Assembly: GCA_963707635.1 (NCBI GenBank)
Contig: OY970173.1
Coordinates: 2,752,001-2,816,000 of the forward strand
Source: Candidatus Latescibacterota bacterium
Lineage (GTDB): Bacteria; Krumholzibacteriota; Krumholzibacteriia; WVZY01; JAKEHA01
Direction of reading: 5' to 3'
DNA: 64,000 nt
The notes beneath the pieces were generated by a model. That model was not told the DNA's origin. It saw nothing but the letters and a program-made list of their open reading frames with translations, and ran no database searches. Of this stretch, positions 1-64,000 are shown one piece after another (within the stretch, counting starts at the first letter, position 1; the number at the start of each line of letters is the position of its first letter). The position numbers were made by a program, and so were the translations under genes.

Positions 1-2
1 TC

Positions 3-188
3 ACCGTCTACATCTCCCGGCGTCATGCGGTGTACGGCGCGCTGGCCGGCGGTGCGTTGTTCCTCACCTGGATGTACCTGCTCGCGATGTTCATTTTGGT
101 CGGCGCGCTCGCGCTCGACGTGTGGGCGCGCGCGGTGGAACGCCTCCCGCTGGACGCCGAGGCGGGATGGTCGGAGGGCATCGGGTAG
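3..188 (+). CDS. YihY/virulence factor BrkB family membrane protein, 3' end only (truncated by window edge)
   Basis: Manual translation from nt 3 gives ...HAVYGALAGGALFLTWMYLLAMFILVGA..., the typical YihY C-terminal motif; TAG at 186-188 abuts the next ATG. Confidence 0.7.
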   Translation, partial: TVYISRRHAVYGALAGGALFLTWMYLLAMFILVGALALDVWARAVERLPLDAEAGWSEGIG

Positions 189-1472
189 ATGCGCCCGGCC
201 AGGCAGGCTCCGGGCCGCGTCGTCATCGTCGGCGGCGGCTTCGGCGGTCTGTACGCGGCCCGGGTGCTTGCGGCCGCCGGCGCCCCCGTTACCGTCGTCG
301 ACCGGCGCAACTTCCATCTGTTCCAGCCTCTCCTCTACCAGGTCGCAACCGGGGGGCTCTCGCCCGGCGACATCGCCTCGCCGATCCGGTCGGTTCTCAA
401 GCGCCATCTCAATGCTCGCGTCGTGCTCGGTGAGGTGGTGGACATCGATCCGGCCGGACGCCGCGTGCTCCTCGCGGGCGGCGACGAGCTGGCCTACGAC
501 GCGCTGGTGGTCGCAACCGGGTCGGAGACGTCGTATTTCGGCCACGACCCGTGGCTGGCCCACGCCCCCGGCCTCAAGACGGTCGAAGACGCCCTGCTCA
601 TCCGCCAGCGTGTGTTCGCCGCGTTCGAGCGGGCCGAGCGCGAGCCGGACGAGGCGGCGCGCCGGCCACTCACGACCTTCGCAGTGGTGGGCGGCGGGCC
701 GACGGGGGTCGAACTGGCCGGGGCCATCGCGGAGCTGGCCCGCTCGACGCTCGCGCGCGACTACCGCGCCTTCGACCCGACGCGGGCGCGGGTGCTCCTC
801 CTGGAGGGTGGCGAGCGCGTCCTCCCCGCCTTCCCCGCGGATCTCTCACGTCAGGCGACGCGCTCCCTGGAGCGACTCGGAGTCGAGGTGCGCACGCGCG
901 CGTTGGTGGTCGCGATCGCCGACGGCGTGCTGACGGCGCGCGTGGACGATCGCGACGAATCCATCCGCGCCGCGACCGTCCTGTGGGCGGCCGGTGTCCG
1001 GGCCTCGCCGTTCTCGACGCGCATGGTCGAGCGATTCGGAGCCCGGCACGACTCCGGCGGCCGTATCGAGGTGTGCGCGGACCTCTCGCTCCCCGGGCAT
1101 CCGGAGGTGTCCGTGATCGGAGACCTCGCCCTCGCCGCCGGGCGGACTGGACGCCCCCTCCCTGCGCTCGCCCCGGTGGCCATGCAGCAGGGGCGCTTCG
1201 TCGCCCGGCGCATCCTGGGGCGCGAGCCGGCGGGCGCGCCGTTTCGCTATCACAACAAGGGGCAGCTCGCGGTCATCGGCCGCAACGCCGCCGTGTGCGA
1301 CCTCGGCCGCGCCCGGTTCCATGGACTCCCCGCGTGGCTGGTGTGGGTATTCGTCCACATCGCGTACCTGATCGAGTACGACAACAAGATCCTGGTGCTG
1401 GTGCAGTGGGCGATGAGCTACGTGACGCGCAAGCGCGGCGCCCGGCTCATCACCAATCCCGCCGTCGAATGA
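189..1472 (+). CDS. ndh: Type II NADH:quinone oxidoreductase
   Basis: VVIVGGGFGG, HLFQPLLYQVATG, VVGGGPTGVELAG, APVAMQQG motifs. Confidence 0.92.
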   Translation: MRPARQAPGRVVIVGGGFGGLYAARVLAAAGAPVTVVDRRNFHLFQPLLYQVATGGLSPGDIASPIRSVLKRHLNARVVLGEVVDIDPAGRRVLLAGGDELAYDALVVATGSETSYFGHDPWLAHAPGLKTVEDALLIRQRVFAAFERAEREPDEAARRPLTTFAVVGGGPTGVELAGAIAELARSTLARDYRAFDPTRARVLLLEGGERVLPAFPADLSRQATRSLERLGVEVRTRALVVAIADGVLTARVDDRDESIRAATVLWAAGVRASPFSTRMVERFGARHDSGGRIEVCADLSLPGHPEVSVIGDLALAAGRTGRPLPALAPVAMQQGRFVARRILGREPAGAPFRYHNKGQLAVIGRNAAVCDLGRARFHGLPAWLVWVFVHIAYLIEYDNKILVLVQWAMSYVTRKRGARLITNPAVE

Positions 1473-1480
1473 GGTGACGC

Positions 1481-2254
1481 GTGGACAGAAGCGACCTGCG
1501 GCGCATCCGGGGGCTCCTCGCGGACATGGACGGGGTATGGTTCGTCGACGACCGGCCGATTCCGGGCGCGGCCGACGCGCTCTCGGCGCTGCGCGCGCGC
1601 CGCGTTCCGCTTCGGATCGTCACCAACACCACCACGCGCACGCGCGCCCAGCTGGCCGCGCGAATGCAGGGCATGGGCCTGGGCGTCGCCGAGCACGAAA
1701 TCGTGAACTCGCCCGCCGCGGCGGTCCTGCATCTGCGCGCGCGCGGTGTGCGACGGGTGCGCCTGGTGGTGGGCGATGCCATCGCCGGCGAGTTCGCGGA
1801 GTTCGAGAGCTCCGCGGCGCCGGAAGTCATCGTCATGGGCGACATCGGCGAGCGCTGGGACTACCGCCTCATGAGCGAGTTGTTCCACCAGGTGCTGGAA
1901 GGAGCCGAGATCGTGGCACTCCACAAGGGACGCTACTGGCAGGTGGGAGACGGCCTCGCGCTGGACATCGGCGCCTTCGTCGCCGGGCTCGAGTACGCGA
2001 CCGGCACCACCGCGACGGTGATCGGGAAGCCCTCGCCGCAGATGTACCGGGCCGCACTCGCCGACCTGGGCCTCGACGCGCACGAGGTGGTGATGATCGG
2101 CGACGACATCCACCACGACGTGGCGGGCGCGCAGGCGGCCGGCATCCGCGGAGTGCTGGTGAAAACGGGAAAGTACCGCGAGGACCTGGTGGCAAGGTCC
2201 GGAGTGAATCCCGACCTCGTAATCGAATCGATCGCGGAGCTCGCGCGCCCTTGA
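1481..2254 (+). CDS. HAD-IIA family hydrolase (HDHD2/LHPP-like)
   Basis: DMDGV motif I, TNTT, GKPS, MIGDDIHHDV, LVKTGKY. Confidence 0.88.
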   Translation: MDRSDLRRIRGLLADMDGVWFVDDRPIPGAADALSALRARRVPLRIVTNTTTRTRAQLAARMQGMGLGVAEHEIVNSPAAAVLHLRARGVRRVRLVVGDAIAGEFAEFESSAAPEVIVMGDIGERWDYRLMSELFHQVLEGAEIVALHKGRYWQVGDGLALDIGAFVAGLEYATGTTATVIGKPSPQMYRAALADLGLDAHEVVMIGDDIHHDVAGAQAAGIRGVLVKTGKYREDLVARSGVNPDLVIESIAELARP

Positions 2255-2269
2255 TCGGCCTGGTTCAAT

Positions 2270-3301
2270 TCAAATCGACCCGTGGGGCGCGTGCGCGGAG
2301 CGCACGTCCGCGAGCACGCGCTCGAGGGCATCGCCGGCGCCAGTCATGACACCCGCACGCGGCGACGCGCCCGCCATCCGTCGCAGCACGCCTTCGACAC
2401 TCGCGGAGAGCGCGTCGACGTCGTAGCCGCCTTCCAGCACGGCGACCAGCCGTCCCGCCGCGTGCTCGCGAGCGATGGCCAGGACCTCGTCCGCCATGGC
2501 CGCGAATCCTTCCGTACTCACATTCATTCCGCCCAGCGGATCGCGCGCGTGCGCGTCGAAGCCGGCCGAGAGCAGCACCAGCTGGGGCGAGAACGCGCGC
2601 GCCGCCGCACCGGCGATCCGGCGCAGCGCCTCGGTCCATTCCGCGTCGCCGAACCCCGCCGCCAGCGGAATATTGATCGTTCGACCCCGCGCCTGCTCGC
2701 CCCCCACCTCTTCCGCGATCCCCGTGCCCGGGTACAACGGGTACTGGTGCAGGGAAACGAACAGCACCCGTGGGTCGTTCCAAAAAACCTCCTGCGTGCC
2801 GTTGCCGTGGTGCACGTCCCAGTCGACCACCATGACGCGCTCGAGTCCGTGGCGCGCCAGCGCATGGGCCGCGGCCACCGCGATGTTATTGAACAGACAG
2901 AAGCCCATCGCGCGCGCGGTCTCGGCGTGGTGCCCCGGCGGTCGCACGGCCGCGAACGCGTTGTCGAACTCGCCCGCCATCACCCGGTCGACCAGGTCGA
3001 GCACCCCCCCGGCCGCGTAGCGCGCGATTTCATAAGACTCCGGCGCAGCAAACGTGTCCGGGTCGAGCATCGATGCGCGCTGCCGGGCGGTCGCGGCGAT
3101 GGTGTCGATGTGCGCGGGAGTGTGTACGCGCGCGAGCTCCAGGTGGGTCGCCTGCCGGCGGGCGGGGAGCACGCTCACACCAAGCTCGTCGGCGCGCGAC
3201 GCGAGGCGCAGCAGGGCCTCCATACGCTCGACGCGCTCCGGATGCCCCGCGGGCGTCCGGTGTCCCAGGTAGAGCTCGTCGATGTGGAAGGCAGTCTTCA
3301 T
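2270..3301 (-). CDS. Histone deacetylase family protein (AcuC/AphA-like)
   Basis: HPE, RPPGHHA, GFCLFNN, DWDVHHGNGT, SAGFDAH, LEGGY. Confidence 0.93.
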   Translation of the reverse strand: MKTAFHIDELYLGHRTPAGHPERVERMEALLRLASRADELGVSVLPARRQATHLELARVHTPAHIDTIAATARQRASMLDPDTFAAPESYEIARYAAGGVLDLVDRVMAGEFDNAFAAVRPPGHHAETARAMGFCLFNNIAVAAAHALARHGLERVMVVDWDVHHGNGTQEVFWNDPRVLFVSLHQYPLYPGTGIAEEVGGEQARGRTINIPLAAGFGDAEWTEALRRIAGAAARAFSPQLVLLSAGFDAHARDPLGGMNVSTEGFAAMADEVLAIAREHAAGRLVAVLEGGYDVDALSASVEGVLRRMAGASPRAGVMTGAGDALERVLADVRSAHAPHGSI

Positions 3302-3430
3302 ACGTGTCGCGCGCGGGTGGCGCCAACGGCGCCCGCGCGGGCGAGGAGTCTAGTGCGCAGGCGCGGACGACGAGCCCGCAGCGGGCTGTTGGCGACAGGA
3401 CCCGCGTGGGTCAAGCGCGCATAACGCGCG

Positions 3431-5395
3431 CTAGTCTTCCTCGTACTGGGTTTTCAACTTGTCCACGACGCCCGCGTCCGCCAGCGTCGTCACGTTCCCC
3501 AGCGTGCGGCCCTCCGCGACGTCGCGCAGCAGCCGGCGCATGATCTTCCCCGAACGCGTCTTCGGAAGATCCCCTGCGAATATAATGCGATCCGGAATCG
3601 CGAACTTCCCGATCTTCTTCGCCACCCAGTCCTTGAGCTCCTGGTTGAGCAGGTCGGTGCCCGCGGTGCCGTCCTTCAGGCTCACGAAGGCGACCAGCGC
3701 CTGACCCTTGAGTTCGTGCGCCACGCCGATCACCGCCGACTCCGCCACCCCGGCGTGCTCGACGAAGATGCTTTCCAGCTCGGCGGTGCCGATCCGATGC
3801 CCGGCGACGTTGACCACGTCGTCGACGCGGCCGACGATCCAGAAGTAGCCGTCCTTGTCGCGCCGCGCGCCGTCGCCGGCGAAGTAGATCCCGGGCCATT
3901 TCGACCAGTACGTCTTGCGATACCGGTCCGCGTCGCCGTAGATGCCGCGGAGCATGCCCGGCCACGGCCGGCGGATCGCGAGATAGCCGGCGTCCACTTC
4001 CTGCCCTTCCTCGGTGAGCACCGTGGGATCGACCCCGAAGAACGGGAGCGTGGCGCTGCCCGGTTTGGTTTCGGTGACCCCCGGGAGCGGGGTGATCATG
4101 ATCCCGCCGGTCTCGGTCTGCCACCACGTGTCGACGATCGGACACTGCTTGTAACCGATGGCTTTGTGGTACCACATCCACGCTTCCGGGTTGATCGGTT
4201 CGCCCACCGTGCCGAGCAGCCGCAGCGTGGACAAGTCGCTCTTCGCCGGCCACTCGTCGCCCCACTTCATGAACGCGCGGATGGCCGTGGGCGCCGTGTA
4301 GAAAACGGTCACGCCGTAATGCTCGATGAGCTGCCAGAAGCGCCCGCGGTCGGGCCAGTCGGGCGCGCCCTCGTACATGAGGCAAGTGGCGCCGTTCTGG
4401 AGCGGGCCGTACACGATGTAGCTGTGACCGGTTACCCAGCCGATGTCGGCCGTGCACCAGAACATGTCCTCCGGCTTCATATCGAACACGTACTTGGTCG
4501 TGAGGTACGTGTAGACCATGTAGCCGCCGGTCGTGTGAATGATGCCCTTGGGCTTTCCGGTGGTGCCGCTGGTATAGAGGAGAAACAGCATGTCCTCGCT
4601 GTCCATCTTCTCCGCGGGGCAGGAGGCAGAGACCTCCTGCGTCAACTCGTGATACCAGTGGTCGCGCCCCGATTTCATCCGGCACGGAAACGGGTCGCTG
4701 GCGCCGCGGCGCACCACGATCACGTTCTCCACCGACGGACACTGCTCGACCGCGTCGTCGACGGTATCCTTCAGCGGCAGCACCTTCCCGCGCCGCCAGC
4801 CGCCGTCGCCCGTGACCACCAGCTTCGCCTGCGAGTCCTGCACGCGGTCCCGGATCGATTCCGCCGAGAACCCGGCGAAGATCACCGTGTGCACCGCGCC
4901 GATACGCGCGCAGGCCAGCATGGACACCGCCAGCTCCGGAATCATCGGCAGGTAGATCGCCACGCGATCGCCTTTCTTCAGGCCGAGTTTCTTCATCGCG
5001 TTCGCGCACACGGCGACCTCGCGCGCGAGGTCGCCATATGTAAGAACGCGGCGATCCCCCGGCTCTCCCTCCCACACGATCGCGGCCTTGTGGCGGGTCG
5101 CGGAGCCGAGGTGCCGGTCCAGGCAGTTGTAGGAGATGTTGGTCTTGCCGCCGACGAACCAGCGGTAGAACGGCGCCTTGCGCTCGTCCAGCACCTTCGT
5201 CCAGGGCTTGAACCAGTGGAGCTCCTTCGCCACGCGCCCCCAGAACCGCTCCGGGTTGCGGATGCTCTCCTTGTGAAGGCGGCGATACTCCGCCTCCGCC
5301 CGGATGTGCGCCTGCCGGCGGAAGGCGTCCGAAGGCTTGAATCGGCGCGTCTCCTTGAGAACCGTGTCGAGCTGTCTGGGATCGATCCCGGCCAT
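3431..5395 (-). CDS. acs: Acetyl-CoA synthetase
   Basis: [34 protein letters not shown]; start placed at MAGIDP. Confidence 0.96.
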
Positions 5396-5502
5396 GCGTG
5401 TGTCCTTTCGATTGTCAGTCGCCCGTCGACTCGCGTAGTCTAGCGAACGCCGCCAGCGGGCGTAAGCGGCAATTTGACCGGCGCCCGCACGGGCCCGCTC
5501 TG

Positions 5503-6771
5503 ATGCCAATGAAGCGTCCCCTCGATCGCGCGGTCGCCTCCTGGGCCATGTACGACTGGGCGAACTCCGCGTTCTCCACGACCGTGATGGCGGGGTTCGT
5601 TCCGGTTCTCTTCAAACACTACTGGAACGCCGGTGTGGATGCGTCGACGTCGTCGTTCCGGCTGGGCTTGACCAACTCGATCGCCAGCCTGGTCGTGGCG
5701 CTGATCGCTCCGGCGCTCGGTGCGATTGCCGACGCGGGAGGAACACGCAAGCGCTTCCTGGTGGCGAGCGCAGGCATCGGTATTCTCGCGACCACGTGGC
5801 TATTTTTCGTCGGCCAGGGCGACTGGGCCAGCGCGGCGGTGATCTATGCCGCCGGCGTGGTCGGCTTCTCCGCGTCGATGATCTTCTACGACGCGATGCT
5901 GGTCGACGTCGCAACGCCGGCGACGTCCGATCGCGTCTCGGCGCTCGGGTTCGGACTGGGGTATCTGGGCGGCGGCGTGCTCTTCGCGCTCAACGTGGTC
6001 ATGACACAGAAACCCGCGCTGTTCGGACTCGCCGACGCGACCGCGGCGGCGCGGTGGTCGTTCCTGACCGTCGCGTTGTGGTGGTCTCTGTTCACCATCC
6101 CGCTCATTCTGAACGTGCGCGAGCGGGCCGCACCCGCCCGGGACGCGGGTGGCGCGGGCAGGCGGGGACTGCACCAGATCGCGCAGACGTTCCATCACCT
6201 GCGCGCCCACCGTAACATTCTCGTGTTCCTGCTCGGGTACTGGCTCTACATCGACGGCGTGCACACGATCGTGCGCATGGCGGTGGACTATGGAATCTCG
6301 CTGGGCTTCGAGTCGTCCTCGCTCATTCTTGCGCTGCTGCTGACCCAGTTCGTCGGTTTCCCGGCCTCGCTGGCGTTCGGCCGCATCGGCGAACGCTTCG
6401 GTGCGCGCACCGGCATCTTGATCGCGATCGCGGTGTATGCGCTGATCTGCGTGTGGGGGTATCGCCTCGCGCACATCTGGGAGTTCTACGCGCTCGCCGG
6501 CGCGATCGGGCTCGTCCAGGGCGGCATCAACAGTTTGAGCCGCTCCTGGTACTCGCGATTGATTCCCCGCGAACAATCGGCCCAGTTCTTCGGCTACTAC
6601 AACACGATCGGACGCTTCTCCGCCGTGCTGGGTCCCGTATTCATGGGCTGGATCAGCGTCGCCACCGGCAACCCGCGCCTGTCCATGCTCGGACTGATCG
6701 TGTTCTTCGTCGTGGGGGCGTTGTTTCTTGCGCGCGTGCGCGAAACGCCCTTATCCTCGGCGCAGCCATGA
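5503..6771 (+). CDS. MFS transporter (UMF1/ATG22-like)
   Basis: [33 protein letters not shown]; about 12 hydrophobic segments. Confidence 0.88.
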
Positions 6772-7349
6772 TTCGCCTCCGGGATCTCACCGACCGTTTC
6801 AACCGCCAGCTCGAACGGGCCACGCGCGAAGGCGTGGTCGAACCGACCGCGTTCTCCCTGGCCACCTGCGCCGATGGGGCCCCGTCCGCCCGCATGATGC
6901 TGCTCAAGGAAGTGGACGACCGGGGGTTCGTCTTCTACACGAACCTCCAGAGTCGCAAAGGGCGCGACCTGGCCTCCACCCCCAAAGTCGCCATGTGCTT
7001 CTGGTGGGGCCCGCTGGCCGAGCAGGTTCGGATCGAGGGCGCGGTCGAGCGGGTGAGCGACGCCGAAGCGGACACGTATTTTGCTTCCCGGCCCCGGGGA
7101 AGCCAGGTCGGGGCCTGGGCGTCGAACCAGAGCCGGACGCTCCCGTCCCGCCAGGCGCTCCTGGACGAGGCCGAGCGGGTCGAGGCGCTCTACCGGGGCC
7201 GTGAGATCCCGCGCCCCCCCCACTGGTCCGGGTTCCGCCTGGTTCCCGACCGGATCGAGTTCTGGTACGGGCGGCCGGACCGGCTCCATGAGCGATTGGA
7301 ATACACCCGGTCCGGTACTGACTGGACGGAGAGAATTCTGGCACCCTAG
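6768..7349 (+). CDS. pdxH: Pyridoxamine 5'-phosphate oxidase
   Basis: RMMLLK, FYTNLQSRKG, YFASRPRGSQ, PPHWSGF, EFWYGRPDRLHER; ATG at 6768 overlaps the upstream stop. Confidence 0.93.
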   Translation: MIRLRDLTDRFNRQLERATREGVVEPTAFSLATCADGAPSARMMLLKEVDDRGFVFYTNLQSRKGRDLASTPKVAMCFWWGPLAEQVRIEGAVERVSDAEADTYFASRPRGSQVGAWASNQSRTLPSRQALLDEAERVEALYRGREIPRPPHWSGFRLVPDRIEFWYGRPDRLHERLEYTRSGTDWTERILAP

Positions 7350-7475
7350 TGAAAACAACCCTTGTCCGGATTCCGGCCAAGGTGCTAATATTCTGGCATC
7401 CCACCAGTTTCCGCCGGCCTCGCCCCAGAACCGGCCGGTGGACATGCCCCGGTGTCAATGTAGCGGTTTGACCGT

Positions 7476-7928
7476 GTGGAGGACTGCACCTTGAGCGATC
7501 GCATCTGCCGCGTGATTGCCCCCGCCGCACTCATTATTACTCTTTGTCTGGCCGCCTCGGCCGAGGCATCCGCGCTCCAGCGCATGGCCGCGACCGTCGA
7601 CATGGGCAAGATCGCATCGGCGGTTCAGATAAGCGCCCCGACGCTGGCCGCCGACGCCCTGCTGCTCGAGCCGCTGACCGCCGAGCTCGGGACCCCGACC
7701 ACCGAATTTCGCATCCGCGTACCGGCCGACACCGTCGTGCGCGTCGAAGTGACCAACGAAGCCGGCGAGTGCGTGTGCAGCGCGCGCATGCTGATGCCCG
7801 CCGGGGTCCAGAAGGTCGGGTTCAGCGGACGCGATGCGAACGGACATCTGCTCCCCAACGGCTCGTATCACTACACCGTGATCGCGGGCGATGCGATGCA
7901 GACCGCGCGCGTTTCCATCGTCCGGTAA
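7476..7928 (+). CDS. Small secreted protein made essentially of one FlgD-type Ig-like domain
   Basis: Signal-like LIITLCLAASAEA; FSGRDANGHLLPNGSYHYTV resembles the WDGRD..G...SGxY motif; start uncertain. Confidence 0.6.
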   Translation: MEDCTLSDRICRVIAPAALIITLCLAASAEASALQRMAATVDMGKIASAVQISAPTLAADALLLEPLTAELGTPTTEFRIRVPADTVVRVEVTNEAGECVCSARMLMPAGVQKVGFSGRDANGHLLPNGSYHYTVIAGDAMQTARVSIVR

Positions 7929-7956
7929 GTCCAGTCCAGGAGATTCGATTCGCGTT

Positions 7957-7986
7957 GAGCCCGCCACCGGCGGGCTCTTTCGTTTT
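7957..7986 (+). terminator. Rho-independent terminator
   Basis: GAGCCCGCC-acc-GGCGGGCTC followed by TTTCGTTTT. Confidence 0.8.
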
Positions 7987-8018
7987 CTCCGCGCCCGCCG
8001 CAGTGTAGGATCGCCGCC

Positions 8019-9251
8019 ATGGCGGAGCAGGTCGACGTGGTCGTCGTGGGTGCCGGCGCGGCGGGGCTGATGGCGGCCATCCAGGCGCGGCACCAGCCAT
8101 CCGCGCGATCGGTTCTGGTTCTCGACGGCGCACGCACGCTTGGCGCCAAGATCCTGATCGCGGGCGGCGGTCGCTGCAACGTCACCCACGACCACGTCGA
8201 CGAGACGGCGTTCGCGGGTTCGACGCGACCGGCGATCCGCAAGGTGCTGCGGCGTTTCGACGTCCCGGCGACGGTCGCGTTCTTCAAGCAGGCCGGCGTG
8301 GAGCTCAAGCGCGAGGACACCGGCAAGCTCTTCCCCGTCACCGACCGCGCGCGCACCGTCCTGAATGCGCTCCTTGAAGAAGCGCGCGGATGCGGTGCGG
8401 TCATTCGCTTCCCGAGGCGCGTGCTCGCGATCGCCCGCGACGCGGATGGGTTCGTCGTTTCGGGCGACTGGGGCGAAGCGCGCGCGTCGCGTGTCGTGAT
8501 CGCCACCGGGGGCCGGAGCATCCCGAAGTCGGGTTCAGACGGCTACGGCTACGGGCTCGTCCAGGCGCTCGGGCATTCGATAACACCGCTGGTGACCCCC
8601 GGGCTCGTGCCGCTCACGCTCCCGCGCGAGCATTTTCTGTGCAGCCTCGCGGGCATCACCCTCCCCGCCACACTGGACCTGCGATCGGGCACCGGGAAAC
8701 GGCTCGTCTCTTTCACGGACTCGACCCTCCTCACGCATTTCGGGGTCTCGGGACCGTCGGTCCTGGACATCAGCCGATACTATCTCCACGCGCGCGCCGG
8801 CGACGCCAACGCCGCCCTGTTCGTCAACTGGCTCCCGGCCGTCGAGGCGGGCGTGGTGGATCGCGAACTCAAGTCTCTCGGTGGCCGCGGGGTGCTCGCG
8901 TGGGCGCGGGAACGCCTGCCCGAACGGCTGGCGCGCGCCCTCTGCGACCACGCGGGCGTGGATCCCGCCCTCCGCGGAGACCGGTTGCCGCGAGCACAGC
9001 GCCAGGCGCTCGTCGCCGCCATCACGGACCTCCGGCTCCCGATCACCGGCTCGCGCGGGTACGGCTTCGCGGAAGTGACCGCGGGCGGCATCCCGCTGTC
9101 CGAGTTGCACCTCGACACGATGGAGTCGCGCGTCTGCCCGTGGCTGTACCTGGTCGGCGAGATCTGCGACGTCGACGGCCGCATCGGCGGCTACAACTTC
9201 CAGTGGGCGTGGGCGAGCGGATTCGTGGCAGGGGCGGCTGCAGGAGCGTAG
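8019..9251 (+). CDS. HI0933/BaiN (YhiN) family flavoprotein
   Basis: GAGAAG, KILIAGGGRCNVT, GKLFP, LLTHFGVSGP, VTAGG, GGYNFQWAWASG. Confidence 0.92.
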   Translation: MAEQVDVVVVGAGAAGLMAAIQARHQPSARSVLVLDGARTLGAKILIAGGGRCNVTHDHVDETAFAGSTRPAIRKVLRRFDVPATVAFFKQAGVELKREDTGKLFPVTDRARTVLNALLEEARGCGAVIRFPRRVLAIARDADGFVVSGDWGEARASRVVIATGGRSIPKSGSDGYGYGLVQALGHSITPLVTPGLVPLTLPREHFLCSLAGITLPATLDLRSGTGKRLVSFTDSTLLTHFGVSGPSVLDISRYYLHARAGDANAALFVNWLPAVEAGVVDRELKSLGGRGVLAWARERLPERLARALCDHAGVDPALRGDRLPRAQRQALVAAITDLRLPITGSRGYGFAEVTAGGIPLSELHLDTMESRVCPWLYLVGEICDVDGRIGGYNFQWAWASGFVAGAAAGA

Positions 9252-9306
9252 CTCTCGCCGCGGGTGGCGCGGAACCGCGAGTGGCGGCCAACGGGCGCCG
9301 CTCGAG

Positions 9307-9834
9307 CTAGCGCCAGCCCTTGCGGTCTCGCAGCCGGGTGATGTGGGCGACGTGGTGGCGGCTGTGCCACTCGTACATGAAAATCACGTTGTGCAACGTC
9401 ATGACCCCGTTCTCCGGGTGGTCGATGGTGCGCGCGAAAGCCTGATCGGGCAGCGAGCGCAGAAACCGGACCCAGCGGTCGTGGAGCGCGTCCATGATCT
9501 GGAGTGAAAGCTCGATGGGCGCCGTGCGGCCGTCTTCGAGCCTGGCCCAATCGGCCTGTTCGTAGGCTTTGACGCGCGGGTGATCCTCGGTGACGGCCAG
9601 CTTGCAGCGAATATAGGCGTTCATGTGGCTGTCGGCGATGTGGTGCGTCACCTGTCGCACCGTCCAGCCGCCGTCGCGGTACGGCGTGTCGAGCTGGGCG
9701 TCGTTCAGACCGGCGACCGCCGCCCGCAGCGCCTTCGGGCACGCCGCGATGGTGTCGATCGCGCGCCGGATTTCCTGCGGCGAGGGATCCGTCGGAGGAT
9801 TGAACTCGCCGACCGGATAGCGAGGGTCTTCCAT
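9307..9834 (-). CDS. YfiT/BstA family (DinB-like) thiol S-transferase
   Basis: DPRYPVG, LDTPYRDGGWTVRQVTHHIADSHMNAY, WHSRHHVAHI. Confidence 0.88.
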   Translation of the reverse strand: MEDPRYPVGEFNPPTDPSPQEIRRAIDTIAACPKALRAAVAGLNDAQLDTPYRDGGWTVRQVTHHIADSHMNAYIRCKLAVTEDHPRVKAYEQADWARLEDGRTAPIELSLQIMDALHDRWVRFLRSLPDQAFARTIDHPENGVMTLHNVIFMYEWHSRHHVAHITRLRDRKGWR

Positions 9835-9910
9835 GGGCGGGAGGATAGCACGCGATTCCGGGGCTGGGAAGGCACTCGCAGCCTACGCGGGTCCATGGTA
9901 ATTTCTAGTC

Positions 9911-11257
9911 ATGAAACCGCGCGACCAACGTACCGAGCCTGTCCGAATGGTCTATGCGCGCGCCGACGGCTCCATCATCGACCATCCGGAGCTGCTCCTC
10001 GCGGGCGTGGGCGGGGGCGCTCCCCGGCCAGTGCGGGACGACGAGCTCATCCCGCTGCCGCGCGGCAGCGACCTGTTCCTGCTCCCGGGCCGGCGCCCCA
10101 TCGGTCTGGACCCCGGCAGCGGGTCGGCGGTCGAGTGGGACGGGGACGGCGAAGAGGTCACCGCGGTCGCCGCGTTCCTGGCGCCCGCGTGGACGATGTT
10201 CCTCCACCCCGCCTATCGCACGCTCGCGGGCGCGCCGACGCTGCCCCTGTTCGCCTACTCCGCGGTCGGATTCGCAAGCGGCCAGATGTGGGCCACGGGC
10301 GTGCGCGTGGACGAGGACATCCGGCAGGACCCGTGGCGCTTCGACCCGAAGCGTTTGCACAAGCAGGTCGCGCGCCGCCTCGCCGAGACGAAAGACAACC
10401 TCGTCGTCCAGCAGCTCGAGAAATGCGCGCTCACGTATGGATGCCGCGCGGCGCAGAACTATTTCATCGGGCGCCACGAGGCGCCGATCCCGACCAGCGT
10501 CGCGTGCAATTCCAAGTGCATCGGGTGCATCTCGATGCAACCCGACGGCGAGTTTCGCGCGAGTCACGATCGCATCCGCCGCGCGCCGACGCCGGATGAA
10601 ATCGCCGACATGGCGGTCGGGCATATCGAGCGGGTGCCAGAAGGCGTGGTGAGCTTCGGGCAGGGGTGCGAGGGCGAGCCGCTGCTCGGTCGCGAGCTGT
10701 TGCCCGCGGCGACGCGGCGGATTCGCGAGCGGACGTCGAACGGAACCGTCAACGTCAACACCAACGGCAGCCTGCCCGAGGTCGTCGACGCGATGTGCCA
10801 CGCGGGTCTCGACGCGATTCGCGTGTCGATGAACAGCGCGCGCGACGACGTGTACACGGCCTACTATCGTCCGAAGAAATACACGTTCGGCGACGTCCGG
10901 GAGACGCTCCGGGTCATGCGGGCGCACGACCGCTACCGGTCGATCAACTACCTGGTGTTTCCGGGGGTGACGGATACCGACGACGAACTCGAGGCGATCT
11001 CCGCGTTCGTCGAGGAGGCCGACCTCGACTTGATCCAGATGCGCAACCTGAACATCGACCCGGAACTCTACCGCGAGCGCCTGCCGGCGGGTGTGGCGCG
11101 CGAGGGCTTCGGGATGGGCGAATTCATGCGCCGCCTTCGCGAACGGTTCCCCCGCCTCCACTACGGATACTTCAACCCGTCGAAGGAAACCTACGCGCGT
11201 CGCCGCGCGGCCATGCAACCCGCGCGCCAGACGGCACCGGACTCCCGCGCTACTTGA
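9911..11257 (+). CDS. Radical SAM protein of unknown function
   Basis: CNSKCIGC (CxxxCxxC), SFGQGCEGEPLL, NTNGS. Confidence 0.88.
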   Translation: MKPRDQRTEPVRMVYARADGSIIDHPELLLAGVGGGAPRPVRDDELIPLPRGSDLFLLPGRRPIGLDPGSGSAVEWDGDGEEVTAVAAFLAPAWTMFLHPAYRTLAGAPTLPLFAYSAVGFASGQMWATGVRVDEDIRQDPWRFDPKRLHKQVARRLAETKDNLVVQQLEKCALTYGCRAAQNYFIGRHEAPIPTSVACNSKCIGCISMQPDGEFRASHDRIRRAPTPDEIADMAVGHIERVPEGVVSFGQGCEGEPLLGRELLPAATRRIRERTSNGTVNVNTNGSLPEVVDAMCHAGLDAIRVSMNSARDDVYTAYYRPKKYTFGDVRETLRVMRAHDRYRSINYLVFPGVTDTDDELEAISAFVEEADLDLIQMRNLNIDPELYRERLPAGVAREGFGMGEFMRRLRERFPRLHYGYFNPSKETYARRRAAMQPARQTAPDSRAT

Positions 11258-11855
11258 CGAGTCCCTGCTGGCGCAGCTTCGTGGCCGCGCCCTGCGCCAC
11301 TGACTCGACGAGCGCCTGCAGGCTGCCCGGATCCTCGGTTTCGCTCATGCCCGCCCACAGCATCTTCTGGTCAGGGAGCGAGTAGATGGTGGTCTCGATC
11401 TTCACCAGATTGTACGTGGCCATGTAGCCGGGGTCGTACATGACCGGCGACGCGTAACCGTAGTAGCCCCAGAACGGCTGGTAGTAGGGCGACGCGTACG
11501 CGCCGCCGGGCACGTACTCGGTCTCCTTCTCCGTCCCCTGGTAGGCCATAATGACGGCACCGTCGAATCCCATCTCGGCCACTTTCGCCTTCGCGTAGTC
11601 CGTGTCCTTCATTTGCTCGGTGGAAAGGAAGGTGTACGAAGCCACCGAGGGGGTCTTCTTGATCAAGCCGACGATCTGATCCTCGGCCGAGCGGCGCATC
11701 TGCTCGTTGGGGAGGAGCCCGATCACGAGCAGCTTCTTGAATTCGAACGGCTTCGCGTCCGGCGCGGTCCACGTGTTCACGAACGTCGTGGCCGGGCTGC
11801 AGCCGGCGAGCATCGCCAGGCCGATGACAGCGGCCATTCCAGGTTTCAGACGCAT
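11250..11855 (-). CDS. Hypothetical lipoprotein
   Basis: Lipobox LAGC; Tyr/Gly-rich loop; LWAGMSET. Confidence 0.75.
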   Translation of the reverse strand: MRLKPGMAAVIGLAMLAGCSPATTFVNTWTAPDAKPFEFKKLLVIGLLPNEQMRRSAEDQIVGLIKKTPSVASYTFLSTEQMKDTDYAKAKVAEMGFDGAVIMAYQGTEKETEYVPGGAYASPYYQPFWGYYGYASPVMYDPGYMATYNLVKIETTIYSLPDQKMLWAGMSETEDPGSLQALVESVAQGAATKLRQQGLVK

Positions 11856-11960
11856 GTTATTCCTCGCTATCTAGCGGCTCCTTGCCGGCCGCGATTAGGG
11901 TCATTCATGACGCGTGCGATCGTACACCATCGACCGGTGCGGCGCCTCAAGTCTCTTCGG

Positions 11961-11984
11961 AACCCGCGAAATCGCGGGTTTTTT
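11961..11984. other. Perfect palindrome/hairpin (terminator or operator)
   Basis: AACCCGCGA-aa-TCGCGGGTT followed by TTTT, between divergent genes. Confidence 0.5.
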
Positions 11985-12012
11985 CACCGATCGGCCGCGC
12001 CCCCGGCGAGAA

Positions 12013-12027
12013 TGGCGTCACTCTTGC
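12013..12027 (+). promoter_or_regulatory. sigma54 -24/-12 promoter candidate
   Basis: TGGCGTCACTCTTGC fits TGGC-N7-TTGC; about 35 nt upstream of ATG 12062. Confidence 0.55.
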
Positions 12028-12061
12028 CTCTGGAAAAGGTTTCCGGCGGTGCCGGTCCTCC

Positions 12062-13294
12062 ATGAATACGCGCGATCGAAACACGCTGGCGACGCTGTTC
12101 TTTTCCGTTTTTGCCACGGTGATCGGGGTGGGCATCGTCGTGCCTCTGTTGCCCGTATACGCGCACGGGCTGGGCGCGAACGGATTTACCATCGGCCTCT
12201 TGTTCGCCGTGTTCGCGCTCTCGCGAACGCTCTTCCTGCCGGGCTTCGGCCGCCTCTCCGACCGCAAGGGCCGCAAGGCGCTCATCGTGCCGGGCCTTTT
12301 CGCTTACGCCGCGATTTCGGTGGCGCTGGCGTGGGTCGACGACGTCGCCGGGCTGCTCGCCGTGCGGTTCCTGCACGGAATCGCGTCGGCCATGCTGATG
12401 CCGGTCATCCAGGCGTACGTCGGAGATCTCGCCCCGCGCGGCCGCGAGGGGCGCCTGCTCGGAATCCACGGCGCGTTCGTGCTCGCGGGGATGAGCATCG
12501 GGCCGATGGTCGGCGGACTGATCCACGACCACTTCGGTCTGCGCTTCGCGTTTCTCTCCATGGGGGCTCTCTCCTGTGCGGGTGGCGTCCTGTGCGCGGT
12601 CCTGCTCCCGGGCGCACGCGACGAGCGAATCACCCGCCGGCGGGAGCCCGCCGCCTGGAGGGAACTGATCCGCGACGGCAACCTGGTCGCCCTGTTCGGG
12701 TTTCGCTTCAGCTACGTGGTCTGCATCGGGATCATCTGGGGATTCCTTCCATTATATGGCGCGCTGGAGCTCTCGCTCTCCAGCGCGTCGATCGGACTCC
12801 TGATTACGCTCGGCATCCTCGCCAGCGCGGTCATGAACGCCCCGATGGGGTTTCTGGCCGATCGGATCGACCGGAGGTTCATGGTGGTCGGCGGCGGGTT
12901 GCTCGCCGCGTACGCGATGCTCTCGTTTGCATGGGCGCAGGAGTATCGCGACGCGGCGCTCGCGTCGATCCTCTTCGGCCTGGGCGGCGGAGTATCCATG
13001 CCGGCGGTCATGGCCATGGCGGCGCGCAAGGGGAGCGGCCGGGAGTCGATGGGAAGCGTCATGGCCTTGATGACGGTGGCGCACAGCCTCGGCATGCTCG
13101 CCGGCGCGCTCGCCGGCGGAATCGTAATGGCTCGCTTCCACCTGCACGCCGTGTTCCCCACCGGTGCGGCCGCCATGACGATCGGAATCGGCTGGTTCGT
13201 CGCAGTGACTCTGCTGCGTGGCGTCCGTGCCGTCGGAAGACACGCGGCGCCGGACGGCTCGCTCAACGTTGACCCGGCCGTGGCCCGTCGCTAG
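12062..13294 (+). CDS. MFS transporter (DHA1-like)
   Basis: GRLSDRKGRK motif A; about 12 TM segments. Confidence 0.88.
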   Translation: MNTRDRNTLATLFFSVFATVIGVGIVVPLLPVYAHGLGANGFTIGLLFAVFALSRTLFLPGFGRLSDRKGRKALIVPGLFAYAAISVALAWVDDVAGLLAVRFLHGIASAMLMPVIQAYVGDLAPRGREGRLLGIHGAFVLAGMSIGPMVGGLIHDHFGLRFAFLSMGALSCAGGVLCAVLLPGARDERITRRREPAAWRELIRDGNLVALFGFRFSYVVCIGIIWGFLPLYGALELSLSSASIGLLITLGILASAVMNAPMGFLADRIDRRFMVVGGGLLAAYAMLSFAWAQEYRDAALASILFGLGGGVSMPAVMAMAARKGSGRESMGSVMALMTVAHSLGMLAGALAGGIVMARFHLHAVFPTGAAAMTIGIGWFVAVTLLRGVRAVGRHAAPDGSLNVDPAVARR

Positions 13295-13304
13295 ACTCCG
13301 CGCC

Positions 13305-14390
13305 ATGAGCAGACGCGTCGCTCACGAACTCCGAGCGTCCCTCGTGGCAATCGCCGGCCTCGTCGCCTTGAATCTATCGGTACCTGCGGACTCACGCTCC
13401 GCGGGAGCCGCGCGCGCGGTGGTCTTCCGCACCCAGACCATGGGCACCTGGGGATCGCTCACGCTGGTGACCGCCGACTCCGCCGCGGTGGCCGACCTTG
13501 CGTACCGCAGCCTCCTTGCCTTCCACAGGGTGGATTCTTTAATGAGCAACTGGACCGAGGTGAGCGACGTCGCGCGCATCAATCGGGAGGCGGGCACGAA
13601 GGAAATCAGCGTCCACCCCGAAGTCGCCACCGTGCTCGACCTCGCCCAGCGCGTTGCGAAGGAGAGCGACGGGGCCTTCGACATCACGGTGGAGCCGCTC
13701 GTGCGCCTCTGGGGCTTCCTCGGCGGGCACCCGCGCGTGCCCAGCGCCGATGAAATTGCCATCACGCTCGAGAACGTCGGCTATAAGAAGATGCGCTTCG
13801 ACCCCGCGCGCGGCACGATCCATTTCGAACAGGACGGGGTTCGCATCGACCTGGGCGGCATCGCGAAGGGCTACGGAGTCGATGCGGCGGCCGAGGTGCT
13901 GCGGCGCGCCGGGGTCGCGAACGCACTGGTGGACCTCTCCGGCAACATGGTCGCCATCGGGGACGCGGCGGGTCACAAGGGGTGGACGGTGGGGCTGCGC
14001 GACCCGTCCGGGGTGCACCCGTACCTCGCGCGCATCCATCTCTACGACCAGGCGATCGCGACCGCGGGAAACTACGAGCAATTCGTCGCCGCGGACGGCA
14101 AGCGTTACGGCCACATCCTCGATCCGCACACCGGCTGGTCGGCCCAGGGGCTCGCGTCGGTAACTATCGTCACCTCGGGGGCGATGATGGCCGATGCGTG
14201 GGACGACGCCCTGTTCGTCTTCGGGCCGGAGGCGGCGCGCGCGTTCGCGCGCGAGCGTGACGACCTGGCAGTCGTGCTGATCGAGCCGCGCGCGAACGGC
14301 CCCGGCATCATCTGGATAGAAGAGCAGCTTCGACCCCGCGTTGAGATCGAACCCGGCCTCACCGGCACGTATACGGTACGCTACTTCTAG
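13305..14390 (+). CDS. apbE: FAD:protein FMN transferase
   Basis: TMGT, GAFDITV, DLGGIAKGYGVD, ATAGNYE, HILDPHTG. Confidence 0.93.
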   Translation: MSRRVAHELRASLVAIAGLVALNLSVPADSRSAGAARAVVFRTQTMGTWGSLTLVTADSAAVADLAYRSLLAFHRVDSLMSNWTEVSDVARINREAGTKEISVHPEVATVLDLAQRVAKESDGAFDITVEPLVRLWGFLGGHPRVPSADEIAITLENVGYKKMRFDPARGTIHFEQDGVRIDLGGIAKGYGVDAAAEVLRRAGVANALVDLSGNMVAIGDAAGHKGWTVGLRDPSGVHPYLARIHLYDQAIATAGNYEQFVAADGKRYGHILDPHTGWSAQGLASVTIVTSGAMMADAWDDALFVFGPEAARAFARERDDLAVVLIEPRANGPGIIWIEEQLRPRVEIEPGLTGTYTVRYF

Positions 14391-14583
14391 CGACGGCTCC
14401 CCCGAGCCGCCTGGCTCGCTCTCCACTCTCGCGCACGCATCACGCCGTGTCCCCGCTCCGGCGCGACAACGCCCCCGGTTCTCCGGAAACTCCATGTCCA
14501 AACGCGGCCGGCGACTCCGCTTCGAGGCCCATACGGGGTGCATGTGCCGCCACCGCCGGGCGGGCAGTGCGGCCGCGTCGATG

Positions 14584-14598
14584 TGGCGTGGACCTTGC
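14584..14598 (+). promoter_or_regulatory. sigma54 -24/-12 promoter candidate
   Basis: TGGCGTGGACCTTGC(A) in the roughly 365-nt intergenic gap before the large operon. Confidence 0.55.
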
Positions 14599-14756
14599 AG
14601 AACTTACCGCGCTGTCTTCTATTTGCGGCCGCGGCGCCCGCATGCGGAGACTTCGGGCATGGTGTGAAACGCGAAGTGGTCTCGCTTCCGAGACACGCGC
14701 GCAAAATGCACTGCCCGTCGCAGCGAGCGAACCGCGGCCGTATCGGGAACGACGAT

Positions 14757-15251
14757 ATGCAATTGGGAACCATGAACGATCACGCGAACGTTTTCGCCCG
14801 TGGCAAGGACAGGCGGGAAGCGGCGGCATCGATGCTGCTCGTCGGCACCTGCACGGCCCTGCTCGCCGTGGCTGCATGCGAGAAGGCATCGCCCACCGAT
14901 CCCGATCCCCCCTCGGGTGGAAGCAAGTACGTTCTCGACTACAACGTGTTTGCCGCGCAGATCGACCCGATCATGACCAGCCTGGGCTGCGACGACGTGA
15001 ACTGCCACGGTGGCGGGATCCGGGGGACCTTCGCGCTCTCGCCGGATAACGACAAGGACGTCGCGTTAGATTTTGCGCAGGCGAGCCTGCAGGTCTCCCC
15101 GCAGAACCCGCCCGCCAGCGCCCTGGTGTCGAAGCCGCTGGACGAGGCGTGCGGCGGGGTGGGCCATGGAGGCGGCGCGTTCTTCCATTCGCTGGACGAT
15201 CCGGACTACCTCGCCATGCTGGCGTGGATCGAGGCGGGTGAGTACCAGTGA
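14757..15251 (+). CDS. Lipoprotein with planctomycete-type cytochrome c-like domain (Cx4CH)
   Basis: Lipobox VAAC; F..QIDPI...GCDDVNCHG ... SALVSKP ... HGGG ... AWIEAG; start 14757 or 14772. Confidence 0.65.
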   Translation: MQLGTMNDHANVFARGKDRREAAASMLLVGTCTALLAVAACEKASPTDPDPPSGGSKYVLDYNVFAAQIDPIMTSLGCDDVNCHGGGIRGTFALSPDNDKDVALDFAQASLQVSPQNPPASALVSKPLDEACGGVGHGGGAFFHSLDDPDYLAMLAWIEAGEYQ

Positions 15252-15919
15252 ACGAGCGACGTGCTGCAATGTTTGTAGCGGGCGCCGCAATGGCGCTCTG
15301 CGTCGCGCCGGGGCTCGCGTGCGCGCTCGAGCCGGACTCGACGACCGCTGCTCCCGCCCCCGCGACGGCGCCCGCGGACACCGCCGCGACGACCGGCAAG
15401 AACGGGCTGGTCTATCTGGTTCCGGCGCTCGAAGGCGCCCACTACCACGTGAGCGACGACCGGCGCCGGTTCCAGCACCGGATTTCGTTCAGCCCGGCCA
15501 TCGGCCAGCTGGGCGACAACGACGAATTCGTCTTTCGCGTGGCCTACAGCCCCAACACGTGGCTCGGGTACGAGATCGCGCTGGGCCACAACCCGGCGTC
15601 GTCGCTCCACGCGCTCCTGCACACGTTCAACGCCGTCTTGCGCTACCCGCTGCGGGGGCGCTTTCAGCCTTACATGACGCTCGGATACGGAATGATGACG
15701 GTGTACCCGGGACAGGCGATCAACGCCGACCCGGTCACCAAGAACACCCTGACGGTCGGCGGCGGCCTGGAGATCTATCTCCGGGACGACGTCGCCCTGC
15801 GCGGAGAACTCCGCGGCGCCACCGTCCTCGGGCAGGAGCTCGGGAGCGGCGGCACCGTGGCGTACGACTACCGCGAATACACGATCGGCTTCTCGTTCTA
15901 TCGAAGTCTGAAAGGTTAG
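15248..15919 (+). CDS. Outer-membrane beta-barrel protein (OmpA/OmpW-like, 8-strand)
   Basis: Signal peptide; FQPYMTLGYG, VGGGLEIY, ALRGELRG; aromatic C-terminal strand. Confidence 0.7.
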   Translation: MNERRAAMFVAGAAMALCVAPGLACALEPDSTTAAPAPATAPADTAATTGKNGLVYLVPALEGAHYHVSDDRRRFQHRISFSPAIGQLGDNDEFVFRVAYSPNTWLGYEIALGHNPASSLHALLHTFNAVLRYPLRGRFQPYMTLGYGMMTVYPGQAINADPVTKNTLTVGGGLEIYLRDDVALRGELRGATVLGQELGSGGTVAYDYREYTIGFSFYRSLKG

Positions 15920-15940
15920 CCCGAAGTCAAGGAGTGCAAC

Positions 15941-17914
15941 ATGCGACAGGCAACCAACTGGAAGACATCCTCCTTGGGCGACATCGCCCTGAAACTCGGC
16001 AGCGTGCTGATGCTGCTGGCCCTTTCCTTCGGCGGCTGCCGTGACAGCGCGCCCGACGACATCATCGTCGAAGAGGAAACCACGGAGGCGTTGGTCTTCG
16101 TGAAGACCAAGGGCGAAGAGTCGCTCAACCGCAGCTGGGCCGAGGGCAACCTCTACAAGTTGTCCCCCATTTCCCCGCTGGGAGTGGTGACACCGATCAC
16201 GAACTTCACGGGAGCCGCCGTGAGCGACCCGTGCGTCTCGTTCGACGGGAAGAAGATCCTCTTCTCGATGCGGCCGCCGGGCGGCGGGTGGCGGAACATC
16301 TACGAGATCAACGTGGACGGCACCGGGCTGCGCCAGGTGACGAGCGGCGGGGGTCACGACTTCGACCCCGTGTACCTGCCCGACGGGCGGATCGCGTTCA
16401 CCAGCTCGCGCGCGGGAACCATGGACGAGTACAACCATGCCCCGGCCGAGAACCTGTACAACTGCGACAGCGACGGCTCGAACCTCGTGCGCGTCAGCTT
16501 CAACATGAGCGACGACTTCGACCCGACGCTCCTGCCGGACGGGCGCCTCGTGTACACGCGCTGGGAACACCTCGGGCAGCAGAACCGCTTCCCGCTGTTC
16601 TTCTCGAACCCGGACGGGTCGCGGTTCTTCCACGAGTTCGGCCCGCACAACCGCAACTTCTTCCACGCGCAGCCCACGCCCGACGGCCGGCTGATCGCGA
16701 TCGAGTCCACCATGATCGAGGAAGACGCGGGCCCGATCGCCGTGCTCAAGCTCGAGCAGGGACCGGCCGATCCGAGCACGAGCAACGATCTCCACTGGGA
16801 CGTGCTCACGACCCAGGTCAACAACGACGGCGCGCCGTGGGCGTACGGCGCCTTCAAGTACCCCTTCCCGCTCGGCGGCAACAAGTACGTGGCGTCCTAT
16901 ACGCTCCCGGCCGCCGAGGAAGTCGACGTCGACTACGGCCTGTACACATTCAGTCTGAAGCAGACGGGCTCGGGCACGCCGGCCGACCCGGCCACGCTGA
17001 GCATCGAGGACCTCACGTTCCTCTATGACGACCCGGCCTGGAACGAGTACGACGCCCAGCTGATCGCGCCGCACGCGAAACCGCCGGTCGTCGCGCCCAT
17101 CGCCAACCCGGCGCTGGACTACGGCATCATTACGGCCGACGACGTATTCTTCCGCGGAACCAACGACGGTCAGGAGAGACCGACCGTCGGCAGCGTCGAT
17201 TCCATCGCCGTCATGGTCGGCATTCCGACCGTACAGGGCGAGATGAACGACTTCTCCGCCAACGAATTCGAGAAGCGCGCGCTGCTCGGCTTCGCCCCGG
17301 TCAACAGCGACGGTTCGTTCCGCATCCAGGTGCCGGCCCGCACACCCCTGACCTTCGCCACCCTGGACAACCTCGGCCGCGCGTTTGTGAACAAGCGGAC
17401 CTGGTTGTACGTGCAGCCCGGCGAAGAGATCACCAACTGCATCGGGTGTCACGAGGACCGGGCCCTCAACACGGTTCCCCAGAACCCGAACCCGATCGCC
17501 AAGACGCAGGCGCCCGTGGACCTGAACATCGGCCCGGGTGGTTACACCTACATCAACTATCGGGACCACATCGGCCCGATCGTGCGCACGAAGTGTCAGT
17601 CGTGCCACATCGAAACCTACGCGGGCATCGACACGATCCCGCCGGCGGGTGGCCTGGACCTGTCGGAAGTGCCCGACACGACCATGGAGAACCAGATCTT
17701 CCCGCGCGCGTACGTCAACCTTTCCGGCGAGGCCGACATGGGCACGCCGAACGTGACCGACCCGGGATTCCCGCGCCGCTCGACGCTGGTCGACTACGCG
17801 CTCGGCGTCGGCAGCGCGTCCGCTCAGGGCGCGCATCCCAGCTCGAACCCGCTCTCGCCCGGCGAGCAGCGCCTGTTCAAGTTCTGGGTCATGCTGGGCG
17901 CGCAGTACCGGTAA
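15941..17914 (+). CDS. Lipoprotein with TolB/PD40 beta-propeller, hydrazine-synthase-alpha-like middle domain and two CxxCH motifs
   Basis: Lipobox FGGC; repeats DPCVSFDGKKILFS, DPVYLPDGRIAFTSSR, PTLLPDGRLVYTRWE; DGSFRIQVPARTP..F..LD..G...VQPGE..NCIGCHE; CQSCH. Confidence 0.8.
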   Translation: MRQATNWKTSSLGDIALKLGSVLMLLALSFGGCRDSAPDDIIVEEETTEALVFVKTKGEESLNRSWAEGNLYKLSPISPLGVVTPITNFTGAAVSDPCVSFDGKKILFSMRPPGGGWRNIYEINVDGTGLRQVTSGGGHDFDPVYLPDGRIAFTSSRAGTMDEYNHAPAENLYNCDSDGSNLVRVSFNMSDDFDPTLLPDGRLVYTRWEHLGQQNRFPLFFSNPDGSRFFHEFGPHNRNFFHAQPTPDGRLIAIESTMIEEDAGPIAVLKLEQGPADPSTSNDLHWDVLTTQVNNDGAPWAYGAFKYPFPLGGNKYVASYTLPAAEEVDVDYGLYTFSLKQTGSGTPADPATLSIEDLTFLYDDPAWNEYDAQLIAPHAKPPVVAPIANPALDYGIITADDVFFRGTNDGQERPTVGSVDSIAVMVGIPTVQGEMNDFSANEFEKRALLGFAPVNSDGSFRIQVPARTPLTFATLDNLGRAFVNKRTWLYVQPGEEITNCIGCHEDRALNTVPQNPNPIAKTQAPVDLNIGPGGYTYINYRDHIGPIVRTKCQSCHIETYAGIDTIPPAGGLDLSEVPDTTMENQIFPRAYVNLSGEADMGTPNVTDPGFPRRSTLVDYALGVGSASAQGAHPSSNPLSPGEQRLFKFWVMLGAQYR

Positions 17915-17933
17915 CACGGCGGAGGATTCGACC

Positions 17934-18515
17934 ATGAAGCCAAGGGACAAGATGCGCGTGGCGATGATGACCGCCGCTTTGGCGGCGACGGTCACGTCGG
18001 CGCGCGCCGCAACCGACGCGGGCGAGACGCTCGCGAGCCACCGCCTCACGTCGTTCGGTGGCGCGGCCACGACCCTATCCGCGTACCGCGGCCAGGTGCT
18101 GGTCGTGAACTTCTGGGCGAGCTGGTGCGCGCCGTGCCGCGACGAGCTGGCGACGATGAATCGATGGAACGACACCTGGGCCCAACGCGGGGCCCGCGTG
18201 GTCGCGATCTCGATCGACAAGGACGCGGCGAAGGCACAGCGCTTTGCACAGCAGCTGAAGCTTTCGCTCACCGTCCTGCACGACGGGCCCGACGGCCTGG
18301 CGCGCACGCTCGACATCCCGTCTTTGCCCTGCACCTATCTGCTCGATTCGCAGGGGCGGGTCGTGAGTGTGGTGCGCGGGAGCTCGGCAAACGAGCTGGC
18401 GGCGCTGCACTCGAAGGTGGAAGCGATGCTCGCCTCCGCCCGCCCGATGGCGCCGCAGGAGGCGGACCTGGGGTCCGCGCCGCTTCCGTCGAACAGCGAT
18501 GGAGGCACACGATGA
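17934..18515 (+). CDS. TlpA family thioredoxin-like disulfide reductase
   Basis: VNFWASWCAPC; SLP cis-Pro region. Confidence 0.9.
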   Translation: MKPRDKMRVAMMTAALAATVTSARAATDAGETLASHRLTSFGGAATTLSAYRGQVLVVNFWASWCAPCRDELATMNRWNDTWAQRGARVVAISIDKDAAKAQRFAQQLKLSLTVLHDGPDGLARTLDIPSLPCTYLLDSQGRVVSVVRGSSANELAALHSKVEAMLASARPMAPQEADLGSAPLPSNSDGGTR

Positions 18516-18721
18516 GACGTTTTCGGTTGTGGCTGGTCCTGCTGCCGCTCGGGCTCCAGGTCGGTTGCGCGACGGTGCGTCCCTATGAAAAGGAGCACCT
18601 GGCGGATCCGATCATGGTCTCGGCCCAGGACGAGGCGATGCGGGAACTGAAGTGGCTCGACGCCCGCGAGGGCTCGACCGGGGGCGCGGGAGGCGCCGGC
18701 GGCGGATGCGCTTGCAAGTAA
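18512..18721 (+). CDS. DUF4266 family small lipoprotein
   Basis: VGCATVRPYEKEHLADPIM ... REGSTGGAGGAGGGCACK; ATG at 18512. Confidence 0.85.
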   Translation: MRRFRLWLVLLPLGLQVGCATVRPYEKEHLADPIMVSAQDEAMRELKWLDAREGSTGGAGGAGGGCACK

Positions 18722-19851
18722 GCAGAATTCACCTCCTCGCGGGGGTGCTCGCCGGGGTACAGGTGTCCGTCACCGCGCCGCCGATCGCAAGCGCGGCCGA
18801 GCCGACGGCTTCGTACACGTTCAATTTCTATTCGGACGTGAACGGCGTGGACGTATACAGCAACTACGTCGGCAGCGGGTTGCGGCTGCGCAATGGCGTG
18901 CAGTTGTCGGCCGAGTGGGTGCACGACCGCGTCGTGATCCCCGCCATCGACGCTCCCCCGGGGAGCCAGGAGGCCGTCGACGCCATCACCACCGCGAGCC
19001 GGCCCATCGCCGGCACCGCGGACCCGTACCAGGACTACGTCAAGGTGCGCAATTCCCTGGAGACCAGCGCCGCTTATCGCGGCTACGACCTCGATTACTA
19101 CGTGTCGAGCGAGAGCGACTACTTCGCACAGATGGTCGCCTTCGGCTACAACCACGGCTTCATGGAGGACAACCTGAACCTAGCCGCGCGCGTGAGCTAC
19201 AGCTGGGACAACATCAAGCCGCTGGAAGACGACGACACCCAGAGCGTGCCCGACTATCGCCGGACCCTGCACTGGAACATCATCGCCACCCAGGTGGTCA
19301 CGCCCACCACGGTGGTCCGCGTCGGCGCCGAATTCAACAACGTGCACGGGTTGCAGCACGACCCCTACCGCAACGTGTACGTGGCCGGAACCAACGTGCC
19401 GGAAAAGCACCCGGCCGACCGCGGACGCCGCGACGTGTTCGCGAGCGTGAACCAGTACATCTATAACCGCTCGAGCGTGAACCTCGAGTACCGCTACTAC
19501 AGCGACGACTGGGGCGTGTCGTCGCACGCGATCGGCGTGAAGTTGAATCAGTACGTGAGCGACACCTTCGTGGTTCGCTATCGCTACCGGTACTACACGC
19601 AGGCCTCGGCGATCTTCTACCGCGACGACTACACCCAGACCGGCGGGGTCAACGGCTTCCAGACCGCCGACTACCGGCTGGGAGATTTCGGCGCCAACCT
19701 CTTCGGAGGGCGGATTGCGTGGCGCCCGTACCGCGTGCTGGGGAAGGTGTTCCCCGCGAGCGCCCAATTGATCTTGAGTTATGAACGGTATTTCAACAGC
19801 AACAATTTCTCGGCGAACGTTCTCGAAACCGGTCTGCTGATCGTGTTCTAG
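18706..19851 (+). CDS. DUF3570 family putative outer-membrane beta-barrel protein
   Basis: VDAITTAS, SSESDY, DPYRNV, PEKHPADR.R, YRYYSDDWGV.SH, RYRYYTQ; follows DUF4266; ends in Phe. Confidence 0.82.
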   Translation: MRLQVSRIHLLAGVLAGVQVSVTAPPIASAAEPTASYTFNFYSDVNGVDVYSNYVGSGLRLRNGVQLSAEWVHDRVVIPAIDAPPGSQEAVDAITTASRPIAGTADPYQDYVKVRNSLETSAAYRGYDLDYYVSSESDYFAQMVAFGYNHGFMEDNLNLAARVSYSWDNIKPLEDDDTQSVPDYRRTLHWNIIATQVVTPTTVVRVGAEFNNVHGLQHDPYRNVYVAGTNVPEKHPADRGRRDVFASVNQYIYNRSSVNLEYRYYSDDWGVSSHAIGVKLNQYVSDTFVVRYRYRYYTQASAIFYRDDYTQTGGVNGFQTADYRLGDFGANLFGGRIAWRPYRVLGKVFPASAQLILSYERYFNSNNFSANVLETGLLIVF

Positions 19852-19874
19852 CGGACCATGCAAAGGAGCCGGGT

Positions 19875-21521
19875 ATGAGCCGGACATCATTGACGATCAT
19901 CACCATCCTGGTTCTTGGCGCGGCCAGTGCCGCTGCCGAAACCTTCCATCAGTCACCCTACCTCGCCGAGGCCGGGGTGAACGTGCTGTCCCGGAACGTG
20001 GCCAACGAGCAGTTCGGAAAGAACCTGTTCGGCGACCCGTACGCGACCGTCGTGGTGGGAAACGTGGACGTCTACGACCGTTTCCCCTACATCGAAGCGC
20101 GCTACTTTCAGATCGTGTCCGACCCGGCCTGGAACCGCCTGCTGATGGGCGAGGTGGGCCGCGGCCTGGTGGCGTTCGACGGCGCGCAGAGCCCCTTCGG
20201 CCGCCTGGCGGGCCCGCACGGCCTCGCCAGCGACGGGCGCGGGCGCCTGTACGTCGCCGACACCGACAACAACCGCGTGCTCGTGTTTCGAGCCGTGAGC
20301 GAGTTCGACCGCATGGAGCTCCAGCCCCTCTACGCCGTGGACGGCCTGAGCAAGCCGTTCGCGGTCGCGGTGTCGGACGGCGGCACGCCGCTCGTCGCCG
20401 GAGACGACGCCCTGTTCGTGGCGAACACGGGCCGCAACGAAGTGCGCCGCTACGCGCTCTCCGACAACGGCGCGCGTTTAACGTTCGCAATCGGTGAACT
20501 GGGCAGCGGCGACGGCCGCTTCGCGGGTCCGATGGCGATCGCCGTGGGCCGCCGCGACGGCGCCAGTTCCGCCGAAGTCTTCGTGTCCGACACGCACAAC
20601 GCGCGCATCGTGCGCCTGCGCGACACCGGCTCTTCGCTGGCGTGGAACGGGTCCACCGCGCACACCCTGGGCCTGATCACCTCGCTGGACACCGACCACT
20701 GGGGCAACGTCTACGCGGCGGCGCCGCAGGCCGGCCGCGTGACCAAGTTCACCGCGTCCCTGTATCCCGTGGCGACGTTCGCCGGCGACATCAAGCGCCC
20801 GCGCAGTTTCCACGTGGTGTTCGCCAACGTCTCCGACCATCGCGCCGGCACCGAGACCCGCGCGGGCCAGGGCACCGGCGTCCTGGTCGAGGAGTGGGGC
20901 GGACAGAGCGGGTTGCGGCTGGTGAACCTCGGCGTCGAGTTGACCGACGCCGCGGTCGTCGGCAACGACGTCCTCGACGTGACGCTCACCGACCACGCAG
21001 CCGTCAGCGCGGAGATCGTGGATCCCCGCAGCGGCGCGGTGGTCGCGCACCACGAGGCGGGTGTGCTGGGCGCGGGGCGGCAGACGATCCGCTTCGCTCC
21101 CGCCGACTACGTCTCGGCTTACAGCGCGGGCGAGTACCGCGTGACGCTTCGCGCCCGCTCGACCTACGACCAGAGCACGTTGAGCGAGGTGCAGGTCCCG
21201 ATCACGATGAACGGCTCCGGCGGCCCGGCGTACGCAAATCGTTTCGCGCTCCTGGGCAACACGCCCAACCCGTTCAACCCGGTCACGACCATTCGCTTCA
21301 CCGTCCCCGCGGGGCCGAGCCGCCCGTACAGCCTGCGCGTCTACGACGTGCAGGGCCGTCTGGTGCGCGAGCTGGCCTCCGGCCAGATCGGCGGCGGGAT
21401 GCACGAGGTGCGCTGGGACGGCCGCGATGCGCGCGGCGAAGCGTCGAGCTCCGGCATCTACCTCTATCGCCTCCAGGTCGGCCAGGAGCAATTGACCGGC
21501 AAGATGGCGCTCTTGAAGTAG
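19875..21521 (+). CDS. Secreted NHL-repeat beta-propeller protein with FlgD-Ig/T9SS-like CTD
   Basis: GPHGLASDGRGRLYVADTDNNRV; NTPNPFNPVT...WDGRD...SGIYLYRL...KMALLK. Confidence 0.8.
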   Translation: MSRTSLTIITILVLGAASAAAETFHQSPYLAEAGVNVLSRNVANEQFGKNLFGDPYATVVVGNVDVYDRFPYIEARYFQIVSDPAWNRLLMGEVGRGLVAFDGAQSPFGRLAGPHGLASDGRGRLYVADTDNNRVLVFRAVSEFDRMELQPLYAVDGLSKPFAVAVSDGGTPLVAGDDALFVANTGRNEVRRYALSDNGARLTFAIGELGSGDGRFAGPMAIAVGRRDGASSAEVFVSDTHNARIVRLRDTGSSLAWNGSTAHTLGLITSLDTDHWGNVYAAAPQAGRVTKFTASLYPVATFAGDIKRPRSFHVVFANVSDHRAGTETRAGQGTGVLVEEWGGQSGLRLVNLGVELTDAAVVGNDVLDVTLTDHAAVSAEIVDPRSGAVVAHHEAGVLGAGRQTIRFAPADYVSAYSAGEYRVTLRARSTYDQSTLSEVQVPITMNGSGGPAYANRFALLGNTPNPFNPVTTIRFTVPAGPSRPYSLRVYDVQGRLVRELASGQIGGGMHEVRWDGRDARGEASSSGIYLYRLQVGQEQLTGKMALLK

Positions 21522-21530
21522 GAGAGATTC

Positions 21531-22154
21531 GTGAAGCGCATGTCGGCAATGCGGAAGAGGAAACGAGCGCGAACGTGGGCAGCGGCCGTGCTGCCCGCGC
21601 TCGCGCTGTCCGCCTGCGTCCTCGACGAACCGGAGATCGACAAGCGCTGGACGGTGCTGGAGTTCGTCGACGTCGCGCCGCAGCCGGAGCAGACGTCGCC
21701 GGGCGGACAGCCGATCAACGTGTCGGTAAGCGGGCGGATCACGTACCGGGACATTCTCACCGGGTTCCTGGTGGCCGAAGTCCGCTACAGCGACACCATC
21801 TCGCCGGCCAGCGTTCCCCTCGACCCGACCGAGAACACGCTCGAGGCCGCGGAGGCCATTGATCAGATTCTGGCGAACTCGGTGACGTGCGGTCGCGCGA
21901 CGCGCGCGGTGACCGGGTTCGATCATCTCATGCAGGACATCAATCTCTCGTTCACCGCCACGGTGCCGCCAGCCATGTACGCGGGCGGCGCGACCGCGGG
22001 CCGGGGGCTCTACCTCCTCCTCTATATGGGCGCGGGCGACGAAATCGAGCTCGCGAACGGCGCCGACTCGCTGGTCGTGACCCCGTTCGTCTCGACCCAG
22101 TACGAGGTCCTGCACAACGGATTCGCACTGCGGATCACCCCGCCAGTGCCTTGA
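21531..22154 (+). CDS. Hypothetical lipoprotein
   Basis: Basic N-terminus plus LALSAC lipobox; in operon. Confidence 0.7.
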   Translation: MKRMSAMRKRKRARTWAAAVLPALALSACVLDEPEIDKRWTVLEFVDVAPQPEQTSPGGQPINVSVSGRITYRDILTGFLVAEVRYSDTISPASVPLDPTENTLEAAEAIDQILANSVTCGRATRAVTGFDHLMQDINLSFTATVPPAMYAGGATAGRGLYLLLYMGAGDEIELANGADSLVVTPFVSTQYEVLHNGFALRITPPVP

Positions 22155-22156
22155 TC

Positions 22157-22897
22157 ATGCGGCCGCTGACCATGCTTGGCCGGGGAATGGCAGCGGTCCG
22201 CACGGGGTTACACGGCCCCGCACCACGGGGCCGGCGATCGTTTCGCCCAGGGGCGGCGATCGTTTTTTTTGCGGTGGCAACGGCCTCGACCGCCCGCGCT
22301 GGCACAATCCCTGCGGGTGGCAGCACGCGTCTCGCGATCGGCGCCATCATCGGTGGCGTCGCGTTCGACCCGAGCCTCGACGACTACCGCTGGGACGTGA
22401 GTCCCGCGATGCAGTCGGGGGCGCAGGCGACGCTGTACTGGAAGTGGCTCGCGGCCGGCGCGCGCGTGTGGCGCGCGCACACGACGCAGGCCAGCGGAAT
22501 CCCGGGCGAGAGTCAGGCTCCCCGGGTGAACATGACCGGAATCGAGCTCGCCGTCGGCGCCCGCGCGCTCTCGGTTCTCGGCGTCGAGCTGTGGGGGTCC
22601 GCCAGCGCGGGGCGGTTGCTCCTCGGGTACGACCCGGACCAGCTCACGTTCGACTCCGGCGGAATCGGCGCACCCATCACGGTCGCCTACCAGCCGATCG
22701 ACGAGTGGGACGTCGGCGCCGGCATCGAGCTGCGCAGGGAAATCGCGCGGCAGATGTCGCTGGCGCTCGAAACGGCTGTGACCAGTTTCGCTCTCGATAC
22801 CGCGCATCGTCGCGGCAACGAGATCGTGGAATCGCGCGAGCGGTTCTACACCTGGAATCTGCGCTTCGAAGTCGCCTGGCTGATCGATCTGGACTGA
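22157..22897 (+). CDS. Putative outer-membrane beta-barrel protein
   Basis: Signal-like segment; amphipathic strands (WDVGAGIELR, TWNLRFEVAW); start uncertain. Confidence 0.6.
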   Translation: MRPLTMLGRGMAAVRTGLHGPAPRGRRSFRPGAAIVFFAVATASTARAGTIPAGGSTRLAIGAIIGGVAFDPSLDDYRWDVSPAMQSGAQATLYWKWLAAGARVWRAHTTQASGIPGESQAPRVNMTGIELAVGARALSVLGVELWGSASAGRLLLGYDPDQLTFDSGGIGAPITVAYQPIDEWDVGAGIELRREIARQMSLALETAVTSFALDTAHRRGNEIVESRERFYTWNLRFEVAWLIDLD

Positions 22898-22946
22898 CGC
22901 CCGAGCGCGACGCGCGAAGGCGAGCAAGCAAGCAAAGGAAGATGCC

Positions 22947-23801
22947 ATGAAGCGAAGGGGGCATATGTGGCCGGCGGCCGTCGTGGCCGCCATCCTCGCG
23001 ACGGGAACGGGAACACGGGCCGCGGCCGGCACCGACACTCCCGCGCCCGCGACGACTCCCGACCCGAACACACCCCACGTCCTCGTGGAGAAGAAGGTCC
23101 GCCTGATCGGCGACGGCAACAATGTCGTCCGCACCGGGCCGGGCAACAGCTTCGCGATCGTGGGTGTCTACTCGGAGGGGTCCGAGTTCGTCGTCATCGC
23201 CAAGCACGAAGAGTGGTACAACATCCGCCTCTCGGACATCGAAACCGGGTGGATCCATTCGTCGCTGTGCAAGGAGTTCGACGACATGTCCAACCTCGAG
23301 TTCCGCCCCAACCCGCGGTTGTTCTCCCGGATCGGCAGCTTCGCCCTCACCGCCTACACCGGCGGCTACGCGTTCGACGAGAAGTCCAACTCGCTGGTGC
23401 TGGGCGGCCACGTCGGCTACTACGTGCTCGAGTTCATCGAAGTGGAAGGCACCCTCGGCTGGACGCACGTCGTGCGCCCGGCGGAGATCGTGGAATCGCT
23501 CTTCGACCTCACGCTCGAGGAAGAAGAATTCCACATGCTCTATTACGCGATGAACATGAACGTGAAGCTGCTTCCGGGACGGCAGATGGTCCCGTTCCTG
23601 ACCGGCGGCGCCGGCAGCTCGATCATGCAGGGCGAGACCGAAACCAGCTTCAACTTCGGCCTCGGCCTCGACTTCTTCGTCAAGAAGGCGCTCGCGGTTC
23701 GCTTCGAGTTTCGCGACTACATGTTCGACTCGGGGACGTCCGAGAGCCGCCAGAGCAACTCCAACTTCGAATTCAGCGTCGGCGCCACGTTCCTGGAGTA
23801 G
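22947..23801 (+). CDS. SH3 domain plus outer-membrane beta-barrel protein (GltA/B/H-like architecture)
   Basis: NVVRTGPGNSFAIV...WYNI...GWI (bacterial SH3); VPFLTGGAG, VRFEFRDY, NFEFSVGATF. Confidence 0.78.
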   Translation: MKRRGHMWPAAVVAAILATGTGTRAAAGTDTPAPATTPDPNTPHVLVEKKVRLIGDGNNVVRTGPGNSFAIVGVYSEGSEFVVIAKHEEWYNIRLSDIETGWIHSSLCKEFDDMSNLEFRPNPRLFSRIGSFALTAYTGGYAFDEKSNSLVLGGHVGYYVLEFIEVEGTLGWTHVVRPAEIVESLFDLTLEEEEFHMLYYAMNMNVKLLPGRQMVPFLTGGAGSSIMQGETETSFNFGLGLDFFVKKALAVRFEFRDYMFDSGTSESRQSNSNFEFSVGATFLE

Positions 23802-23812
23802 GGGGTCACGGA

Positions 23813-24400
23813 ATGCTTCAGTCGCAGCTCATCGTCTCGTCGCTCGTCCGCCATCGGCGCGCGCTGGTGCTCGCGCTCGTCATGGTCGGCGTGGCGGGGC
23901 CGTCCCGGGCCGGCGACCCGGTCCCCTTCTCCGCGCGCTCGGGGCTGGACGTGGCCCGCGACGCCGCGCGCACCTGGGCGCCCGACGCGCACCTGGTCTA
24001 CGTGGAAAACGACGAAGACGTGGCCGCCGACGGCACCGCCGTCCGCTGGGGGTACCTGTTCTATTCGCCGGGCCGGGCGAAAGCGCGCGGCTACTCGGTG
24101 CGCGACGGGAAGATCCTGGAGGCCACCGACCTCGAGTTCGATTTCGACGCGCCTCCGCTCGCGGAGGAGTGGATCGACAGCCAGGCCGCGCTGACCGCGG
24201 CCGAAAAGAAAGCCGGGCAGGAATACTGCCTCGAGCACGGGGGCAAGTTGAGCACCATGCTCCTGATCCGCGGCGCGTTCGACGAAAAGAAGCCGAATGC
24301 GAGCACGTGGGCGCTCGTCTACACCTCGAGCAGCGAACCCGCCCTCTTCGTCGTCGTCGACGCGGCCAAGGGCGAGGTCATCCGCGTGTGGAGGGGTTGA
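23813..24400 (+). CDS. Secreted hypothetical protein (PepSY-like repeats)
   Basis: Signal peptide; WIDSQAAL..A and VVVDAAKGEVI. Confidence 0.6.
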   Translation: MLQSQLIVSSLVRHRRALVLALVMVGVAGPSRAGDPVPFSARSGLDVARDAARTWAPDAHLVYVENDEDVAADGTAVRWGYLFYSPGRAKARGYSVRDGKILEATDLEFDFDAPPLAEEWIDSQAALTAAEKKAGQEYCLEHGGKLSTMLLIRGAFDEKKPNASTWALVYTSSSEPALFVVVDAAKGEVIRVWRG

Positions 24401-24404
24401 CGTG

Positions 24405-25244
24405 ATGCCCGTGTCGACGTCGCGAATCACGCTGGGGATGTTCGTGCTGCTGCTGGCGGCGTCGCCGGTCATTGTGTCGGCGCAGGAGAGCGTCGACGCG
24501 GTGGGCGACGCGATCGACGCCATCGATCCCGTGCAGGAGACGGTCGAGGTCAAGCGCACCGACCTCAAGGAACCGAAGCACTCCAGCCTCAAGTTTTTGC
24601 GCGATAACCGCGTGTTCCTGCGCTCGCAGCTCGACCGGTTGCGGCTCCAGGTCACGCGCGAGCGCGGCGACGGCGCGATGATCCTCGACGAGCGCTACCT
24701 GCGCTTGCAGGAGATGTCGGCCGCGATCGCCGCCGCGTGCGACACCGTGCGCACCGGCCAGGAGCTGGCCGCGCGCCGCGATCTCATGGAGAGCGTCACC
24801 CGGCTGGGCGAGATGGAGGGCGAGCTGACTCTCATGGAGACGCTGGTCGCGGAGCAGCAGCGCCGCCTCCTCGCTCTGGAAAAGGACTTTCTCGGCCACC
24901 AGGAAACGGCGCTGGTCATCGTCGTCCGGGGCCTGTCCGGGAAGGGTGCGCCGGCGTCGATCGAAATCGCCGAGGAGAACGAAATCGTACGCGTCGCCCT
25001 TTCAGTTGAGCAGCAGCGCTCGCTCGAGCAGGGCGGCATTGCGCAGGTGTTCCACGAGTTCGTCGAGCCGCGCGCGCACACGTTCGCGGTGAGCTTCGCG
25101 GGCAGTTCGTGGACCGGCGCGGCGCCGCTGTCCGTGACCGTCGAGGCAACGCGCGACCGGCTCACGTTCCTGGAGCTGGACCTGAGCCGGCTCGACCCGA
25201 ATCAACCGACACTTGGACTCCTGACCAGCACCTGGTACCGGTAA
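24405..25244 (+). CDS. Secreted coiled-coil protein with C-terminal beta domain, conserved hypothetical
   Basis: Signal peptide; long heptad region; LLALEKDFL...SLEQGGIAQVF resembles a small protein I recall from Glt-like clusters (unverified). Confidence 0.65.
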   Translation: MPVSTSRITLGMFVLLLAASPVIVSAQESVDAVGDAIDAIDPVQETVEVKRTDLKEPKHSSLKFLRDNRVFLRSQLDRLRLQVTRERGDGAMILDERYLRLQEMSAAIAAACDTVRTGQELAARRDLMESVTRLGEMEGELTLMETLVAEQQRRLLALEKDFLGHQETALVIVVRGLSGKGAPASIEIAEENEIVRVALSVEQQRSLEQGGIAQVFHEFVEPRAHTFAVSFAGSSWTGAAPLSVTVEATRDRLTFLELDLSRLDPNQPTLGLLTSTWYR

Positions 25245-25260
25245 GGAAGCAGCGCGTTCC

Positions 25261-28200
25261 ATGCGGAGACGGTTCAGGCACTCTCCGACGCGGCACGTCG
25301 GTTTGCTCGCGCTCGCGGGCCTCGTCTTCGCGCCGTCGTCGCGCGCGGCCGACGCGCCGGCGGGACCGCCGGCGCCGGTCACGTCGGTCCCGGCGATCCG
25401 AACCTTGACCACTCCCGAGTGGGATGCACTGAATCTCGGTCGCGCCGTCGATCTGTGGCTCGCGGGCGACCTTCGCAGTGCCGCCGAGCAACTGGAATCC
25501 GTCGACATCTCCCCCGCGTCCCCGTTCCCCCAGGCGGACCGCGCCGCATTCTTGCTGGCCGCCGCCTACCTGCGCCTGAACGACCGCGAATCGTTTGAAC
25601 GCGTCGCCGATCGCGCCGCCGACGCCACCGGGTCTCCCTATCGCCGCTGGATCAGCTATTGCCAGCTCACCCTCGCGCGCACGCGCGCCGGCGCCGGCAC
25701 CGGCCTCGTGAACGCGCTACCGGCGGGTTGCCCGGCGTCGACATCATGGGCGCGTCGTTCCTGCTGGAAGTCGGACCGGCCGGCCGACGCGCTGCGACTC
25801 CTCGAGTCCACCGAACCGGACGACGCGCTGGGTTCGATCCATCTCTATCTGCAGGCGCAGGCCCGTGCCGCCACCGGCGCGGACGCGACGCGCGATTGGG
25901 AGCGCCTGGCCGAACGGACGGCCCGCGGCGCCGCCGAGGCGGATTTGATCGGCGTCGCCGTCCTCGAGCTCGCCTCGGCGCGGCTCGCCCGCGGCGAGGA
26001 CATCGGACCCGTGCTCGACCGCATGCCACCCGCAAGCCGTCACGTCGCGCGCGCCGCGCACCTGCGCGGACTCGCCGCCATCGCGGCCGGCGACACCACG
26101 GCCGGCTCGAACATTCTCGCCCGCGTTCTCGACGAGCATCCCGCGTACGAGTCGCGCCGCGACGTCAAGCTGGCCCTGGGCCAGTCGGCGATGGATCGCC
26201 GGTTCTGGCACGCGGCGCTGCGTTACTTCGAATCCGCAGAGGACAACTGGGGCGACGAATACGGCTCGCTCGCGCGCCTCGAACGCGAGGACAGTCTCGC
26301 AGAGGTATGGCGCGTGTGGGAGGCGCCGAACGCGTGGCACGACGAGATCCGCCTCGCGCCGGAGGCGCTCCTGGCCGGCACGGCGGAGCTGGCGAATGAA
26401 TCGCTCGACCTGCGGCGCTCCCCCGACCTCGCGTCGGGCAAGAGTCTCACCGGCGAGCTGTGGCCCGCCCTCGACGGCGCGCGGGTCCGCGCGTCGTGGG
26501 ACTCCACCGACGCCCTGTCCCGCTTCACGCCCACATCCGACGAGTGGGAAGCCCTGCGCGCGCTGGCGAGCAACCGCCGTCGCGTGGCGAGTCTGGCGGC
26601 GTGGCAGGAACGGGTGATCGCCGAGCGGGAACGGGAAACGGCGCGCCGGATCGACTACCTGCGCGAGGGGCGCGAGCGCGCCGACTCGAGCGAGGCGCGC
26701 CTCGCGGACGGCGCCTCCCGGCTCGAGCTCCTCCTCGCGCGGCTCGACGCGGCCTTGCTCCAGCTCAAGTCGGTCCGTGACGGCGCGCTTCTGCAGATCG
26801 CCACGCGCACGCGCGCCACTATCGTCGAGTTCCAGCGCGACGTGCTGTTCCTGCAGGCGCTGCGTCACTTCCACGTCGACGGACCGAACCGGGACCGCCC
26901 GGAGCAATTCCCCGCCGGTGTTCCCTCGCCCGCCGAGCTGCTCACGCGCGAAGAGGCGCTGGCAGCGCAGTCCGACAGTCTGCTGACCCTGGTGGCGCAG
27001 CGCTATCCTGATTTGATCAATCGGTCGTACGCGGAAATCTGGGAGCCGCGGCTGATGGGCGACAGCCGGCTCATCCGGGTGGCGCTCAACACCGAGCTCA
27101 CGCGGTCCCGCCGCATCGGCGCGACCCTCGACTCCACCCTGGCCGGGTACGCCAACGACCCCGTCCTGGCGGCGGCCCGGGCGCGCCGCGACGAGTTGGC
27201 GGCCACCGCCGATTCGCTCCGCATCGCGGAGGACCGCCTGCGTCGCGACACCGCCCGCGCGGTGGCGGCGCGCGCCCGCGCCGCGCTCGTGCTGGAACGC
27301 GAGGCGATCGACTACCACCTCGCCGACGCCTCCTACGAACTGGCCGTCTACATGGGGTCCGACGCCACCAGCCCCGAAGACACCGTGGTCGCCGCGGAGT
27401 ACCGCGAGCGCGCGATCGGGTACCTGGGCGACTTCCTCGCGCGCTACCCGCAGAGCGTCGCGCGCGGCGAAACCCGCTTCCGGCTGGCCGACCTCCGGCT
27501 CGCGAAGGCGCGCGACGACTTCCAGGCGCGCATGGCGACGTTTCTGGGCGAGAACCCGACCGCCGATGACCTCGGCAACCGCGCGCTCGCGCCGTTCGTC
27601 GACTACGCCCCCGCGATCGCGCTCTACGAAAAGATCCTGGCCGAAGACACGAACTTCGCGCACGTGGACGCGGTGCTCTTCAACCTGGGCATGATCCTCT
27701 CCGACGACGGACAGCCCCGCGGCGCCGCGTACCTCGCGCGGCTCGTGGAGGAATACCCCGGTTCCCCGGACGCGCAGGAGGCGTGGCTGCGCATGGGGAG
27801 CGACCGTTTCGACGCCGAAGACTACGCGGGGTGCGTCCCGCTGTTCGAACACGCCGCCACCGGCAAGGATCCGTCCTTCACCGCCATCGCCCTGTACAAG
27901 CTCGGGTGGGCCTGTTTCGAGGAGGATCGCTTCGACGGATCGGCCGACGCGTTTCGCCGTTTGATGGACCACTACGCCGCCCATGCCGACGTCGCCCGGT
28001 CGATGGATCTGCGCGACGAGGCGGAAGAGTACCTCGTGCACTCGCTGGCCCGCGCCGGCGGCGCCGACGCGTTCCGCGACTATTTCGACCGCGTGGGCCA
28101 TCGCGACTACGAGGCGCGCATCCTGATGTCGCTCGGTCACCTGATGCGGAGCTTGAGTCTGTTTGAAGAGGCGGTGGCGTGCGACGAGTTGTGGCTGCGC

Positions 28201-30183
28201 CGCTACCCCACCGACCCGCAGGCGCTGGCGGTGGCGGATCGAATGGTGGCCACCTACCAGCGGTGGAACAAGCCCGACCAGGCCCGCGACGCCAAGCTCG
28301 CGCAGGCCGAGCGCTTCCTGCCCGGAAGCGCGTGGTACGAAGCGAACCGGGACGACGAACTCCGGCGCGCGTCGCTCGCCTTCGCACAGAGTGCGTATCG
28401 TGAAACGGCGGCCTACTACCACCGCCGCGCGCGCGCGACCAACGACGCGGCGAGCTGGCAGGCGGCGCTCACGAACTACGAACAGTACCTGACCCAGTGG
28501 CCGAAGACGGCCGACGTGTACCGCATCCACTACCTCGCGGGCGAGGCGGCCAGCCGGCTCAAGCAGTACCCGCGGTCGCTCGCGCACTTGAAAGCGGCGT
28601 CCGCCAGCGACTCCACCGCCCTGGCGGCGGAGGCGGCGTGGCAGCACGTGGCGGTGACCGACGAATGGTATCGAGGCTCGCGGATCGGCGGCGCATCGAC
28701 CGGCAACGATACCCTGGCGGTGAAGCTGCTCGCGACCAGCGGCGAGTTCGTTTCGCGCTACCCCGCGGACAAGCGCGCGGCCGACATCGTCTGGCGCCAG
28801 GGCAACGTGGCCTACGCGCACGGCTGGTACACCGAAGCGGCGACCAGCCTCGAGGCGTTCGCGAAGGCCTACGCGGCCGATCCGCGCGCGACCCGCGCGG
28901 TGCGCATGGGTGGCGACGCCCGCTACCGCCGCGCCGAGTACCAGCTCGCCGGCGCCGCGTACGAGCAGGCGCTCGCGCTGGCGCGCGCGTCCGGGCAGGA
29001 CTCCGTGGCGGCGGCGCTCGAGGTCACGATCCCGCTGTGCTACTTCAAGTATGCCGAGAGCGTCGCCGCGGCCGACAGCACGCACGGCGACGAAAAGGCC
29101 GCACCGCTGTTCGCGCGCGTCGCGAAGCTGTGGCCGCGATTCCAGTATCACGACCTCGCGCTGTACCGGGCCGGCCTCGGGTTCGCCGCTCACAAGAGCT
29201 ACGCCGACGCGGCCGCCTCGTGGGAACAATTGCTCGCCGAGCATCCCAAGAGCGAATACGCGCGCGACAGCGCCGTTCAGATCGCGCTCGCGCACGAGAA
29301 GTCCGGCAACGCCCGCAGTGCGGCGGCGGCCTACGAACGATTCTCTCGATTGTACCCGCAGGATCCCGATGCACCCGAAGCGCTGCTGAAGGCGATCGAT
29401 CTGCTGGTGGCCGCGCACGACGACGCCGGCGCCGAGCAGATGCGGAGCACGCTGCTAGAACGCTTCCCCGGTGAAACCGAGGCCGTCATGGAGATCCGTG
29501 CCCAGCGCGCCGGCCGCGAGCTGGCGAAGGTCTCGGCGGGCGGGTCGACGTTGTCGGCGCTACTCGCGACACCGAAGCCGGGCAAAGCCGCGAAAGGCAC
29601 CGCCGCGCCGGCGCCTTCGGCGTCGGACCTGCACGCGTACCTCGACCTCGCCGCGAAGCACCCGGAGCTGGCTTCGCCGGCCATCCTCGCCCAGGTCGAC
29701 TATCTCAAGGCCGAGGAGAAATACCCCGCCTATGCGGCGATGCGCCTGACGCAGCCCCTCCCCAAGGCCATCGAGAAGAAGAAGGCCAGCCTGGAAGCGC
29801 TGCTCAAAGCCTACGAAACCTGCGCGACGCGCGGCGTGACCGAATACGCGCGCGCCTCGGCGTATCGCATCGGGCAGGCGCTGATCGAATTCGGCGACGC
29901 GCTCATGAAGAGCGAGCGCCCGGAAGGATTGAGCGAGGAGGACCTGCTGGCGTACGACGAGGTGATCTCCGGCCAGAGCTTCGAGTTCTACGACCGTGGC
30001 GAAGACGTCTGGTCGACGATGCTGCAGCAGGCGCGCGACGCCAAAGGCGACGACCCGGGCGGGTGGCTCGTTCGCACCCGGGACGCGCTCTGGCCCCGTC
30101 TGGCGGAGCGTTTCCGTTTCCAGCCCGAGGTGGACTATCCGCGCATGGCCGCCACCCCACCCCCGGAACCGGGGGCGGAATAG
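25261..30183 (+). CDS. Very large periplasmic TPR/coiled-coil protein (GltD/AgmU-like)
   Basis: 1640 aa; signal peptide; many TPR units (DAVLFNLG, ALYKLGWA, ASAYRIG); C-terminal SERPEGLSEEDLLAYDE. Confidence 0.8.
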   Translation: MRRRFRHSPTRHVGLLALAGLVFAPSSRAADAPAGPPAPVTSVPAIRTLTTPEWDALNLGRAVDLWLAGDLRSAAEQLESVDISPASPFPQADRAAFLLAAAYLRLNDRESFERVADRAADATGSPYRRWISYCQLTLARTRAGAGTGLVNALPAGCPASTSWARRSCWKSDRPADALRLLESTEPDDALGSIHLYLQAQARAATGADATRDWERLAERTARGAAEADLIGVAVLELASARLARGEDIGPVLDRMPPASRHVARAAHLRGLAAIAAGDTTAGSNILARVLDEHPAYESRRDVKLALGQSAMDRRFWHAALRYFESAEDNWGDEYGSLARLEREDSLAEVWRVWEAPNAWHDEIRLAPEALLAGTAELANESLDLRRSPDLASGKSLTGELWPALDGARVRASWDSTDALSRFTPTSDEWEALRALASNRRRVASLAAWQERVIAERERETARRIDYLREGRERADSSEARLADGASRLELLLARLDAALLQLKSVRDGALLQIATRTRATIVEFQRDVLFLQALRHFHVDGPNRDRPEQFPAGVPSPAELLTREEALAAQSDSLLTLVAQRYPDLINRSYAEIWEPRLMGDSRLIRVALNTELTRSRRIGATLDSTLAGYANDPVLAAARARRDELAATADSLRIAEDRLRRDTARAVAARARAALVLEREAIDYHLADASYELAVYMGSDATSPEDTVVAAEYRERAIGYLGDFLARYPQSVARGETRFRLADLRLAKARDDFQARMATFLGENPTADDLGNRALAPFVDYAPAIALYEKILAEDTNFAHVDAVLFNLGMILSDDGQPRGAAYLARLVEEYPGSPDAQEAWLRMGSDRFDAEDYAGCVPLFEHAATGKDPSFTAIALYKLGWACFEEDRFDGSADAFRRLMDHYAAHADVARSMDLRDEAEEYLVHSLARAGGADAFRDYFDRVGHRDYEARILMSLGHLMRSLSLFEEAVACDELWLRRYPTDPQALAVADRMVATYQRWNKPDQARDAKLAQAERFLPGSAWYEANRDDELRRASLAFAQSAYRETAAYYHRRARATNDAASWQAALTNYEQYLTQWPKTADVYRIHYLAGEAASRLKQYPRSLAHLKAASASDSTALAAEAAWQHVAVTDEWYRGSRIGGASTGNDTLAVKLLATSGEFVSRYPADKRAADIVWRQGNVAYAHGWYTEAATSLEAFAKAYAADPRATRAVRMGGDARYRRAEYQLAGAAYEQALALARASGQDSVAAALEVTIPLCYFKYAESVAAADSTHGDEKAAPLFARVAKLWPRFQYHDLALYRAGLGFAAHKSYADAAASWEQLLAEHPKSEYARDSAVQIALAHEKSGNARSAAAAYERFSRLYPQDPDAPEALLKAIDLLVAAHDDAGAEQMRSTLLERFPGETEAVMEIRAQRAGRELAKVSAGGSTLSALLATPKPGKAAKGTAAPAPSASDLHAYLDLAAKHPELASPAILAQVDYLKAEEKYPAYAAMRLTQPLPKAIEKKKASLEALLKAYETCATRGVTEYARASAYRIGQALIEFGDALMKSERPEGLSEEDLLAYDEVISGQSFEFYDRGEDVWSTMLQQARDAKGDDPGGWLVRTRDALWPRLAERFRFQPEVDYPRMAATPPPEPGAE

Positions 30184-30271
30184 GTTGCCGGGGCCCGGGC
30201 CCGCGGGAACGACCCTTGCGTAGAGGAAGGTATCGGAATCATCCGAAACCAGGCAGTAACAACCGGGAACA

Positions 30272-31303
30272 ATGCTCGACACCATGACGAACCTGGTAGA
30301 CGACTTTGCATCGGCGGCTCTCGCTTCGCCACACGCGCACAAGGCCGCGGGGGCTCCGAATCGGCGCCGTTCGCGTCCGCCCGCCGCGGGTCCTGTCACC
30401 GATCCACCCCACGGGGCTTCGCCCGCGGGGGCCCCGGATCGGCGCCACCCGCGTCGGGGCTGCATGCTCGTGCTGGCCGCCGTGCTCGTGACGGCTGCCA
30501 GCGGGTGCAGCTCGCTGGGGTTCCTGCCCGGTGTCGGTAACCAGAGCACGTCGGAACGCGTGGACATCAAGTCGGAACAGGTGGTCGACGAGATGACGTC
30601 CGCGCGCGCCCACATGCAGCTCGCACCGCGGGAACCGTACTGGCCGTATCGCATGGGCGAGCTGTACGCCGCGGCGGATTCGGCCGCGCTGGCCGTCAGT
30701 TACTTGAACGCCGCGTTGAGCGTCGACCCGTCGTACGCCCCGGCGGCGGTGTCGCTCTCGCGCATCTACTACGGCGCCAAAATGCACCCGCAGGCCGTGA
30801 CCCTGCTGGACGATTTTCTCGCGCGCGACCCGGCCGCCCCCGACGCGCTGCGCGCGGCGCTGGCACTCCATCTCGAGGCCCTCGGCGAGATCGAGCGCGC
30901 GCAGTCGGTGCTCTCCGCCTGCGCGAACGAGTCCCGCGACGCCTACGTCGCGCGGGCGATGATCGCCCTGCAGGGCAGCGACGCGCCCGCCGCGCTGGCC
31001 GCCGCCAAACAGGCGCTCGACGCGGACAAGAGTGCGGCCAACTACAACAACTACGGGATCGCCCTCCTGTACGCCGGCCGCCCGATCGAGGCGCGCGATG
31101 CATTCGGGAAGGCGCTCGACTTGAACGAACAGCTCCCGGGCGCGCTCTACAACATGGCGATTGTCGAGACATTCTATTTCTTCGACGAGGCCGCCGGGCG
31201 CGAGTGGTTTGCCCGATACAGGCAATACGCGAGCGAGGATCCGGACGGCCTGGCTTCGCGCCTGGGCGCCGACGTGAGCAAGACACAACGGCCCGGCAGC
31301 TAG
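30272..31303 (+). CDS. TPR lipoprotein (GltE-like)
   Basis: Lipobox ASGC; NNYGIAL...ARDAFGKAL...ALYNMAI; true start probably downstream of 30272. Confidence 0.72.
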   Translation: MLDTMTNLVDDFASAALASPHAHKAAGAPNRRRSRPPAAGPVTDPPHGASPAGAPDRRHPRRGCMLVLAAVLVTAASGCSSLGFLPGVGNQSTSERVDIKSEQVVDEMTSARAHMQLAPREPYWPYRMGELYAAADSAALAVSYLNAALSVDPSYAPAAVSLSRIYYGAKMHPQAVTLLDDFLARDPAAPDALRAALALHLEALGEIERAQSVLSACANESRDAYVARAMIALQGSDAPAALAAAKQALDADKSAANYNNYGIALLYAGRPIEARDAFGKALDLNEQLPGALYNMAIVETFYFFDEAAGREWFARYRQYASEDPDGLASRLGADVSKTQRPGS

Positions 31304-31327
31304 CCGGCCCGACCAGGCAGGACGCGA

Positions 31328-31717
31328 ATGAAGCACGCACCGACCCACGGTTTTGATTCACGAGGCCATGCCGGCGCGCGCGCGCCCGTGTGGTTCGTCA
31401 TCGTCGCGCTCTGCGCGGGTGCCGCCGCGGGTCCGCGTCGCGCCGAGGCGGCGGCCGCAACGCAACCGGCGGCCGCGAAAGCGACGCCGGCGGCCATGCA
31501 CAAGGAGACCGTGCGCACGCTCGATGCCGTTCACATCGAGGGCGAGGTCGCGGTGCCGCAGGTTCTGTTCATCACGTCACGGGATGCGCGCCGCTTTCGT
31601 GACGGCCTGGGATCGAAGTACCAGAGGAGCGCTTCGGACATTGCCGGGTTGCTCAGCCCGCCGCAGCGGCTGCGCGTCGTCGCGAAACACGAGTTGAATC
31701 AGGAGGAGGGAAAATGA
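31328..31717 (+). CDS. Small secreted protein (GltF/CglF-like)
   Basis: Signal peptide; LDAVHIEGEVAVPQVLFI motif; lies directly before exbB. Confidence 0.6.
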   Translation: MKHAPTHGFDSRGHAGARAPVWFVIVALCAGAAAGPRRAEAAAATQPAAAKATPAAMHKETVRTLDAVHIEGEVAVPQVLFITSRDARRFRDGLGSKYQRSASDIAGLLSPPQRLRVVAKHELNQEEGK

Positions 31718-32358
31718 ATCCGCTATCCGCTTTCGCTAAGTTCTACCAGGAGGGTGGGCCGTTCATGCACCTTATTCTCGCCACCGGAGTCGCCATACTG
31801 GCGCTCACCGCGGAGAGGTTCTGGGTCATCGGTCGCGCCGCGCGCGTGAACCACGGCAAGCTCACCCGCGACGTGCAGACGCGAATCGCCAAAGGCGACC
31901 TTCCGGCGGCGGTCGATATCTGCCGGCGCGTCAAGGGACCCGTGGCCGCCGTTGCCCAGGCGATCCTCTCGCGCCACAACGCCGATGAGGAGTCGCTCCA
32001 GAACGCGGCGGACGGCGCCGCCACCATCGTGCTGCCGCCGTTGTCGCGCCGTCTGCCCTACCTGAACACGTTGGCCAACGTGGCCACGCTGCTGGGTCTG
32101 CTCGGCACCATTTTCGGCCTCACGACGGCCTTCTCGGCGGTGAGCGCCGCCGACCCTGCGCAGCGTTCGTCGTTCCTTGCGGTGGGGATCGCGCAGGCCC
32201 TGAACACGACCGCGTTCGGACTCATCATCGCCGTGCCGACGCTCATCCTCCACAGCTTTCTGGTGAGCAAGGTGGAAGGCGTCGTCGAGTGCATCGACGA
32301 AGCGAGCGTTCGCTTGATCGACGCCGTGACCCGGAAGGGGTCGGCCAACGCGGCCTAG
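31714..32358 (+). CDS. MotA/TolQ/ExbB proton channel (AglR-like)
   Basis: GGPFM, TLLGLLGTIFGL, GIAQALNTTAFGLIIAVP. Confidence 0.92.
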   Translation: MNPLSAFAKFYQEGGPFMHLILATGVAILALTAERFWVIGRAARVNHGKLTRDVQTRIAKGDLPAAVDICRRVKGPVAAVAQAILSRHNADEESLQNAADGAATIVLPPLSRRLPYLNTLANVATLLGLLGTIFGLTTAFSAVSAADPAQRSSFLAVGIAQALNTTAFGLIIAVPTLILHSFLVSKVEGVVECIDEASVRLIDAVTRKGSANAA

Positions 32359-32394
32359 CGGCCCGACCGGCGGCAGTCTCAGCAGGAGAGAGCC

Positions 32395-32844
32395 ATGCGA
32401 AGCAGCACGCGACGGGGTTACCGTGACATCGTGGCGGACGACATCGAGTTGATGCCGCTCATGAACCTGTTTGTGGCAATGATCCCGATGCTCCTGATCT
32501 CGGCCGTCTTTCTCAACGTGACCGTGATCGACATGAAGGCCCCCCCGGAGGCAGCGGACGCCGGCGCCGGCCAGAAGGACAGCATCGCGCTCGCAATCAC
32601 CATCAAGGAAAACTACTACGTGGTCGAGGGGCGCGGGGTCGAGAAGCGGGTCATCGTGCGCGCCGACGCGGACGCGCAGGAACAGCTCGCGGACGCCCTC
32701 GCCGGCGTGGTCGCCGAGCACCCGGACAACCAAGACGTCATCATCATCTCGGAGCAGGACACGCGGTACGGAGACATCGTCGCGGTCATGGACATCTCGC
32801 GCGATTCCGGTCTGCCCGCGGTGTCGCTCCTCGGCGCCAACTGA
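32395..32844 (+). CDS. ExbD/TolR family protein (TM Asp replaced by Asn)
   Basis: IELMPLMNLFVAMIPMLL; YGDIVAVMDISR. Confidence 0.88.
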   Translation: MRSSTRRGYRDIVADDIELMPLMNLFVAMIPMLLISAVFLNVTVIDMKAPPEAADAGAGQKDSIALAITIKENYYVVEGRGVEKRVIVRADADAQEQLADALAGVVAEHPDNQDVIIISEQDTRYGDIVAVMDISRDSGLPAVSLLGAN

Positions 32845-32862
32845 CAGAAAGTCGGATTACGA

Positions 32863-33354
32863 ATGCGCAGACGAAGACGCCGGCAGATCAAGGTACGCAG
32901 CGTGCATACGCCGTTGCGATTGACCTCCATGATGGACATTCTCACGACGCTCTTGCTGTTCCTCCTCAAGAGCTTCGTCGTGGAAGGCGAAGTCATCGCC
33001 CCGGTTCCCGGCGTTGATCTACCCGAGTCGTCCAGCACGACCGCGCCGCAGGCGTCGATCGTCGTGGCGATCTTCGACGACACGATCATGATGGACGGCG
33101 AAGTGGTGGCGCGGGTGTCGAAGGCGGGCGCGTCCGGCAACCTGCTCATCAGCCCGCTCGCAAGGCGGCTGGACCACGCCCGGGAGACGGCCACCGAGAT
33201 CGCACGCCTGCGGGGCGGCGACGAGGTGTTTCAGGGCAAGGTTTCGATCCAGGGCGATCGCGAGATCCCCTTCGCGATCCTCCAGCGCGTCATGTACACC
33301 TGCAGCGCGAGCGGTTACGAAGAAATCTCGCTCGCCGTGATCGGGAAGTCATAA
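32863..33354 (+). CDS. ExbD/TolR family protein (AglS-like)
   Basis: LRLTSMMDILTTLLLFLL; DLPES; IQGDREIPF..LQRVMYT. Confidence 0.88.
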   Translation: MRRRRRRQIKVRSVHTPLRLTSMMDILTTLLLFLLKSFVVEGEVIAPVPGVDLPESSSTTAPQASIVVAIFDDTIMMDGEVVARVSKAGASGNLLISPLARRLDHARETATEIARLRGGDEVFQGKVSIQGDREIPFAILQRVMYTCSASGYEEISLAVIGKS

Positions 33355-34343
33355 TGCCGGCCGGAAGCCTCTCGCAGTACCAGCAGCCCCTGTGGGGGCC
33401 CGTCGATCGCACGCTCCGCAACTGTTTCATCGGCGCCTCTATCCTCGGCTTGCTGGTTCTGATCGTGGCGCTGGTGGCACCCGTGCTGCCCACCCGGCCC
33501 ATGACGGTGGAAGACGTTCCAGAGCGCATCGCGCGCCTGATCCTCGAGAAGCCCAAGGCGCCGGCGGCGAAAGCACCCGAATCCGTGGCCCTCGCCCCGA
33601 AGGTGGAACCGAAGGCGGACGCCCCGCCCAAGGTCGAACCCAAACCCATGCCCAAACGCGCGCCTGCACAGCCGCGCGTGTCTCCGGACAAGGGCGTCCA
33701 GGGTCGGCTGAAAGCCAGACAGGAAGTCACGCAAAACGTCGCGCAGGTCACCGGCTCGCTCGACAGGGTGCTCGACAACCTCTCGAAATCGCTGCCCGCA
33801 GCCACGAAGCCTTCCGGTGGCGGCGACACCGCCCGGCACCGCCGCTCGGTGCGCAGCGGACGATCGGGCAACCAGATTGCCTCGGTGGGTGGGGTGTCGA
33901 GTCTTTCGTCGGCGGACGTTGCCGGGTCCGCCATCGAGAGCAAGGGAATCAGCATCGCGGCCATCGCCGATCTCGACGTGCAGGGTGGAGGCGGCGCACC
34001 CGACGGCACGCCCGGCGCGCGCCCTTCCGCCCCTTCGAGCGGGCGCAACGACTACCGAAGCAACGAATCCCTCCTGGGCGTGATACGCCGTTACGCTCCG
34101 GGGATACAGTTCTGCTACGACAACGAGCTCAAGCGCAACCCCGGGCTGCGCGGCAAACTCGTGGTCAGCATGATCGTGCTGGCGAACGGCACGGTCAGCG
34201 AAGCCACCATCGTCGAAGACAGTTTGAAATCGCCCTCCGTCCGGGAGTGCGTGCTCGCGCAGATTCGGGGATGGCAATTCCCCGCCATTCCGTCCGGGAG
34301 CACGAGCTTCAAGACCCCGTTCGTGTTCACACCGCCCAACTAA
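33354..34343 (+). CDS. TonB-like protein with AgmX/PglI-type C-terminal domain (GltG-like)
   Basis: N-terminal TM, Pro/Lys-rich spacer, IQFCYDNELKRNPGLRGKLVV...CV...IRGWQFP. Confidence 0.85.
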   Translation: MPAGSLSQYQQPLWGPVDRTLRNCFIGASILGLLVLIVALVAPVLPTRPMTVEDVPERIARLILEKPKAPAAKAPESVALAPKVEPKADAPPKVEPKPMPKRAPAQPRVSPDKGVQGRLKARQEVTQNVAQVTGSLDRVLDNLSKSLPAATKPSGGGDTARHRRSVRSGRSGNQIASVGGVSSLSSADVAGSAIESKGISIAAIADLDVQGGGGAPDGTPGARPSAPSSGRNDYRSNESLLGVIRRYAPGIQFCYDNELKRNPGLRGKLVVSMIVLANGTVSEATIVEDSLKSPSVRECVLAQIRGWQFPAIPSGSTSFKTPFVFTPPN

Positions 34344-34538
34344 CGCGTCCTGCGCGACCACGCTGCCGCACAAGCCCGTGCGCTCCCCGGCGCCCGGGTA
34401 GCTTTCCGAATTGCGCAGCGTCAGTCACCCGTGGTATGAATAGCGGTTATTAGGGTCGGATCATCCGTTGCCGCACGGCCGACCCACGCCAACCACGATT
34501 CCATCGATAACCGGCTGCAAGAAATGAGGAACTCCCCG

Positions 34539-34931
34539 ATGAGACAGCGAGTGTGGAGACTGGTCGTGCTGTGGATCGCCTGCGCCGTGCCCGACCTCGC
34601 GGTCGCACAGTCCGCAACCGAACACGCGAGCGCACCGATCGATCAGTGGTCGATGCTGTTCGTGTTCGTGCTGGCGACGTTCGTCGGCCTGGGTGTGATC
34701 GTCCGGGTGTCGCGCCTGCTGCACACGCCGCTCATGTCCATCACCAACGCCATTTCGGCCATCGCGGTGGTCGGCTCGATCATCGTCACGGGCTCCGACT
34801 ACCCGCGCAACATCCGCATCCTGGGCGCCATCGCGTTGTTCGCGTCCATGACCAACATCGTCAGCGGCTTCCTGATCACGGAGCGCATGCTGAAGATGTT
34901 CAAGACCACCGGTGAGGGGGGCAAGAAATGA
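34539..34931 (+). CDS. pntA: NAD(P) transhydrogenase subunit alpha part 2 (membrane)
   Basis: LHTPLMSITNAIS, NIVSGFLITERMLKMF; GAGGA RBS before ATG 34539. Confidence 0.9.
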   Translation: MRQRVWRLVVLWIACAVPDLAVAQSATEHASAPIDQWSMLFVFVLATFVGLGVIVRVSRLLHTPLMSITNAISAIAVVGSIIVTGSDYPRNIRILGAIALFASMTNIVSGFLITERMLKMFKTTGEGGKK

Positions 34932-36331
34932 CGCACGCCATCGTCCAGCTGGCCTATCTCGCGGCGACGGTGCTGTTCGTCCTTTCGCTCAGCTGGATGA
35001 GCCACCCCAGGACGGCGCGGCGGAGCGTGCGCGCCGGTGTGGCCGCGATGCTGCTCGCCGTGGTGGCGACGTGGATCCAGCCCGAGATCATCAACGACGG
35101 GTGGATCATCCTGGCCATCATCGCGGGCTTCGTCGTGGGGGTTCCGCTCTCCCGCGTGCCGCTCACGGCGGTGCCGCAGCGAACCGCGCTCTCGCACGCG
35201 TTCGGCGGCCTGGCCGCCGGGCTGGTCGGAACCGCGAAGTACTACCTGTGGTCCAGTCATAGTCCCGAAGAACTCACCACCTTTCGGATGATCGCCATCG
35301 TGGCCGAGGTCATTCTCGGGTTCCTGACCCTGACCGGGAGTCTGATGGCGGCCGGGAAGCTGCAGGAAGTGAAATGGATCCCGCAGCGGCCCGTCACCTA
35401 CCCGGGTCAGAATTTCGTCAACCTCGGTTTGCTGGCGATCGCGGTGGTGATCGGCGCCGTGCTCGTGTTCCAGCCGCTCGGCCCGTATTCCCAGTTCATG
35501 TTCCCCGCGATCATCGTGCTCGCGCTCGCGTTCGGCGTGATGCTGGTGATCCCGATCGGCGGCGCCGACATGCCGACTGTCATCTCGATCCTGAATTCCT
35601 ACGCGGGGCTCTCCGCGGTGGCGATGGGCTTCGTGCTGGACAACAAGCTCCTGATCACCGCCGGGGCGCTGGACGGGTCCAGCGGTCTCATCCTGTCCAT
35701 CATCATGTGCCGCGCGATGAACCGCTCGTTCGCGAACGTCCTCTTCGGCGCGTTCGGAAAGGTGCAGGCGCGCGCCGCCGCGGGAGAAGAGAAGGTCTAC
35801 AAGCCCGAGACGGTCGAGGGCGCCGCCCAGGTGCTCGAGCAGGCGAGCCTGGTCGTCATCATTCCCGGTTATGGGATGGCGGTGGCGCAGGCCCAGCACC
35901 GCGTCCACGAGCTGGCCGAACAGCTCCACAAGCGCGGGATCACGGTCAAGTTCGCGATCCACCCCGTCGCGGGGCGCATGCCCGGGCACATGAACGTGCT
36001 CTTGGCCGAGGCCAACGTCCCGTACAGCGACCTGGTGGAGATGGACGACATCAACGCCGACATGGCGCAGTGCGACGTGGCGCTGGTGATCGGCGCCAAC
36101 GACGTCGTCAACCCGGCCGCGCGTTACGACAAGTCGAGCCCGATCTACGGCATGCCGATCATCGACGCCGACAAGGCCAAGACCATCTACGCCATCAAGC
36201 GCAGCAAGAACCCGGGTTTCGCCGGCATCGACAACGAGCTCTACTTCAACGACAAGACGTTCATGCTCTTCGGCGATGCCAAGGTGGTGGTGGGCGAGCT
36301 GGTGAAGCAGCTGGCGGGCGGCGGCCACTAG
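34928..36331 (+). CDS. pntB: NAD(P) transhydrogenase subunit beta
   Basis: IGGADMP, NSYAG, AMNRS, PGYGMAVAQAQH, HPVAGRMPGHMNVLLAEA. Confidence 0.96.
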   Translation: MTHAIVQLAYLAATVLFVLSLSWMSHPRTARRSVRAGVAAMLLAVVATWIQPEIINDGWIILAIIAGFVVGVPLSRVPLTAVPQRTALSHAFGGLAAGLVGTAKYYLWSSHSPEELTTFRMIAIVAEVILGFLTLTGSLMAAGKLQEVKWIPQRPVTYPGQNFVNLGLLAIAVVIGAVLVFQPLGPYSQFMFPAIIVLALAFGVMLVIPIGGADMPTVISILNSYAGLSAVAMGFVLDNKLLITAGALDGSSGLILSIIMCRAMNRSFANVLFGAFGKVQARAAAGEEKVYKPETVEGAAQVLEQASLVVIIPGYGMAVAQAQHRVHELAEQLHKRGITVKFAIHPVAGRMPGHMNVLLAEANVPYSDLVEMDDINADMAQCDVALVIGANDVVNPAARYDKSSPIYGMPIIDADKAKTIYAIKRSKNPGFAGIDNELYFNDKTFMLFGDAKVVVGELVKQLAGGGH

Positions 36332-36345
36332 GCTGCGGGACCGGG

Positions 36346-38935
36346 CTACTTGATGACGGTGAGCTTGACGGTGCGCACGCCCGCGTCGCCGGCGGCCCGG
36401 AGGAAATAGGTTCCGCTGGCTACGGGTTCGCCGGCATCGTTGCGCCCGTCCCAGACGAGCGACCGCGACGCGGCGCGCAGCGGGGCGTCCCAGAGCAGCC
36501 GCACGCGCCGGCCCGACACGTCGAAGACGGCCACGCGCATGCGCGCGCCGGCCCCGGCCTGGACGCGAATCGTCGTCGTCGGATTGAACGGGTTGGGGTA
36601 GGCCGAAATCGCGAGCTCTGCGCGCGGCGTCTCATCGCCCACCGCCGTCGTCCCCACCGGCACCACGTACCCGTCGCGGACCACGAACCCGAGCACCTGC
36701 TCATCATGGAGAACCTGGGTGATTCCGGAGTCCAAGAACCGGAAGTCCGCGTCCTCGCGATCCAGATGGATCGTGGATCCCGACACTTCGCAGGTCGCCG
36801 TTCCGCCGGTGATGGTCGCGTAGTCGGTTCCCCCGACGGCGAGCGAGCTCACCCCTGCCGCGAGATAGCCCGACACCGCACCGGAGGCCTCGCGCACCCA
36901 CGTCACGAGCGCGTCGGTCTCGATGTCGCCGTACGCCGCGCTCACGCCGGAATCGTTGCGGACGAACTGGTCGACGATCCCCCCGCTCCATTCGATGCGG
37001 CACGCGTACCCCCACGGGTAGGATGCGTTCGTCACATTCGGCGCCGGCGCGGTGTTCTCGCGCGGCAGCAGGAGAAATGAATATCGCGGGTTGACCGCGG
37101 TGCGCGTCACGCGCAGCACGGTGGAGTTGGGATCGAGGGTGTCGTTTTCGAACGGCTGCGTCGCGATCGACACCGAATCCAGCGGCGGATTGAGGAGGTG
37201 AACGTCCATTGTTGCGAGCGAACCCGCGATGGTGATCGGGTTTGCCGCGGCGTTGATCGTATTATTGAAATGCGTGTGCATGCGCCATTCGTACGTGTGG
37301 GGGGCGTCGTCCTTGTCGATGTCGTCCATGACCACGAAATAGGGCGCCATGGACTCCCCGTGCGCGACCAGGACGCGTCGCAACGCAAACTGCACCGGGT
37401 TCGCCCCCGAGTATCCCCAGGACCAGTCGGTGCCCGGGAACGGCTGGCCGGGCGCGTTGAACTCGCTGTAGGTGCCGTAGGCGGCGGTGGCGTCCCCGAC
37501 CAGGTAGTCGGCGGTGCCACCCAGGAGGTGTTCGGCGATCCGGCCGTCGGTGCCGATGGATGCGCCGGCGTTGTGCTGTCCCTGGCCGTCGATGAGCACC
37601 ATATTGTGCGACTCGCTCTCCTTCGCGGTCGAACCGGAGCCGTGGTCGATGGCGAATTTCTCGCCGTACGCGTACAGGGCAAACTGATTCTGATCCTCCT
37701 GCGCGTGACCGCCCTGGATACTTGCCCGAGTAGAAGCAAAACACGACGTCTCGGGAATTCGCGCCCGACTGCCAGCCGGTGCGGAAATGGTACAGCCCGC
37801 GCTGGAGCCACACCCGGTGCAGCGGCAGCACGGTGCCGGGCGGGACCAGCGGAACGCTTCGGTGCCACAGGACCCGCGCCACCTTGTCCGACTCGGTGCC
37901 GAAATCCACGCCGTACGCGCCGACGACATGCTCCCAGAGCCACGCCGAGAGGCCGCTGCCCCACTGGTGGATCGCCCAGTCCAGGTACGCCTCGTTGCGC
38001 GCAAACGGCGTCGTCCAATACGACGAATCGTTGAGGTTGTGGGACCGCCCCGATCCTTCGGGCAACAGCTCGTACGCGAGCCATTCCTCGAGGGCGCGCA
38101 GCCGCGGGTTGTCGCCGAGCTCGTGCCCATCGAAGCGCTGGCGCGCGTCGAAGTAGTAGACCAGGTTCATCGTGGTCCAGAGCGAATACAGACCTCCCTC
38201 GTTGTAGGCGCCGCCGGGGTCGAACTGGTACAGGAAGAGGTTGTCGACGATTCGATCCGCCATGGCCATCGCGTCGGAAAGCAGCGACGCGTCGGCCTCG
38301 CCCTGCAGCGCGATCGCCGCCAGCCCCAGCGCCGCGCCGAACATCGCGCTGTGGTTAGCGAGATAGGGCCGGTACTCGAACTGCTGGTATGCGGTGTACC
38401 AGGTCATCCTCTGGATATACAGCACCATCTCGTCGCGAATGCGCGCACGTTCGGTCTCGGTGGCGTCTGCAAAGAACATGTCATACCCGAGCGCGAGCGC
38501 CCGCAGCCGCATGCCCGAGCCGGCTTCGTCGAAGTCGGGGCCATACGTGTCCAGGATGTAGGTCGTCAGCATCTTGCCGAATGCCTTCGCGACGCTGTCC
38601 GCGGGGGACTCGACGTACCCCACCAGACCGGAGGCGGGAATCGACTGCAGGCCGTACCACTGCCCCAGCGTGAATCCGATGGGCTGCGACGGCCAGACCA
38701 GCTTCACCCAGGTGCGGAGATACAGGTACGCGGCGTCATCGGGCCCACCGTCCTGTATTTTCGACCGCAGCGCCGGAATCTCGGCGGGCGTGAACAGCAG
38801 GCGCGGGTGATGCGCGTGGTAGAGCGAGTCGGACAGGACGGGCTGCGACGACGACCGCCGGGTGTCGACCGCCAGCAGTCCCAGCAGAATCAACAACGGC
38901 AGTGCGTATCCTCGGGTGCGCGGCACGGGCTTCAT
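36346..38935 (-). pseudogene. Heparinase II/III-like polysaccharide lyase with FlgD-Ig CTD; frameshift near 37716 (pseudogene or assembly error)
   Basis: N-half: signal peptide, HPRLLF, NH, GAYNEGGLY, FRTGW; after one extra base continues GGHAQEDQNQFALY...SHNMVLIDG...AYPNPFNP. Confidence 0.75.
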
Positions 38936-38974
38936 TATACTCGATGCGCCGCGCGCCGTGGCGGCAGCCCGCGG

Positions 38975-39004
38975 TTGCCCATGCATGCGAACCCGTGCTA
39001 CAAT
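38975..39004 (+). promoter_or_regulatory. sigma70-type promoter candidate
   Basis: TTGCCC-18 nt-TACAAT with extended TG, about 40 nt before TTG 39044. Confidence 0.45.
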
Positions 39005-39043
39005 CGCAACTTGGACGCCATTCATCGCGCGGAGTCAGGCGGT

Positions 39044-40087
39044 TTGTCCACGCATCTGCCAGGGAACCAGACGACCCGAGTCAAACTCGCATTCGTGGGC
39101 TGCGGAGCCATCACCCGCCAGGAGCACCTGCCGGCGGGGTTGCGGTCTCCGTTGGTGCACGTGTCGGCGCTGGTCGATTCGCAACTGGAGAGTGCGAAGG
39201 CGGTGGCGCGCATGTATGGGCTCGACACCGCGGTCGCGAGCGATGTTTCCGAGATCCTGGACCGGGCGCAGGGATTCGTCCTCGCCACCCCCAACGATAC
39301 GCACCACCCCATCGCCAGGCAAATCCTCGACCGCGGCAAACCGCTCCTGATCGAGAAGCCGATCACCACCACCTATCGCGACGCGCTGGAGCTGTGCGAG
39401 CTCGCCGACCGCCGCGGCACATTCATCTCCGTGGGCTACCGGTATCGATTCTTTCCCAGCGCGCGGCTCCTGAAAGACCTCCTCGACGACGGCTACTTCG
39501 GTCGGGTGTCGTCCTTCCGCTGCGAGATGGGTTCCCGCGGCGGGTGGGCGCCGCTGTCCGGATACAACCTCGACCGCGCCCGCTCGGGCGGCGGGGTCCT
39601 CGTCGTCAACGGCACCCACTTCCTCGACCTGGCGTTCTACTGGTTCGGCGAACCGGTGTCGTTCCGCTACCAGGACGACAACTATGGAAACGTGGAGGCG
39701 AACTGCAAAGGAGCCTGGTGCTATTCCGGCGCCCGCGGCGCGTTCGAAGGGAGCTTCTTCTTCTCCAAGTCGATCGCGCTCGCGAACCGCTTCGTCATCG
39801 AGACGGAAAACGGCCGGGTGGTGTGGTCGCCCGCCAACGCCGAATCCATCACCGTGGTCGACAAGCGACGCCCGGACCTCACCTCACAGTTGTCCGCGGC
39901 GCGCCGCTCGAACGAGCCGGCCGATTCCTTCCGCGACCAGCTGGAAGAGTTCTGCCGCAACATCGACCGCCCCGGCACCATCACCAGCGACGGACGCAGC
40001 GGAGCGAAGTCCATCAAGCTCATCGAAGAGATGTACGCGAGCGCGACGCGCCTCTCCGAGGACTGGCTGACCTACAAGAAACGATGA
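39044..40087 (+). CDS. Gfo/Idh/MocA family oxidoreductase
   Basis: AFVGCGAI, ATPNDTH, LIEKP, GGGVL..GTHFLD; TTG start with GGAG upstream. Confidence 0.88.
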   Translation: MSTHLPGNQTTRVKLAFVGCGAITRQEHLPAGLRSPLVHVSALVDSQLESAKAVARMYGLDTAVASDVSEILDRAQGFVLATPNDTHHPIARQILDRGKPLLIEKPITTTYRDALELCELADRRGTFISVGYRYRFFPSARLLKDLLDDGYFGRVSSFRCEMGSRGGWAPLSGYNLDRARSGGGVLVVNGTHFLDLAFYWFGEPVSFRYQDDNYGNVEANCKGAWCYSGARGAFEGSFFFSKSIALANRFVIETENGRVVWSPANAESITVVDKRRPDLTSQLSAARRSNEPADSFRDQLEEFCRNIDRPGTITSDGRSGAKSIKLIEEMYASATRLSEDWLTYKKR

Positions 40088-41280
40088 GCACGAACACGCC
40101 CAAACTCGCCATCCTCGGCGCGTCCGGCTTCGTCGGCTCCGCCCTGGTCGAGCGTTTGTACTTCGACGACGCCTGGCGGGACCGGTTCGAATTCACCGCC
40201 TTCATTCGCGGGTTCGGCAACGCGGCGCGGCTGGCGAGGCTGCCGATCCGGATCGAGCGGCTCGACCTGACCGACTACCCGCAGGTGCAGGCCGCGCTGT
40301 CGGGCTACGACTACGTCGTGAATTGTACGCGCGGCGATACCGCGCTCATGATGAACGGCCTGAAGAACACCGCGCGCGCGATGAAGACGCTCCGCACCCG
40401 GAAGTTCGTGCACCTCGGCAGCGTGGCGATCTACGGAGAGGACCCGCCGGCCGAGAGTGCCCGCGAGAACGCGCCGCCGAATCCGGTGCGCACGGAGTAC
40501 GGGAACATCAAGGCGGCGCAGGACGAGTTGGTGTTCGCCCTGCACCAACAGGGCGTTCCCTCGATGATTCTCTGCCCTTCGAACATCGGCGGCCCCTACT
40601 CCGATCTCATCCTGGACGCCGTCGCCAGGCTGTCAGCCGGCGAGATCGTGCTGGTCGACGAAGGCCGCTACCCCACCAACATCGTGCACGTCGACAACCT
40701 CGTCCAGGCCGTCCTGGCCGCGCTGGCGAGCGACACCGGCTGGGGCGAGCGGTATTTCGTCAACGAAACGGAGCCGACGACGTGGAAGCAGTTCTTTGAA
40801 GACCTCGTGTCGATGCTCGGCACCGAGTACGAGTTCGCCGGCGTTTCCCGCGAAGAGGTTGTCCAGCAGATGAGCCGTCAGAAGTCGCGGACGTCGGCAG
40901 GAATCAAGAGCCAGGTGGGAACGCTGGTCTCCAGCGAGTTTCGCGAAGCGGTCAGCGTGCTCCCCGCGTTCCGGGCCATGGACGACGGGGCCAAGCGACT
41001 GTTTCGCGGTCTTAGTCCGCGGATGCAGGAAAGAATCCGCCGCCGTCTGGCGCGGCCCATCGTCGTGCCGCAGGTCCGCAGTACGCGCAGCCTCGACCAC
41101 AAATTGATCACGGCCCAGATTCGCCGGGTCTACCATTCACCGCAGAAGGCGATGGACCGGCTCCAGTACGCCCCGCTGCTCGACTATCGGCAGGGCATGG
41201 ACACCACGCGGAAATGGCTCGAGTTCGCCAACCGGGTGCCGGTGCGGTCACATCCAGGTGTCGAGCCAGGTGTGAAATGA
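40084..41280 (+). CDS. NAD-dependent epimerase/dehydratase (extended SDR)
   Basis: GASGFVG, SVAIYG, YGNIK (YxxxK), VHVDNL. Confidence 0.88.
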   Translation: MSTNTPKLAILGASGFVGSALVERLYFDDAWRDRFEFTAFIRGFGNAARLARLPIRIERLDLTDYPQVQAALSGYDYVVNCTRGDTALMMNGLKNTARAMKTLRTRKFVHLGSVAIYGEDPPAESARENAPPNPVRTEYGNIKAAQDELVFALHQQGVPSMILCPSNIGGPYSDLILDAVARLSAGEIVLVDEGRYPTNIVHVDNLVQAVLAALASDTGWGERYFVNETEPTTWKQFFEDLVSMLGTEYEFAGVSREEVVQQMSRQKSRTSAGIKSQVGTLVSSEFREAVSVLPAFRAMDDGAKRLFRGLSPRMQERIRRRLARPIVVPQVRSTRSLDHKLITAQIRRVYHSPQKAMDRLQYAPLLDYRQGMDTTRKWLEFANRVPVRSHPGVEPGVK

Positions 41281-43137
41281 CGTCAGCGTAAACAGCTGGA
41301 AGCTGTCCGCGAGCCGCTCCTTCCCCATCAGCGGGTCGTGCCGGTAGCTGTACGACGACTCGAGCTTGCCCGTCAGGTAGTCACACACCTGCGCATTCAG
41401 CAGATTGCCGCCTCCCCCGCCGAATCCGATCTTGGGACGCGCCGCGTGCGCGGCCGAAATGTGCCGTTCGGCGAGCTGGCGCAGCACGTATTTCGGGGAC
41501 CCGTTCCGCTCCTTGAGACGATCGGACAGCGACAGGGCGAAGTTCATGACGTCGATATCGAGCATCGGCGCGCGTCCTTCGATACCGGACGTCATGGTAA
41601 AGTTGTCGATCCGGTTGAGCAGGAGCTCCGCCCACCGGAAGCTCGTGTTCCACAACACGCTCAAGGCCGACTTGCTGTAGGCCGCGGGATCGTCCACCCA
41701 GGAGGAGATGCTCGCGTTCAGGAGCGAAAACTTGGTGTCGCGCGGGCGGGCATGGTACTTCTTCCAGACAATGCGCTGCGCCTGATAATTGAAAAACGGC
41801 TCATAGAGAAAGTCGCGCAGGACGACCCCGCTCGCGGCCGTGTCCAGGTTGTCGGCCAGGTAGGAGAGCCGGCTCTTGCGCGTGTCGGGGGCGAACATGC
41901 GCGCCACCCGGGCGCACAGCGGCAGCATCGCGCCGGCCCGTTTCATGCGCTCCAGTTTCGCCCAGCCCGCGTTCAGGTACGACAGGTAGCCGTTGTAGCC
42001 CATGAACAACTCGTCCGCGCCCTCACCGGTTTCGACCACGATCACGCCGCTGGCCCGCGCCAGCTCGGAGAGCTTCGCCAGCAGCACCGACTCCGTCATC
42101 CCCAGCGTGCTGTTCGGCAGAACCACTTCGTCGAGAATGCGAGTGTACTCGGCGGTGTCAAGCTGGATGGAATGGTGGTTCGTGCGGTAGCGCTTCGCCA
42201 CCTCCGACGCCATTTCCGTCTCCCGTTTCGATTCCGCGGATTGCGCCAGGTCGATCGAGATGGTGTTGACGCGATCGGTGTGCTTCGACATGTAGTGCAC
42301 GATGAGGGCCGAGTCGATCCCGCCCGAAAGAAACACTCCGAACGGGACGTCGCTGATCATGCGCTTCTCGACCGCCTTGTCCAGCAGGCGGTCCAGCGTG
42401 TCGACCGCATCCTCGCGGTCGTTGAGCTCGGTCTTCTTCGTGAGCGCGAAGTCGAAGAACCGCGTCGCCGGGGCCGACGGCGAGAAGGTCGAGTCCACCA
42501 CGCGATAGGACCCGGGTTCGAGCTTATGGATGTCCTTGAAGAGTGAGTTCGGCGCGCTCACGCCTCCCATCGCGAGAATCGAGTACAGCCCGTCGATGCT
42601 GATCCCCTTGCGGTAGTCCCGGTCTTTGGAGATCACCCCGGGATCGCTCGCGATGACGAGGTTGCGGCCGATCAGCGCGTAGTAGAGCGGCTTTTTCCCG
42701 ACCGGGTCGCGGGCGATGATCGCGCGTTGCTTGTCGTCGTCGACGATGATCAGCGCGAACATGCCTTCCAGCATCCGCAGGCAGTCCGTGCCGTGCTGCC
42801 GGTACAGATGCAGGATCACCTCGGTGTCCGAGGTCGAAACGAAAGAGACGCCGCGCGCGGCCAGGTCGTCCCGCAGCCGCCGGTAGTTGTATATCTCGCC
42901 GTTGTAGCAAACGTGGGTCTTGCCGTCCGGGCTGCTCATGGGCTGGCTGCCCCGCTCGGACAGGTCGATGATGCACAGCCGGCGATGCGCGAGGATCCAG
43001 TCGCGGCGGGCGCCTTCCGCGTACCCGCTCGAGTCGGGACCCCGGTTGCGCATCATGTCGCGCAGCGCGAGGACTTCGTCTTGGGAGCGTCCCACCGGCT
43101 GGTGGTCGAGGTTGTAATACCCGAGGATTCCGCACAT
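41248..43137 (-). CDS. asnB: Asparagine synthase (glutamine-hydrolysing)-like amidotransferase
   Basis: MCGILG, RGPD, NGEIYNY, LSGGIDS, TGEGADELF, KIGF. Confidence 0.9.
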   Translation of the reverse strand: MCGILGYYNLDHQPVGRSQDEVLALRDMMRNRGPDSSGYAEGARRDWILAHRRLCIIDLSERGSQPMSSPDGKTHVCYNGEIYNYRRLRDDLAARGVSFVSTSDTEVILHLYRQHGTDCLRMLEGMFALIIVDDDKQRAIIARDPVGKKPLYYALIGRNLVIASDPGVISKDRDYRKGISIDGLYSILAMGGVSAPNSLFKDIHKLEPGSYRVVDSTFSPSAPATRFFDFALTKKTELNDREDAVDTLDRLLDKAVEKRMISDVPFGVFLSGGIDSALIVHYMSKHTDRVNTISIDLAQSAESKRETEMASEVAKRYRTNHHSIQLDTAEYTRILDEVVLPNSTLGMTESVLLAKLSELARASGVIVVETGEGADELFMGYNGYLSYLNAGWAKLERMKRAGAMLPLCARVARMFAPDTRKSRLSYLADNLDTAASGVVLRDFLYEPFFNYQAQRIVWKKYHARPRDTKFSLLNASISSWVDDPAAYSKSALSVLWNTSFRWAELLLNRIDNFTMTSGIEGRAPMLDIDVMNFALSLSDRLKERNGSPKYVLRQLAERHISAAHAARPKIGFGGGGGNLLNAQVCDYLTGKLESSYSYRHDPLMGKERLADSFQLFTLTSFHTWLDTWM

Positions 43138-43186
43138 AGGGGGTGCTTCATGATAGCACTTTCCCGGCCGCGAGATATCCACATTG

Positions 43187-43543
43187 CTATTCAGTGCTCG
43201 TGAGGCCCTCCATCAGCGCCCACGTCATCATGGCCAGCGCGAGAATCATCGCGACGGGCGTGTGCGCGATGAGCGCTCCGATCCCGCTCGCCGCGATGGA
43301 GCTCAAGTGCTGCACTGCATTCTCCCGAATCCAGGAGCCGTTCCATACCAAGAGCACGAGGAGCTCGGTCAAGGCGACCCCGGCGAAGGCCGCCATCTGG
43401 AGCCGGCCCAGGCGTGCCCGGTGCGCCTGCTGCCGACCGTACTCCGCGTGCAGCCAGACCACCGAGTAAGGCGGCGGCGAAGGGGCTCCGTCGGCGGCTT
43501 GCTTTGCAACCAGATCCATCGCTTCAGTGATGGTGAGCTTCAC
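43187..43543 (-). CDS. Small membrane protein, putative anti-sigma factor
   Basis: Two hydrophobic segments; overlaps the ECF sigma stop. Confidence 0.55.
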   Translation of the reverse strand: MKLTITEAMDLVAKQAADGAPSPPPYSVVWLHAEYGRQQAHRARLGRLQMAAFAGVALTELLVLLVWNGSWIRENAVQHLSSIAASGIGALIAHTPVAMILALAMMTWALMEGLTSTE

Positions 43544-44046
43544 GGTGCGTCCTCCGATTCGATGCCCATGTGCCGCAGCAGCTCCACAAACCGCGCGCGC
43601 GCCCGAAACAGCAGGACCCGCACGCTCCTCTCTCCGACGTTCGTCATGCGCGCGATGTCGCGGTGCCCGTAGCCTTCGACGTGCGCGAGCCAGAGCAGCG
43701 CGCGCTGTTTCGGCGCGAGCCGCCCAAACGCCTCGCCCACGTCGAGGCCGAGATCAACGCGGTTGTGGCCCGGCGCCGGCTGCTGTTCTGCCGCTGAATC
43801 GTCGTCGTCCTGCACTTCGCGCGCGCCCCGGCGCCAGTGATCGTGCATGAGGTTGGTCGCAATACGATAGAGATAGGCCTTTGCTTCGGGAGTCCGGGAT
43901 CCGCGCTTCACGACCTGCAGCATGCGAATATACGCCTCCTGGGTGATGTCATCCGCCACCGCGGGCTCGCGGACGCCCCTGGCGACGTAGGCCCACAGCG
44001 GGCGATAGGTCGCTTCGTAGAAGGCGGCGAATGCGGACTCCTCCAT
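43540..44046 (-). CDS. ECF RNA polymerase sigma factor
   Basis: ADDITQEAY, YLYRIATNLMHDHWR, EGYGHRDIA...SVRVLLFRAR. Confidence 0.92.
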   Translation of the reverse strand: MEESAFAAFYEATYRPLWAYVARGVREPAVADDITQEAYIRMLQVVKRGSRTPEAKAYLYRIATNLMHDHWRRGAREVQDDDDSAAEQQPAPGHNRVDLGLDVGEAFGRLAPKQRALLWLAHVEGYGHRDIARMTNVGERSVRVLLFRARARFVELLRHMGIESEDAP

Positions 44047-44055
44047 CGTTTCGCG

Positions 44056-44505
44056 TCAATTCCAGCGTTTCGACATGAGATGGGACACGGCCGCGCTGAC
44101 CAGCAGCGCTACCCCGCAGCTAATGAAGATCGTTCCCCAGTTGTTCAACCCGATCGCCTCGTTGACAAAATTGATATCGGTCATGCCACGATAGCGGAGC
44201 GCGTTCAGCATGAAGGCGCCACCCAGCGCGGCCAGAATGAATCCGCCCAGCACGAGCCGGCGCGCGCGCAACGCCGGGTGAGCCGGCGACGCCAGCGGGT
44301 CTTCCAGGAGCCGCCGGCCGGTTTCGGTCTGCAGGAAATCGATCAGCTCCCTGGCGGTTCCGAACTTGTCGATCAGACGGTTGAAGGTTTCGTTTCGCTG
44401 CATCCGGGCATGCACCTGGAGCTGGTGACGCTTGAACAGAAGCCACAGCACCCAGCCGGCCAGAAGCGGCGCAGCAGCGATCAGGATGACGTCTTCGAGG
44501 ACCAT
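44056..44505 (-). CDS. Hypothetical membrane protein (3 TM)
   Basis: LIDKFGTARELIDFLQTETGRRLL between TM segments; precedes the ECF sigma. Confidence 0.7.
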   Translation of the reverse strand: MVLEDVILIAAAPLLAGWVLWLLFKRHQLQVHARMQRNETFNRLIDKFGTARELIDFLQTETGRRLLEDPLASPAHPALRARRLVLGGFILAALGGAFMLNALRYRGMTDINFVNEAIGLNNWGTIFISCGVALLVSAAVSHLMSKRWN

Positions 44506-44544
44506 GGATTGTTCTCCCGTTCGGGTTGGTCGTTATCTATGGGA

Positions 44545-45669
44545 CTACTTGCCGCTCTGTGCGGTTTCATCTTTCATTTCGCCGATCAGCATGTTCAGAA
44601 ACTCCGCGCGCCGGCCCTCCGTGGTCTCCAGCAGCTTTTCGAGCGAGAGCCGGTGGGCCGTCCGAACCGCCACGTCGCTCGCCGCGGCCACATCGGGCGT
44701 GATTCCAACTCCCTCCCAGTTGGACCCGGTCAGCGGGCTGGTCGTGTTCCCGACCGGAATCATCACGGCGAAATGGCTGTCGACCTGAAAGATCTTTGCG
44801 AAGTGGGCGCCGCCGCGTGTCTGCTGACCGACGACCACGGCGCGGCCGGCTTTCTGCATGCTGTATGTGAACTGTTCGGCAGCCGAAAACGTTCGCTCGC
44901 CGGTCAGGATGAAGACCGGCTTGGAGACATAGCGTGGCCCCGGCACATACGGGAGCGTCCAGCTCTGGCTCGTCTCGCCGGAGAGGCGGTCGAAGAAATC
45001 TACAAGATGCATCGGTTCGCCGTCGAAGAAATAGCTGGTGAGCAACGTCACCATGTCTCCGCGCCCGCCTCCGTTGAAGCGCAGGTCGATCAGGAGCGCG
45101 TCGGTATTGGAAAGGAAGCGCATCGCCGCCGTGAGGGTCTCGCCCGCGATCGCGGGGTCTTCGAACTTGGTTAGCTTCAGGTAGCCGACGTTCCCGTCGA
45201 GGTGCTCGGCGCGCTCGATGCCGAAGTTCTGCCGGGTGGCGTCGAGGCGGCGCTGCGCCGTCTCCTCCGCGGACGGCTCGCCGGCCGTCTCCCGCAGCGG
45301 CCGCGGCTCGGCCGAGAACATCACTTTTAGATGCCGGTCCGGTGTGACGGCCTGCATATCCGCCGTCAGACGTGCCGCGAGGTCGGCCGCGCTCTTGACG
45401 TCGTCGTACGCCCCATCCTTGAAACGCTTCCGTATCGAGCGGGCAATCTCGGCGGCGAGGTCCGGAAAAACGTAGTTCGCGTCCGCAAACCCCGCGACCG
45501 CCTGGATCACGTTCGCGCGCAGCGCTTTGTCGACCGGGAGATCGGCTGCCGCCTGGGCGCGGGCGGGTGCGGCGGCAGCCAACAGGGCACATACGATGGC
45601 GCCCGCGGCAACCAGAAACCGGGTCCATGCGGGCAGTCGGCGCATCAGGGAATTGAACAGGGTGCTCAT
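44545..45669 (-). CDS. S41 family peptidase (IRBP-like)
   Basis: DRHL, NVGYLKL, LIDLRFNGGG, TFSAAE, GQQTRGGA, WEGVGITPD. Confidence 0.92.
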   Translation of the reverse strand: MSTLFNSLMRRLPAWTRFLVAAGAIVCALLAAAAPARAQAAADLPVDKALRANVIQAVAGFADANYVFPDLAAEIARSIRKRFKDGAYDDVKSAADLAARLTADMQAVTPDRHLKVMFSAEPRPLRETAGEPSAEETAQRRLDATRQNFGIERAEHLDGNVGYLKLTKFEDPAIAGETLTAAMRFLSNTDALLIDLRFNGGGRGDMVTLLTSYFFDGEPMHLVDFFDRLSGETSQSWTLPYVPGPRYVSKPVFILTGERTFSAAEQFTYSMQKAGRAVVVGQQTRGGAHFAKIFQVDSHFAVMIPVGNTTSPLTGSNWEGVGITPDVAAASDVAVRTAHRLSLEKLLETTEGRRAEFLNMLIGEMKDETAQSGK

Positions 45670-46047
45670 GGACGGATCCTCTCTCAAGAAGGGTGAGGCA
45701 TGTGTTCGTTACACCATCGGGACGAAGGAGGGGGGCCAATGGTTAACACGCCCGTTGGACCCACGCGGACGTCCGCCGGTGCACGGAGCCGCCCATTGAT
45801 TCCCACGCCGGGAAGTGGTAAAGTCGGGCCCGCTTGGCGTCACGCTTGGGCCAGTCAGCCACACAAACCCGGTAGGGTACCCGCATGGAACGGCATCTCT
45901 GGCGGTGGCAGTCCCGGCAGTACTCATTCCACCTCCGCGGCAAGCACTCCTTGCCGATCGTTACACTTCACCGTGGTCCTCGATCGGATCATCCACGCCG
46001 CTCCTTTCCGGGCGGCTCTGCTCGTTCACATTAAGGAGGAATCCTTC

Positions 46048-49000
46048 ATGACACGCCCCCTGAAGTTTTGCTCGCCAGGTGTACTCGCGGCGTCAATCGC
46101 CGTCGTTGCGCTCCTGTTTGCTGCGGTCCCCGGCTTCGCGAACCCCGCGATGCAGGGGGTCATCAAGACATTCACACAGCCCGACCAGAGCCGGGTCGAC
46201 CTGCGGCTCTGGGGCGACGAGTACGCGAATGGGTGGGAGACGCTGGACGGATACACCGTCCTCCTCAATCAGGCGACGGGCTACTGGGAGTACGCCATGC
46301 GTGACCCCGACGGCATCCTCGCCCTGTCGGGGCAGCGCGTGGGACTCGATGCTCCTTCGCAGATGCTCCACCTGCGCCCGACCGAACAGTCGCTGAGCGA
46401 CGCCTACCGGACCAAGGGGGTCGTCGACTTTCCGACCATCCCCCGTCTTCCCATGGCCCCGCCCTGGGCGACCGGAAGCACGAACGTGCTGGTGATTCTG
46501 GTCCAGTTCCCGGCGGACGCGGGGGATCCCAACGGCGCCCAGCCGGCGGTGCCCGCGTCGTTCACCGCGGCCCAGGTTCAGGCCAACCTGTTCGGAGGCA
46601 CGTCGACCGGCCCCGGGAACATGACGGACTACTACAACGAGATCTCGTTCAATAACCTCAACCTGGTCGGCACGGTCGTGGGACCGTTCACGGTCGCGAA
46701 CGACAAGAACGACTACGACGACGGTCCGAGCAACGCGAAGGTCATGGTCGCCCAGGCGATCGCGCTGGCCGATGCGTCGGTCGACTTCGCCCCCTTCGAC
46801 AACGACGGGAATGGCGAAGTGGACATGGTCGCGATCGCGTACGCGGGCAACGGCCCCGACAACGGGCTTTACGACGGCGCGGATCCGGATGTCAACGACC
46901 TGTGGCCGCACGCGTCGTCGATCGGCTCGGTCAACGTCGACGGCGGCGCCCGTCACATCACCCAGTATTTCATCGCCCCCGAGTTGTCCAGCAACTTGCC
47001 GCGCCTGCGGACCATCGGCGTCTACTGCCACGAGTTCGGCCACAAGCTCGGCTTGCCGGACCTCTACGACACCGACGGATCCTCCGACGGCGTCGGGCAC
47101 TGGAGCCTGATGGGCTCCGGCAGCTGGTGCAGCAACACGCCCGGCTCCGAGAACGGCGAATCGCCCAGCCACATGGACCCCTGGTGCAAGTGGTGGGAGG
47201 GCTGGATTACGCCGGTGGACCGCACGGACGCACATGTCGCGCAGGCGCTCGCGCCGGCAGCGACCAACGCGGACGCGGTGCGCCTCCTGGCGAACTCCGG
47301 CGGCCCGAACGACTGGCCCGGCGGCTCGGGCCAGTATTTCCTGATCGAAAATCGCCAGCGGGTCGGCTTCGACCGGGGTATCGACGCGTGCGGCATTCTG
47401 GTCTGGCACGTCGACGAGTCGCTGACCCACAACAAGAACGAGGGACACACCTCGGGGTCCCACCGCCTCCTCGACCTCGAGGAAGCCCACGGCGGGACCC
47501 AGGACCTCGACAACGGCAACAATCGCGGCGATTCCGGCGACTCGTTCCCGGGATCGAGCAACAAGCTGCTATGGGACGATAGCACCGATCCGAGCGCCCG
47601 ACTTTACAACGGCGATCCCTCGGACCAGACCATGCGCATCGTCACTACGAGTTGCGGCGGGTCCATGACCGTCAGCTTCAACAACGCGCCCCCGGTGGCC
47701 GATGCCGGCACCGACATCACCGCCGAATGCACCTCGCCGACCACCACGCCGGTCCAGCTCAACGGCACCGGTTCCAGCGATCCGGACAGCGACGCGTTGA
47801 CGTATACCTGGTCCGCACTCGGCATCACGTTCGATGATATCCACTCGGCGACGCCGACCGGGCAGTTCCCGGACGGGTCGACAGTCGTGACCCTGACCGT
47901 TTCCGACGGGGCCCTGACGGATGACGACCAGGTGCTGGTCACGATCGAGGACACGACCCCGCCGGTGATTACCTGCCCCGGCGACGTCGTTGTCGAGTGC
48001 TCGAGTCATTGCGGGACGGTAAAGGAGGACCCGCAGCTGGTGCTGTTCTTCGCGGGCGCATCGGCCATCGACACCTGCGATCCGACCCTGACCATCACCA
48101 ACGACGCACCCCCCTGCTTCCCCGAGGGCGAGACCACGGTCACGTTCTCGACAAAGGACGACGACAACAACCCAGCGTCGTGCACGGCGAAGGTCACGGT
48201 CGTAGACACCACCCCGCCGGAAATCGACGTCGTGCTGAACCGTGACGTCCTCTGGCCGCCCAACCACAAGCTCGTCGAGGTCTGCGCCGAGGTAACGGTG
48301 ACGGACATCTGCGACGACAGCCCGACGTTCACCCTGTTCAGCGTCGAGTCGAGCGAGCCGGACAACACCAAGGGGGACGGCAACACGGTCGACGACATCC
48401 AGGACGACGACCTCGGGACGGCGGATGAGTGCTTCAAGCTCCGCTCGGAACGCATGGGCGGGGGCGACGGTCGCAAGTACACGGTGATCTATCAGGGGAA
48501 GGACGAGTCCAACAACGTCGCCTACGACACCGTGTGCGTCCGTGTGCCGCACGACCAGTCCGGCCATGCGCTGGCGTCACAGGGCTTCAGCGCGAATGGC
48601 AAGGCCCTGACCGGTTTGACGGACAAGGTGGCGGTGATCATTACGGCGAGTGCGGGCATGGATGTGGCGACGGTGGATGTCTCTGACATCTACCTGGGGA
48701 ACACGGACGGGGTGCTCAAGCCGATGGGCACGCGCACCGGGGACGCCAACAAGGATGGTTTGCCGGACCTGATCCTGTTCTTTGACGCCAATGGCGTCAC
48801 GCAGCGCCTCGCCGGTCCGGCGACTTCCGGCGGCGAAGGCATTGTGGGGATCAACGGAGCCCTGCGGAGTGGGCCTGTGGGTATCCACTTCGTCTCACCG
48901 GGTGAAGAGGATTACCTGATTGCGAACGTCTTCGCCCTGGGCGCTCCGGTGCCGCTGCCCTCGTTCGTCACCGAGCCTCCCGACCCACTCGGCCGGGGCA

Positions 49001-49299
49001 TACCGACGGTCCAGGTGGTACGGGAGACGGCGCTTTCGTCGATCCATCCCAATCCGTTCAATCCGCAAACGACGGTGGAGTTCGCCCTGTCGTCCCCGCA
49101 GCACGTGCGGATCATGATCTACGACGTGCGGGGCTCGCTGGTGCATCGACTGGTGGACCAGTCGATGGGCGCGGGCGAGCATCGCGCGGTGTGGAAAGGC
49201 GTCGACGATGCCGGACGGCCGGCGACGTCGGGTATCTACTTCGTGCGGATGGTCGCGGGGTCGTATGAACAGACCCGCAAGATCGTGATGCTGAAGTAG
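46048..49299 (+). CDS. Secreted M6 (immune inhibitor A) metalloprotease with PKD/HYR-like modules and FlgD-Ig CTD
   Basis: AAGGAGG RBS; HEFGHKLGLPDLYD; WSLM; YFLIENRQ; PPVADAG; IHPNPFNP...RKIVMLK. Confidence 0.9.
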   Translation: MTRPLKFCSPGVLAASIAVVALLFAAVPGFANPAMQGVIKTFTQPDQSRVDLRLWGDEYANGWETLDGYTVLLNQATGYWEYAMRDPDGILALSGQRVGLDAPSQMLHLRPTEQSLSDAYRTKGVVDFPTIPRLPMAPPWATGSTNVLVILVQFPADAGDPNGAQPAVPASFTAAQVQANLFGGTSTGPGNMTDYYNEISFNNLNLVGTVVGPFTVANDKNDYDDGPSNAKVMVAQAIALADASVDFAPFDNDGNGEVDMVAIAYAGNGPDNGLYDGADPDVNDLWPHASSIGSVNVDGGARHITQYFIAPELSSNLPRLRTIGVYCHEFGHKLGLPDLYDTDGSSDGVGHWSLMGSGSWCSNTPGSENGESPSHMDPWCKWWEGWITPVDRTDAHVAQALAPAATNADAVRLLANSGGPNDWPGGSGQYFLIENRQRVGFDRGIDACGILVWHVDESLTHNKNEGHTSGSHRLLDLEEAHGGTQDLDNGNNRGDSGDSFPGSSNKLLWDDSTDPSARLYNGDPSDQTMRIVTTSCGGSMTVSFNNAPPVADAGTDITAECTSPTTTPVQLNGTGSSDPDSDALTYTWSALGITFDDIHSATPTGQFPDGSTVVTLTVSDGALTDDDQVLVTIEDTTPPVITCPGDVVVECSSHCGTVKEDPQLVLFFAGASAIDTCDPTLTITNDAPPCFPEGETTVTFSTKDDDNNPASCTAKVTVVDTTPPEIDVVLNRDVLWPPNHKLVEVCAEVTVTDICDDSPTFTLFSVESSEPDNTKGDGNTVDDIQDDDLGTADECFKLRSERMGGGDGRKYTVIYQGKDESNNVAYDTVCVRVPHDQSGHALASQGFSANGKALTGLTDKVAVIITASAGMDVATVDVSDIYLGNTDGVLKPMGTRTGDANKDGLPDLILFFDANGVTQRLAGPATSGGEGIVGINGALRSGPVGIHFVSPGEEDYLIANVFALGAPVPLPSFVTEPPDPLGRGIPTVQVVRETALSSIHPNPFNPQTTVEFALSSPQHVRIMIYDVRGSLVHRLVDQSMGAGEHRAVWKGVDDAGRPATSGIYFVRMVAGSYEQTRKIVMLK

Positions 49300-49328
49300 C
49301 CCGCGCGTCTCTTTGAGATTCTTCGATG

Positions 49329-49369
49329 ACCCGGCGTCGAGTGGGAGACTCGATGCCGGGTTTTCGTTT
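49329..49369 (+). terminator. Rho-independent terminator
   Basis: ACCCGGCGTCGAGT-gggag-ACTCGATGCCGGGT then TTTCGTTT. Confidence 0.78.
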
Positions 49370-49493
49370 GTGAGGAAACAGATTCTTCAGCGGCGTGTCC
49401 AAAGAAGCACAATACCTTGCGATCTTCTATTGTGGTATACTCCGATGGATGTAAATAGCAACCCGGCCCTCGCCCACGCCGCGTGCGGTAGGA

Positions 49494-52385
49494 ATGATCA
49501 ACATCTCGACGCCCCTTGCGCGTACCCTCACGCACCTGCCGACGCTGGTGCTGCTCGTTGCCTTTCCTCAATTATCTGCCGGCCAGACCGCCCTCTCACC
49601 CACAAGAGACGTCACTCTCTTCGACCCGCAGTGTGAAAAAGCGAGCGGGTCCGGAGACTATTTGTTTGCGGGGAACACGAACGGACAGGGCCGGCGTCGC
49701 GCGTTGTTGCACTTCGACATTGCCGGGAGTCTGCCGCCCGGCGCCGTGATCCAGAGTGTCACGCTGACCTTGCACATGTCGCAGACCAATACCGGGACGC
49801 GCACCTTCACTCTCCACCGACTGCAGCAGGACTGGGGGGAAGGAGCCTCCAATTCGGGGTCTCCCGGAGGGGGCGGCGGCCCGGCCCTGAATAATGACGC
49901 GACCTGGTGCTACCGCTTCTACAACCAGGGTGATCCCGGCGCTTCTCCCGTGTGGTCGCCCTACGGCGGCGAGTTCGACACCACGGCGAGCGCGTCGGCG
50001 GGCGTGGACGGAGTCGACTTCTACTCATGGACGTCGCCGCAGATGGTCGCCGACGTGCAGAGCTGGCTCGACAATCCTGCCTCCAACTTCGGCTACATCC
50101 TGATCGGGCAGGAGGGCACCTTGCAGACCGCGAAGCGCTTCGACTCGCGCACGAACCCGACGATCAACCTGCGCCCCGTACTGCTGGTTGAGTACGGCCC
50201 CCCGCCCGCGCCACCGGAGGTCGCGGTGCTGTCCCCCAACGGAGGCGGAACGGTCACGGCCAACACGGGGACCCTCGCCCAGTGGACGGCAACCGACGCG
50301 AGCGGAATTGCCAGGATCGACCTGTACGTTTCGATCGACAACGGGCTCTCGTTCGACCGGGTTGCGATCGATCTTCCCCATACCGGATCGTACACATGGT
50401 TTCCCGCCAATCGCCCCACGACGCAGGCTCGGTTCCGTGTCGTCGCGACTGACAACACCAGTGTCAGCAATCAGGACGACAGCGATATGCCGTTCACCAT
50501 TCTCTCTCCGCCGGGCGGCATCGTGCCCACGACGCTGCGCGACTTCGATCAGCCCGGCACGCAGCCGTTCGACGCGGGCAAGCTCAAGGACCCCGAGAAC
50601 TGTGCCACCTGCCACAGCGGCTACGGACAGACCGCGGTGGAGCCCTACTACAACTGGCAGGGCAGCATGATGGCCAATGCATCGCTCGATCCCCTGTTCG
50701 AGGCAGCGCTGGCGATCGCGAACCAGGACGCACCGGATTCCGGCGATCTCTGCCTGCGATGTCACAACAGCCGCGGCTGGCTGGGCGGCCGCTCGATTCC
50801 GACCAGTGGGACGCAGATGGCCGACCAGGACAAGATTGGCGTTTCGTGCAACCTTTGTCATCGCATGGTCGACCCGATCGCCAACGCGGAGAATCCGGCC
50901 GAGGATGCCGCCGTCCTCGCCGCGCTCGATGAAGTTCCCGCCGAGTTCGGCACCGGCATGTACGTCGTCGACCCGAATGAGTCGGCTCGCCGCGGTCCTT
51001 TTGCCGATGCGGCCAGTGGTCACCCGATACTGGTTTCGCCGTTCCACCGCGAAGCGGCGCTGTGCGGAACGTGCCACAACGTCAGCAACCCGGCGTTCAC
51101 TCGCGATGCGGGCGGCAATTACGTGCCCAACGCGTTCGATACGCCCGCGCCCAGCTTCTCGCCGGACTCCATCATGGCGGTCGAGCGCACGTACAGCGAG
51201 TGGTTGTTCAGCGCGTACAACACCCCGGGCGGCGTGTACGCGCCCGAGTTCGGAGGCAACAAGACCTACGTCTCGACCTGTCAGGATTGCCACATGCGGG
51301 ATGTCACCGGCAAAGGCTGCAACAACGTCGCCGCGCCGGTCCGGTCGGACCTGCCGCTGCACGACCTGACGGGTGGAAGCACCTGGATACCCGGACTCCT
51401 GAGCACACTGCACCCGACGGTGGCCAACGACGCCGCGCTCCAGGACGGAATCATTCGGGCGCGCTACATGCTCCAGAACGCGACCGAGTTGTCACTCGTA
51501 TCGGCCGACTCACTGCTCAGAGTGCGCGTGACAAACCAGACGGGGCACAAGCTGCCAACCGGCTATCCGGAAGGCCGCCGCGTCTGGCTCAACGTGAAGT
51601 TCTACGACCAGTCCATGGCCCTCGTCGGCGAGTCCGGGGCGTACGACGCAAGTACCGGGGTACTCACGCATGATGCCGAAGCCAAGATCTACGAGATCGA
51701 GCCCGCCACGAATGGTATTCCCGGAGTTCCGGACGGCTCCCGGTTTCATTTCGTCCTGAACAACACCGTGCTCAAGGATAATCGCATCCCGCCGCGCGGT
51801 TTCACGAATGCTGCTTACGCTGCGTTTGGAGGCCCGCCGGTCGGACACGCCTATGCCGACAGCCAGTACTGGGACGACACGGAGTACGTCATCCCGACCG
51901 GCGCGGTGAAGGCCGAAGTGACGCTGTACTACCAGAGCACCTCGAAGGAGTACGTGGAGTTCCTGCGTGACCAGAACACCACGAACACCAGGGGACAGGA
52001 GATGTTTGACGTATGGAACAACAACGGCAAGTGCCCTCCCGAAGTAATGAACACCCTGTCGGTGGACTTCAACTTGACCGCGGTTGATGACAGCCCGGCG
52101 CCCGTGACGCGTCTGGGTCAGAATTACCCGAATCCGTTTAACCCGAGCACGTCGATCCAGTATTCCATCGGCGAACGAGGACACGTCACGTTGCGGGTGT
52201 ACGACGTGGCTGGACGGCTGGTGCGCACACTCGTGGACGCGGACCGCGCGCCCGAGGCCGGCTGGCTGAGCGTTACCTGGGACGGCAGGAACGATACCGG
52301 CGAGCCGGTGTCCAGCGGATTGTACTTCTACCGCCTGACGGTAAACGGCCACCGGGAAACCAGAAAGATGGTGCTTCTGCGATAG
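49494..52385 (+). CDS. Secreted five-haem cytochrome c with N-terminal DNRLRE-like domain and FlgD-Ig CTD
   Basis: CATCH, CLRCH, CNLCH, CGTCH, CQDCH; RRALLHFD...W.EG; GHKLPTGYP; QNYPNPFNP...RKMVLLR. Confidence 0.85.
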   Translation: MINISTPLARTLTHLPTLVLLVAFPQLSAGQTALSPTRDVTLFDPQCEKASGSGDYLFAGNTNGQGRRRALLHFDIAGSLPPGAVIQSVTLTLHMSQTNTGTRTFTLHRLQQDWGEGASNSGSPGGGGGPALNNDATWCYRFYNQGDPGASPVWSPYGGEFDTTASASAGVDGVDFYSWTSPQMVADVQSWLDNPASNFGYILIGQEGTLQTAKRFDSRTNPTINLRPVLLVEYGPPPAPPEVAVLSPNGGGTVTANTGTLAQWTATDASGIARIDLYVSIDNGLSFDRVAIDLPHTGSYTWFPANRPTTQARFRVVATDNTSVSNQDDSDMPFTILSPPGGIVPTTLRDFDQPGTQPFDAGKLKDPENCATCHSGYGQTAVEPYYNWQGSMMANASLDPLFEAALAIANQDAPDSGDLCLRCHNSRGWLGGRSIPTSGTQMADQDKIGVSCNLCHRMVDPIANAENPAEDAAVLAALDEVPAEFGTGMYVVDPNESARRGPFADAASGHPILVSPFHREAALCGTCHNVSNPAFTRDAGGNYVPNAFDTPAPSFSPDSIMAVERTYSEWLFSAYNTPGGVYAPEFGGNKTYVSTCQDCHMRDVTGKGCNNVAAPVRSDLPLHDLTGGSTWIPGLLSTLHPTVANDAALQDGIIRARYMLQNATELSLVSADSLLRVRVTNQTGHKLPTGYPEGRRVWLNVKFYDQSMALVGESGAYDASTGVLTHDAEAKIYEIEPATNGIPGVPDGSRFHFVLNNTVLKDNRIPPRGFTNAAYAAFGGPPVGHAYADSQYWDDTEYVIPTGAVKAEVTLYYQSTSKEYVEFLRDQNTTNTRGQEMFDVWNNNGKCPPEVMNTLSVDFNLTAVDDSPAPVTRLGQNYPNPFNPSTSIQYSIGERGHVTLRVYDVAGRLVRTLVDADRAPEAGWLSVTWDGRNDTGEPVSSGLYFYRLTVNGHRETRKMVLLR

Positions 52386-52391
52386 CCGTTG

Positions 52392-52525
52392 GCCGGGGTT
52401 GTTTTACCAGGTGCCGGCGCCTATCTCGATGACGTAGCGCAGCGTATCGATCTCGAAGAATCCGTTTCCCACAGCGTCGGAGATTAGCAGGAGCACGACG
52501 AGCGCGAGGAGAAAACAACCCCGGC
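52392..52525. repeat. 134-bp element bounded by perfect 14-bp inverted repeats
   Basis: GCCGGGGTTGTTTT (52392-52405) ... AAAACAACCCCGGC (52512-52525). Confidence 0.6.
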
Positions 52526-52662
52526 GCGGGCGATATGACTGCGACCTCTGTCATGTCGATGAATCATGATCCGCGCGAGTCTAGCCGACCTGACCTGTAC
52601 GCGTGGAGAAACTTTGAAGATGACCCGGGACGGAGGCGTGCAACGGCGTCTATACTGCGGAC

Positions 52663-53453
52663 GTGACCCACACTCGTTCGATTGCCGCCGCCCAGACGAT
52701 ACCGGTCCGCGGTGACGTGGACACGAACATCGAGCGTCACATCCGACTGGTTCATGCCGCAGCGGAGGAGCGCGCGCGAGTTCTCGTCTTTCCTGAATTG
52801 TCGCTGACGGGCTATGAGCTCGATCTCGCCGGCGAGTTGGCCTTTTCGGAGAACGATCCACGCCTGGCCCCTCTCGTCGAGGCGGCGGCGTCCTGTGCCA
52901 TGACCCTCGTCGTCGGAGCGCCGGTGAGGATTGATACGCGGCTCTACATCGGGGCGTTCATCGTGTCTCCGGACCGCGCTCTCGACCTCTATACGAAGCA
53001 GCGCCTGGGGGCGTTCTCGGACAGCGCGAAAGTCGACGGCATCGTGCCGCCTGCCGAAGCGACCTTTTTCTTCCCGGTGACCGGAACCCACTCGTCCAGG
53101 TCGATGGTCATACCGCGGCGGTCGCGGTGTGCGCCGATACCGGCCGCCCGTCCCATCCGCAGGCGGCGGCGGATCGCGGTGCCAGGACCTACCTGGCGAG
53201 CATGTTCGTAATTCCGTCCGAGTTCGAAAGAGAGGCCGCCAACCTTGGCGCCTACGCCGCGCGGCACACGATGGCTGTCGTCTTCGCGAACTACGGCGGT
53301 CCATCGGGTGGACTCGCTTCCGGCGGACGAAGCGCCATCTGGTCCGAAAAGGGCGCACGGTTGGTTCAACTCGAGGCAAGCGGCGCCGGCGTCGCGGTCG
53401 CCACCGAAACTCCGGCGGGTTGGCGTGCCCGCACGATCACCATCGCACGATGA
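52663..53453 (+). pseudogene. Carbon-nitrogen hydrolase (nitrilase superfamily), frameshift near 53070
   Basis: VFPELSLTGY and YTKQRL in one frame; AVAVCAD...ANYGG..GG.SAIW in the shifted frame after TTTTTCTTCCC. Confidence 0.8.
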
Positions 53454-53462
53454 CGCCGGAGG

Positions 53463-53498
53463 AAAAAGAGAGGGCCGGCCCGAACGGCGCCGGCCCTC
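53463..53498 (-). terminator. Hairpin terminator oriented for the minus strand (possibly bidirectional)
   Basis: GAGGGCCGGC...GCCGGCCCTC stem with an A-run on its left side. Confidence 0.6.
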
Positions 53499-53529
53499 GC
53501 ACGGCACGCGATTCGCGCGCGAACTCCTG

Positions 53530-53610
53530 CTATCGATACAGGCTCTTGACCTGACCCCACGTCGCCGGTTGCACGGGCAACGGGCCGGTCAGGTACTCCC
53601 CGCTGAGTGA
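53530..53610 (-). pseudogene. Orphan 3' gene fragment ending in a PVQPATWGQVKSLYR tail
   Basis: Manual minus-strand translation SLSGEYLTGPLPVQPATWGQVKSLYR*; in-frame stop upstream at 53692-53694; no convincing start. Confidence 0.55.
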
Positions 53611-53773
53611 ACGTCCGCTGGATCGTCGAGTTGCACTTTCGCGACATCCCTGCAAACTAACGCCCTTCGATGGCCATCCCAAGCCTCCGATTCACGCCGA
53701 GGCCATCCCGGGCCCCACACCACCCGGCACAACGTGATATCCCGCTCCCCCGTGATCCCCGACCGCATCAACC

Positions 53774-53788
53774 TGGCACACGCCATGC
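53774..53788 (+). promoter_or_regulatory. sigma54 promoter candidate
   Basis: TGGCACACGCCATGC, about 120 nt upstream of ATG 53909. Confidence 0.45.
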
Positions 53789-53908
53789 GGCATTACCGGC
53801 GTTTGCCAAAATCACCAAACGCCGATGCGCCGGTTGATTCCACTCCGCCGGCGCTGGCTCACATGAAATCTGCTTGGTGAGTGTGTTCGCCAACAGGGGG
53901 ATAGCACG

Positions 53909-55201
53909 ATGAGCTTCAATGATCCCATGCTTCGCGCGATTGTGAGCGTCGTCGCGTTTCCAATGCTGTTTCAGAGTGCGCTCATAGCCTTCGCCTGGGG
54001 CGCCGGAGACGATACCTGGCTCCTGGTCGCCAAGCGGATATTCATGCTCCTTCCGGTTTCCGCGGTCGTGGTCGCGTGCTGGGCGAGCGTCCTCTCGGTG
54101 GTGTCCATCCCGGTCCGGAGCGCGCGCCAGGAGTTCACCACCGCGTTGTTCGTGACGTGGTGGGACCTCGGCAAGTCGGTGCTGTCGTTCTGGGGCGGCG
54201 CGTTTCGCTTCGCCGTGGAACTGCTGCTGGCTATCCTGGCGGTCGGACGTGTGGGTGCTTTCGCGGTGTGGGCGCTCATCCACGACATGCTCATGCTGCC
54301 GTTTGCGTTCCTGCGTCACGTGGCCGGCAACGTCGTACGCTCGCCGATACCGTGGATCGCGGTCACGCTGACGCTGGCCTGGTGCGCGATCGAGACGACG
54401 ATCTTCACCTACGTCATGTCGCCGGTGGTCATCGACACCTTCTCGAACATCACCGGTGAAACGTTCAAGGAAAGCTTCATACGCGTGCCGCTATTCCTGT
54501 TCCTGTTCTTCGTGGTCATGGGAAGCTATGCGGTGCTGTCGACCTTCGTCGATGCGATCAAGGGCCGGAGCTTCCAGCAGATCGCGGGCATCCTGGTCAT
54601 CGAGTGCGTCGTGATCTTCGTCGAGGTCATGTTCCTCTACCGCGAGTTCGTCGACGCGCTGGTGCCCTGGTTCGCCCAGTACTCGTCCAACTTCGAGCTC
54701 GGCATCTACGGCACCATCGGGATCGCGTGCTTCGCATGGTTCGGTATCCGGAGTCTTTCGTGGTTCCTGTTTGCCGCCCATGGCACGCCGACCATCATGG
54801 CGGTCATCCAGGGGCGCGGCCTTGAATCCTGGGAAGCCGTTGCGCCGCAGCGCGCGCGCATCTTCGAGATTACCAACGCGTACTGGACGCGGATGCATCA
54901 GGACGCAGCCTGGATCCGGCAGCGCGGCGACTCCCTGCTATCGTCGTTCATGCTGCCGCCGCTGCAGGTCGTGGCGGCCGCCATCAACTTCTGCACGCTC
55001 GCCTTGTTGAGCAAGCATCTGTTCTCCCTGCCGTTCGAGAATCTGAACGCGATCCGCTACTCGGAGACGATGATTCGCGACTTCAAGAAGCGCTCGGGCT
55101 TCCACGCTCCGTCGTCAACCACCACTCGCGGGCACGACGTGAGACGGCTCGATCCCGACATGGACCCGGATGCTGCCACGTTGACGGCAGGTCGCTCGTA
55201 A
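53909..55201 (+). CDS. Polytopic membrane protein of unknown function
   Basis: 430 aa, about 8-9 hydrophobic segments, clean codon usage, AGGGGG RBS. Confidence 0.78.
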   Translation: MSFNDPMLRAIVSVVAFPMLFQSALIAFAWGAGDDTWLLVAKRIFMLLPVSAVVVACWASVLSVVSIPVRSARQEFTTALFVTWWDLGKSVLSFWGGAFRFAVELLLAILAVGRVGAFAVWALIHDMLMLPFAFLRHVAGNVVRSPIPWIAVTLTLAWCAIETTIFTYVMSPVVIDTFSNITGETFKESFIRVPLFLFLFFVVMGSYAVLSTFVDAIKGRSFQQIAGILVIECVVIFVEVMFLYREFVDALVPWFAQYSSNFELGIYGTIGIACFAWFGIRSLSWFLFAAHGTPTIMAVIQGRGLESWEAVAPQRARIFEITNAYWTRMHQDAAWIRQRGDSLLSSFMLPPLQVVAAAINFCTLALLSKHLFSLPFENLNAIRYSETMIRDFKKRSGFHAPSSTTTRGHDVRRLDPDMDPDAATLTAGRS

Positions 55202-55233
55202 CGAACGTGGTTTCATCCAGCGGGAGGAAGAAC

Positions 55234-56013
55234 ATGAAGCGGAACTTCGCACTCATCGTCCCGATCGTGCTCCTTCTCGGCGTTGCCGCGTTGACCGGGT
55301 GTGACGTCGCCGGCGGGGCCGAGTCGGACACGCCGAGACAGTCGCTGTTCATCGGCGTCGACATAAGCGGCTCGTTCATGAATGGGGGAAACTTCAACGA
55401 CTCCCTCGAGTTTCTCTCCTATTACATCTACGGCCACCTCAACGGGGCCGGCGGCATGGAGCGCCCGAACGCGTTGTTCGTGAGCTCGATCGGAGGGGCA
55501 CGAGAGGGAGAGCCCAAGACGTTTTTCCCGATCCAGACCTTCGAGAACAAGTCCGTGGAGGAGATTCATGCGACGCTCCTTGACATGTTCCCGAAGGAGA
55601 GCCCCAATCCGTTCACGGACTACAACGCGTTCTTTGAACAGGTGGCGTTTACCGTTCGCAGCAAGAACCTGGTGCTTCGCCCGATCACGATCGTCATGGT
55701 GAGCGACGGCGTGCCGGACGTGTCGCGGGGCACGAAGTTCGAGTACGCAGCGGTCGAGCTCAAGCCGCTGGAGAGGCTGGCGAGGAACGTCACCGTGCGG
55801 CTGCTGTATACGGATGCCGTCGTCGGCAAGAGCTGGCAGACCGGAGTGAGCCGCAAGCGGGTCAAAGTCTGGACCCAGGACGCGGTGGTCATGCGCTCCT
55901 GGAAGGACCCGAAGATCATGGTCGCGGACGTTCCCTTCGGCGAACAGCCGCATTTCTTCGACTGGGTAGACGACAATGTCGACTTCGGGGTCCGATCACA
56001 CCGGGTGAACTAG
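55234..56013 (+). CDS. VWA-domain lipoprotein
   Basis: Lipobox LTGC; MIDAS-like VDISGS, TD, VSDG. Confidence 0.75.
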   Translation: MKRNFALIVPIVLLLGVAALTGCDVAGGAESDTPRQSLFIGVDISGSFMNGGNFNDSLEFLSYYIYGHLNGAGGMERPNALFVSSIGGAREGEPKTFFPIQTFENKSVEEIHATLLDMFPKESPNPFTDYNAFFEQVAFTVRSKNLVLRPITIVMVSDGVPDVSRGTKFEYAAVELKPLERLARNVTVRLLYTDAVVGKSWQTGVSRKRVKVWTQDAVVMRSWKDPKIMVADVPFGEQPHFFDWVDDNVDFGVRSHRVN

Positions 56014-56054
56014 CGGGCGGGCGGCAACGCGGACCAGCCAGTAGATCCGTTTCT

Positions 56055-56927
56055 TCATTTCCGCAGCCGGCCATGGATGGCGCGCGCAAAGCGCCCCGGT
56101 GCTTCCGGATCCCGCGCTAGAAACATGAGTGGCTCGAAGACCTCCAGCTCCATCAGCAGGAATCTTCCGTCCTTCACCACGCCATCCACGCGGGCATAGA
56201 CCGGCAAGGCCGGGGCGTGCGCAATGCACACGCGAGCCTGTGCCACCAGCGCCTCACTGACCTCCACGTCTTCGTCGGTTCCCCCGTACTGAAATTGTAC
56301 CCGGTACTCACCCGCCCGGGGTCGCTTGCGCACCGCGTGGCTGTAGTCTCCGTCGAAGAACAGCAGTGACAGCTCGCCCTCGAAAATCTCCGGCAGGAAC
56401 GGCTGCACCAGTACACCACGATCTACCAGAGTCTGCGTAATGTCGTCCGCGTAGCGTGGGAGCTCATCCAAACGAAAGCGATATGTGCGATAGCCGCCGC
56501 CACCGATCGTGGGCTTGACAACGATCTCGTTCCACCCGCGTTCTCGGGCCAGGGTGGCGATGTCGGCCTGCTCCTGCCGTGCGATGCAAATCGTTGGCAC
56601 GAGCTCGACGCCCTTGCGCGCCAAGTCCTGCAGATAACTCTTGTCGAAATTCCAATCGAGAATCTCCCCCGAGTTGCACATCAAGACACCGCTCGCGATG
56701 CGGGCGTCGAGCCAGCTGCGGAACTCGGCCGCGCGTTCGAAATAATCCCAGGGCGTGCGCATGACCAGCGCGTCGAAGGACGTCCAGTCGATGTCGGCAC
56801 GGCTCCACACCGCGGGAACCGCGCTGATACCAATATCTTCGAGCGCGGAGACCAACAAGAGGTCATCCTCGTAGAGCAATGAATACTTCTCACAGGTCAC
56901 AAGGGCAACGCGAGGCTTGGACGCCAT
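56055..56927 (-). CDS. ATP-grasp ligase (RimK/glutathione-synthetase-like)
   Basis: RTPWDY, WNFDKSYL, VVKPTIG, LVQPFL, YARVD, LMELEVFEP. Confidence 0.85.
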   Translation of the reverse strand: MASKPRVALVTCEKYSLLYEDDLLLVSALEDIGISAVPAVWSRADIDWTSFDALVMRTPWDYFERAAEFRSWLDARIASGVLMCNSGEILDWNFDKSYLQDLARKGVELVPTICIARQEQADIATLARERGWNEIVVKPTIGGGGYRTYRFRLDELPRYADDITQTLVDRGVLVQPFLPEIFEGELSLLFFDGDYSHAVRKRPRAGEYRVQFQYGGTDEDVEVSEALVAQARVCIAHAPALPVYARVDGVVKDGRFLLMELEVFEPLMFLARDPEAPGRFARAIHGRLRK

Positions 56928-56949
56928 TTGAGGGTGCTTCTGCGACAGG

Positions 56950-58014
56950 TTACTTGCGTGAAGTGCGATAGAGCGCCTTGATCTCGCTCATGGTTGCCGT
57001 CTTCGTCGCGACCGTCGCGATCGACCGGCGCCACAGCCCGTCTACGCGGGCTGCATACAGCATGTTATCGTGCGTGGCCAGGCCAAGTATAAAGGCAAAC
57101 GGCAGCACGTCGAGAATCTGCCAACTGGCGCCGTTGTCGTGACTGTACTCGATTGCGGCGAAGGTGGGCGTTCCGAAGGACGCCAACACATCGGGCTGCC
57201 GAATCGCGAACGCGACGTTAACGAGCGGACCGAGCCCAACATCCAAAAACGTCCACGGTGATTGCCCCTGGGGGCTGTGGAATACTCCCTTGTTTGTGCC
57301 GACCACCCATCGGCTTCCGGTCCATATCGCGGTGAATGCCGAGGTCCCTGGAGACAGCGCCACGTTCTTGAGCCAAGAGTCCGTCCAGTCGCTCTCGCCG
57401 GGATCGCGGAAGAACACCATGCCGTTGGAACCTGCGCAAGCGAGAAGCCGCGTTCCGCCCTCGGTTATGCTGCTCATGTTCGAGGCCTGATTCGGTTCGA
57501 ACACCTCTCCAAAGTGGCTCCACGATCCAGCACCGGCGAGGTTTCGCAACCACGGTCCGTCGCCCGCGGTCGCAGCGTACAGTTTGTTGTCGCTCACCAA
57601 GAGATCGACAATGAAAAGTTGCGTGTTGAGAATCCCGCCGACGAGACCCTGGTTGAACCCGAGCCACGTGTCACCAAGGTCGTCGCTGACGAACACACCC
57701 TGCCCGAAGGTCCCCGCATAAAGCCGTCCATTGCGCACTCGGGCTGCCTGCACCGACGTCACACCCGCCGCCACCACGGCGGAACCCTTCCACATGACAC
57801 CCCCGTCGGTGCTGACATAGACGACGCTGTCGGCGGTCGCGATGACGGTGTCGCCATTCGCCCACACCGAAAAGATGGTGGTGGCGGGCACCTCCGACAC
57901 GGGCGACCACTGGGCCGCGGCGGGCGCCGCCGCCGCGAGGAAGACGGCGGCAACGATGTTCCAACAAGTGACGAACCGAAGAAGAAGTGAGTTCTTCATT
58001 TGGTGCACAAACAT
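56950..58014 (-). CDS. Secreted BNR/WD40-like beta-propeller protein
   Basis: Signal peptide AAAQW; STDGG..W, SDDLGDTW, SHDNGASW Asp-boxes; tail TATMSEIKALYR. Confidence 0.78.
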   Translation of the reverse strand: MFVHQMKNSLLLRFVTCWNIVAAVFLAAAAPAAAQWSPVSEVPATTIFSVWANGDTVIATADSVVYVSTDGGVMWKGSAVVAAGVTSVQAARVRNGRLYAGTFGQGVFVSDDLGDTWLGFNQGLVGGILNTQLFIVDLLVSDNKLYAATAGDGPWLRNLAGAGSWSHFGEVFEPNQASNMSSITEGGTRLLACAGSNGMVFFRDPGESDWTDSWLKNVALSPGTSAFTAIWTGSRWVVGTNKGVFHSPQGQSPWTFLDVGLGPLVNVAFAIRQPDVLASFGTPTFAAIEYSHDNGASWQILDVLPFAFILGLATHDNMLYAARVDGLWRRSIATVATKTATMSEIKALYRTSRK

Positions 58015-58026
58015 GGTTGGTGGCCG

Positions 58027-58515
58027 CTACGGGACCCAGCCGGGCAGGGCCGCCGCTTGCCGGATCCAGGTCGTCATCCGCGCCTCGTCGAGCGGGTCGT
58101 TCTCATGGATATCGAGGTAGCGCACTTCGTCGTGCTTGGACTTGCCGGGGGGCAAAGGACGCAGTGACGTGCCGCGGAAGAAAGCCACTTTGACGTACTT
58201 CGTGAAGCAATGAATGCTGAGGAACCAGCCCTGGCCCTCGATGCCATAGAAGGGCGAGTTCCACTTGACCGCCTTGCGCACGTTGGGGGCGGTGCGCACG
58301 ATGAGCGCGTCGAGCCGGCGCCCGACGTCGCGTTTCCAGCCCGGCATGGCCGCGATGTAGGCCTGCACCGGGGCGTCGCCGTCGGCCTTCGCGATCTGAG
58401 GGTTGCCGCCTGCAAGCAGGGTCGGCTTCGCGGCCCTGGTCGCCTTCGCAGCGCCCCGCGTGGCGGCAGCCTTCTTTCCGACCTTCGCGGACTTCCTGGA
58501 TGCCTTGCTCGCCAT
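58027..58515 (-). CDS. DUF1801 (YdhG-like) protein
   Basis: GGNPQIAKADGDAPVQAYI, KAVKWNSPFYG, FFRGTSL. Confidence 0.85.
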   Translation of the reverse strand: MASKASRKSAKVGKKAAATRGAAKATRAAKPTLLAGGNPQIAKADGDAPVQAYIAAMPGWKRDVGRRLDALIVRTAPNVRKAVKWNSPFYGIEGQGWFLSIHCFTKYVKVAFFRGTSLRPLPPGKSKHDEVRYLDIHENDPLDEARMTTWIRQAAALPGWVP

Positions 58516-58570
58516 TGTCTTTCCTCCCGGACTGCGGTGACTTCGACCTGCGCGAATTGCAGCTCAGAGT

Positions 58571-59065
58571 CTACCGTTTCTTCGCCGGCGGGCCGTTCAG
58601 GGCCACCGCGACTTTCACGAGCGCCTTGAACGCCGCGGCGTCGACCTTCTCCCCTTCGTGGATGTCGATCGCCCTTCGCGTGTTGCCTTCCAGGCTGGAA
58701 TTGAAGAGGCGCGATGGGTCCGGGATCCTGGCCCCCCGCGCGAACGTGAGCTTCACGACCTTCGTGTACATCTCCCCTGTACAGACGATGCCGTTGTGCG
58801 ACCAGACCGGGACCCCCGCCATCGCATTCGACGGCTTCCTCCATTTCTGTTCCTCGATCATGTCGGGGTCGGCCGCCAGGATCAGCGCCCGCATGCGGGC
58901 CAGGGTCTCCTCGCGCCAATCCCCCAGGTCGCCGGTCCGCCGGTCGATGACCCGGGAAGTGGGTTTTCGGGTCGCGCCTGCCTTGGGCGTAGCTTTGGGC
59001 TTGGTGGCCCGCTTGCGTGGTTGGCTTGAGCGCGACGTGCCACTCCGCCTTGGTTTTGGCGCCAT
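58571..59065 (-). CDS. DUF1801 (YdhG-like) protein
   Basis: DWREETLARMRALI, GVPVWSHNG, LFNSSLEGNTRRAID; AAAGGAG RBS. Confidence 0.85.
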   Translation of the reverse strand: MAPKPRRSGTSRSSQPRKRATKPKATPKAGATRKPTSRVIDRRTGDLGDWREETLARMRALILAADPDMIEEQKWRKPSNAMAGVPVWSHNGIVCTGEMYTKVVKLTFARGARIPDPSRLFNSSLEGNTRRAIDIHEGEKVDAAAFKALVKVAVALNGPPAKKR

Positions 59066-59167
59066 GGCCAATTCTCCTTTCGTGAGGGGGTGATACGGCC
59101 TTTCGTCATGCTCCGCCAGGTTCGCGCCCGAATCATACCACGTACAGCCGTTGCCACGGCGGGCACG

Positions 59168-59239
59168 GGAGCGGGAGCGCAACGAATCACGTGGGATGGC
59201 CGCAACGACGACTGGTTAGGCGTGGCGTCCGGCGTGTAC
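59168..59239 (+). pseudogene. Orphan fragment of a FlgD-Ig CTD
   Basis: Reads GAGAQRITWDGRNDDWLGVASGVY on the + strand with no parent gene. Confidence 0.55.
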
Positions 59240-59251
59240 TTACGCCGAGGA

Positions 59252-61783
59252 CTACCTCACGAGCGTCATCTTCCTCGCGTCGCTGAATTCGCCAGCGATC
59301 AACCGATAGAAATACACGCCCGAGCCTACCGTCGTTCCGCGATCGTTGCGACCGTCCCATTCGAGCGAGTATGACCCGCCTGGCCTCGATTCGTTCACCA
59401 GCGTGCGTACGGGCGTACCGCTCACGTCATAAACCACCAGCTCCACGTGCTCGCGTGACGCGATTCGATACCGGATGGTCGTCGACGGATTGAATGGGTT
59501 GGGATAGTTCGGCATGAGCTCGTACCGGGGAGGCACCGGTTCCGGGTCCGCCACGCTGTTCGTTATCTCGAACACATCGTCGAGCATTGCGCTGGCACCG
59601 CCCGGGTTGTAGACCACTACATCATAGAATCCATTGATCGCGCCCGTTGTGTTGAACGTCGCGCGAATCCGGTCCTTCCCCAGCCACGTGACCGATGTCG
59701 CCGCGAACGTTGCGTTGCCGCGCACCAACTCGACAGTGCCCGTCCTGGCAAACCCCGCGCCGTCGATTGTCAGAAGAACAGTCGGCACGGAGGTGTTGAC
59801 GGGAGTCACCGTCGCCGGTGCCGGCGGTGGCCAACCGCCCCGCATCGCAGCATTGATGGGATCGCCGCTGCCACTGGTGATGCGAATGCTCACGTGACTC
59901 GGCCCGCCATGTCCATTGCTGGAGGGAGTGCTGGTACCGCTAAACACGGTGCGGTTAGCCTCTCCCGGGTACGGATCTCCTTCATCACCGAGATTTTCGG
60001 CTCGCTCCAGGTTGAACAACCCGTCGGCCTGCTCGACCGCGACCCGGCGCGGGATGTTATTGCTCGCACCCCCCGTCTGGTTCCCGCTGTCAATGTGCCA
60101 GATCACAAGGCCGCCTCCACCCAGCACGTTGACATCCGTGCCGACCGGCTGACGGTTCTCCACCAGGAAGTACTCGATGGGGTTCGTCATGTCCTCCGCC
60201 CATCCATCCTCACGCGTTTCGAAATTCGTGGAATGCGCGACCCCTCCGCCGACCACCGAAATATCATCCAACACGAACGCTCCGCACGTAGTGGCATTGA
60301 CGCCGTCTTCGTCCGACCAATTCGCGTCCGACACAAACATGAACTTGATCGTGTAGGGCGTGCCGGCGATCAGGAAAGGCGTGATGTCCACCACTTCGGT
60401 GCCGGAGCCGGTTCCGTGGTAAGTCGCGAACGTGAAGGTCACGCCTCCCGTGATGACCTGGGCGAGCGTGTAGTCAAAGCTCGGTTCCGTTTCATGGGTA
60501 TACTTGTACGAGAGCGTGACGGTACCGTTGGTGTAGCCGAATTCCTGTGCCAGCGAATGCTTCCACCGGTTTCCGTAGCCAGCGCCAGAAATCCAGTTGC
60601 GCCGTGCCGCTTCGGAGGAGGTCAGCCCGCATCGCATCGAATATTTTCCGCTAATCGCGCAGGTTGCGCTACGGCGCCAGCGTTCGTACATGACGTCGAG
60701 ACGATAGACGTCACGGTTGGTCTCCACGTTGAAGATCGAGAACGGCGTGGGGACCGACGGGACTACGGTGACGTCCACCCACCCGAGCTGTGACTTTGAC
60801 CAGGCGCCCATGTGCGACGGGCTGCTGGCCGTGTACTCGCCTCCGTAACCCATCAGGCACCAGACCCCGACGCCTGCCGACCCGCCATCCGTATCGTACA
60901 GATCGGGGAGGCCGAAGGCGTGTCCGTACTCGTGGCAAGACACACCGATATTCTCGGTGTTCACTCCGCCGCAGGTGAAGGCCGGCTGGATCACGTAGTC
61001 GTCTACGATGATGCTGCCACCGCCGGTGCGCGGATCGTTGGTCACGTGACCCCCGCCGAGACTCGAATGATGAGACCAGATGCCCCCGGGCTGGCCGGTG
61101 CACTCCCCGCCCGGTTTCGCGTGCACGATGGAAACAAAGTCCACGTAGCCGTCGTCGTCACCCGAGTTGGGAATCCCGTCGGGACCGTCGTTGTCATACT
61201 GGCCGAAGTCGATCGCGGCATCATTCGCAGCGACGGTCGTGATGACCAGCTCGTGGACATTCGCAGCCCCACACCGCCCGTTGCATGTGCCCGGACCGGC
61301 GTAGTACGCGTCCGATTCGGGCAGCGTCGTCCAGCCGTAGACGGTGCCGGTGACGTTGAGATCGCCGTATGAAATCTCGCTGTAATACTCCGTCAGCGTG
61401 CGTGGTGAAAAGGGCCCGTCATATAGTTTCGTCTGCACGATCGACACCGGATACGGATCCGCGCCGGTGTTGCTGAACTTCACGCAGAACGTCGGCACAG
61501 CAATCGTGCCTGTGACAGCAAAGCGAGGACGTTCCGCCGCCTGGAGCAGATCACGTTTGTAGAATCCGTGATCCCGGATGAAGCGCTCGCGGTTATCACG
61601 GATGATGCGCGTCTTTTCGATCCATGCGTGCTCGAACTCGAACTGGCCGTTGTTGTCCTTGAGCGACTGACTCACAGAGGGGGAAACCTCCGAGCCCGGT
61701 TCGGGCCGGGAGACTTGCGCGCGGGACGTTGTAATGGCACCGACACCAAGAACCAACGCCAGAATGAGCGGTGCTCGTTGCAT
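59252..61783 (-). CDS. Secreted M6 metalloprotease with FlgD-Ig CTD
   Basis: Signal peptide MQRAPLILAL; HEYGHAFGLPDLYD; WCLM; YFLVENRQ; NYPNPFNP...RKMTLVR. Confidence 0.9.
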   Translation of the reverse strand: MQRAPLILALVLGVGAITTSRAQVSRPEPGSEVSPSVSQSLKDNNGQFEFEHAWIEKTRIIRDNRERFIRDHGFYKRDLLQAAERPRFAVTGTIAVPTFCVKFSNTGADPYPVSIVQTKLYDGPFSPRTLTEYYSEISYGDLNVTGTVYGWTTLPESDAYYAGPGTCNGRCGAANVHELVITTVAANDAAIDFGQYDNDGPDGIPNSGDDDGYVDFVSIVHAKPGGECTGQPGGIWSHHSSLGGGHVTNDPRTGGGSIIVDDYVIQPAFTCGGVNTENIGVSCHEYGHAFGLPDLYDTDGGSAGVGVWCLMGYGGEYTASSPSHMGAWSKSQLGWVDVTVVPSVPTPFSIFNVETNRDVYRLDVMYERWRRSATCAISGKYSMRCGLTSSEAARRNWISGAGYGNRWKHSLAQEFGYTNGTVTLSYKYTHETEPSFDYTLAQVITGGVTFTFATYHGTGSGTEVVDITPFLIAGTPYTIKFMFVSDANWSDEDGVNATTCGAFVLDDISVVGGGVAHSTNFETREDGWAEDMTNPIEYFLVENRQPVGTDVNVLGGGGLVIWHIDSGNQTGGASNNIPRRVAVEQADGLFNLERAENLGDEGDPYPGEANRTVFSGTSTPSSNGHGGPSHVSIRITSGSGDPINAAMRGGWPPPAPATVTPVNTSVPTVLLTIDGAGFARTGTVELVRGNATFAATSVTWLGKDRIRATFNTTGAINGFYDVVVYNPGGASAMLDDVFEITNSVADPEPVPPRYELMPNYPNPFNPSTTIRYRIASREHVELVVYDVSGTPVRTLVNESRPGGSYSLEWDGRNDRGTTVGSGVYFYRLIAGEFSDARKMTLVR

Positions 61784-61805
61784 GGATGCTCGGATCACCT
61801 GCTGC

Positions 61806-62393
61806 TCACTCGTCGCCTTCGTCTCCAAAGTGGGTCGCACGCGGCACTTTTCCCACCAGATCGGCGAACCGATAGGTCTGTGTGAGCCGTGCGAACTCTG
61901 GAGCACCGCGTACCTCGACGTAAAGATGTGCGGCGGGAATCCACGCGTTCTTGGCTCGATACCAACCTTCTCTGCTGGCAGTCGCATTGACAAGAACGCA
62001 TTCGAGCGTCGCGGCCACAACGAGCTCCGCAGGCCATCCAAGTTTCTTCGGGTCGAACCCGGTCAAGTCGATGTGGACACGGACCGTATCCCCAAAAAGG
62101 GCTTGTCCCTGGAAATGATAGGGATCCACCCACGTCTTGATCCCCGCGATGTTGGCTGCATTGCGATTCTCCGGTTTCCCAGCATCGTTCACGACGAAGC
62201 TTTCGTTGCAGGTGTAGTCCACAAGGCGTCCCCACGAGGCAATGTCATCGTATACAACGTACGTCACACGGCTGAGAACGATCCCGTCCTCAACGACGAT
62301 GGGCTGCGCAATCTCGATGGCACGTTCCTCGGAGGCAGACACGGTGCTGGCGATAGCCAGAAGGATCCAAGCGACGAGGGGTCGGGCTAACAT
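61806..62393 (-). CDS. Secreted hypothetical protein
   Basis: Signal peptide MLARPLVAWILLAIASTVSA; co-directional with the M6 gene. Confidence 0.6.
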   Translation of the reverse strand: MLARPLVAWILLAIASTVSASEERAIEIAQPIVVEDGIVLSRVTYVVYDDIASWGRLVDYTCNESFVVNDAGKPENRNAANIAGIKTWVDPYHFQGQALFGDTVRVHIDLTGFDPKKLGWPAELVVAATLECVLVNATASREGWYRAKNAWIPAAHLYVEVRGAPEFARLTQTYRFADLVGKVPRATHFGDEGDE

Positions 62394-62419
62394 GTGGCTC
62401 ACCAAAACACGAGCAGAAA

Positions 62420-62443
62420 TGGTGGAGGCGGCGGGAATCGAAC
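62420..62443 (-). mobile_element. att-like duplication of a tmRNA/tRNA 3' end (island boundary)
   Basis: Minus strand GTTCGATTCCCGCCGCCTCCACCA = T-loop, acceptor stem and CCA, with no 5' half adjacent. Confidence 0.75.
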
Positions 62444-62575
62444 TTTCAAGAAGATGAAACACTAACCTGATGATGGCGCTCGATTTCGGACGATAAGAAT
62501 TGAAACATCACAGGTTATACGAACGCCGCTTCTCCACCCCAGTCCTCTGCAGTCTACCGGAATCGACCCATGTCA

Positions 62576-62593
62576 TGGAGACATTTTGGAGAC
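62576..62593. repeat. TGGAGAC direct repeat (integrase arm-site-like)
   Basis: TGGAGAC-attt-TGGAGAC, 11-bp period, about 135 bp from the att core. Confidence 0.5.
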
Positions 62594-62647
62594 GAGAACA
62601 AGATATCGGGCATGCAGGACTTCATCCTCCAGCCTGGGTGCAACGGT

Positions 62648-63379
62648 TCAATTCCGGACGATCTTGCTGAGTTCTGCAAGCGTGGTCGCCCGGTAGCCCA
62701 TCTCATCGAGGCGCGGAAGTACCCGATCGAGAACCTCGATCGTCCGTTTGCGGTTCGGCCGCCCGTCGTGCAGGACGAGGACGGCGCCAGGGCGAACATT
62801 CTCGAGGAACTGTTTGACCGTCAGACCGACACTGGTCCTGAGATCCATCGGGTAGGCCGTGGCCGCCACCGGCGTGTACCCGTTCTTCCGCATGATCCGG
62901 GCGATCCTCTTCGTTATCATGCCGCTTCCCGGACGGCACCAGCGGGGCGATCCGAGAGGCTGGATCAGCCTGTCGGTCCTTTTCAGTTCCTCGAGAAACT
63001 CTTCGTCCGACAGTGACGCGCTCATCCGGTCGGTAAAGAGGTGGTTGGCAAGTTCGTGTCCGTCGGAGCGGATGGATTCGACCAGTTCGGGATGCGCCTC
63101 TGCGTAGGAACCGATGATGAAGAATGTGGCCCTGGTCCGATGCTCGCGCAGCACGCGAAGAATTCCCGGAGTCACCTCGGGATGCGGTGCGTCATCGATG
63201 GTCAGTGCAATCAGGCGTTCCGTGGTGTCGATTCGAAATACAACATCGGGGTCGAGGCTGGATACGCGTGCGAGCAGCCAGTCACTCGGACGTACGAGCG
63301 TCCACGCACCAAGGGCTGCCAGCAGCAGAACCACGCAGGCGATCAGGATGAGGGTCACGTCACTCGCCGTCCACGACAC
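62648..63379 (-). CDS. Polysaccharide deacetylase (NodB/CE4) with N-terminal membrane anchor
   Basis: ALTIDDAP, ATFFIIG, HELANH, RPG, LVLHDG. Confidence 0.88.
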   Translation of the reverse strand: MSWTASDVTLILIACVVLLLAALGAWTLVRPSDWLLARVSSLDPDVVFRIDTTERLIALTIDDAPHPEVTPGILRVLREHRTRATFFIIGSYAEAHPELVESIRSDGHELANHLFTDRMSASLSDEEFLEELKRTDRLIQPLGSPRWCRPGSGMITKRIARIMRKNGYTPVAATAYPMDLRTSVGLTVKQFLENVRPGAVLVLHDGRPNRKRTIEVLDRVLPRLDEMGYRATTLAELSKIVRN

Positions 63380-63387
63380 TCACTTGA

Positions 63388-63999
63388 TCAGTAGATGAGG
63401 TGCTCCGATATGCTGCCGTACGGCGTCTGACGGCGGTTGTCGTAGTGGCGCTTGACGATCTGACCATTCTCACGCCGCAACAGACCCACTTCGTCCAGAA
63501 GGCCAGGAGCGTGCGATGGTATCACGGTGTGGTTGCTCATGAGCCAGTGCAGCGCCGCGGGCATGCGAAGGAGGGCCACCGTCCGGTTACCGGCTGCCAG
63601 CGCGGAAAGGAATTCCGGCATGGTCTTGGGTGAGATGCGGATCCGCTGCGGCTCCCCCAGTCCGGCTCGCTCGTGAATGCGCTGATTGGCCCAGTCCACC
63701 GACTGCAGCGCCATCGTGATGCACGACCGCTCCAGCAGCTGGTAGCGGACTTTCCCGTTGAGAATATCCTCGATCGGGTTCTCCGGAACCTCTGCTTTCC
63801 TCGACTCCTTGGCCAGAGTCTCCCAGTCCTCGAGTTCCGCAGCCGGATAGCCATCAGGCATCTTGCGGCCCTCCTTTATATGTTCTTCCATGATGCTCAG
63901 GGTCGTCTGCCGCGAGACGGCATCAGCGAGAACGAGACTCACATACAACAGCTCGTTCTTCGCATTCTCAACATCGGGCAGGTTCAGAGGGTAGCAATG
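63388..63999 (-). CDS. Hypothetical protein, 3' part (open to window edge)
   Basis: Frame stays open past 63948 to the edge (...HCYPLNLPDVENAKNELLYVSLVL...); family not recognised. Confidence 0.6.
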   Translation of the reverse strand, partial: HCYPLNLPDVENAKNELLYVSLVLADAVSRQTTLSIMEEHIKEGRKMPDGYPAAELEDWETLAKESRKAEVPENPIEDILNGKVRYQLLERSCITMALQSVDWANQRIHERAGLGEPQRIRISPKTMPEFLSALAAGNRTVALLRMPAALHWLMSNHTVIPSHAPGLLDEVGLLRRENGQIVKRHYDNRRQTPYGSISEHLIY

Positions 64000-64000
64000 C

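Follow-up and report, generated by a model that had tools for sequence, protein, structure and literature searches.

The genes described here lie on contig OY970173.1 of assembly GCA_963707635.1, a 96% complete genome of Candidatus Latescibacterota bacterium (GTDB lineage Bacteria; Krumholzibacteriota; Krumholzibacteriia; WVZY01; JAKEHA01). The window, by which we mean the whole 64,000-nt stretch that was analysed, covers positions 2,752,001–2,816,000 of the forward strand, and the cluster spans 12013..34343 of it. ORF calls across this span gave 21 genes, all on the + strand. Together with family matches they confirmed the gene order listed in an earlier note made from the letters of this DNA, which had counted about 21 same-strand genes.

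12062..13294, +, MFS transporter (Pfam MFS_1), a bystander outside the conserved unit
13305..14390, +, ApbE flavin transferase (Pfam, 281 bits), linked to the cluster
14757..15251, +, lipoprotein with a Cx4CH haem-type motif (lipobox Cys41; conserved His137)
15248..15919, +, small outer-membrane (OM) beta-barrel 1, OMP_myx_plus-like (TIGR04565, E 8.5e-5, below cut-off)
15941..17914, +, HzsA-like lipoprotein with beta-propeller, middle domain and two CxxCH (Pfam HZS_alpha and PD40)
17934..18515, +, TlpA/ResA-like thioredoxin (AhpC-TSA; WCAPC)
18512..18721, +, DUF4266 small exported protein (Pfam, 43 bits; C-terminal CxC)
18706..19851, +, divergent DUF3570 (Pfam, 134 bits), predicted 16-stranded OM barrel
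19875..21521, +, NHL propeller with a T9SS-type (FlgD_ig) C-terminal domain (CTD), lineage-specific
21531..22154, +, lipoprotein with no family assigned (conserved Cys29)
22157..22897, +, predicted small OM beta-barrel 2 (Atlas 0.97 to PF13505 clusters; no Pfam match)
22947..23801, +, SH3 domain and small OM beta-barrel 3 (PF13505, PF08239; TIGR04565 59.9 bits, cut-off 60)
23813..24400, +, conserved exported protein with no family assigned (no Pfam match)
24405..25244, +, coiled-coil exported protein; its ~200-aa homologue is encoded first in the proteobacterial motor operon
25261..30183, +, 1640-aa TPR scaffold with GltC-like N-half and GltD-like C-half (names by position)
30272..31303, +, TPR lipoprotein in the GltE position (lipobox Cys79)
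31328..31717, +, small exported protein in the GltF position, conserved in the phylum (no family match)
31714..32358, +, ExbB/TolQ-family motor subunit, AglR-like (MotA_ExbB; core-complex clade)
32395..32844, +, ExbD 1, Asn at the proton-carrying position
32863..33354, +, ExbD 2, Asp at the proton-carrying position
33354..34343, +, TonB-like GltG counterpart (AgmX/PglI tail, NF033768 87.8 bits, cut-off 40)

Between the Cx4CH gene and the TonB gene, intergenic gaps run from -16 to +88 nt when the most upstream ATG is taken for the TPR lipoprotein; the gap before that gene is ~280 nt if a later ATG is the start. The description of many of the genes as overlapping or abutting needs one correction: 366 nt separate apbE from the Cx4CH gene. 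A promoter and terminator scan of 11700–15000 returned signal at chance level. A riboswitch in the apbE gap is not supported: Rfam gave no match there at E up to 1, none of 19 related loci had a match reaching gathering score, and common short words were absent among 57 gap sequences. The MFS gene, which had been counted as part of the system, is a bystander: of the 38 related loci with informative flank (at least 1.6 kb), just 1 has it upstream of apbE. Of 80 loci, 46 contain apbE itself, and many of the others are truncated; in family f4 it sits at the far end of the cluster on the opposite strand.

Co-inheritance across two bacterial groups

Our phylum sample comprised 151 Krumholzibacteria-labelled genomes. 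The AgmX/PglI TonB occurs in 33 of them, and 31 of these 33 also carry the divergent DUF3570 and the HzsA-like lipoprotein; of the two that do not, one has a contig break and the other a deletion scar. The divergent DUF3570 and the HzsA-like gene mark an identical set of 32 phylum genomes. Same-contig cases are colinear in 15 of 16, over 11–15 kb, and gene order is identical in all 80 DUF3570-anchored loci within each locus's reach. In one genome (G069) apbE is directly joined to the TonB tail, which is a loss of the whole block. The arrangement recurs in a proteobacterial class, where the motor is present in 24 of 27 HzsA-like-positive genomes versus 40 of 231 overall; 3 of the 27 gave no motor match. 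All 12 same-contig cases there fall within 10–18 kb, and the other 12 of the 24 have the two halves on different contigs.

In two distant bacterial groups, about 20 neighbouring genes are retained or missing together as a block. The earlier note had named rare co-occurrence of the halves as a refuting result, and we find that they co-occur tightly in both samples. Its suggestion that the novelty lies in this lineage does not survive the proteobacterial cases. Its interpretation is thus partly borne out: a single system, minus the MFS gene, is well supported genetically, with contact between the halves and function putative.

The same survey bears on whether the halves are two co-regulated, physically separate systems that travel together, a general envelope motor alongside a redox module. 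The blocks are split in two genomes, by 110 kb in G435 and by ~2 Mb in G110, and 8 of the 40 proteobacterial motors occur with neither redox marker. The 12 cases on different contigs could be counted on the same side, although linkage is not judgeable there. Within the phylum, however, the only settings in which one half is found by itself are a contig break, a fragmented genome and a scar. The genes are intermixed with those for the barrels, and the association holds in both phyla. We regard separate systems as distinctly improbable.

The motor half and the exported proteins

In an ExbB tree whose bootstrap is not fully settled and which contains no Myxococcus AglR, 20 rows from two phyla form one clade (99/96), apart from four own paralogues. 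Grouping of ExbB with ordinary Tol/Exb proteins had been set down in advance as a refuting result; it clusters with proteobacterial core-complex ExbBs instead and scores far below the TolQ and ExbB equivalog cut-offs. The TonB-like protein has 23 residues ahead of its one TM helix, a Pro-rich linker, no SxxxH and no cytoplasmic FHA part. The SxxxH motif is present in 5/5 loci whose dedicated motor was lost or swapped, possibly two or three events since related genomes are not independent, and in 0/21 loci with the dedicated motor. Its appearance where the dedicated motor is lost suggests that the need for proton force is kept.

The C-half of the TPR scaffold matches a ~1000-aa TPR protein in 8/8 proteobacterial loci (E to 3e-70), and the N-half matches an upstream TPR protein in 2/8 (E ~1e-8). 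Proteobacteria have two separate genes in place of the one for the 1640-aa protein, which appears to be their fusion. Its gene also contains a short compensating frameshift pair near 25725–25780. The GltC HMM found no match among the window proteins. The GltE HMM (NF033758) found none in the window TPR lipoprotein and matched its proteobacterial counterparts weakly, at 21–41 bits of 225. The label GltF-like had been based on position, size and a motif, and the protein has no family match; a search with profile NF033769 found nothing, with the control also silent. Similarly, the product of 23813..24400 had been called PepSY-like and has no PepSY match in Pfam. An HMM of the coiled-coil protein matches 8/8 proteobacterial motor loci (E 1e-7 to 3e-3), and this protein probably corresponds to the core complex's 'additional gene'.

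On one reading, this is a machine for gliding of the Myxococcus Agl-Glt kind, and the redox genes only ride along. The architecture of the motor clade, the three small barrels, the propeller lipoprotein and one roadblock-family gene elsewhere in the genome are all compatible with it. The genome of this uncultured organism, however, has a single AgmX/PglI protein (one NF033768 match) and therefore no GltJ. In addition, the TonB-like protein lacks a cytoplasmic domain, and the core alone is insufficient for motility according to the available text of PMC3169522. Gliding is hardly credible here.

Barrel 1 resembles the SH3-barrel (hhalign 86%) and has homologues in proteobacterial loci. For the lipoprotein at 21531..22154, the best Atlas value of 0.80 is a lead only. 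The gene for the NHL propeller with CTD is present in 79 of 80 loci and has no match in the proteobacterial loci. That CTD protein inside the operon, along with SprA and 107 FlgD_ig matches in the genome, might suggest that type IX secretion is powered by the motor in a lineage possibly without GldLM; GldL was not found in the genome, but the control was also silent. The cluster is nevertheless confined to 33 of 151 phylum genomes, and proteobacterial loci with the same cluster have no CTD-protein counterpart, which leaves this idea with very little probability. Export of CTD proteins in general, which the earlier note had offered as a function, is unlikely because the genome has its own SprA and ~100 CTD proteins.

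The haem and thiol-flavin genes

The HzsA-like protein matches PDB 5c2v_A over chain residues 77–767 (E 5e-30), and its structure model has a pLDDT of 85. Its propeller carries five invariant or near-invariant histidines. His236 of the protein is invariant. The small haem lipoprotein has no Pfam match; C78, C83, H84 and H137 are conserved in at least 90% of 60 sequences, and His137 is predicted to be the distal haem ligand. The Cx4CH spacing reported earlier is correct for the window, but across the 60 sequences Cx5CH is commoner (36 versus 22).

The redox half corresponds to a module already in the literature (PMC8238504), which the earlier note did not name. TlpA has its CxxC in 61/61 homologues and ResA as its top NCBIfam match; DsbD is encoded elsewhere in the source genome. 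The cluster DUF3570 has a variant flavinylation motif, DAITTAS (residues 92–98, nt 18979–18999), which in the structure model is predicted to sit on a long outward loop between strands 3 and 4 of the barrel. DAITTAS is found in 65 of 80 loci and the canonical D..SGAS in 2 of 80. It aligns with the first motif of a canonical DUF3570 paralogue, the second having been lost, so that two [S/T]GA[S/T] motifs are replaced by a single variant with Thr in place of the consensus Gly. A Gly-to-Ala change in the motif of a model substrate allows ~50% flavinylation according to the available text of PMC12052999, and we found no report of a Gly-to-Thr change alongside those data in that text. The cluster ApbE would put FMN on the divergent DUF3570. 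Fold searches with the DUF3570 model retrieved numerous barrels (best Z 21.7 for CdiB, then 20.5 for BcsC) and no specific relative, and are therefore uninformative on function. A plasmid collection gave weak DUF3570 matches only and no TonB match. Canonical TlpA-DUF4266-DUF3570-apbE modules also stand alone, one of them in the source genome, so the thiol-flavin relay needs no motor.

Two other functions must be weighed against these genes. The first is reduction-coupled uptake, in which the TonB-like arm would gate the DUF3570 barrel, the flavin loop would serve as its plug, and the ligand that is reduced and imported could be, for example, a metal chelate. A TonB-like protein does share the unit with a predicted 16-stranded barrel, a VIT1 iron transporter occurs in 25 DUF3570 clusters (PMC8238504), and the five conserved propeller histidines could bind metal. 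The unit nevertheless has neither a 22-stranded plugged receptor nor a conserved inner-membrane transporter, and the standalone canonical modules have no motor. Moreover, one locus (G414) retains the motor, two barrels and the HzsA-like gene, directly behind TonB, yet has no DUF3570 match. We consider uptake unlikely.

The second is that the motor and barrels only export or assemble the haem lipoproteins, with TlpA, DUF4266, DUF3570 and ApbE keeping cysteines reduced (e.g., for Cx4-5CH attachment) and no respiratory electron flow. The ResA match of TlpA and the unusual haem-motif spacing would suit this, as would the proposal by Myxococcus authors that secretion was the original job of the core (10.1101/2020.07.22.216333). 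But the structure model places the flavin motif on an outward OM-barrel loop, far from an inner-membrane haem lyase, and a separate Ccm system is encoded in the same genome. This reading is quite unlikely in our view.

Proposed mechanism and comparison with known systems

Beyond the observed gene content, gene order, co-inheritance, separate motor clade, haem motifs and CxxC/CxC motifs, we lean tentatively, at a little short of even confidence, towards one trans-envelope machine encoded by the conserved unit: an Agl-Glt-type motor, an OM platform, surface haem lipoproteins and a thiol-flavin electron supply. The proton motor is predicted to pull on the TPR scaffold and on an OM barrel platform that would display the haem lipoproteins on the surface. 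By analogy with Myxococcus, ExbB5 with the ExbD(Asn)/ExbD(Asp) pair would drive the TonB-like protein, which would grip the GltD-like half of the TPR protein; the GltC-like half would hold the three small barrels, and these would present the HzsA-like dihaem propeller lipoprotein in place of the adhesin CglB. By analogy with the published flavinylation module, DsbD would reduce TlpA, from which electrons would pass to DUF4266, to FMN on DUF3570 and then to the haems.

It is possible, but on balance doubtful, that the myxobacterial gliding motor originally served for proton-powered export and mechanical surface holding of an HzsA-fold haem enzyme, wired to cytoplasmic reductant by a thiol-to-flavin path through a dedicated 16-stranded barrel. 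If true, this would be a kind of extracellular electron transfer linked with mechanical work, and gliding would have emerged when an adhesin replaced the haem lipoprotein.

What the Agl-Glt core does in non-gliding bacteria was described as unknown in the available text of a 2011 paper and a 2020 preprint (PMC3169522; 10.1101/2020.07.22.216333), and the role of DUF3570 electron transfer as uncertain in 2021 (PMC8238504). The locus links these two questions, names a candidate motor cargo (the HzsA-like dihaem lipoprotein) and offers residues for single-residue testing: the ExbD2 Asp, DUF3570 Ser98 and His236. Cultured strains should exist in the proteobacterial class that shares the union. Each half has been published separately, and their union appears undescribed: we found no paper on it in a literature search that covered subscription journals little, and the supplementary cluster table of PMC8238504 may list such clusters.

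Like Tol-Pal and Ton systems, the cluster combines an ExbB/ExbD-family motor with a three-part force transducer (PMC12204202); unlike them, it has two unequal ExbDs and a TonB without the SxxxH (SHLS) anchor. Tol-Pal was rejected on that absence, with no Pal match among the 21 proteins and no TolB above cut-off (62 bits of 343 for the haem protein). An ordinary TonB receptor system was likewise rejected, with no receptor family match among the 21 proteins and a DUF3570 model of 16 strands, not 22 with a plug.

The HzsA-like protein shares with hydrazine synthase alpha (PDB 5C2V chain A) a propeller, a middle domain and two CxxCH in preserved order, and the locus is a non-anammox setting for this fold. 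It differs in being a lipoprotein, in having an invariant His where HzsA has Cys303, and in an operon without beta and gamma subunit genes. In HzsA, the catalytic Tyr591 is the proximal ligand, four residues past the first CxxCH His (PMC12607021); Tyr occurs at this position in 0/44 members of our family, and NF052339 scores 91 bits against a cut-off of 800. We therefore rejected hydrazine synthesis.

As in the 'DsbD systems' of Meheust et al. 2021 (PMC8238504), the genes for ApbE, DUF3570, a thioredoxin-like protein and DUF4266 are all clustered, with TlpA-DUF4266-DUF3570 adjacent. Here, however, DUF3570 is divergent (~120 versus ~400 bits, with one D-x-x-T-[T/S/A]-A-S motif) and the module is tied to haem proteins and a motor.

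The Myxococcus xanthus Agl-Glt machine has an ExbD-pair motor, a TonB-like transducer and TPR scaffolds, as does the window system (PMC11761067; 10.1101/2020.07.22.216333). Its model also includes three barrels, GltC and the propeller lipoprotein CglB (PMC11761067), which we liken by architecture to the three small barrels and propeller lipoprotein of the window; the CglB profile NF033757 gave no match, but the control genome was silent too. The window system differs in lacking GltJ (the second AgmX/PglI protein) and an FHA domain on the GltG counterpart, and in having a dihaem domain where Myxococcus has the adhesive VWA domain.

The closest counterpart of the motor half is the core complex of Luciano et al. 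2011 (PMC3169522), which in the available text comprises gltC, gltD, gltE, gltG, aglR, aglQ, aglS and one extra gene. The last seven window genes had been said to mirror GltD/E/F/G plus AglR/Q/S, but this published core has GltC and treats GltF as a later addition. Window TPR genes are homologous to proteobacterial ones at the GltC/D/E positions, and their link to Myxococcus GltC/D/E is one of position, with weak or no HMM matches. The cluster has the gene set and order of the proteobacterial motor operons in our sample, an ExbB in the same clade as theirs, two ExbDs, an AgmX/PglI TonB and an extra ~200–280-aa gene. It differs in its phylum, in the fusion of the GltC-like and GltD-like parts, and in an operon that adds a flavinylation module as well as barrels and haem lipoproteins, none of which is mentioned in the available text of PMC3169522.

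Gene content and limits of the unit

As the earlier note had it, 21 ORFs lie in a same-strand run in the order it gave, all (+), at 12062-34343 of the window; GC3 is 0.78-0.92 across the measured ORF frames. Pfam and NCBIfam matches back MFS, ApbE, HZS_alpha with PD40, TlpA-type thioredoxin, DUF4266, DUF3570, NHL joined to FlgD_ig, an OMP barrel preceded by SH3, TPRs, ExbB, two ExbDs and the AgmX/PglI tail; for barrel 2 the sole support is an Atlas score of 0.97. The labels "PepSY-like" and "GltF-like" found no family support, NF033769, which we take to be the GltF/CglF family, being among the profiles tried.

The MFS gene, also counted as a member, drops out, as it lies upstream of apbE in just 1 of the 38 loci with enough flank. 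The gap 3' of apbE is 366 nt in the window and 87-896 nt in relatives (counted as far as the following gene's first matched residue), and in family f4 apbE stands at the far end of the cluster, facing TonB. A riboswitch in this gap is not supported in the window, where Rfam gave no match at E up to 1. The operon proper probably starts at the Cx4CH gene. Directly 3' of TonB, at 34524-36331 (+), are genes for transhydrogenase alpha-2 (4TM) and beta; no NAD-binding alpha-1 gene adjoins them, and the pair was not seen among the related loci compared. A short compensating frameshift pair at 25725-25780, in the 1640-aa TPR gene, probably reflects assembly indels, since the alternative frame matches homologues.

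The source genome, G000, is a single contig of 3.2 Mb (96% complete); close homologues are labeled Krumholzibacteria, Eisenbacteria and Latescibacteria. It codes for Ccm-family proteins, DsbD and SprA and has 107 FlgD_ig matches; given the last two, it is unremarkable in this host for the NHL protein to carry a CTD. GldL, by contrast, gave no match in a profile search of G000 in which the control was silent too. That the motor described here energizes T9SS seems very improbable. A 963-aa protein at 49494-52385 (+), with 5 CxxCH, a T9SS-type C-terminal domain and weak CBM96 and Ig matches, is a multihaem cytochrome that by its sequence resembles T9SS cargo. Elsewhere in G000 (C1:2448391-2462570 and 3052010-3056553) are two clusters of large multihaem cytochromes with 4-20 CxxCH each.

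Co-inheritance of the redox and motor halves

We sampled 151 genomes of the phylum and give counts rather than P values because kin are not independent. The AgmX/PglI tail scored above cut-off in 33. DUF3570 matched in 60, falling into a canonical group, mostly at ~280-440 bits, and a divergent group of 32 genomes at 104-159 bits; two fragments, scoring 200 and 80 bits, were put aside as canonical-type. The HzsA-like protein exceeded 600 bits in 32 genomes; weaker matches of 93 and 66 bits, one each, were put aside. The divergent DUF3570 and the HzsA-like protein occur in the identical 32 genomes, and 31 of them also carry the tail, so the proposed co-occurrence of the halves holds within the phylum; in the other, G114 (83% complete), the tail is matched only in part, at the edge of a contig.

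DUF3570 and TonB share a contig in 16 genomes, colinear and 11-15 kb apart in 15; in the sixteenth, G110, the cluster is split within the TPR region. Gene order is identical, as far as each reaches, in 80 DUF3570-anchored loci, which extend to the TPR gene at most and never to the motor. In single genomes, the motor sits at a contig end (G059) or cluster genes occur in two copies on separate contigs (G105). In G069 (L019 4364-5106) the start of apbE runs out of frame into the end of TonB, which reflects either loss of the whole block or a collapsed assembly.

A second sample covered 331 genomes of the phylum of a Micavibrio-labeled genome (presumably Pseudomonadota). The tail occurs in nine, and in seven of these a redox gene adjoins the motor operon.

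Arrangement in the nine tail-positive genomes of the second phylum
G174, G162: full colinear clusters
G342: DUF3570-to-TonB part colinear
G330: divergent arrangement
G414: HzsA-like gene behind TonB
G435: apbE in front of the motor operon
G222 (L115 1-2176): 21-CxxCH protein, truncated where the contig begins, next to the core-complex TonB on its 3' side and in the same orientation
G158: motor alone
G316: 4-kb contig only

A third sample took in 231 genomes from the class to which G174 belongs (Gammaproteobacteria, judging by gene content; four motor-positive genomes overlap the previous sample). The tail is found in 40, DUF3570 in 50 (one genome unpublished and included in this figure alone) and HZS_alpha in 27. 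Co-occurrence thus extends outside the phylum: 24 of the 27 HZS_alpha genomes have the tail, all 24 with DUF3570, and 12 of them have both halves on one contig, always within 10-18 kb. Since eight of the 40 motor genomes have neither redox marker, the association is stricter from the redox side: the redox half is nearly always accompanied by the motor, the motor less strictly by the redox half. We consider two separate systems an improbable reading.

Six window proteins went unmatched in the 16 proteobacterial stretches searched: NHL-CTD, lipoprotein 2, barrel 2, the 195-aa protein, the Cx4CH protein and the small protein at the GltF position. A weak Cx4CH-like match in G342 was seen separately from that search. 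Proteobacterial clusters also hold a divergent trio (L106 3745-10165, L114 4762-11313, L102 1239-6930): a monohaem protein resembling DUF1585, a dihaem lipoprotein with LamG, and a protein of ~540 aa that starts in a Tat-like way and fits no family clearly.

Both halves are already in print. We found no description of their union in the literature searched, a scope that excludes a large eLife cluster table; only two works there mention DUF4266, one of them (10.1101/2023.06.07.544157, in the portion available) without the motor.

The DUF3570 barrel and the HzsA-like lipoprotein

G000 has a separate canonical DUF3570 copy without a motor. The cluster protein is modeled as a 16-stranded barrel (pLDDT 81). 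Its single motif terminates a helix within the long loop that follows strand 3, a loop that the length pattern would place on the outward side. Across 80 loci the motif is DAITTAS in 65, another T/S-x-A-S form in 12, canonical D..SGAS in two and absent in one; alignment places it opposite the canonical paralogue's first motif and opposite DAISGAS of G174. Flavinylation follows the consensus D-x-x-[S/T]-G-A-[S/T] and drops by half when the Gly is changed to Ala (excerpts of PMC12052999). Given the alignment and these data, the cluster DUF3570 is likely flavinylated.

Homology to HzsA runs the length of the dihaem lipoprotein (E 5e-30; model pLDDT 85). Its propeller has five conserved histidines and Cys175 within residues 166-242 (gene at 15941-17914), a possible metal site. 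His236 is present in 44/44 sequences and in the three proteobacterial alignments reaching that position; counted from the alignment, it falls on HzsA Cys303, presumably a zinc ligand. In HzsA, haem alpha-I is ligated by Tyr591 and His587 binds zinc (a passage of PMC12607021); Tyr occupies the Tyr591 position in 0/44 sequences here. Where hydrazine synthase alpha has Tyr591 and Cys303, the missing Tyr and invariant His236 suggest that the haem site differs, being bis-His or His-metal, and argue against hydrazine synthesis.

The motor and its likeness to Agl-Glt

Profiles built from the window phylum match proteobacterial motor genes position by position (coiled-coil 8/8 loci, TPR C-half 8/8, TPR N-half 2/8; also ExbB, both ExbDs and TonB). 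In both sets of loci the genes resemble those published as the core complex, to which PMC3169522, in the part available, assigned no function; gliding is a most improbable role here. In an ExbB-family tree of 26 rows, with rough support values and no Myxococcus row, 10 dedicated ExbBs of the window phylum and 10 proteobacterial ones lie on one side at 99/96, apart from four G000 paralogues, so grouping with ordinary ExbB did not appear. Wherever the motif was read, in both phyla, the proton-carrying position is Asn in ExbD1 and Asp in ExbD2. This suits the AglQ/AglS heterodimer model of Myxococcus (sections of PMC11761067) and may differ from the Myxococcus subunits, for which a review predicts Asp in both (extract of PMC9389320).

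Dedicated ExbB occurs in 26/151 genomes, all among the 32. The other six are the fragmented G114, three of one genus whose operon lacks motor genes, and two with ordinary ExbB/ExbD that group with paralogue 4. A TonB-helix SxxxH marks exactly the five genomes with the motor lost or ordinary (5/5, against 0/21 dedicated-motor loci); SHLS is a motif for motor binding by TonB and TolA (parts of PMC12204202). We read this pattern as probable rewiring to a generic motor, maybe in two or three events only, which would mean that the system still needs proton force. Reduction-coupled uptake seems unlikely as the role of the unit.

G414 has a set cut down to the motor, two barrels and the HzsA-like lipoprotein. 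That set, and the three barrels and haem propeller lipoprotein of the operon, lead us tentatively to favor a motor that would drive an outer platform displaying haem lipoproteins, fed perhaps by DsbD, TlpA, DUF4266 and FMN. A 2020 preprint proposed that the core originally served in secretion (10.1101/2020.07.22.216333, in part); export with maturation only is, by our estimate, rather doubtful here. The display platform has a parallel in the Myxococcus model, in which three small barrels on GltC present the propeller lipoprotein CglB, GltG grips GltD and GltF bridges them (portions of PMC11761067). This operon likewise has three such barrels and a lipoprotein with a propeller, here one that bears haems.
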